A DNA stretch of 16,489 bases from assembly GCA_020353515.1 (NCBI GenBank), contig CP070695.1, forward strand, positions 3,092,354 through 3,108,842, given 5' to 3'. The notes beneath the pieces were generated by a model. The model had not been told where the DNA came from and did not search any database. It was given only the letters and a program-made list of their open reading frames with translations. Positions 1-16,489 of this stretch are shown piece after piece. Source of the DNA: Candidatus Heimdallarchaeota archaeon. Its GTDB lineage: Archaea > Asgardarchaeota > Heimdallarchaeia > Hodarchaeales > Hodarchaeaceae. Both the position numbers and the translations under genes were made by a program. How positions within the stretch are numbered: the first letter of the stretch is position 1; the number at the start of each line of letters is the position of its first letter.

Positions 1-159
1 ACGTGGCGAGCGGAGAAATTGCGACGACAGTAAGTATTATAGCTCCCATAGCTAATAAACTTGGACTAGGAGCAACTGGCCTGCTGGTGGAGTGGCAAAA
101 CCTTTATGTCCGAAGGACAATAATGGTTTTAGGGATGGGACTTAAGGCGAGGGAAAGGC
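1..159 (+). repeat. Intergenic structured repeat R0 (left end cut by window edge)
   Basis: Contains core GGAGTGGCAAAACCTTTATGTCCGAAGGACAATAATGGTTTTAGGGATGGGACTTAAGGCGAGG (89-152), shared with R3, R4, R7, R8, R9, R10 and R11. Confidence 0.9.
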
Positions 160-166
160 GATTGAT

Positions 167-484
167 ATGGAATTTAGACCTTGTGGTGCACAGGTTCTTA
201 TTATAATATTTATTTTCTCTATTATCTTAACAATTTTAATAAATTATTTCTATAGAACGGACCTGAAACTTTGGTTACTGATTGGATTGGGATTAGGAAT
301 AATAGGTGGAGTTATATCAACAATATCTTTTATTGCTTTAAATGAACAAATGTGGATTGAAGATGGATCAGAATGTCCCCCAATCAATTTGGGTTTATTC
401 CTCCCAATACTTATTATTCCAACAATTATTCTTATTTTATTCGAGATACTTATTCTTCAAATGAAGAAGAAAAATAAGATATAA
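167..484 (+). CDS. Small hypothetical membrane protein (about 3 TM helices)
   Basis: 105 aa ORF with three hydrophobic stretches and a basic C-terminus; fills the space between R0 and R1. Confidence 0.75.
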   Translation: MEFRPCGAQVLIIIFIFSIILTILINYFYRTDLKLWLLIGLGLGIIGGVISTISFIALNEQMWIEDGSECPPINLGLFLPILIIPTIILILFEILILQMKKKNKI

Positions 485-489
485 GTAGA

Positions 490-785
490 GCCTTTCCCTC
501 GCCCGCTCCGAGCAGAGGGGCAGGGCCCAGCGCAGGAGCGAAATGGTATGGGGAGGTAGGATGCCTCGCTCGGAGTTGCAGGGAAGGCCGTTTGCACGAC
601 GAGTTAGAGGTGGCACCTATAAGAGACGGAAAAACCTCCAATCGCATATTAGCGGGTACAATCTCTGATTGACGCTAGCGAATGTTCGCGGCGAGGTGGT
701 TGGCGAGGGAGTTTGAGCGATAATAATAAATTGTTGCAAAGCGATAAACGACTGAGCCAAGGTTGGGGCTTAAAGGTGAGGAGCA
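490..785 (+). repeat. Intergenic structured repeat R1 (long variant)
   Basis: Starts CCTCGCCCGCTCCGAGCAG and ends GGGGCTTAAAGGTGAGGAGC; 497-605 matches 1450-1558 at 107/109 nt; 755-783 matches 14975-15003 at 26/29 nt. Confidence 0.9.
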
Positions 786-828
786 CATAATTAAAAACAG
801 TGTAGCTATCTTAATATTAAATATTATA

Positions 829-865
829 GAAAGCTTTAAATAGCTAAAATAACTATAATAGTTAT
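829..865 (+). promoter_or_regulatory. Archaeal BRE/TATA promoter and palindromic operator of the TA operon
   Basis: GAAAGC followed by TTTAAATA (835-842) about 30 nt before the ATG at 872; perfect 8-bp inverted repeat ATAACTAT-A-ATAGTTAT (849-865). Confidence 0.65.
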
Positions 866-871
866 GATAAC

Positions 872-1099
872 ATGGGATATAAAACAATTAACGTTGCACC
901 GGAAACATATGAAAGGCTAATTCTATATAAACATGCAGGAATGACTTTCGACGAGGTAATAAATGAAATGATGGATATGATGTCGGAAGAAGAATTTTAT
1001 GAGCATGTAATAGAGGAACATAAAAAGCGCCTCAAGAAAATAAAAGCAGGAGAATATATAGAGGCAAAAGATCTTACCAAAGCCTTAGAAAAGGTTTGA
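872..1099 (+). CDS. Archaeal-type type II antitoxin (VapB/RHH-like N-terminus)
   Basis: KTINVAPETYERL...GMTFDEVINEMM resembles archaeal antitoxins; 75 aa; directly upstream of a RelE-like gene. Confidence 0.75.
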   Translation: MGYKTINVAPETYERLILYKHAGMTFDEVINEMMDMMSEEEFYEHVIEEHKKRLKKIKAGEYIEAKDLTKALEKV

Positions 1100-1108
1100 G
1101 GTGCTTGA

Positions 1109-1399
1109 TTGCCAAAATATCGAATTATTTACGGTAAGGATTTTCTAAAGGATCTTAAAAATATTGTTAAGAGCGGAGATAAAAACGTTATAAGTAAAGC
1201 TGAGCAAATTATAGAGAAATTAAAAATAGATCCACACAAAAAAAGATCCGGGGTAGATATTAAATTAATCTCTTCAAGAAAAGATGCAGTTTATCGAGTT
1301 CGAATCGGAAAATATCGTATGGTTTATGAAATAGATGAGGTTGAAAAGAAGATATTCCTTACTATGATATTTCCACGGGGAAGAGGACGAGGATATTAA
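1109..1399 (+). CDS. RelE/ParE family type II toxin
   Basis: 96 aa, basic; YRIIY..F.KDLK N-terminus and YRVRIGKYRMVYEID motif; TTG start after GAGGTG RBS. Confidence 0.88.
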   Translation: MPKYRIIYGKDFLKDLKNIVKSGDKNVISKAEQIIEKLKIDPHKKRSGVDIKLISSRKDAVYRVRIGKYRMVYEIDEVEKKIFLTMIFPRGRGRGY

Positions 1400-1445
1400 T
1401 AAAGGATTTTCCTGAGATTAATGCCACACTGTTGATTATTAGCTT

Positions 1446-1674
1446 TGCTCCTCGCCCGCTCCGAGCAGGGGGGCAGGGCCCAGCGCAGGAGCGAAATGGT
1501 ATGGGGAGGTCGGATGCCTCGCTCGGAGTTGCAGGGAAGGCCGTTTGCACGACGAGTTGCGATTGGCACAGCTCAGTGACGCTAAAAAGGAGCAATCGCA
1601 TGTGAGCGATAACATTTATCTATGACAAAGCGAATGTTCGGGACGAGGTCATCACTTAAAGGCGAGGCGGCTGG
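1446..1674 (+). repeat. Intergenic structured repeat R2
   Basis: Left 109 nt nearly identical to R1; right part (about 1599-1669) similar to the end of R6 (about 4968-5038); ends CTTAAAGGCGAGG. Confidence 0.9.
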
Positions 1675-1703
1675 ATCTTATAGCTTAAGAGTAAGAAGTT
1701 AAA

Positions 1704-2240
1704 ATGATTAGAGAGAATAGGATGCAAGAAGAATATATTGATGGTATATGGTTTGAAACACCGGAGCGTGTTAATAAATTCTTGAGAGGGTTGATTTATT
1801 CTGACAAAGGTCAGCTGATCCTTCGATCAACCGATATCGCATATATGGGGAAGAAATATCGAATCCAAATGAACTTTATACAAGGTATCTATCTACACAC
1901 ACCCTCTAACCTCTCATCAAAAGGTGTTCCATACATCCGTGTGGATTTCATAAATCAAAATGGCTATCCAGGCATCGCTTTCTTTATGAAAAAGGCCATA
2001 ACAATTTTCGGAGTAATTAAAGAAACAGAAAAACTATTCCATAAACTTCAACAACAATATTACTGGGTAATACAAAAAAATCGATCATCATTCCCACAAC
2101 CACAATTATTCAGTTGCCCTAAATGTCATGCACAAATAGTCTACAGGCAAAATCCCTGTCCTGGATGTGGAGAAACAATACAATGGAAAAACTCTTATGT
2201 CGATAACAGCAACCAGCTGCCTCCCGTTCCGAGCAGGTAG
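1704..2240 (+). CDS. Hypothetical protein with C-terminal zinc ribbon
   Basis: CPKC...CPGC motif; start may be the ATG at 1722; stop codon lies inside R3. Confidence 0.75.
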   Translation: MIRENRMQEEYIDGIWFETPERVNKFLRGLIYSDKGQLILRSTDIAYMGKKYRIQMNFIQGIYLHTPSNLSSKGVPYIRVDFINQNGYPGIAFFMKKAITIFGVIKETEKLFHKLQQQYYWVIQKNRSSFPQPQLFSCPKCHAQIVYRQNPCPGCGETIQWKNSYVDNSNQLPPVPSR

Positions 2241-2329
2241 GGGATGGCTTCAGCGCAGGATGGAGTGGCAAAACCTTTATGTCCTAAGGACAATAATGGT
2301 TTTAGGGATGGGGCTTAAAGGCGAGGAGC
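2213..2329 (+). repeat. Intergenic structured repeat R3 (short variant)
   Basis: 2228-2326 is identical over 99 nt to 5537-5635. Confidence 0.95.
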
Positions 2330-2493
2330 GATATCAACAAAGGCTGTTGTGCCCAATTCAATGTGCATTATTTCATAACTCTAATTGACGATATTTTTAC
2401 GATCGTGCCAAAAAAGATATCTAATTGACTTACAATATATATTTCAAAAAGGGGTACAGGGCTCAATTTAAGGTTAAATAGGTAGCGATAAAT

Positions 2494-3483
2494 ATGAAAG
2501 GATTAAAAATATTCACAGTTGTTATTGTGATAGTATTATTGACTATCACCAGTTGGTATTTTTTCGGACGAGAAACAATTAAAACCGAAGATAACAACAA
2601 TGATTCTACACTTGTTGGGTTAAGTTTTACCGTCGAAGAATATCCAAAAGTCGATGGATCTACATCCACACACCCATTAGAGGTAATCATAGCATGTAGA
2701 TTGCTAAATATATCATATCATGAAACAATTTGGTATGATGGAACAAGACGCATTGTACCGAATGCCTCAGAACCAGGAAAAGAATACATTGCTGAGAATA
2801 TTACAGCGAACATAATCCATCATGGGACACATGACGCGTATGTGAACCTAATTAATGGTACAACCGATTTGATATTAGTTGCTAGATTACCTTCAGAAGA
2901 TGAACTTGCGCTTGCTGATGGAAGAAGTGTGGAACTTGAAGCAAAGCCAATTGCTCTGGATGCTTTTGTATTTATTTTGAATGAAAAGAATCAAATATAC
3001 AATCTAACAATAGAACAGATCCAAGGGATTTATACAGGTGCGATTACCAATTGGAGTGAAGTTGGAGGAAATTATACAGATATCAATCCATATCAAAGAG
3101 ATGAAAATTCTGGAAGCCAGGAACTAATGAAAAGGTTAGTAATGAAAGATTTAGAACTGATCGATTCACCTGATTTGGTCCTATATGGGATGATGGGACC
3201 TATAAATAGATTGAACTGGGATGAAAATGGAATTGGGTATACAGTTTATTACTTCGAAGAATTTATGGCACCCAATGATCATATTAAATTAATCGGAATA
3301 AACGGCTATTATCCAGATTATGAGAATATAAAAACAAAAAAATATCCATTTACGACTGAAGTATATGTAGTAATAAGAAAGGATCTTGATAAAGATAGCA
3401 ATGCATATAAACTCAGAGACTGGCTTCTTTCAGAAGAAGGACAAAGCGTAATTGAAGAAAGTGGTTATGTTCCCGTAAAATAA
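2494..3483 (+). CDS. PstS-like phosphate ABC transporter substrate-binding protein (PBP family), membrane anchored
   Basis: N-terminal TM anchor; DGSTSTHPL, GTHDAY, IALDAFVF, YQRDENSGSQELM and LSEEGQSVIEESGYV motifs. Confidence 0.85.
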   Translation: MKGLKIFTVVIVIVLLTITSWYFFGRETIKTEDNNNDSTLVGLSFTVEEYPKVDGSTSTHPLEVIIACRLLNISYHETIWYDGTRRIVPNASEPGKEYIAENITANIIHHGTHDAYVNLINGTTDLILVARLPSEDELALADGRSVELEAKPIALDAFVFILNEKNQIYNLTIEQIQGIYTGAITNWSEVGGNYTDINPYQRDENSGSQELMKRLVMKDLELIDSPDLVLYGMMGPINRLNWDENGIGYTVYYFEEFMAPNDHIKLIGINGYYPDYENIKTKKYPFTTEVYVVIRKDLDKDSNAYKLRDWLLSEEGQSVIEESGYVPVK

Positions 3484-3507
3484 ACCACCGTTATTGAATT
3501 TAAGCAT

Positions 3508-3662
3508 TCCGAGCAGCTTGGGAATGGCCATTCTCGGATTCCAAAGGAATTTGAGAATTAAGATGACGAGCAAAGCGAGACATCGCTAGCGCAGGACGGA
3601 GTGACAAAACCTTTATGTTCGAAGGACAATAATGGTTTCAGGGTTGGGGCTTGAGGAGGCGA
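3508..3662 (+). repeat. Intergenic structured repeat R4
   Basis: CCGAGCAG start, hairpin modules at 3531-3557 and 3562-3584, the AAAACC/GGTTT core hairpin, and a GGGGCTTGAGGAGGCG end; similar to R8. Confidence 0.9.
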
Positions 3663-3713
3663 CCGCAAATAAAAAATAGATGAACATTAATATATATATA
3701 TTAGGAGGAACCC

Positions 3714-3977
3714 ATGAATTTCGAACCGGATGCTATTATACTACCGAGACTAATCCCTTGGATAGAAAAAAGCAAGCTCCGGATAGCAATATTTGATATT
3801 ATCTCAACCATTATTGGGATTATTTTAATTTACATATGGCTAAAACATTTTTTCATCCCAATCTATGCAGTAAGCTCGATTATTGGTCTTTTTTCAATTA
3901 TCTTGGCTTTAGTGCTTTTAAATGGGAACGAGGAAGATCTTAGCTTAGCCATAATTAAGGCCCCTTCCCACCCTTAG
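3714..3977 (+). CDS. Small hypothetical membrane protein (2 TM)
   Basis: AGGAGG RBS; two hydrophobic segments; stop TAG falls in the start of R5. Confidence 0.7.
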   Translation: MNFEPDAIILPRLIPWIEKSKLRIAIFDIISTIIGIILIYIWLKHFFIPIYAVSSIIGLFSIILALVLLNGNEEDLSLAIIKAPSHP

Positions 3978-4129
3978 CAGGTAGGGGAGTACCGATTGTG
4001 AAAGGCGAGGGCCCGTAGGCAAAAAAGTTACTTCCAGACCAATAGTATTTAATAGGAAAATCCTAGGTGTCTGTAGGTGATAACCAGCAAAACGCAGGAC
4101 GAGATCTTTACTTAAGGATGGCGAATTTC
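3973..4129 (+). repeat. Divergent repeat R5
   Basis: AGCAGGTAGGGGAGTACCGAT (compare R6), AAAGGCGAGG (4001-4010), then CGCAGGACG and CTTAAGGATGGCGA (4111-4124). Confidence 0.7.
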
Positions 4130-4153
4130 ATACAAATATAGGATTGGGACTGT

Positions 4154-4762
4154 ATGAAAAATAAAAAGAAATTGGGTAAAATTTTATTCGACTCTCATCC
4201 GAATAATCCCAAATTTATCTTGACATCGTTTGTATTGATTATTATAGGAGGATCATTGTATTGGTGGGCTGTGTATTTTTTTGACCCAATCATTTACTTT
4301 TTAGGGTTTTTATTAGCGGTTATTGGTACGATTATTCTTATTGTCAATGAATTTATCGGAGGGAAATTCAGATTTAAGATATATCAGGATGGCCTAAAAT
4401 TAGATGTGAATAAATTTGCTGAAGACCCAAGAACTAATCTCACCAGAGGAGAAAAAATTGGAAAAAGAAAAGTGAGATATAATGAAATAGAAAGCATTCA
4501 TCCTTACATGATTAAATCCGAAGTTAATAAGGATTCTATGGGATTACAAATAATATTACCAAAAGAAAAGAATTTTTTTATGGTTGGTGAAATAATATTA
4601 TATGGGAAAGGTATTAAAAGAATGCCAGAAGTAATTAATTATTTAAAGATAAGAATGGGACCATTATGGAAAGATAAATTCAAAAAAGATAAACCAATAT
4701 GGATCGGCGATTTAGATCCGAATAAAATTTCTATGTTTGTAGAATTAGGAGAAACTCCCTGA
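4154..4762 (+). CDS. Hypothetical membrane protein (2 N-terminal TM plus soluble domain)
   Basis: 202 aa ORF with two hydrophobic helices followed by a basic soluble region. Confidence 0.8.
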   Translation: MKNKKKLGKILFDSHPNNPKFILTSFVLIIIGGSLYWWAVYFFDPIIYFLGFLLAVIGTIILIVNEFIGGKFRFKIYQDGLKLDVNKFAEDPRTNLTRGEKIGKRKVRYNEIESIHPYMIKSEVNKDSMGLQIILPKEKNFFMVGEIILYGKGIKRMPEVINYLKIRMGPLWKDKFKKDKPIWIGDLDPNKISMFVELGETP

Positions 4763-4792
4763 TATGAACTAACGAAATTCACGCGACCTGGC

Positions 4793-5038
4793 ACGAGCAG
4801 GTAGTGGAGTACCGATAGTACAGGGTCCATTTTCGGATTTCGAAGAAATTTGAAAACTAAGAGGGCAAGTGAAGCAAGTCCTCGAAGGCGGATTGCAGGA
4901 ATTTCGGTCCCACATCATAGGAAATTCGTGCAAGAGGAGGAAACTTGCTTTCCTCCGAAGGAAATTCCATATGAGCGACAACATTTATTTATGACAAAGC
5001 CAATGCTCAGGACGAGGTTATCACTTAAAGACGAAGCG
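4793..5038 (+). repeat. Intergenic structured repeat R6 (long mosaic variant)
   Basis: CGAGCAGGTAG start; hairpins at 4830-4856 and 4861-4883 are homologous to those in R4/R8; right end is homologous to R2. Confidence 0.85.
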
Positions 5039-5061
5039 AAACCTGAAAAGGAGGTATTCAA

Positions 5062-5493
5062 TTGGATGAAAATATTGTTGGACAAATAACTAAAGCCTAT
5101 ACGACAGCAAAACCCGAATATTTTCGGATCTTTATATCGGCGCAAGATATAATAATCGTGAGTTATGGTGCTTTCACTGGCCATAGTATTGAAGCAATAG
5201 CAATTCAAATGTATAAAGCACGAAAGACTAAACAAAAAGTCGACCAGTTGTTAACACGACAAGATATCTTTCAAAATTTTCCAAATGCACTAGTTCTATC
5301 AAGGAACGATCTACAGCAAATACGATTGAAAAAACAACTTACCGATGCCTTAATTGAATTTGAATTACCACCTTCAAAGGGATTCTTGGGTAAAAAAAGG
5401 AACATTAAAAAGTACGGATTTCCCAAGAATGAATATGAGGACGTAAAAGGAATATTTTCGATCTATTATAACAACATATTATCGGTCAAATGA
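5062..5493 (+). CDS. Hypothetical protein
   Basis: 143 aa; TTG start after GGAGGT RBS; fills the space between R6 and R7. Confidence 0.75.
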   Translation: MDENIVGQITKAYTTAKPEYFRIFISAQDIIIVSYGAFTGHSIEAIAIQMYKARKTKQKVDQLLTRQDIFQNFPNALVLSRNDLQQIRLKKQLTDALIEFELPPSKGFLGKKRNIKKYGFPKNEYEDVKGIFSIYYNNILSVK

Positions 5494-5522
5494 ATTCAAT
5501 TATAAATGTCCAATATAAGAGT

Positions 5523-5638
5523 TGCTCCTCGCCCGCTCCGAGCAGGTAGGGGATGGCTTCAGCGCAGGATGGAGTGGCAAAACCTTTATGTCCTAAGGAC
5601 AATAATGGTTTTAGGGATGGGGCTTAAAGGCGAGGCGA
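5523..5638 (+). repeat. Intergenic structured repeat R7 (short variant)
   Basis: GCTCCTCGCCCGCTCCGAGCAGG...CTTAAAGGCGAGG; 99 nt identical to R3. Confidence 0.95.
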
Positions 5639-5652
5639 TATAAGTAAAGGGG

Positions 5653-6099
5653 TTGGTTGATGATATGCCAAAAGGAGCTTTCGGACAATATATTATAAAA
5701 AATCAGACTGTAGGATCTTTTACCCCATTATACGAGCGCATATTATTTGAATGTAGATTCATAACAAAAGAAAGAACATGGGACGGACAAATCGCTCGTC
5801 ATAAGGCAATGTTCGGTAGTAAAGGCTCATCATTCGCTGTCTCAGCATTTGTCCCCTTCGGCTCATTACTTGAAGAAGGAAATCGATATGGCGCTGAGGC
5901 CGAAATGTATCAGTATGGCCCAGATGTAATCTTGAGGCTTCTTGTGGTTCCTTACATGACATTATTCGATGCCCACGATTATTTTTTATTAACCCAAGGT
6001 GTTTTTGAAAAGATTCTAGACGATGAACGTTGCATGAAGAAATTAGGGGAAATTGTTTACAGGATCATGGCATATAGGGTGCAAATATATACATTTTAA
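5653..6099 (+). CDS. Hypothetical protein
   Basis: 148 aa ORF between R7 and R8; the true start may be the ATG at 5665. Confidence 0.7.
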   Translation: MVDDMPKGAFGQYIIKNQTVGSFTPLYERILFECRFITKERTWDGQIARHKAMFGSKGSSFAVSAFVPFGSLLEEGNRYGAEAEMYQYGPDVILRLLVVPYMTLFDAHDYFLLTQGVFEKILDDERCMKKLGEIVYRIMAYRVQIYTF

Positions 6100-6139
6100 A
6101 AAATATATGGATTATCCATCAACCCCAATAATTATTTGA

Positions 6140-6306
6140 GCTTCGCCCAGTCCAAGTAGGTAGGGGATAACCATTCTCGGATTCCAAAGGAATTTGAGAT
6201 TTAAGATGACGAGCAAAGCGAGACATCGTAAGCGAGGTACGGAGTGGCAAAACCTTTATGTTCGAAGGACAATAATGGTATAAGGGATGGGACTTAAGGA
6301 GGCGAC
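6140..6306 (+). repeat. Intergenic structured repeat R8
   Basis: Same module order as R4 (TTCTCGGATTCC hairpin, GATGACGAGCAAAGCGAGACATC, core hairpin); ends CTTAAGGAGGCG. Confidence 0.9.
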
Positions 6307-6377
6307 TTCTGAATATAAGTGAGGCTGGAGGTAAGAATATCAACGAAGATGGAGACCACTCTACAATCAACAATCAT

Positions 6378-8297
6378 TTGATAAAGAATCATAAGAAGCG
6401 CTATTCAAAGAAGGTTCTGGCTATCGTTCTAGTGAGCATCATTTTGATTGGAGTGATTGTTGGATTTGGCTACTTTAGAAATTTTTTTATAGAAAAGGCA
6501 GAAGTTCCGGTGTGGGAAGTAGGAGATGCTTGGATTTACAATAGCTCATATCAAGGTGACTTAAGCAAGGGGAGTGATATTGGTATTTTCGTTAGAGAAA
6601 TAACTACATATAAAGACCAAAAATTCTATCAAATATGGGGCCACCTTTATCCAATGTTTGATAAAAGTTGGGTATCTGCAGACGATCTCAATCCTATAAA
6701 ATTGGAGGATTTTGAAAATGGCACCTTTTCTGAGACCGATAAACCCTTTAATTTTCCTCTTTACAAGGGCAAAAAATGGGATTTCACAACCCAAAATAAT
6801 CATACTTACAGGTACATTGTCGAATCACAAGGAGATATAAAGGTTCTTGGTGGCACCTTCAATTCATTTAAAATTCGTAAGACTGAAGGAAATAAAACGA
6901 AGTCGATTACATATTTTTCTCCTAAGGTACGAAACATAGTAAAAATGATCATTTATAATGATGATCCAGATGATTATTATATATACCAATTCAAATCCTT
7001 TTATAACGAACCATTCGAAAGATTGATAGATACACAAAAATTGGATAATAGATACAATGCAACACTTGAGATATGGGAAGAAAAATACTCACCTGTCCAT
7101 GATTGGGTGATAAAATATAGGGTGTCCTATACAAAAAACGGCCAGAATTTTACAGCACGCTTCGATGAGACCACAAAATTTTGTTTGGATTGGATAAAAA
7201 ACAATACAAATGAAGAGGATAAAATCCTCTGTTGGTGGGATTATGGACATGAGATTCAGGGTTATACAGGAAGAGAAGTGGTAATTGACGGACCCAGTGC
7301 CAGATTATGGGATACAATTATGGAACCGTGGACAATCAAAAATTGGAATAAAGAAAGTGATGTTGTAAATGTTTCAAGAGCTTTGGTGGGGACACCAGAA
7401 GACACCATTGAAGTGATGAATCAATATAATGCAACTTTATTATATATTAAAAGCAGAGAACTGGCATTATCTGCACGGGATACAGGTATTTTTTATTCAC
7501 TTGTTAAAGGAGCAAAAAGAAACCTTGATGATTATTATGAAGTTTTTGTGTTTACATCTTCTGGAGATAAGATCAATGTAAACCAGGTAAAGGATTTTCA
7601 ATCCATAACAATAGTTAGTTATGAAATAGAATTTAAAAAGGCCTATTACGACTCGATGATATGTAAAGCAAGATTCGGATACTCCGGTGATGATATCTCA
7701 CCTAATGGGGACCTAGATGGACTTCCTGCCTTATCAGAGGATCTTTATCATTATCCAATTAAGCCATGCTGGAACTTGACAAACTTCAAGGTGATCTTTA
7801 GGACTGCCATGTGGAATCCTTATCCCTTAGAAGATTATGAAAACCACTCTGAAGGTTGGCAACCAATGGAGTATCTAGATGCAATTGATAAGAAAAACTC
7901 GAAAGAAGGTATCTCAGACCTTAGTGATAGGTTCAATCTCAACTCAGGGAATATAATGTTGAGATATTTTGATGGGGCAATACTAAAGGGTAAGATCCTT
8001 TATGAGAATAGCACCTCTGCAGAGGGAGTTAACATTACTGTCACTGATGAATATGGTGTTCCTCATAAAATAAATCAAACAGATGGTTATGGTAACTACT
8101 CTTTAATTGTACCCTTTGGTAATATTACAATCACTATTTCCGAGGGGGAAATGGACAGAATGACCTTAATCGGGGATACGCTGTTGGAAACGAACTTGAC
8201 TGTTGAATTATACCAGGCAACAAGGGAAGAGGTCGATCTCGATAAGGATGGCCATTTTGATTACTATATTTTTAAGGACTTCGAAATATCCACTTAA
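6378..8297 (+). CDS. Membrane-anchored protein containing an AglB/STT3 C-terminal-like domain and a carboxypeptidase-regulatory-like beta domain
   Basis: Single N-terminal TM; WIKNNT...ILCWWDYGHEI motif; C-terminal GVNITVTDEYGVPH...TDGYGNYSLIVPFG; lacks the multi-TM STT3 region; TTG start uncertain. Confidence 0.75.
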   Translation: MIKNHKKRYSKKVLAIVLVSIILIGVIVGFGYFRNFFIEKAEVPVWEVGDAWIYNSSYQGDLSKGSDIGIFVREITTYKDQKFYQIWGHLYPMFDKSWVSADDLNPIKLEDFENGTFSETDKPFNFPLYKGKKWDFTTQNNHTYRYIVESQGDIKVLGGTFNSFKIRKTEGNKTKSITYFSPKVRNIVKMIIYNDDPDDYYIYQFKSFYNEPFERLIDTQKLDNRYNATLEIWEEKYSPVHDWVIKYRVSYTKNGQNFTARFDETTKFCLDWIKNNTNEEDKILCWWDYGHEIQGYTGREVVIDGPSARLWDTIMEPWTIKNWNKESDVVNVSRALVGTPEDTIEVMNQYNATLLYIKSRELALSARDTGIFYSLVKGAKRNLDDYYEVFVFTSSGDKINVNQVKDFQSITIVSYEIEFKKAYYDSMICKARFGYSGDDISPNGDLDGLPALSEDLYHYPIKPCWNLTNFKVIFRTAMWNPYPLEDYENHSEGWQPMEYLDAIDKKNSKEGISDLSDRFNLNSGNIMLRYFDGAILKGKILYENSTSAEGVNITVTDEYGVPHKINQTDGYGNYSLIVPFGNITITISEGEMDRMTLIGDTLLETNLTVELYQATREEVDLDKDGHFDYYIFKDFEIST

Positions 8298-8327
8298 TGA
8301 AAAATTGGTAGAGTAGTCTACTACGTG

Positions 8328-8418
8328 CCGAGTAGAAGAGGGATGGCTTCGGCGCAGGATGGGTGGGAAAACCTTTATGTCCGAAGGACGATAATGGTTT
8401 TAAGGGATGGGACATAAG
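8328..8418 (+). repeat. Degenerate repeat R9
   Basis: CCGAGTAG...GGATGGCTTCGGCGCAGGATGG...AAAACCTTTATGTCCGAAGGACGATAATGGTTTT...GGGATGGGAC; terminal GGCGAGG is missing. Confidence 0.85.
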
Positions 8419-8450
8419 AACCAGTGTACCAAGAAAAAGAGGTTATGTTT

Positions 8451-8879
8451 ATGGAAAAATTGAAAGCTGAATTGGTGGCGCCTTGTGGTATGAATTGTGG
8501 TTTATGTTCAGGTTATCTGGCTTTATCTAGGGGATTGGAGAAAAAGCGTGGGATCACACATTGTAAAGGATGTCGTCCACGTGGTAAGATGTGTGCATTT
8601 GTGAAAAAAAGATGTGAGAAAGTAAGAAAAAACCAGGTGGAATTCTGCTTTGAATGCAAGGAATTTCCATGTGAATCAATTACAAAGCTGGATAAACGCT
8701 ATCAGAAGAATTACAATTACAGTTTCATTGAAAATCTCAAGTATATAAAAGAACATGGAATACAGGATTTTTTAGAAATGGAAGAAAAAAAATACAAATG
8801 CAAGAATTGTGGTGACATCAAGTGTATCCACAATGGCAAATGTTACAGTTGCCAAACGATCACCACATGGCGAGGATAA
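8451..8879 (+). CDS. DUF3795-like Cys-rich (putative Fe-S/Zn) protein
   Basis: APCGMNCGLC, CKGCR, FCFECKEFPC motifs; GAGGT RBS favours the ATG at 8451 over the GTG at 8424. Confidence 0.82.
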   Translation: MEKLKAELVAPCGMNCGLCSGYLALSRGLEKKRGITHCKGCRPRGKMCAFVKKRCEKVRKNQVEFCFECKEFPCESITKLDKRYQKNYNYSFIENLKYIKEHGIQDFLEMEEKKYKCKNCGDIKCIHNGKCYSCQTITTWRG

Positions 8880-8955
8880 ACATAAATGGATTATAGTCAG
8901 TTTACTTAAAAAAAAGCGGTGAACGGAAATCAAAAAAGGCTGGAGGTATGAAAAT

Positions 8956-9606
8956 ATGGAAATCGTTTTACACAACTCAATAAGTCTAGATGGTTCATTA
9001 ACCCACTTTGATATTGATATGGGTCAACATTATCAAATAGCTGGTGAATATAAAGCGGATGCGAACCTGATAGGCTCAAATACTATTAAAACAGGTGTTG
9101 AGCTTTATGGTGAAGCACCACCAGAGGAAAGCAATGATTTTAAGAAACCTGAAAGAGATAAAAATCTTCCTAATTGGGTAATAATCGATACAAAAGGAAT
9201 TCTACAGGGATTGCTACATGAAGTCAGAAGATTTGAATTTTGTAAAGATGTTATCATCCTGATATCACGAGAAACTCCTGAACAGTACATTAAATATTTA
9301 ACGGAGAGGAATTATGATTATCATGTTGTTGGTAACAAAAAAGTTGACATCGAAAAAGCACTTGATCTTCTCTCGGAAAAATATGATGTAAGTTCAATAT
9401 TGGTTGATACAGGCAGCACATTGGGAAACATCTTATTAAAGAAAAGATTGGTAACAAAGATCAGTATTTTAGTGCATCCAATTATTGTTGGCAGTAAATC
9501 ACATAATATGTTTAGGAATATCGATGCAAATATAAAATTAAAATTATTAAGTAGCAAAACATTGGGTGATAATAATATCCTGTTAGTGTATGAACCAATT
9601 TACTAG
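8956..9606 (+). CDS. RibD C-terminal / dihydrofolate reductase family protein
   Basis: HNSISLDG, D.NLIGSNT, VIIDTKG, ILVDTGSTL and HPIIVG motifs; GGAGGT RBS. Confidence 0.85.
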   Translation: MEIVLHNSISLDGSLTHFDIDMGQHYQIAGEYKADANLIGSNTIKTGVELYGEAPPEESNDFKKPERDKNLPNWVIIDTKGILQGLLHEVRRFEFCKDVIILISRETPEQYIKYLTERNYDYHVVGNKKVDIEKALDLLSEKYDVSSILVDTGSTLGNILLKKRLVTKISILVHPIIVGSKSHNMFRNIDANIKLKLLSSKTLGDNNILLVYEPIY

Positions 9607-9639
9607 TAAAGTGATTTAAGGCGGTAAGGGTGTAAATAT

Positions 9640-9834
9640 ATGAAATCCATACCTGAAGATATTGCCTTACAAATTTGTGAGCAGATTAGAGAGGAAAAGG
9701 GGGTTAGATTATTTAGCCAGTGTTGGGGATGTGTTAAATTCTCTAAAGGCGATGGAAAGAAAATGTGTTTTTATGATCCTCCTAATAATTGGGGATGCAA
9801 ACTTGTCAACAAGCAATATGATCGGCAATCCTGA
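9640..9834 (+). CDS. Small Cys-rich hypothetical protein
   Basis: 64 aa with CWGC plus three further Cys; co-oriented with the upstream genes. Confidence 0.6.
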   Translation: MKSIPEDIALQICEQIREEKGVRLFSQCWGCVKFSKGDGKKMCFYDPPNNWGCKLVNKQYDRQS

Positions 9835-9927
9835 ACCCCTGAGCCGCCTTTGATTTTGATTGCTATTACCGTTACAGTACATATTCTTTCATTTCGAACT
9901 TTGAAGCAAAGAAAAAAAAGTATATAA

Positions 9928-11442
9928 TTATGATGTCGCTTTTACACGCTCCTCATGTGCCATATTGGCCAATTTTTCGATTTCTTTTTTATCCAATTTG
10001 AGTCCTTCAGCCACTCTGCGGCCATATTCAGGGTCTGCCTTGAAAAAGAGGGCTGTCTGTCGAAGTTGTATACGCTTTTGTGCTCCACCTAGATGATCAA
10101 CGATATTACCTATTAGATTCTCGCGGTCCTGATCTGTCATCACATCACGATACAGATTCCCAGGTTGAACAAAATCATCGTTGGGATATGTATACGGAAA
10201 ACGATCCGCCTCTCCAGAAATTTCGAAAGGAGGCTCCTTTGCAGAAATGTCCGGTTCTGGGCCCCCGAAGCTGTTTGGCCAGAAATTTGGGCCTTTACCT
10301 CCACCAGTATCGGTACGCATAAATCCATCGCGTTGATAGCTCATCTCAGGTGCATTTTTAGGAGCATTTACCGGAATCAAGTGATAGTTCGGTCCAAGTC
10401 TATGGATATGGGTATCGTGATATGAAAAAAGACGAGCTTGTAACATCTTATCAGGTGAGGCGGCAATACCAGGTACCAGATTCCCCGGGCAGAATGCAGC
10501 CTGCTCAACCTCAGCAAAGTAATTCTCAGGGTTGCGGTTCAAAACCAGTTTGCCCACCTCGATCGGTGGATAGTCACCATGTGGCCAGACTTTTGTGATA
10601 TCAAAGATATCAAAACGGTAATCTTTAGCTTCCTCAGGTTTCATTATCTGCATCTGTAAGGTCCATGATGGGTAATCTCCCCGCTCGATGGCATCATAGA
10701 GATCCCTTGTGGCATGGTCTGGGTCTTTGCTGCGCATAATCGCTGCTTCCTGTCGAGTAAGATTTTTAATTCCCTGATCTGTCTTAAAATGATACTGCAC
10801 CCAAAAATATTCGCCTTTCTCGTTGTACCACTTAAAAGTGTGACTGCTATAGCCATTCATGTTTCGATACGTTGCTGGAATCCCACGATCGGAAAAGAGA
10901 ATGGTTACCTGGTGAATTGATTCAGGTGTCAGGGAAAGGAAATCCCAGAACATATCCGGATCCTTACAATTGGTAGCAGGGTTTCGCTTCTGTGTGTGTA
11001 TGAAGTCTGGAAATTTTAATGGATCGCGTATAAAGAAAACTGGTGTATTATTTCCGACAAAATCGTAGTTACCTTCTTCGGTATAGAACTTCACTGCAAA
11101 TCCTCGTGGATCACGCTCGGCATCAGCTGAACCCTTTTCTCCTCCCACGGTGGAGAAGCGGGCAAATACCTCGGTTCGTTTACCAACCTCAGAAAGGAAC
11201 TTGGCCTTGGTGTACTTTGTAACATCCGCGGTAACCTCAAAGTACCCATACGCACCGGCCCCCTTTGCGTGCACTACACGCTCAGGGATACGCTCACGAT
11301 CGAAATGACCTAACTTCTCCAGCAGATGAACATCCTGCATCAGAACAGGGCCTCGTTTCCCTGCAGTAAGGCTGTTCTGGTCATCACCAACTGGTATTCC
11401 AAAAGCTGTGGTTAATTTCTTTTTCTGTTTCTTATCGCTCAT
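9928..11442 (-). CDS. katA: Monofunctional heme catalase (small subunit)
   Basis: [15 protein letters not shown] active-site motif, [26 protein letters not shown] and the RLFSYHDTH heme-ligand motif; GGAGGT RBS on the - strand (11448-11453). Confidence 0.97.
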
Positions 11443-11501
11443 GTTAAACCTCCCACTTAAACTGGATTAAAATTTAGCTGATAAACCTAACTGACAAGTA
11501 G

Positions 11502-11516
11502 CATATAAATTTTTTT
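11502..11516 (-). promoter_or_regulatory. Putative BRE/TATA promoter of catalase
   Basis: Minus strand reads AAAAAAA-TTTATATG about 60 nt upstream of the catalase ATG. Confidence 0.5.
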
Positions 11517-11577
11517 GTGTTACCGCTTTGAGTAAATGTATTGAGTTTTCAAAAAACTCAAAAACCCTTTTTTCACC

Positions 11578-11640
11578 GTAGCAAAACCTTTATCCTCGTA
11601 AAGAGTTATTGGTTTTAGGGATGGGGCTTGAGGAGGCGAG
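11578..11640 (+). repeat. Partial repeat R10 (right half only)
   Basis: GCAAAACCTTTAT-CCTCGTAAAGAG-TTATTGGTTTTAGGGATGGGGCTTGAGGAGGCG; no CCGAGCAGG left end. Confidence 0.85.
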
Positions 11641-11681
11641 AAGCTTATTCCTTTATATCGAGAAGTGGGAGAGGATAATAA

Positions 11682-12362
11682 ATGACCAAATATCTCTTTA
11701 ATCAGAGTCTAGGAAAAACAGTTGATGCAGTCAACGAAGCCTATTTTTTTGGACGGGCCATTCCAAAATCAGAAAAGGTTAATGTAGCAAAATGGATTGC
11801 GAATCGTCAAGGATTACCAAATTCATATGCAAATATGTTTGCACCAACTGAAAAAGATCTAAAAGAAGGTGTTGTTCTCTTTACTGGAGAAAAAATTGGA
11901 TCATATGTTGCAACTCGTCATATTCTTGGAGAAGAAGCTTGTCGAGCATTGATTCTTTTAGATGTTCATTCAGCTGAAGTAAATAAAGCACTAAAACAGG
12001 CAAGAGAAGGAATAGAACAAAAATTATCTGAACACTGGACTGAGGGAGTATATTGTTGTGGGAATTGTACAGTTGCTCTATGGCACCATTTAACTGTGGG
12101 TGGGCTTGAATATTCGGAAAACTTTATTGATCTAGGAATAAAAGCTCTGAAAAAACATCGAGATGGCAAAGGAAGATGGAGACGCTTTCCTTTCTATTAT
12201 ACTCTTCTGGTATTAAATGATCTTGAAGATAAGTATGCTGACGAGGAAATTCATTATGCGTCAAAAGGATGTGAAAGATTATTAAATAGAAAAACAAAAG
12301 AAGATAATATTTCAAAACGGCGTAAGGTTTTGCTTCAAAAAGTTCTAGAAAAAATAGAATAA
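11682..12362 (+). CDS. Hypothetical protein
   Basis: 226 aa; GAGAGG RBS; YCCGNC and DGKGRWRRFPFYYTL motifs; function not recognised. Confidence 0.8.
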   Translation: MTKYLFNQSLGKTVDAVNEAYFFGRAIPKSEKVNVAKWIANRQGLPNSYANMFAPTEKDLKEGVVLFTGEKIGSYVATRHILGEEACRALILLDVHSAEVNKALKQAREGIEQKLSEHWTEGVYCCGNCTVALWHHLTVGGLEYSENFIDLGIKALKKHRDGKGRWRRFPFYYTLLVLNDLEDKYADEEIHYASKGCERLLNRKTKEDNISKRRKVLLQKVLEKIE

Positions 12363-12462
12363 TTAATTGAATAGATAAGAAGGCTATATGCCCTATTCGA
12401 ATATATAATATTAAAAAGAAGAACTAGTAGTTGTAAACTTATGAAAACGAGAAGATGAATAA

Positions 12463-13257
12463 ATGAAAGTAAGCAAGTGTTTCAAACGCAAAATTCTTAA
12501 TCCTTGCAATTTAGAGATGTACAATTATCAAATGGATCCGTATATCGGTTGTGAACATTTTTGCAATTATTGTTACGCATTAAACGAAGCGGAAACAGAT
12601 TGGGAAAAAGAAATAATGATTCATGAGGAGTTTATTGAACGATTGTCTCAAGCGTTATCTAAAATAGAACCTCAGACCATCTATATAGGAGTGGATACCG
12701 ATCCATACCAGCCATCCGAGAGTTCCTTTAAACAGACCGGAAAATTATTGGAATTATTCGAAAAAAGAGGTTTCTCAGTCTGTATTCTAACCAAATCGGG
12801 ATTGGTAACAAGAGATATTGATCTTTATACAAAAATGCCGGCTTCCTCTGTGGGAATTTCAATCGCCTTTCAAAATGAACAAACTCGGAATCTGTTTGAA
12901 AAAAGCGCACCCCCGAACAAGGAAAGAATAGAAGCTCTTGAAAAATTGAAAAAAGTAGGTATCGACACTTATACTTTGATTTCCCCTGTAATGCCTTTCA
13001 TTACCGATGTAGAATCACTGATTGAAGCCGTGGTACCATTCTCAAACACCATTTGGATTTATAGACTTCAAATTGAATCAGAGGAATCACCAAACTGGTA
13101 TAATATTCAATCCATTTTAAATAGGCATTTTCCAGATTTAACGGAACAGTATCGTGAGATAGCATTTTCAGAGGATCATCCTTTTTGGTTGGAATTAAGA
13201 CAACAGCTAAAAGAAATTCAAAGTAAAAAGGATTTAAATTTGAAAATAGAATTATGA
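12463..13257 (+). CDS. Radical SAM protein, spore photoproduct lyase (SplB)-like family
   Basis: DPYIGCEHFCNYCYA (CxxxCxxC), TDPYQPSE and LTKS motifs. Confidence 0.9.
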   Translation: MKVSKCFKRKILNPCNLEMYNYQMDPYIGCEHFCNYCYALNEAETDWEKEIMIHEEFIERLSQALSKIEPQTIYIGVDTDPYQPSESSFKQTGKLLELFEKRGFSVCILTKSGLVTRDIDLYTKMPASSVGISIAFQNEQTRNLFEKSAPPNKERIEALEKLKKVGIDTYTLISPVMPFITDVESLIEAVVPFSNTIWIYRLQIESEESPNWYNIQSILNRHFPDLTEQYREIAFSEDHPFWLELRQQLKEIQSKKDLNLKIEL

Positions 13258-13286
13258 TGATAAGAGAAGTGAGTCATCACTGGCAA

Positions 13287-13359
13287 AGGACGGAGTAGCA
13301 AAACCTTTATCCCCAAAGGACAATAATGATTTTTAGGGCGGGCTTTAAAGGCGAGGAGC
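13287..13359 (+). repeat. Partial/degenerate repeat R11
   Basis: AGGACGGAGTAGCAAAACCTTTATCCCCAAAGGACAATAATG...TTAAAGGCGAGGAGC. Confidence 0.85.
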
Positions 13360-13444
13360 TATAATAACAATGGTTGTTTGCCCGAATAGAATGTGCCTGA
13401 AAAAGGTTGGCGGTTAGATCTTCAGATAGAGGAGGACCATTAAA

Positions 13445-14257
13445 ATGCCTCCCGATAAAAGGAAAAATTCTGTTAATAAAATCAATGTTGAGCCGGATTT
13501 AATAAATAGTATTGGTATGAAATTTAAACTTATTCCTGCAGGAAGGTTTTTAATGGGACAAAAGGACATAGCCGAACCTGTACATGAAGTAAATATCACA
13601 AAGCCATATTATATGGGTATGTATCCTGTGACACAACATGAATGGGAAACGATAATGGACGATAACCCAAGTGATATCCAAAGAGAAGATTTTCCAGTTG
13701 TTAATATCTCTTGGTATGATTGTCAAGAATTCATACAGAAATTGAATGGGATAGAATTTAATCAGGAAAAGAAATCATACAAATATCGTCTTCCCACCGA
13801 AGCTGAATGGGAATATGCATGCAGAGCTGGAAGTAAATCTCTGTTCTATTTTGATCATAAAAAAGAAGATCAAGATGATTATATATGGCATTTTAAGAAC
13901 TCAGAAGTTACCCAGGAAGTATATACTGAAAAAGGAGTTCTTGAAAAAAAGTTGGTTAAAATTAAAAAGACAGGAAGAATGATCCATCCAGTTGGACAAC
14001 TAAAACCAAATAAATTTGGACTTTTCGATATGCACGGAAATGTATATGAGTGGTGTGAAGATTGGTATTGTGACTATGTCAAAGATAAATTAATTGATCC
14101 AATAGGGAGTCCAAAAGGTATTAAAGTCCGGAGCAAGATGTTTCGAGGAGGGAGTTGTATGAATTTTGCAGGATATGGTGCTTCGGCTCACAGAGATTCT
14201 CGTATACCAAGTTATCGAAGTGAAGTTGTTGGAGTTAGAATAGTGAGGGAATTATAG
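13445..14257 (+). CDS. Formylglycine-generating enzyme (SUMF1/FGE-sulfatase) domain protein
   Basis: IPAGRFLMG, YPVTQ, RLPTEAEWEYACRAG, NKFGLFDMHGNVYEW and RGGS motifs; GAGGAGG RBS. Confidence 0.92.
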   Translation: MPPDKRKNSVNKINVEPDLINSIGMKFKLIPAGRFLMGQKDIAEPVHEVNITKPYYMGMYPVTQHEWETIMDDNPSDIQREDFPVVNISWYDCQEFIQKLNGIEFNQEKKSYKYRLPTEAEWEYACRAGSKSLFYFDHKKEDQDDYIWHFKNSEVTQEVYTEKGVLEKKLVKIKKTGRMIHPVGQLKPNKFGLFDMHGNVYEWCEDWYCDYVKDKLIDPIGSPKGIKVRSKMFRGGSCMNFAGYGASAHRDSRIPSYRSEVVGVRIVREL

Positions 14258-14266
14258 AATATAAAG

Positions 14267-14402
14267 CGTTCCGAGCGTGTAGAGGAAGGCAATTCTTGGA
14301 TTCTGAGGGAAATTGAGAATTAAGATGATGAGCAAAGCGATTGCACAATAGGACGAAAGATTTAAAGAATATAAAATCATATTGAGGAAGACTGGGCCGA
14401 GG
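14267..14402 (+). repeat. Degenerate repeat R12
   Basis: CGTTCCGAGC start; ATTCTTGGATTCTGAGGGAAATTGAGAATTAAGATGATGAGCAAAGCGA is homologous to the R4/R8 modules; right end is poorly conserved. Confidence 0.75.
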
Positions 14403-14428
14403 TTAGAACTAATTTCGGGGAAAATAAT

Positions 14429-14941
14429 ATGAAAATAAGACAGGAACAAAAAAGTGACCACAAAAAAGTTTATGAGATCACCAAGCAAGCATTCGGTCAG
14501 GAGAATGAAAGCAAACTGATCGAAAAAATCAGAGTCGGTGGGTGCTTTGTTCCTGAGCTTTCATTGGTAGCTGAGTTAGATGATGAAATTGTGGGACATA
14601 TTCTCTTTTCTAAAATAAAGATAATTGGCGAAGATGAACACGAATCACTTGCCCTTGCTCCGATGGCCGTTGTTCCAAAACTTCAAAAACAGGGAATTGG
14701 AAGTGAATTGGTAAATACTGGACTCGAAATTGCAAAGAAACTTGGTTTTGATTCCGTCATCGTTGTGGGACACGAAGAATATTACCCAAGATTTGGATTT
14801 GAAAAGGCTTCGAAATGGGGTATAAAGTGCCCATTTGAGGTGCCGGATGAAGCATTTATGGCAATTGAACTCGTTGAGAATTCTTTGAAAGGTAAGGGAG
14901 GAACTGTTCAGTATCCCAAAGAGTTTATGGAAGCTGAATAG
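14429..14941 (+). CDS. GNAT N-acetyltransferase (YhbS-like)
   Basis: IVGHILFS, LAPMAVVPKLQKQGIGSEL and VVGHEEYYPRFGF motifs. Confidence 0.93.
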   Translation: MKIRQEQKSDHKKVYEITKQAFGQENESKLIEKIRVGGCFVPELSLVAELDDEIVGHILFSKIKIIGEDEHESLALAPMAVVPKLQKQGIGSELVNTGLEIAKKLGFDSVIVVGHEEYYPRFGFEKASKWGIKCPFEVPDEAFMAIELVENSLKGKGGTVQYPKEFMEAE

Positions 14942-14974
14942 AACAGGGCATGGATATCATTGAATGGAGCGTTT

Positions 14975-15003
14975 AGCCAAGGCTAGGGCTTGAAGGTGAG
15001 GAG
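14975..15003 (+). repeat. Remnant repeat R13 (right end only)
   Basis: AGCCAAGGCTAGGGCTTGAAGGTGAGGAG; 26/29 identical to the end of R1. Confidence 0.75.
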
Positions 15004-15066
15004 TAAAAAATAATATAAGGCTGTTAGCCAGTCTCCTATGTATAATATTAAAAATTAAAAGGGGAA

Positions 15067-15885
15067 ATGAATATGGGACAAAGTTTTGGTTTTAAAAAGA
15101 TGGTAATTCTAACTTTGCCTTTAGTTGTATTGATCGCTATATCAAGCGTTATTGGGATACTCGTTGAAGATATTTACTCAAAAGAGGTACCTGAATATGC
15201 TGCTCAAGGTGTTGGACAAGATATCATAAATCTCTTCGTGTTGGTGCCGATTTTGTTGGTTGCAATCCTTTTGATAAGAAGAGAATCAAAATTCTGGCAA
15301 TTTGTTTGGGTTGGGGCAATGATTTATTCAACCTATTCGTATACAGTTTATTGTTTTGGAGTTCATTTCAACGCATTATTTTTAGTTTATTGCGGAATAC
15401 TAGGTTTGTCATTTTATTTATTAATTGGTTTCCTCATGTCTATAGATGCTGAAACCATTAAAAATTGGTTTGAAGACAAGACACCAATAAAAATGCCTAC
15501 TATATTCTTATTTATAGTGGCAGTGCTTTTCTATTTTTTATGGTTGAGTGAGGTTATACCTGCACTAATTAATGGTAAGGTGCCAGAAAGTGTAAAAGAA
15601 TCTGGATTAATAACACAACCTATTCACGTTTTAGACATTGCCCTCGCTTTACCAGGTTTTGTAATTTCAGGTTTATTGCTAAGAAAGAAACAATCATTTG
15701 GATATGTTTTAGTGCCATCATTCTTAATTTTTATAATAGTTATGGCTTTAGCAATTGGAGGAATGATTGTCGTTATGAATTTTAAAGGCTTTGATGTAGA
15801 CTTAAGTATGACGATCATTTTTGCATTAATTGCAATAATCAGCGCCATAATATTCCTTGCCTTCACAAGACATTTAAAGAAGTGA
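15067..15885 (+). CDS. Hypothetical polytopic membrane protein (about 8 TM)
   Basis: 272 aa with many hydrophobic helices; QGVGQD and PIHVLDIA motifs. Confidence 0.82.
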   Translation: MNMGQSFGFKKMVILTLPLVVLIAISSVIGILVEDIYSKEVPEYAAQGVGQDIINLFVLVPILLVAILLIRRESKFWQFVWVGAMIYSTYSYTVYCFGVHFNALFLVYCGILGLSFYLLIGFLMSIDAETIKNWFEDKTPIKMPTIFLFIVAVLFYFLWLSEVIPALINGKVPESVKESGLITQPIHVLDIALALPGFVISGLLLRKKQSFGYVLVPSFLIFIIVMALAIGGMIVVMNFKGFDVDLSMTIIFALIAIISAIIFLAFTRHLKK

Positions 15886-15912
15886 AAAGGTTAATTATAA
15901 AGGAGATCAAAG

Positions 15913-16489
15913 ATGGAAAATCCAAGGAAATATGGAAAGGCGCCATTTACTATTGCAGTTATACACGGAGGTCCTGGGGCCCAAGGAGAAATGGCGCCTG
16001 TTGCGAGAGAATTATCTTCTGTTTGGGGAATCTTAGAACCTTTTCAATCATTTGGAACCATCGAAGAGCAGATTCAAGAATTGCAGACCCTCTTGAAAAT
16101 GCATGCTCACCTCCCAATAACTTTGATCGGTCATTCGTGGGGAGCGTGGCTGAGCTTCATTTTTGCTGCCCGTCATTCTTCATCTGTTAAAAAATTGATA
16201 CTCATCGGAAGTGGTCCCTTCGAAGAAAAGTATGCTTATGGTATTATGGAAACTCGGTTAAGCCGTCTCAATATAGGAGAAAGGAAAAAAGTCCAAGTCT
16301 TAGAGGAAGCTTTGAATGACCCCAATGTAAAAGAAAAAAATGCCATTTTAGCCCAATTTAGAAAGTTGATGTTAAAAACCGATTCTTTTGACCCTCTACC
16401 TGTCCAAAGCGAAGAAATAGAGTTTCAACACGATATATTTCAAAGTGTATGGAAGGAGGCCAGTGAATTGAGACGAAGTGGAAAATTAC
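15913..16489 (+). CDS. Alpha/beta hydrolase (partial; runs off the window end)
   Basis: Not in the ORF track. Manual translation from the ATG at 15913 gives MENPRKYGKAPFTIAVIHGGPGAQGEM...TLIGHSWGAWL, with HGGPG and GxSxG motifs; AGGAG RBS. Confidence 0.9.
   Translation, partial: MENPRKYGKAPFTIAVIHGGPGAQGEMAPVARELSSVWGILEPFQSFGTIEEQIQELQTLLKMHAHLPITLIGHSWGAWLSFIFAARHSSSVKKLILIGSGPFEEKYAYGIMETRLSRLNIGERKKVQVLEEALNDPNVKEKNAILAQFRKLMLKTDSFDPLPVQSEEIEFQHDIFQSVWKEASELRRSGKL

Follow-up and report, generated by a model that had tools for sequence, protein, structure and literature searches.

Known cassette systems and intergenic repeats

Integrons are, to our knowledge, the only well-understood platform for stockpiling and reshuffling single genes. 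Their circular cassettes integrate by a crossover within the recombination site, and where cassettes and their sites come from has long been an open question. Modular intergenic repeats of another kind include the BOX elements of pneumococci and the MITEs (review: PMC3184786). In bacteria, REP/BIME sequences are short, G+C-rich imperfect palindromes found at gene ends and in mosaic elements, and a small, often single-copy Y1 HUH gene, encoding the RAYT (TnpA-REP), adjoins copies of them (PMC2817692, PMC3116915, PMC6006769). The only Y1 proteins reported from archaea are of the IS200 type (PMC6006769).

The sequence examined here (the window) is 16,489 nt long and was filed under Candidatus Heimdallarchaeota. 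On balance, we lean towards the view that it is a chromosomal cassette array of an uncultured Thermoplasmata archaeon, one that follows the logic of integrons with other parts, moves its cassettes as circles and has a Y1 transposase as its candidate enzyme.

A co-oriented array of modular repeats

The window is one entire contig between 100-N spacers, and the array is therefore cut at its upstream end. Placed between its ORFs are 14 repeat segments (R0 to R13), all on the + strand, which separate some 20 unrelated genes and exceed them in G+C and purine content. An array of this kind is far beyond chance. The + strand also holds 19 of the 20 main ORFs, the catalase gene being reversed. Five gene junctions have no repeat, and four copies are partial, with R10, R11 and R13 lacking the 5′ part and R12 the 3′ part. 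In the 4.94 Mb window assembly, neither a profile of the core module nor blastn with all 14 regions found a match off the window contig.

A composite repeat consists, in order, of a generic arm, a hairpin here named P1, optional hairpin modules, usually a second (core) hairpin, GGGGCTTAAA and the opposite arm. The generic arms are short, ..CCTCGCC at the 5′ side and GGCGAGG.. at the 3′ side. P1 is a conserved two-stem hairpin (CGNNCC-GAGCAG..GGG..variable tip..AGCGCA-GGN'N'CG-AAAGG), and the core hairpin is CAAAACC-T-TTAT..ATAA-T-GGTTTTG with a bulged A. The original prediction, made from the sequence alone, of about 14 repeats between co-oriented, unrelated genes in the layout of a cassette array is borne out, as are the conserved repeat ends that it quoted: CCGAGCAGG is a piece of the conserved hairpin on the 5′ side, and CTTAAAGGCGAGG (or CTTGAGGAGGCGA) is the closing element on the 3′ side. 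The interiors, described there as variable hairpins, are not free-form but a mosaic of a few common modules. The features of the window are as follows.

1–165, + strand: R0, cut by the contig start; core hairpin 94–134, 3′ end CTTAAGGCGAGG 141–152
153–503, + strand: cassette 1, 105-aa membrane ORF (167–484), enclosed by GGCGAGGGAAAGGC and a perfect reverse-complement copy
490–503, + strand: arm of R1, GCCTTTCCCTCGCC, the downstream arm of cassette 1
490–795, + strand: R1, long; P1 hairpin 504–540, E and F modules, 3′ end CTTAAAGGTGAGG 769–781
775–1456, + strand: cassette 2, antitoxin (872–1099) and ParE-type toxin (1109–1399), with a 34-nt cassette-specific inverted repeat
1440–1680, + strand: R2, long, R1 type; arm 1423–1456, P1 hairpin 1457–1493, 3′ end 1655–1667
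1661–2224, + strand: cassette 3, 178-aa zinc-ribbon ORF (1704–2240), with a 33-nt inverted repeat
2215–2335, + strand: R3, compact, its start overlapping the final codons of the 178-aa ORF; P1 2225–2266, core hairpin 2267–2307, 3′ end 2314–2326
2336–8317, + strand: cassettes 4–9, encoding a PBP-like protein of 329 aa and products of 87, 202, 143, 148 and 639 aa, the 148-aa cassette with its own 28-nt inverted repeat
3502–3665, + strand: R4, with hairpin module D inserted between the P1 strands (3505–3510/3598–3603); core 3603–3643, 3′ end CTTGAGGAGGCGA 3650–3662
3960–4125, + strand: R5, divergent; 5′ motif GCAGGTAGGGGA, linker GTACCGATTGT, 3′ end CTTAAGGATGGCGA
4785–5040, + strand: R6, long; 5′ motif, linker GTACCGATAGTA, D-like hairpin, F module, 3′ end CTTAAAGACGAAG
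5514–5641, + strand: R7, compact, 96% identical to R3; arm GCTCCTCGCC, P1 5534–5575, core 5576–5616, 3′ end 5623–5635
6140–6310, + strand: R8, R4 type (87% over 159 nt)
8318–8425, + strand: R9, compact, with a degenerate 3′ end
8424–11559, mixed strands: block without internal repeats; DUF3795 (8424–8879), RibD_C (8956–9606), 64-aa ORF (9640–9834) and catalase
9928–11442, − strand: catalase, 91% nucleotide identity to G083:C174
11560–11650, + strand: R10, 5′-truncated; core hairpin with compensated distal stem, and 3′ end
11682–14941, + strand: later cassettes; 226-aa ORF, radical SAM (12463–13257), FGE-sulfatase (13445–14257) and GNAT (14429–14941)
13248–13363, + strand: R11, 5′-truncated; core and 3′ end
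14262–14352, + strand: R12, P1 with D hairpin alone; core and 3′ end absent
14960–15011, + strand: R13, 3′ end alone, 84% identical to the R1 end; the last repeat of the array
15067–16489, + strand: region beyond R13; gene for a 272-aa membrane protein, and an alpha/beta hydrolase ORF truncated at the contig end

The anatomy of the repeats and the covariation of both hairpins are established. Every full repeat begins with a covarying P1, and most have the core hairpin. P1 is paired in 96% of cells, compared with 32–48% in slid controls, and has 14 double changes where shuffles have 3.0 ± 1.4; its strands pair better with their own partners than with shuffled ones. The core hairpin is 92.6% paired, with compensated distal pairs. 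One full element folds at z = −3.9, and the folding of single compact repeats does not surpass that of shuffles (z −0.4 to −1.6). The + strand folds slightly better, and this, with the G-U type pairs of P1, speaks for the sense strand. Breaks in the homology between repeats fall at several preferred points rather than at one, often after GGGGCTTA. Genes were also found inside repeats, and some junctions lack one. The window (E <= 1) and, at gathering scores, 80 kb of the arrays of a related genome, G085, were without any Rfam match.

Host lineage and related genomes

Judging from sequence comparisons, the contig probably comes from an uncultured Thermoplasmata archaeon and was mis-binned into an Asgard (Heimdallarchaeota) MAG. 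When a species-representative collection was searched, the core pattern was found in Thermoplasmata MAGs only, in four genomes that each have 9–38 blast matches to one repeat, in co-oriented clusters. The full-length G085 element is present in 5/6 species of that Thermoplasmata order. The repeat was found in 0/40 Heimdallarchaeia relatives, and one orphan cassette protein in 0/82. The earlier assignment to a probable archaeon holds, the most likely source being Thermoplasmata rather than the Asgard genome of filing.

Comparison of cassette order, proposed with the original prediction, returned the same cassettes in other orders and contexts in relatives. The window cassettes have homologues of 74–91% nucleotide identity in the Thermoplasmata order. 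A homologue of cassette 2 (81%) lies at the end of a G085 array, the GNAT gene has homologues of 80–87% in three other contexts, and the 272-aa membrane protein has homologues of 74–81% in G085 and G084 arrays. At the place in G083:C174 that is homologous to the truncated R10, a full repeat is present. Around a 32-kb array in G085 lie GatD, GlnA and GatE as well as HypA and HypD, so the arrays are chromosomal. Where genes within arrays are reversed, the repeats stay in the + orientation. The repeats of G118 are homologous to R1 and R2 and are likewise confined to co-oriented arrays. In G186, from another Thermoplasmata lineage, P1 is single and dispersed in both orientations between long ordinary genes, and is also found antisense to both neighbour genes. 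Sediment metagenomes hold the repeats at 10–50 times the depth of the genes.

Cassette-specific inverted repeats

For cassettes 1, 2, 3 and 8 of the window, arms of 14–34 nt are complementary within the same cassette (p = 0.0006 by permutation); complementarity between the two arms of one same repeat is at background in the window. The bracket of cassette 1 scores 28 against a background of 12.4 ± 2.7. Across 49 cassettes of seven arrays, the own partner ranked first in 11 and 0/20,000 permutations reached the observed sum; only about one-quarter to one-third of the cassettes have clear own-arm complementarity. A crossover inside the repeat, with a circular cassette integrating, predicts such bracketing, and these inverted repeats thus point to circular intermediates that recombine inside the repeat, from which we infer the position of the crossover. 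There is also variation in the population: in contigs from another study, 13258 is joined to 14335 and the FGE cassette is skipped. No excision or integration products were seen in the data, which are contigs and not reads.

In the mechanism we favour, each intergenic repeat would be a composite site that can fold as a single strand. The cassette would at times be a circle that carries a single repeat with complementary arms of that cassette on either side, and a crossover inside that repeat would insert the circle into the array or remove a cassette from it. Each gene would end up bracketed by its own inverted repeat, with all repeats in one orientation, and a Y1 (HUH) transposase may act on the folded top strand. 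Homologous recombination between direct repeats would yield the same pattern. Since there are several break points, genes inside repeats and junctions without repeats, homologous or illegitimate recombination fits as well as a site-specific enzyme. The earlier claim of a distinct gene-capture system is upheld in part, by the reshuffled cassettes and their own inverted repeats, and weakened by the several module break points.

A candidate Y1 transposase

The leading candidate for the enzyme, as yet unproven, is an IS200/IS605-type Y1 (HUH) transposase encoded off this contig. Arrays of G083, G085 and G087 contain or adjoin genes for such proteins (Y1a/Y1b), and in distant Thermoplasmata arrays were found at 5/6 Y1 loci and at 0/12 control loci. 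Class-wide, P1 and Y1 co-occur (12/20 versus 20/181, odds ratio 12, p = 2e-6, with related genomes as non-independent samples). No Y1b homologue was found in 8/20 P1-bearing genomes, only about 5/45 metagenomic Y1 relatives have repeats nearby, and for the largest complete array, G085c, neither a Y1 nor another recombinase gene was found within 7 kb upstream or among the genes annotated over about 5 kb downstream. The link between Y1 and arrays is not universal, and arrays could simply be places where Y1 genes gather as insertion sequences or as cargo. A search for an HUH/Y1 partner, advised with the original prediction, found these genes enriched in or beside arrays in related genomes, and none on the window's contig or in its assembly.

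The Y1 proteins have intact HUH and catalytic Tyr motifs. Those adjacent to arrays score 77–128 bits on the IS200 model (NF033573); assignment to the RAYT class (NF047646) was rejected, at 19–29 bits against a cut-off of 80. It is possible, though we hold it only tentatively, that single-stranded DNA is cut and resealed at the REP-like P1 by an IS200-derived Y1, in many cases an a/b pair, which would so move promoter-carrying cassettes as single-stranded circles into co-oriented arrays.

Comparison with known systems and alternative explanations

As in integrons and CALINs, archaeal ones included (Ghaly et al. 2022, PMC9668308), co-oriented folded sites follow mostly single, co-oriented, unrelated accessory genes, the sites are similar within a lineage and the arrays are in chromosomes. 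P1 resembles attC in plan, having two stems, a spacer that is unpaired and a tip that varies, and a cassette begins with sequence complementary to a box that lies downstream of its own gene (here, arms GGCGAGG+ext / ext'+CCTCGCC). The own-cassette complementarity is 6–7 nt in integrons and 14–34 nt here, the better-folding strand here is the sense strand, and our candidate enzyme, an HUH Y1 transposase, takes the place of a tyrosine recombinase. That the window is an ordinary integron array (CALIN) with divergent attC sites, served in trans by an IntI encoded elsewhere in the genome, seems very improbable, even with its typical cargo (a toxin-antitoxin pair, GNAT and orphan ORFs) and the reported enrichment of CALINs in archaeal MAGs, Asgard above all (PMC9668308). 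As originally predicted, the repeats lack the boxes of attC: the sole RYYYAAC/GTTRRRY pair in the window is at the catalase start, and the paired boxes of the repeats are CGNNCC/GGN'N'CG. The sites are modular, 100–450 nt long, with extra conserved hairpins and conserved sequence well beyond any hairpin. No protein in the window assembly (G000) or in the related genomes G083–G086 exceeds the IntI cut-off (TIGR02249, 265 bits), the best matches skip model positions of about 180–232, which are the IntI-specific insert, and G085, with the largest arrays, has only a fragment of any tyrosine recombinase.

Less remote, though still unlikely, is that the repeats are selfish hairpins of the REP/BIME or MITE kind, possibly spread by Y1, in a dispensable accessory region where genes turn over by ordinary homologous or illegitimate recombination. 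The module mosaic with its several break points, the partial copies, genes within repeats, terminal inverted arms, greater depth of the repeats in metagenomes and nearby Y1 genes, as in REP-RAYT systems, all suit this explanation, and the dispersed G186 hairpins behave as it expects. However, the window's lineage keeps almost all copies in a few arrays of strictly uniform orientation, with swappable genes between the copies, so that REP/MITE behaviour, raised at the outset as evidence against a cassette system, is seen in G186 and not in that lineage. The host is an archaeon, P1 has no GTAG/CGTC at its foot, where the preceding bases are CC(C) or variable, and the Y1 proteins fit the IS200 model rather than RAYT. 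The mosaic hairpin modules, inverted ends and non-coding, intergenic position also recall BOX elements and MITEs, but no target-site duplications were seen by eye, and the inverted repeats span gene-sized units rather than the element, contrary to what simple insertion of an element predicts. IS200/IS605 elements and the non-autonomous PATE (PMC5027513) share with the system here a transposase of the same NCBIfam equivalog (the Y1 of array neighbours in related genomes), strand-specific hairpins and insertion in one orientation, and tandem units of one orientation would be expected from a circular single-strand intermediate. Unlike in these elements, the Y1 genes here occur singly or as diverged a/b pairs rather than as near-identical multi-copies, no tnpB was noticed beside them, ordinary cellular genes are the passengers and the two hairpins of a repeat are dissimilar. 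Less likely than selfish hairpins is that the repeats are expression modules (transcript end or processing, promoter and leader) copied with genes and having no role in recombination; the invariant GCAAAACCTTTAT of the core would then act as a BRE/TATA promoter, the G-rich 3′ part would serve as a leader and P1 would fold as an RNA structure. Repeats lie 0–50 nt past stop codons and 15–110 nt ahead of gene starts, the space before several downstream genes is too short to hold a separate promoter, the GNAT homologue in G083:C233 begins 41 nt past AAACCTTTAT, and the strand preference of P1 is for the sense strand. Against this stand the lack of an Rfam family, the antisense position of P1 in G186 and the persistence of + oriented repeats by reversed genes, and the cassette-specific inverted repeats and array confinement are left unexplained. 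An expression role could hold alongside the cassette array that we favour.

Implications

An archaeal lineage has large chromosomal cassette arrays (>30 kb in one related genome) that keep the footprint of circular cassettes yet use neither attC boxes nor IntI, and standard tools are therefore expected to miss them. The window also illustrates how an accessory island filed as 'Asgard' may turn out to be a mis-binned contig. If the Y1/P1 system is confirmed, it would rank as the first REP/RAYT-like system of archaea and as the first cassette platform driven by an HUH enzyme, and gene capture in Thermoplasmata would have converged on the integron design with unrelated machinery. The short covarying hairpin found across Thermoplasmata orders, the cassette-specific arms and the candidate single-strand enzyme are testable handles. 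Some of the arms repeat the final stretch of a coding sequence, which hints at how cassettes are formed; in cassette 3, the downstream arm of the inverted repeat falls within the coding sequence.

Structure of the array

The window is one complete contig of 16,489 bp among the 114 that the assembly joins through 100-N spacers, and its array is therefore cut at the upstream end. The assembly neighbours of this contig are uninformative, and gene neighbourhoods across spacers are meaningless both here (G000) and in the 'chromosome' record of the related Thermoplasmata genome G085, because the contigs appear to have been strung together by size. Between the ORFs lie 14 repeat segments (R0 to R13), all on the plus strand (14/14), which is also the strand of 19 of the 20 main ORFs. 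The repeats exceed the genes in G+C and purine content. The cargo is functionally unrelated:

ParE-type toxin and antitoxin pair
PBP-like protein, DUF3795 protein and RibD_C protein
9928–11442, minus strand: catalase, the sole reversed gene
radical SAM enzyme, FGE-sulfatase-like protein and GNAT
several orphan ORFs

This confirms the cassette-array layout that the original prediction had read from the sequence. Its account of full repeats with variable hairpin interiors held in part: the repeats are real, but four of the copies are incomplete, repeats are missing at five gene junctions, and the interiors are mosaics built from a few common modules. Searches with a profile of the core (the second conserved hairpin of the repeat) and blastn with all repeat regions confined the repeats to this contig within the 4.94-Mb assembly. 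No tRNA or tmRNA was found in the window.

The catalase gene has a G+C content of 45–55%, above its surroundings. The 639-aa protein at 6378–8297, an odd and unexplained cargo, weakly matches an STT3/AglB core domain and a carboxypeptidase-regulatory-like domain. A 38-nt promoter-like element (AAGGCT.T..GCC...TAT.TATAATATTAAAAA) precedes two unrelated genes, at 12380–12417 and 15017–15054, both of which are junctions without a full repeat.

Origin of the contig

The estimated contamination of the assembly is 7.4%. The repeat was found in 0/40 Heimdallarchaeia relatives, and an orphan cassette protein in 0/82 genomes of that class. When one genome per prokaryote species was scanned for exact matches, the core pattern was returned only from four Thermoplasmata or Methanomassiliicoccales MAGs, and it was not found in viral contigs. 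Each of the four contains 9–38 blast matches to one window repeat, in strictly co-oriented clusters, and a full-length element from G085 was found in 5/6 species of the Thermoplasmata order. Whole window cassettes recur in this order with nucleotide identities of 74–91%.

Nucleotide identity of window cassettes to copies in the Thermoplasmata order
Catalase: 91% to the copy in contig G083:C174 of a second related genome, 86% to the G085 copy
GNAT: 80–87%
Toxin-antitoxin pair: 81%
87-aa gene: 80%
64-aa gene: 86%
272-aa gene: 74–81%

We conclude that the contig is most likely from Thermoplasmata and very probably reached the Asgard assembly by mis-binning. The alternative is that it resides in an Asgard genome after a recent transfer. 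Tetranucleotide composition correlates with the Asgard assembly at r = 0.965 and with the G085 array at r = 0.982 and cannot separate the bins. Beyond the array, the 272-aa gene has only genus paralogues that are approximately 30% identical and thus gives no syntenic anchor, and as the first cassette protein has no record in the contig index, the contig is not extendable upstream. The 'probable archaeon' of the original prediction therefore survives as archaeal, but most likely not with the Asgard origin under which the contig is filed.

Anatomy of the repeat

Full-length relatives of the repeat comprise, from 5' to 3', an outer arm GACAATCCCCTCC, the conserved hairpin P1, an inner arm GGACGCAGGCCTC, the core hairpin, a further hairpin and the two complementary arms. 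One such element folds with z = -3.9. The window variant is shorter, with arms ..CCTCGCC and GGCGAGG.., and single compact copies fold no better than shuffles. P1 has the form CGNNCC-GAGCAG(2-5 nt)GGG-variable tip-AGCGCA-GGN'N'CG-AAAGG. Among 23 copies of P1, drawn from five genomes, 96% of cells are paired (32–48% in slid controls), both sides change at the two middle pairs (UA, CG, GC, AU), and doubly changed cells number 14 versus 3.0 ± 1.4 in shuffles. The core hairpin, made up of CAAAACC, a T-T mismatch, TTAT/ATAA, a bulged A and a distal stem of 3–4 bp, is 92.6% paired, and its distal pairs are compensated. Wobble pairing and a small energy advantage favour the plus strand. By its sequence, the invariant 5' half of the core, GCAAAACCTTTAT, may be a BRE/TATA promoter of the archaeal type, and a GNAT homologue begins 41 nt past it.

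Homology between repeats tends to stop after TTTTAGGG and GGGGCTTA and to start at AGCGCAGG. As there are several such end points, the repeats are mosaics. A census of the end points fixed no single crossover point, and no clean point emerged from the boundaries of the shared toxin-antitoxin, catalase, 87-aa and GNAT cassettes.

Cassette-specific inverted repeats

In four cassettes, the stretch after GGCGAGG on the upstream side of the gene is the reverse complement of the stretch before P1 on its downstream side:

Cassette 1: 14 nt
Toxin-antitoxin cassette: 34 nt
Cassette 3: 33 nt, upstream arm at 1661–1690, downstream arm at 2192–2224 inside coding sequence
Cassette 8: 28 nt

Arms within a single repeat resemble each other only at background level, and permutation of partners gave p = 0.0006. 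Among 49 cassettes from seven arrays of three sources, with crude automatic junction calls, the cassette's own partner ranked first of 49 in 11 cases, and 0/20,000 permutations reached the observed sum. The downstream arm of cassette 3 lies within the last codons of its 178-aa ORF. The upstream arm thus resembles the end of the gene copied in inverse orientation, a possible clue to the origin of cassette arms.

In integrons, the crossover is defined by a cassette start that is complementary to the cassette's own inverse core, and the arm complementarity in the window is of the same kind. Inverted repeats of this sort are what would remain after a circular cassette and the array cross over inside the repeat, and we infer circular intermediates and such a crossover. 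They are not what a repeat simply inserted between genes would be expected to leave. Homologous recombination between direct repeats, with loop-out and re-entry, would produce the pattern equally well and is a live alternative to a dedicated enzyme.

Mobility of the cassettes

Cassette orders and contexts differ between relatives, in keeping with the shuffling originally proposed. The distance between the 87-aa and 272-aa genes is 11 kb in the window and approximately 1.1 kb in G085. Upstream of the catalase cassette, the neighbour in G083 differs from that in the window, and in G085 the catalase gene is in a region nearly free of repeats. GNAT homologues, found in four unrelated contexts, have in common only the ORF and approximately 25 nt upstream. 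Contigs from another study include approximately 90% identical versions of several window cassettes, and contigs of run X3 connect the radical SAM gene's end with the GNAT leader (window 13258–14335), representing a relative without the FGE-sulfatase cassette. The metagenome contigs, which are short and unable to show circles or rare forms, include repeat-to-repeat joints and one cassette-less variant. Depth in sediment metagenomes was 10–50 times greater for repeats than for genes.

Relationship to integrons

No RYYYAAC..GTTRRRY pair is present at any repeat, as had been noted from the sequence, and Rfam families returned no match in the window (E ≤ 1) or in 80 kb of related arrays. P1 is like attC in plan, with two stems, a variable tip and an unpaired spacer in which some letters are conserved, but unlike it in sequence. 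Neither the assembly nor four related genomes encode a protein that reaches the IntI (integron integrase) model; the best matches were Xer-like and lacked the IntI insert. G085, which has the largest arrays, shows just a fragment of any tyrosine recombinase, and tyrosine recombinases do not adjoin the arrays. Its 32-kb array is in an uninterrupted stretch with GatD-GlnA-GatE-aminotransferase on one side and an fn3 protein and HypA-HypD on the other, and has no recombinase within 7 kb upstream or among the genes annotated within about 5 kb downstream. From this location among chromosomal genes, we conclude that the arrays are chromosomal and archaeal. Also set aside were the 170-aa ORF at the start of the G085 array, which is not conserved, and reverse-strand ORFs inside arrays, which are ordinary cargo (BNR, WD40, NosD, radical SAM).

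A study of archaeal integrons relied on attC models and IntI for detection, and Thermoplasmata are absent from its main text (PMC9668308). With its repeat anatomy and covariation, own-cassette inverted repeats, reshuffled contexts and absence of integron parts, the window is a real non-attC cassette array that is integron-like in its working and very probably outside the integron family. The distinct capture system of the original prediction is supported in part.

A candidate enzyme

The leading candidate for the enzyme is an IS200-type HUH transposase (Y1), an assignment we make tentatively and would sooner expect to fail than to hold. In G083 contig C1, an adjacent pair of Y1 genes (139 and 163 aa) is found both inside an array and immediately upstream of it. 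Y1 genes are numerous in the Thermoplasmata order, and 12/17 matches in G083 are within 3 kb of repeats. The proteins match the IS200 equivalog rather than the model for REP-associated transposases (RAYT), and keep the HUH and Tyr motifs, with one partner degenerate.

Six distant Thermoplasmata loci were selected solely for holding a single Y1 homologue. Five of them have at least three direct intergenic repeats within 3 kb, while at the sixth the contig ends 0.9 kb past the gene; such repeats were found at 0/12 control loci of the same genomes. In 6/6 the array has Y1 at its upstream end, often in divergent orientation. Repeats in G118, another Thermoplasmata genome, are homologous to R1 and R2 across the P1 region and, except for three short matches on large contigs, are on small broken contigs. 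Class-wide, a strict P1 pattern was found in 20/201 genomes (three hits for the reversed control). A Y1 homologue is present in 12/20 P1-bearing and 20/181 other genomes (odds ratio 12, p = 2e-6, kin not being independent), and P1 is within 1.5 kb of a Y1 gene in five genomes.

The Y1 genes could instead be insertion sequences or cargo that settled in arrays. Counting against a link, only approximately 5 of 45 metagenomic Y1 relatives have repeats nearby (loci found with the narrower protein alignment, the wider being too diverse), and the complete G085 array has no Y1 at its ends. The HUH/Y1 partner suggested originally is enriched in and near related arrays. No Y1-linked cassette arrays, or RAYT-like systems in archaea, were found described in the literature.

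The Y1 pairs in G083 contig C1 (L079:1920–3261 and L078:14440–15787) are diverged partners, Y1a and Y1b, with a small ORF between them, and the pair unit, 1.45 kb long, is present in two copies that are 87% identical. The a-partner of G085 no longer has the HUH histidine or the Tyr region. Such degeneracy suggests that the partners may form heterodimers with one inactive subunit.

Dispersed P1 hairpins

In the Thermoplasmata genome G186, P1 hairpins are single, dispersed and in both orientations between long ordinary genes, which is REP-like behaviour. A survey of REP-RAYT systems reported none from archaea (PMC6006769), and the literature consulted does not describe REP-like behaviour of this kind in archaea. 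As P1 occurs singly in G186, it is a small unit able to live alone, and the arrays of the window lineage are an elaboration of it. The G186 hairpins are approximately 65 nt long and occur on several contigs of this small genome (L168–L171), and their inner stems are richly covarying.

Follow-up and report, generated by a model that had tools for sequence, protein, structure and literature searches.

Which process lines up small genes, each between flanks complementary to one another, in the chromosome of Candidatus Heimdallarchaeota, and which unit moves? An initial annotation of this locus, made from sequence alone, held that each gene is bracketed by its own inverted repeat and travels with its flanks. 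We followed this up in a window of 16,489 nt (the whole stretch of DNA analysed) and in related arrays. The evidence tips, without settling the matter, toward an integron-like array of small genes, all in one direction, whose sites are not attC.

Organization of the array

The array starts right behind an upstream TPR gene, and all its units lie on one strand. Repeats (R) alternate with cassettes, whose genes are flanked by a left arm (X) and a right arm (X'). Coordinates in the window, strand, and feature are as follows.

1–144, +, R0, 3' part of the first repeat, with hairpin F inside; ends GGGACTTA (nhmmer and alignment of 3' modules)
146–159, +, X1, left arm of cassette 1 (GGCGAGGGAAAGGC)
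167–484, +, cassette 1 gene, 105 aa, hydrophobic-looking by eye, without Pfam family
490–503, +, X1', right arm of cassette 1
504–772, +, R1, long repeat form, 269 nt, CGCTCCGAGCAG ... GGGGCTTA; folds with X1'/X1 as closing stem
775–806, +, X2, left arm of the toxin–antitoxin cassette 2, with helices 775–785 and 796–806; gapped alignment to the reverse complement of 1423–1456, score 25
872–1399, +, cassette 2 cargo, antitoxin (872–1099) and ParE-family toxin (1109–1399; Pfam)
1423–1456, +, X2', right arm of cassette 2
1457–1658, +, R2, 202 nt, type B (3' module without hairpin F)
1664–1692, +, X3, left arm of cassette 3; pairs with 2191–2223, score 22
1704–2240, +, cassette 3 gene, 178 aa, C-terminally zinc-ribbon-like; the ORF continues through X3' into R3
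2191–2223, +, X3', right arm of cassette 3, within the coding sequence
2225–2317, +, R3, minimal repeat form, 93 nt
2494–3483, +, cassette 4 gene, PBP-like 2 substrate-binding protein (Pfam)
2313/3499 and 2334/3488, cassette 4 arms GCTTAAA/TTTAAGC and TCAACAAAGG/CCGTTATTGA, with a 14-nt bulge
3505–3653, +, R4, 149 nt
3714–3977, +, cassette 5 gene, 87 aa, without family; weak bracket
3969–4114, +, R5, 146 nt, diverged
4123–4129, +, X6 core GAATTTC, left arm of cassette 6
4154–4762, +, cassette 6 gene, 202 aa, without family
4774–4780, +, X6' core GAAATTC
4788–5027, +, R6, 240 nt
5062–5493, +, cassette 7 gene, 143 aa; weak bracket, 9/13
5534–5626, +, R7, minimal 93-nt form, near-identical to R3
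5629–5664, +, X8, left arm of cassette 8, with helices 5629–5636 and 5649–5661; pairs with 6114–6147, score 21
5653–6099, +, cassette 8 gene, 148 aa, without family
6114–6147, +, X8', right arm of cassette 8
6148–6296, +, R8, 149 nt
6378–8297, +, cassette 9 gene, 639 aa, STT3/AglB-core-like with CarboxypepD_reg (Pfam); without clear bracket
8324–8415, +, R9, 92 nt, degenerate 3' end
8424–15003, +, decayed distal part with partial repeats R10 (11569–11640), R11 (13283–13356), R12 (14260–14345), and R13 (14960–15003)

The antitoxin of cassette 2 belongs to DUF7557 and is VapB-like only below the Pfam cut-off. Cargo of the decayed part, where no brackets were found beyond ~8.4 kb, includes DUF3795, RibD_C, minus-strand catalase, radical SAM, FGE-sulfatase, and GNAT genes. 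With its ParE toxin and antitoxin, GNAT, and small membrane proteins, the cargo of the window resembles that of sedentary integrons.

Each bracket is specific for its cassette

All arm sequences on which the initial annotation relied are present where it had placed them, confirming its observation. The pair 146–159/490–503, the only one for which it gave a match count, indeed matches at 14/14 positions. The remaining pairs reach 10/11 (775–785/1446–1456, with one T·G; 796–806/1423–1433; 1664–1674/2213–2223, with one G·T), 7/8 (5629–5636/6140–6147), and 11/13 (5649–5661/6114–6126), and the example it called weaker, 4123–4129/4774–4780, pairs at 7/7; the gapped score of 19 for cassette 6 stems from another segment, 4127–4141, rather than from this core.

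Smith–Waterman complementarity was scored between the 55 nt after each repeat 3' end and the 55 nt before each repeat 5' start of nine cassettes. Flanks of the same gene score 18.3 on average, compared with 13.0 ± 2.5 for all other pairs (permutation p = 1e-5). The claim was to fall if the difference vanished upon masking of the shared GGCGAGG/CCTCGCC core; it survives (14.8 vs 12.0, p = 0.003). The two flanks of one and the same repeat are not complementary above background (mean 12.25), in agreement with the earlier argument against independent MITE insertion. The signal is carried mainly by cassettes 1, 2, 3, 6, and 8, while brackets are weak or missing in four of the nine: cassette 4 pairs only with its bulge, and cassettes 5, 7, and 9 are weak.

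The arrays of five further archaeal genomes show such brackets too, with sequences of their own. In these arrays, 14 non-redundant cassettes possess perfect partners of 10–15 nt located 270–860 nt downstream, each right partner directly abuts the 5' start of the next repeat, and no pairing was found outside the stems. Moreover, the shared core covaries (GGAGGCG/CGCCTCC vs GGAGGTG/CACCTCC), and genome G042 contains an "empty" cassette, in which an 11-bp stem and its 15-nt loop separate two repeats. Cassette-specific brackets are thus established; it remains conceivable that the mostly perfect stems are a by-product of cassette formation and not a selected structure.

The repeat contains a conserved structure

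R comprises 92–269 nt, starts with C(G/A)(C/T)TCCGAGCAGG, and ends with GGGGCTTA; alignment of 42 R 3' ends reveals conservation up to this motif and divergence after it. Most copies contain a conserved hairpin, and the apical stem of hairpin F displays compensatory changes in 11, 10, and 4 sequences. This structure is conserved, and no Rfam family matches R. The repeat is GC-rich in an AT-rich genome, where it is confined to one array and not dispersed. With ssDNA parameters, the own X yields the most stable reconstituted site for 5/8 repeats, own-X sites are 3–6 kcal/mol better than the array context, and the own flank of cassette 4 ranks first.

Shared cassettes have a sharp left boundary

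One cassette is common to L133, L139, and L144 (three genomes; 85–91% identical) and is preceded by unrelated repeat bodies. Homology starts abruptly at CTTAAAG/GCGAGGCGAAGGCG (slashes mark boundaries), demonstrating a sharp left boundary. This places the left crossover at CTTA/, the 3' edge of the repeat and immediately upstream of the GGCGAGG core, so that core and extension travel with the downstream gene. Between L133 and L139, homology runs on for ~300 nt through the downstream repeat. A second shared cassette is followed by a different R body, from which we conclude that repeat bodies also reassort; either R does not invariably accompany the upstream gene, or recombination takes place among R bodies.

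Finding one cassette in several contexts thus supports the earlier proposal that gene plus flanks form the mobile unit, and maps the crossover within what had been counted as repeat, as predicted. The circular or single-stranded intermediate that was also proposed has not been observed and remains inferred: in assembled contigs, the only material available and one in which repeat-to-repeat joints are ambiguous, neither circular junctions nor excision joints nor presence/absence polymorphisms could be demonstrated.

Cassettes of the window itself are likewise common to distant genomes. They occur there within arrays but in different contexts: a copy of the catalase cassette is 90.6% identical over 1.66 kb, and copies of the toxin–antitoxin cassette (81%, promoter-like region included) and of cassette 5 (80%) are found in G042. 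No copy of the repeat was detected in 40 relatives, 21 of which belong to the same genus, and an 88%-identical orthologue of the upstream TPR gene in G011 has no array behind it. As the Y1/HUH gene pairs of related arrays are missing from the genome, the array has the appearance of an orphan; it was likely acquired by horizontal transfer and is decaying at its far end.

Candidate enzymes

The genome itself encodes neither a Y1 gene nor an integron integrase, no tyrosine recombinase was found near the array, and IntI (TIGR02249) has no match above cut-off in five array genomes. Y1_Tnp occurs in 5/5 array-bearing genomes (4–17 copies) versus 13/36 array-free relatives, and about half of the Y1 genes have a repeat within 5 kb, as tallied from hit positions. 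They form A/B paralogue pairs, both with HUH motif and tyrosine; in G042, one pair is directly followed by ...CTTAAAG/, a bracketed cassette, and R. The association is incomplete, as adjacency is lacking for the four large arrays in G042 and one Y1 pair in G043. No TnpB was found nearby, and the ends of the canonical 660-bp IS200 of G042 are unrelated. A pair of IS200-like Y1 paralogues, of the kind located in or beside related arrays, ranks first among candidate enzymes, but this assignment is inferred, unproven, and tentative; a tyrosine recombinase acting in trans is a possible alternative.

A split-stem model and its relation to known systems

We lean toward a cassette system that resembles integrons and closes its sites by a split stem specific to each cassette; its intermediate and enzyme are inferred. 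In this model, a cassette would consist of left arm X, cargo gene(s) with their own promoter, the complementary right arm X', and a folded R. Site-specific crossover would occur at CTTA/, leaving X(i) behind R(i−1), while X' and R of cassette i follow the gene. In a single-stranded excised circle, X' and X would close R into one long stem-loop, which would account for the cassette specificity of the stems, their mostly perfect pairing, and their abrupt end at R. The same pairing would be possible in a single-stranded array, with the gene looped out and two CTTA/ sites brought together.

Like integrons, the arrays are one-directional with mostly single-gene cassettes, carry a folded imperfect palindrome behind each gene, and cross over at the 3' edge of the site (G/TTRRRY in integrons). 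The bases beyond that edge are therefore part of the following cassette, and their partners lie at the start of its own site. The cargo is similar as well, with many toxin–antitoxin pairs, acetyltransferases, and small proteins without known function, and orphan arrays without integrase exist among integrons. In contrast, R''/R' boxes are lacking, the paired part is variable and spans 10–15 nt or more instead of the 6-nt semi-conserved TTRRRY, the sites are modular and reach 269 nt, the cassettes apparently have their own promoters, and Y1/HUH genes, not IntI, are the only recombinase-type genes enriched at related arrays. The earlier parallel to R''/R' pairing, with a longer and different sequence, thus holds.

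IS200/IS605 elements, PATEs, and REP/RAYT share strand-specific folded ends in which a hairpin precedes the boundary by ~15 nt (here hairpin F ... GGGATGGGGCTTA/); further parallels are that insertion apparently takes place behind a short invariant sequence and duplicates no target and, in related genomes, that Y1 HUH genes are physically associated. The known elements, however, have separate similar hairpins at each end, whereas here the two arms pair with one another across the cargo. Instead of arbitrary cargo, the known elements encode a transposase, with or without TnpB, and they form no ordered head-to-tail arrays. The Y1 genes here, in turn, are two adjacent paralogues, in addition to the unrelated IS200 ends and missing TnpB mentioned above. 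Xer-dependent modules (pdif modules, IMEXs) are comparable as site-bounded gene modules that reassort between replicons and for which a housekeeping or non-IntI recombinase is assumed. In pdif modules, the bounding sites are inverted 28-bp XerC/D sites, whereas those described here are direct, long, and folded, with no dif-like core seen.

Alternative explanations

Ancestrally, short perfect palindromes might have separated tandem repeats, with genes, or TIR-bounded X–gene–X' units, later inserted at the palindrome centers, in which case both X/R junctions are breakpoints and R lies outside the cassette. The empty G042 junction, metagenome contigs joining ...GGCGAGG directly to CTCCTCGCC..., shared cassettes with differing R bodies (one downstream, another upstream), and the mostly perfect stems with abrupt ends on both sides fit this scenario. 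We consider it unlikely: the L133/L139 homology looks as if R travels with the upstream gene, the integron-like model equally predicts an empty cassette, and no enzyme or precedent for insertion into hairpin loops is known to us. Slightly less probable still is an RNA-level element, in which R would be structured in read-through transcripts and long-range X/X' stems around the ORF would serve processing, circularization, or stabilization. In its favor are the single orientation of all units, the covarying hairpin, the GC-rich R, and the finding that 3/4 mismatches in the 8–11-nt arm pairs are G·T on the sense strand (the two of the 13-nt pair excluded). Yet bulge-helix-bulge geometry is absent, the cassette 1 stem is a perfect 14 bp, and pairing outside the stems and an Rfam match are lacking. 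Further, start codons are separated from X by TATA-like boxes (for example TTTAAATA, 31 nt upstream of the ATG at 872 and conserved in the G042 copy), so X is probably outside the cassette's own transcript; the sharp recombination boundary and cross-lineage sharing would also remain unexplained.

That R is a MITE, PATE, or REP-like element that repeatedly entered palindromes between genes (terminators, for instance), with no link to the genes themselves, is suggested by the short palindrome CCTCGCC...GGCGAGG that conserved stretches of X'(i) and X(i+1) form around one repeat, and by the enrichment of Y1 transposases, which mobilize PATEs and REPs. This is very unlikely and largely refuted by the comparison of same-repeat with same-gene flanks, as the variable parts pair across the gene and not the repeat; the unrelated IS200 ends and the confinement to one array also speak against it. 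Less likely still is an ordinary integrase-less array (CALIN) served by canonical IntI, although architecture, cargo, and the 93-nt minimal site fit, and integrons and CALINs are reported in Asgard archaea and Thermoplasmatota (Ghaly et al, 2022; PMC9668308). GTTRRRY is found at 0/12 3' ends and RYYYAAC at 0/10 5' ends, TIGR02249 is unmatched as described above, and the R motifs are absent from the supplementary tables of that study that were examined.

If the integron-like reading is true, these archaeal arrays would represent an integron-like system of undescribed parts, which would cut and paste cassettes as single-stranded loops.

The repeat array and its cargo

In the window, a modular, GC-rich repeat forms one array of about 14 copies on the same strand (R0–R13, numbered in order). 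The copies alternate with AT-rich, mostly plus-strand genes, and none was found elsewhere in the 4.94-Mb genome. Each repeat R follows the gene of its cassette and ends in CTTA, the 3′ edge at which we infer the left crossover. Lengths were measured from the first conserved base of C[G/A][C/T]TCCGAGCAGG to the last of GGGGCTTA. The long and short forms differ by inserted modules, and several combinations of 5′ and 3′ modules occur.

Length of the repeat copies
R3, R7 and R9: 92–93 nt
R4, R5 and R8: 146–149 nt
R2: 202 nt
R6: 240 nt
R1: 269 nt

Features of the window referred to in the text
146–8297: gene units of cassettes 1–9; cassette 2 is toxin–antitoxin
1704–2240: ORF ending within R3
2334–2348: local hairpin, CAACAaaggcTGTTG
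6378–8297: gene of a 639-aa cassette protein
9849–11509, minus strand: catalase segment
13364–13378: local hairpin, AACAAtggTTGTT
15010–15020: local hairpin, GGCTgttAGCC

Among the cargo are a ParE toxin and its antitoxin, several small family-less proteins, a PBP-like binding protein, an AglB/STT3-like protein, DUF3795, RibD_C, a catalase encoded on the minus strand, and radical SAM, FGE-sulfatase, and GNAT genes. From about 8.4 kb onwards, all repeats are partial. The 639-aa protein combines a weak match to the STT3/AglB core with a CarboxypepD_reg domain, and such an oligosaccharyltransferase-like gene is uncommon cassette cargo. ORF 1704–2240 crosses its own right arm, X3′, and its stop codon lies within R3; thus, part of the recombination-site stem is coding. 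The three local hairpins lie 15–23 nt behind CTTA, in cassettes that follow the ends of R3, R11, and R13 and whose leaders are also alike. Possibly, these hairpin-bearing stretches represent a shared leader module.

The arms of a cassette pair across its gene

The initial annotation had described each gene as bracketed by its own inverted repeat, here termed the left arm X and the right arm X′, and had taken gene plus flanks, paired as in integrons, for the mobile unit. All arm sequences that it quoted were confirmed where it had placed them, the first pair matching at 14/14 positions and the remaining pairs with 1–2 mismatches. For all 9 × 9 combinations, the 55 nt that follow the 3′ end of an R were scored for local complementarity to the 55 nt that precede an R 5′ start. 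Same-gene flank pairs reached a mean of 18.3 compared to 13.0 ± 2.5 for the other pairs (permutation p = 1e-5), while the flanks of one and the same repeat remained at background (12.25). The idea was to count as refuted if this excess vanished after masking of the GGCGAGG/CCTCGCC core; with the core masked, same-gene pairs still score higher (14.8 versus 12.0, p = 0.003). The signal is borne by cassettes 1, 2, 3, 6, and 8, with imperfect pairing over 29–35 nt in cassettes 2, 3, and 8. The arms of cassette 4 pair with a 14-nt bulge, and those of cassettes 5, 7, and 9 pair weakly. The observation is confirmed and general, and its interpretation is supported.

Brackets with new sequences recur in other genomes

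By BLAST, no copy of the repeat was found in 40 relatives of the Heimdallarchaeota genome, of which 21 belong to its own genus. A pattern scan combined with BLAST located the family in CP070751.1 (G042), CP070739.1 (G043), CBDUXN01 (G041), and JAZGAR01 (G044), whose record titles read Thermoplasmata or Methanomassiliicoccales archaeon, and G042 carries at least four arrays. The first pattern was too loose and returned mostly chance matches, which BLAST filtering reduced to six true loci. A stricter pattern matched two short JGI metagenome contigs and nothing in viral contigs. The family is also present in G045, a close relative of G041–G044, with just 1/36 further relatives positive.

The brackets of these related arrays have quite different sequences (GGAGGCGGCGAGTT/AACTCGCCGCCTCC, GGAGACATCGGTT/AACCGATGTCTCC, GGAGGTGGCAAC/GTTGCCACCTCC, and GGGTGGATTTAC/GTAAATCCACCC). 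In 14 non-redundant cassettes, perfect partners of 10–15 nt are spaced by 270–860 nt; on the right, the arm always directly adjoins the following repeat, on the left it begins 0–3 nt after CTTA, and no pairing was found outside these stems. A “core” of the arms is semi-conserved and covaries between both arms. As the bracket recurs with new sequences, it is a property of the family rather than a chance feature of the window.

A conserved hairpin in the repeat and a predicted closing stem from the cassette's own arms

The 3′ module contains a hairpin, termed hairpin F, built from AAACC/GGTTT, TTAT/ATAA, and an apical stem. Its base is nearly invariant, and the apical stem shows compensatory changes, with GTCC/GGAC, CCTC/GAGA, and CTCT/AGAG in 11, 10, and 4 of 42 copies, respectively. 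For each R, the 5′ flank was also kept and combined in turn with each of nine 3′ flanks, and folds were computed with DNA parameters. The X of the same cassette gave the most stable fold for R1, R2, R3, R4, and R8 (5 of 8), an outcome whose chance we estimate to be below 1e-3, and was 3–6 kcal/mol more stable than the flank that comes next in the array. In the computed folds, X′/X forms the closing stem of the whole repeat. Counts of G·T against A·C mismatches did not reveal the folding strand, as the stems hold too few mismatches and hairpin F shows no asymmetry between the two kinds. Integron sites are single-stranded hairpins of conserved structure and variable sequence; here, a covarying hairpin in R and, in 5 of 8 cases, a preference for the own closing stem are seen, and folding of R as DNA, on whichever strand, is inferred.

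Cassette boundaries and exchange

The most informative common cassette carries two genes and occurs in G042 (locus L133), G041 (L139), and G044 (L144) at 85–91% identity. The repeat body ahead of it lacks the hairpin module in L133; in L139, an unrelated body that has the module takes this place. Homology begins abruptly at the junction of CTTAAAG and GCGAGGCGAAGGCG, and the similarity between L133 and L139 extends about 300 nt downstream, through the following repeat. This most likely reflects the integron arrangement, in which the site belongs to the preceding gene and crossover takes place at the 3′ edge of the site. Across 42 aligned 3′ modules, conservation reaches up to GGGGCTTA, followed by several unrelated continuations.

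In a second common cassette (L133/L134), X′ and roughly the first 25 nt of the repeat are retained, but a different repeat body follows; repeat bodies therefore reassort too. Homologous exchange between conserved blocks might underlie this, or the right-hand junction might be a second breakpoint. In G042, a cargo-less junction (about 20,600–20,700, reverse of L127 + L128) lies between two repeats and consists of an 11-bp stem with a 15-nt loop, its arms CTTGAAGGCGAGGAA and TTCCTCGCCTT flanking the loop. It could represent an “empty cassette” or an unfilled hairpin.

At about 2816 of L144 (G044:C128), in one copy of the common cassette, the stop region ACAATAAT of the gene is joined straight to the ATAATGGTTTTAGGG part of a 3′ module, a deletion at an 8-nt microhomology by which the rest of the repeat was lost. 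Contigs assembled from sequencing runs contain many joints between repeat ends (e.g., 1667→5525, 1659→2219, and 5638→4827; short sides of 19–37 nt). These were not counted as evidence for excision or circles, since other arrays of the community may be their source.

Origin of the window array

Repeat modules of the window match modules of G041 at up to 99% identity over 67 nt. The minus-strand catalase segment shares 90.6% DNA identity over 1.66 kb with a G041 array (L141 3627–5286), with differing flanks on both sides. Judged from sequence alone, this segment was probably transferred recently between distant lineages. The 40 nearest relatives of the Heimdallarchaeota genome, which reach down to the same class, include none of G041–G045, nor does this genome appear among the relatives of those five. 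The TPR gene just upstream of the array has same-genus orthologues (88% identity in the relative G011), which there precede ordinary repeat-free DNA. As the relatives lack synteny on the far side of the array, no empty site was found among them, and the inserted block could not be delimited. The tetranucleotide make-up of the array lies about 2.8 s.d. off the genome mean. In the source run, depth varies little across the unique cassette genes and is near that of the flank, which argues against gross misassembly. Horizontal acquisition of the array or its cassettes from a Thermoplasmata-labelled lineage, followed by decay of the distal part, is the simplest reading and a likely one.

Candidate enzymes

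The Heimdallarchaeota genome encodes two tyrosine recombinases (PF00589), at 0.74 and 2.22 Mb, with the array at 3.09 Mb, and has no match to PF01797, the IS200-like HUH single-strand transposase Y1. No integron integrase scored above the curated cut-off in this genome or in G041–G044. Y1 is present in 5/5 array-bearing genomes of the related set with 4–17 copies each, compared to 13/36 array-free relatives with 1–4 copies. By our tally of hit positions, about half of the Y1 genes lie within 5 kb of a repeat. They lie side by side as pairs made up of two paralogue classes, in G042 for example at 4,214.5–4,215.4 kb, and members of both classes retain the HUH motif and the C-terminal Tyr. The genes have diverged to 72–86% identity and are not recent IS copies. 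Known TnpA enzymes work as homodimers; the side-by-side classes raise the possibility of a heterodimer. HUH systems act preferentially on the template of the lagging strand.

Adjacent Y1 pairs
L139 (G041:C1): 12440–13787
L153: 25–948
L156: 1920–3261
L151: 6531–7461

The pairs are usually antisense to the array, inside multi-kb cassettes with the conserved arm pair AAGGAGGGGATTGTC/GACAATCCCCTCCTT. One pair in G042 directly precedes an edge ending in GTGACTTAAAG, followed by a bracketed cassette (GGAGACCACC/GGTGGTCTCC) and a repeat, a layout of Y1 pair, CTTA, cassette, and repeat that resembles the intI-attI-cassette order of integrons. The link is incomplete: large G042 arrays lack an internal Y1 gene, and one G043 pair does not adjoin an array. 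Among the clustered array-adjacent ORFs of all loci, just surface proteins (beta-helix/PKD, beta-propeller) and Y1 genes are conserved. Y1 is the best candidate for the enzyme, a possibility that is not demonstrated.

Some cassettes of G041, G042, and G044 share a conserved leader of about 85 nt behind CTTA, with a hairpin formed by GAAATGGCAT and GCCATTTC and then AAGGAGGGGATTGTCG (e.g., L139 reverse strand, about 3160–3245 and 8870–8945). The arm of this leader pairs with GACAATCCCCTCCTT ahead of the next repeat. These cassettes are multi-kb, several contain Y1 pairs, and the motif is absent from the Heimdallarchaeota genome. ORFs of 341–451 aa without a Pfam family adjoin Y1 genes in G041 and G045 (L155 3796–6733; L156 4254–6664), and BLASTP detected no similarity between those of the two loci. 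In the closed 5.2-Mb genome of G042, PF00589 matches two short tyrosine recombinase fragments only, and no intact Xer-type gene was detected with this profile in the sequence searched. Upstream of a G043 Y1 pair, tandem units of about 320 nt each fill L152 1–3600, a long stretch that is seemingly coding and unrelated to the array; the “repeats” by the G043 pair at 2.10 Mb proved to be a protein-coding tandem repeat and no array. A TnpB/omega-RNA system, with R as scaffold and X as guide, was rejected, as no TnpB or other known nuclease occurs among the ORFs flanking the Y1 pairs.

Comparison with known systems

Integrons place the crossover at the 3′ end of the site, with the bases behind it pairing with the site of their own cassette, and this feature is seen here, with arms that pair across the gene and homology that starts sharply at CTTA. 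Hits to the integrase model TIGR02249 stay below cut-off in all five genomes, are Xer-like, and are split around the IntI-specific insertion; the attC boxes are likewise absent, with RYYYAAC in 0/10 5′ ends and GTTRRRY in 0/12 3′ ends. None of the repeat motifs was found in the supplementary tables of the archaeal integron paper PMC9668308. For IS200/IS605 elements and PATEs, the expected Y1 HUH transposase is not encoded in the Heimdallarchaeota genome, although it is in G041–G045. Such elements have separate subterminal hairpins without terminal inverted repeats, whereas here the two arms of a cassette pair with each other over the intervening cargo, and just the 3′ module of R looks like a right end. 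The genuine 660-bp IS200 of G042 was rejected as the parent element of a miniature R, as the ends are unrelated.

MITE- or REP-type elements would be expected as dispersed, independent copies, yet in the Heimdallarchaeota genome the copies are confined to one array, and MITE-type insertion into palindromic targets is largely excluded because the variable arms pair across genes and not across repeats. Processing of the arms as RNA, with bulge-helix-bulge motifs and circular RNA, would call for a 4-bp helix with two flanking 3-nt bulges. This form of processing is ruled out by perfect, unbulged stems of 10–15 bp and the absence of conserved pairing beyond them. Rfam gave no match at E ≤ 1 across the whole window. 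TATA-like boxes sit between X and the start codons, and the promoter-like stretch of the toxin–antitoxin cassette is nearly unchanged in the G042 copy. The boxes, inferred from sequence alone, probably further disfavour an RNA role of X/X′. No description of the repeat family or of HUH-associated cassette arrays was found in the open-access literature searched. The system thus appears integron-like in its working, yet in all likelihood belongs to none of integrons, IS200/IS605 elements, MITEs, and bulge-helix-bulge processing.

Proposed mechanism and meaning

Brackets, boundary, the conserved structure in R, and the sharing of cassettes are shown. In the mechanism we propose, a cassette would consist of X, cargo, X′, and R and would be cut and joined at CTTA. 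While a cassette sits in the array, the closing stem of R(i) would be limited to 5–7 bp, from the semi-conserved stretches of X′(i) and X(i+1); once the cassette is excised as a single-stranded circle, X′(i) and X(i) would pair in full to close R(i). If instead the array itself is single-stranded, pairing of X(i) with X′(i) would loop out the gene and put the CTTA of R(i−1) beside the folded R(i). By either route, the stem would mark which two ends match, and it could tip the balance towards circles re-inserting and away from cassettes being lost from arrays. The single-stranded state, the circles, the enzyme, and the direction in which this bias runs are inferred. A bolder reading, which we put forward as no more than a possibility, is a gene-capture platform in which a heterodimeric Y1 (HUH) pair replaces the tyrosine-recombinase integrase. 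Single-stranded circles would leave and enter behind CTTA, X/X′ would close the site and join the cut sites at any cargo length, and cassettes would move between distant archaeal lineages (Thermoplasmata-labelled and Asgard).

Integrons, the textbook prokaryotic device for collecting and shuffling genes, have a single integrase family and a single type of site as their defining features. On paper, the window array does the job of an integron (ordered cassettes, crossover at the site edge, exchange between distant lineages) without both of these defining parts. Its split stem marks cassette boundaries to the base, predicts the sequence of each circular junction, and suggests how both ends of a long single-stranded cassette meet. 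If the paired Y1 proteins are responsible, evolution would have arrived at gene capture through folded single-stranded sites on two or more occasions, using unrelated enzymes, and the arrays would give genes a way into Asgard archaea, whose imports from bacteria and archaea draw wide interest.

Follow-up and report, generated by a model that had tools for sequence, protein, structure and literature searches.

To our knowledge, integrons are the only well-understood system in which genes are stored and shuffled by means of folded single-stranded DNA. Their attC sites provide the precedent for folding of the bottom strand (PMC6393395, PMC5027507), and archaeal integrons and CALINs with canonical attC sites have been described as enriched in Asgard genomes (Ghaly et al. 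2022, PMC9668308). The window analysed here, a stretch of 16,489 nucleotides from a Candidatus Heimdallarchaeota archaeon (G000:C1:3092354-3108842; all further window positions count from its first letter), belongs to a closed 4.94-Mb genome with 35.8% G+C and contains 14 G+C- and purine-rich elements of ~45-300 nt, which lie between genes from position 1 to ~15010, all on the + strand. Like sedentary chromosomal integrons and the integrase-less CALINs, including the archaeal ones (PMC9668308), the locus strings together small unrelated genes and toxin-antitoxin pairs in a single direction, each followed by a similar folded repeat whose copies resemble one another within one array and whose unpaired bases are conserved. 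However, the RYYYAAC and GTTRRRY boxes of attC sites are present at no junction element, the only such pair in the window lying inside a catalase gene, and the array is devoid of IntI. The array has the cassette logic of integrons yet fails two defining integron features, the R boxes and IntI. In further contrast to attC, the site is multi-branched, extends to ~300 nt and is composed of exchangeable modules, its strand features favour the top rather than the bottom strand, with the bulged A on the + strand 3' arm, and the cassettes seem to have their own promoter-like spacers. As a multi-helix element of up to ~300 nt, it is more elaborate than any attC site known to us. REP/RAYT elements and the ends of IS200/IS605, single-stranded DNA hairpins that HUH enzymes read on one strand, share imperfect hairpins, conserved bulges and, as proposed for the repeat, strand-specific reading with it, whereas the genome studied here has no Y1 HUH gene and the copies of the repeat sit together in one array instead of being scattered. 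A literature search found no published description of the repeat, and Rfam 15 covariance models (E <= 1) gave 0 matches in the window and, on six related contigs, a single chance-level row (Xist_exon1, 17.6 bits vs a gathering score of 50, E 0.67).

A whole-genome search limited the repeat to this one 15-kb stretch of the 4.9-Mb genome, with no further copies found elsewhere in the closed assembly. The cargo genes are mutually unrelated and encode a ParE toxin and an antitoxin, a PBP-like protein, DUF3795 and RibD_C proteins, a radical-SAM enzyme, an FGE-sulfatase-type enzyme, a GNAT acetyltransferase and several orphan ORFs; for an orphan cassette ORF, no convincing homologue was found in 400 Asgard genomes. 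The FGE-sulfatase cassette also occurs in metagenome contig L194, with 83% identity and other neighbours, and toxin-antitoxin cassettes are present in both arrays. The + strand is the sense strand for nearly all genes, the sole exception being the catalase gene (9928-11442, - strand), which has a G+C content of ~45% vs 36% for the genome, carries partial elements on its flanks and looks like a foreign cassette put in backwards. The elements beside it remain on the + strand, indicating that their orientation is set by the array and not by the gene. Truncated element copies are common. In relatives, the orthologous ABC-transporter locus has no array beside it, and no replication direction could be derived from the GC skew of the genome. 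A leader of ~40 nt follows the right arm of the repeat in the window (2329-2366) and in L194 (~3995-4032), as well as in L195 and L197; it is common to cassettes whose genes differ (window and L194 are 92% identical here), contains a small CAACA/TGTTG hairpin and may be a portable promoter or leader module.

The elements are modular and mosaic, 100-300 nt in length, and share a layout in which a left arm (core CCTCGCC) is followed by several covarying helices and a right arm (core GGCGAGG), the cores of the two arms being mutually complementary. The compact canonical form is seen in E7 (5516-5642), where an outer stem P1 encloses P2 and the core hairpin, and E3 (2212-2336) is likewise compact, with left arm, P2, core hairpin and right arm; the stop codon of ORF 1704-2240 lies within E3. 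E4 (3502-3663) has a short left part, P2 arms at 3505-3510 (5') and 3598-3603 (3'), two inserted hairpins, H1 (3530-3558) and H2 (3562-3584), the core hairpin (3606-3639), and a G-rich linker with the right arm (3640-3662). Diverged versions of H1 (4829-4857) and H2 (4861-4883) with three compensatory pairs occur in E6 (4783-5042), together with more private hairpins and a right arm near 5029, and E8 (6134-6312) again carries H1 (6173-6201), H2 (6205-6227) and the core hairpin (6249-6282). The first copy in the window, E0 (1-160), consists of a "long-Z" module (1-90) shared with metagenome copies, the core hairpin (97-130) and the right arm (146-159). ORF 3-206 (window 1-206 and L005 19902-20000) is an in-frame continuation of an upstream TPR gene and yet passes through E0, whose first 90 nt match this metagenome module. 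E1 (488-790) is composite, with its left arm at 490-503, and the left part of E2 (1440-1676) differs from that of E1 in two aligned columns over ~111 nt before diverging abruptly, as in a mosaic. E5 (3955-4128) is a variant between ORFs of 87 and 202 aa, its left part overlapping the 3' end of ORF 3714-3977. The remaining copies are incomplete and comprise E9 (8318-8424; truncated, without right arm), E11 (11575-11646; core and right arm, adjoining the - strand catalase gene), E13 (13275-13364; partial), E14 (14258-14345; left part with H1 at 14292-14320 and a truncated H2) and E15 (14965-15012), a right-end fragment and the final copy in the array. The core hairpin of E13 (13300-13333) resembles a hybrid, combining the 5' arm of one apical-stem type with the 3' arm of another, so that pairing is lost, as if recombination or conversion had its breakpoint in the loop. 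Within ORF 4154-4762, a segment of 25 nt (4356-4380) resembles the 3' half of H1 and the bases beyond it, with 76-88% identity to other copies, and may be chance or an old fragment.

The original prediction, made from the window alone, had proposed that hairpins of the repeat fold on the coding strand, probably as single-stranded DNA, with a polarity opposite to that of attC. All hairpin sequences that it quoted are present where it placed them. H1 has a stem of 12-13 bp capped by a 3-nt loop, the tandem G-T at its centre is kept in all four copies, and the comparison of 3531-3557 with 4830-4856 bears out the two proposed C-G to T-A double changes. In H2, a 4-bp outer stem around C-GA-GC / GC-GA-G, one T-A pair of this stem is likewise replaced by G-C through a double change (3562-3584 vs 4861-4883). 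Overall, 18 of the 65 aligned positions distinguish E6 from E4, and three pairs are changed on both sides, a number reached in 14 of 500 shuffles; when the placement of the 18 differences was simulated, at least three double changes arose with P = 0.019, or with P = 0.0005 if additionally at most one broken pair was allowed. The bulge proposed for the core hairpin (for instance at 3606-3639) is a single bulged A on the 3' arm, which is accompanied by a T-T mismatch in 8 of 8 window copies. The core hairpin is nearly invariant within the window and is therefore little informative there. Loops, read from alignments (an automated loop census was too noisy), are of 3 nt in five of eight hairpin types, consistent with the claim that triloops predominate, and the other types have loops of 4-7 nt, including TACG-like ones.

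Using the conserved right end as a query, the repeat family was detected on 12 metagenome contigs, on which a covariance model (R1) recovered 22 further copies (E <= 1e-6), always co-oriented with genes. In the 29 distinct copies from window and metagenome that form the covariation set for the core hairpin, 94.2% of cells are paired vs 85.3 +/- 0.8% after shuffling, and 28 cells are double-changed vs 6.8 +/- 2.0 (both reached in 0 of 500 shuffles), counts that are not to be read as probabilities, given the relatedness of the copies and an alignment fitted to the model. Slid controls of the core hairpin were all <=58% paired. The apical stem of the core alternates among several sequence types, with the bulged A retained. 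Metagenome copies also contain a longer "module B", whose helices were set from invariant anchors. They comprise stem X1 (4 bp), for which seven different pairs of arms occur, a 2-bp step that changes from GC/GC to GT/AC, an inner stem of 3 bp, the apical stem of the Z hairpin, two nested Y hairpins and a linker hairpin. Jointly, 107 of 117 cells in the module-B helices are paired, compared with a mean of 94.2 and a maximum of 105 in 5000 shuffles, and X1 alone reaches P = 0.002. Five helices besides the core covary. The covariation check on this larger copy set, through which the predicted fold could have failed, returned pairing above shuffles in both the core and the module-B helices, and on this combined covariation it is well established that selection keeps pairing in at least six helices.

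Outside these metagenome contigs, blastn found no copy in 41 relatives, and R1 found no true copies either in 151 Asgard genomes or in the genus, of which all 22 genomes were scanned; weak matches in G017, G021 and G045 were rejected as copies, being inside GTPase or other protein-coding genes. Scans of genome-contig and viral-contig collections returned chance matches or none. No recombinase was found within 20 kb of the array, and a search of the closed genome found no IntI, Y1 HUH (PF01797), IS110, serine recombinase or reverse transcriptase. For the families searched, all that the genome offers is a pair of Xer-like tyrosine recombinases at distances of ~0.87 and 2.35 Mb, and the IntI profile TIGR02249 remained below its cut-off, with a best match 0.87 Mb away that covers only profile positions 11-178 and 237-303. 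A related metagenome array contains an IS110-family transposase gene (L186:1297-2280, - strand of the locus; DEDD_Tnp_IS110 and Transposase_20), which has the same orientation as the elements and lies ~190 nt upstream of one of them. IS1111-type elements target attC sites. In another contig, neighbouring cassettes (L191:2103-2909 and 3079-4440) encode a TIR-domain protein and a PLD-like nuclease-type protein, a defence-like cargo.

Bases beyond the 7-nt core of the left arm are cassette-specific. In 5 of 10 cassettes this extension pairs, 4-7.5 nt past the core, with the right arm that precedes the same gene, and in 0 of 10 does it pair with the right arm of its own element; the bracketing complementarity is missing in half of the cassettes. 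One bracketing pair joins the right arm of E0 (146-159) to the left arm of E1 (490-503) through 14 perfect base pairs, two more cases lie in the window, and others were found in L190, L194 and L197. This arrangement is like that of integrons, in which the beginning of a cassette can pair with the 5' arm of that cassette's own site and crossover takes place in the 3' arm. Because the arm after a gene pairs with the arm before the same gene, a crossover at the DNA level would be needed, and because the right arm and the sequence following it belong to the next cassette, this crossover would lie just 5' of the right arm (GGCGAGG). The right arm appears to be situated upstream of the AT-rich, promoter-like spacer of the cassette, which would make its presence in one transcript with its partner unlikely.

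The choice of strand was addressed through mismatches and folding energies. Across 11 helices, with distinct arm pairs counted once, the census comprises 351 Watson-Crick, 35 G-T, 9 A-C and 17 other cells, and by helix position G-T occurs at 19 and A-C at 7. Relative to the 57% expected from base composition, the G-T excess has p = 0.002 by cells, which are not independent, and p = 0.11 by positions. The proposed abundance of G-T mismatches on the + strand is thus moderately upheld over the 11 helices and does not extend to the core hairpin alone, which shows no bias (G-T 5 vs A-C 7). The original prediction had also suggested comparing the folding energies of the two strands, and this comparison proved not to discriminate: whole elements fold with lower absolute energy on the + strand, and comparison with dinucleotide shuffles gives the two strands equal z-scores, indicating that the energy difference is compositional. 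H1 folds better on the + strand by 4-5 kcal/mol with RNA parameters and by 1-1.5 kcal/mol with DNA parameters. Within the window alone, minority-state transitions had no strand bias, and a Watson-Crick-only fold with mismatch typing offered too few events. RNAalifold placed different helices on each strand with no clean asymmetry, and anchor-defined helices were used in its place. The claim of tandem G-A pairs was supported, as GA or GGA stands opposite GA or GGA on the same strand in five helices (H2, Z, two module-B sites and a helix common to E1 and E2), where the flanking pairs covary and both sides lengthen or shorten jointly.

These GA/GGA motifs on both arms between covarying pairs constitute the strongest strand argument, and they bear on two rival explanations. 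If the bottom strand folded as in canonical attC, the + strand features would be by-products of base composition, a scenario that could draw on the integron precedent (PMC6393395, PMC5027507), on the equal z-scores and on a core hairpin that folds equally well on either strand (-11.0 vs -10.6 kcal/mol with RNA parameters); yet on the - strand all five GA/GA motifs become pyrimidine-pyrimidine loops, H1 would contain a tandem C-A mismatch, and the 35 G-T against 9 A-C cells point the other way, rendering this scenario very improbable. Alternatively, no single strand may fold at all, the repeats being duplex palindromes for dimeric proteins or decaying copies of a mobile element, with compensation arising through arm-to-arm templated repair. 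Most pairs are indeed Watson-Crick and symmetric and the modules are mosaic, as such an origin would have it; however, a duplex palindrome would put TC on the second arm, so GA on both arms of the same strand has no duplex symmetry and is expected of a folded single strand only, while the bulge and the T-T mismatch persist and covariation extends across many short helices of variable sequence, which leaves a repeat without a fold improbable as well. The non-Watson-Crick features fit the + strand only, and it is very probably this coding-sense strand that folds, as judged from the sequence.

A more serious rival accepts the + strand fold and takes the folded molecule to be RNA, either the 3' end of the upstream cassette mRNA or an RNA of its own, acting as a stabiliser, terminator, processing site or guide, in which case the DNA-level cassette logic would rest on the outer arms only. 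Co-transcription of the elements with the genes is likely, given that the + strand is sense for nearly all of them, that neither a T-run nor a terminator separates the stop codons from the left arms, and that two ORFs end inside elements. With its many helices and conserved purine loops, the architecture is RNA-like, TACG-like (UACG-like) and GAAA loops are present, and wobbles make up ~8% of pairs, one of them at a constant position in several linker hairpins; such a proportion is the frequency expected in RNAs. On the other hand, GNRA loops are nearly absent and C-GNA-G triloops common, Rfam returned nothing beyond the chance-level Xist_exon1 row, the orientation of the elements follows the array at the catalase cassette, many copies are truncated, and the bracketing arm, probably upstream of the promoter-like spacer, would be expected outside the same RNA. 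GNA triloops closed by C-G form stable DNA mini-hairpins (PMC13037366, PMC3201870), which are far more stable than their RNA counterparts, with a Tm of 76.5 C for d(GCGAAAGC) vs 39 C for r(GCGAAAGC), and the CCGAAGG motif has been described in the ssiA DNA hairpin (PMC13037366). By sequence, the repeat resembles them in having CCGAAGG at the core apex and, in the hairpins of the core, H1 and Z, C-G-closed triloops of the types GAA, GTA and GAG, a likeness that covers only about half of the purine triloops; about half of all triloops are AAA, TAA or pyrimidine-rich. Its C-GA-G motifs facing each other likewise recall the tandem sheared G-A pairs in CGAG contexts (PMC10085684), motifs that are stable in RNA too. 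Accordingly, of the proposed top-strand single-stranded DNA fold, folding of the + strand is well supported, whereas for its DNA part the C-G-closed GNA triloops fit, and the AAA, TAA and pyrimidine-rich triloops, non-GNRA tetraloops and TACG-like loops together with the ~8% wobbles do not single out DNA. Sequence features favour the top strand, and the claimed polarity opposite to attC is valid only if the substrate is DNA. Taken together, we regard an RNA as the less likely product of the fold, although it is a contender in its own right.

The preferred reading is that the element is a folded top-strand single-stranded DNA recombination substrate, to which we assign a probability of about 0.48, its DNA nature, the recombination and the enzyme being what we infer from the arms and helices. 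The hairpins are modules of a large modular repeat, and it is this repeat that forms the junctions of the integron-like array of gene cassettes in this Hodarchaeales-type Asgard archaeon. A putative recombinase would read this site as a folded single + (coding-sense) strand, most likely single-stranded DNA, and would cross over just 5' of the GGCGAGG right arm, with a folding polarity opposite to that of integron attC sites. More tentatively, the locus could represent a cassette-capture system with parts unrelated to those of integrons, in which a large modular top-strand DNA fold with tandem G-A pairs and GNA mini-hairpins is cut 5' of GGCGAGG by an enzyme other than IntI, HUH, IS110 or serine recombinases.

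Collectively, the array combines an integron-like cassette logic with a different and far more elaborate folded site, apparently of opposite polarity, in the archaeal lineage closest to eukaryotes. Its ~30 copies constitute a ready structural alignment. A DNA fold would add to the diversity known among structure-specific recombination sites; an RNA fold would make the repeat a new large structured RNA linked to gene mobility.
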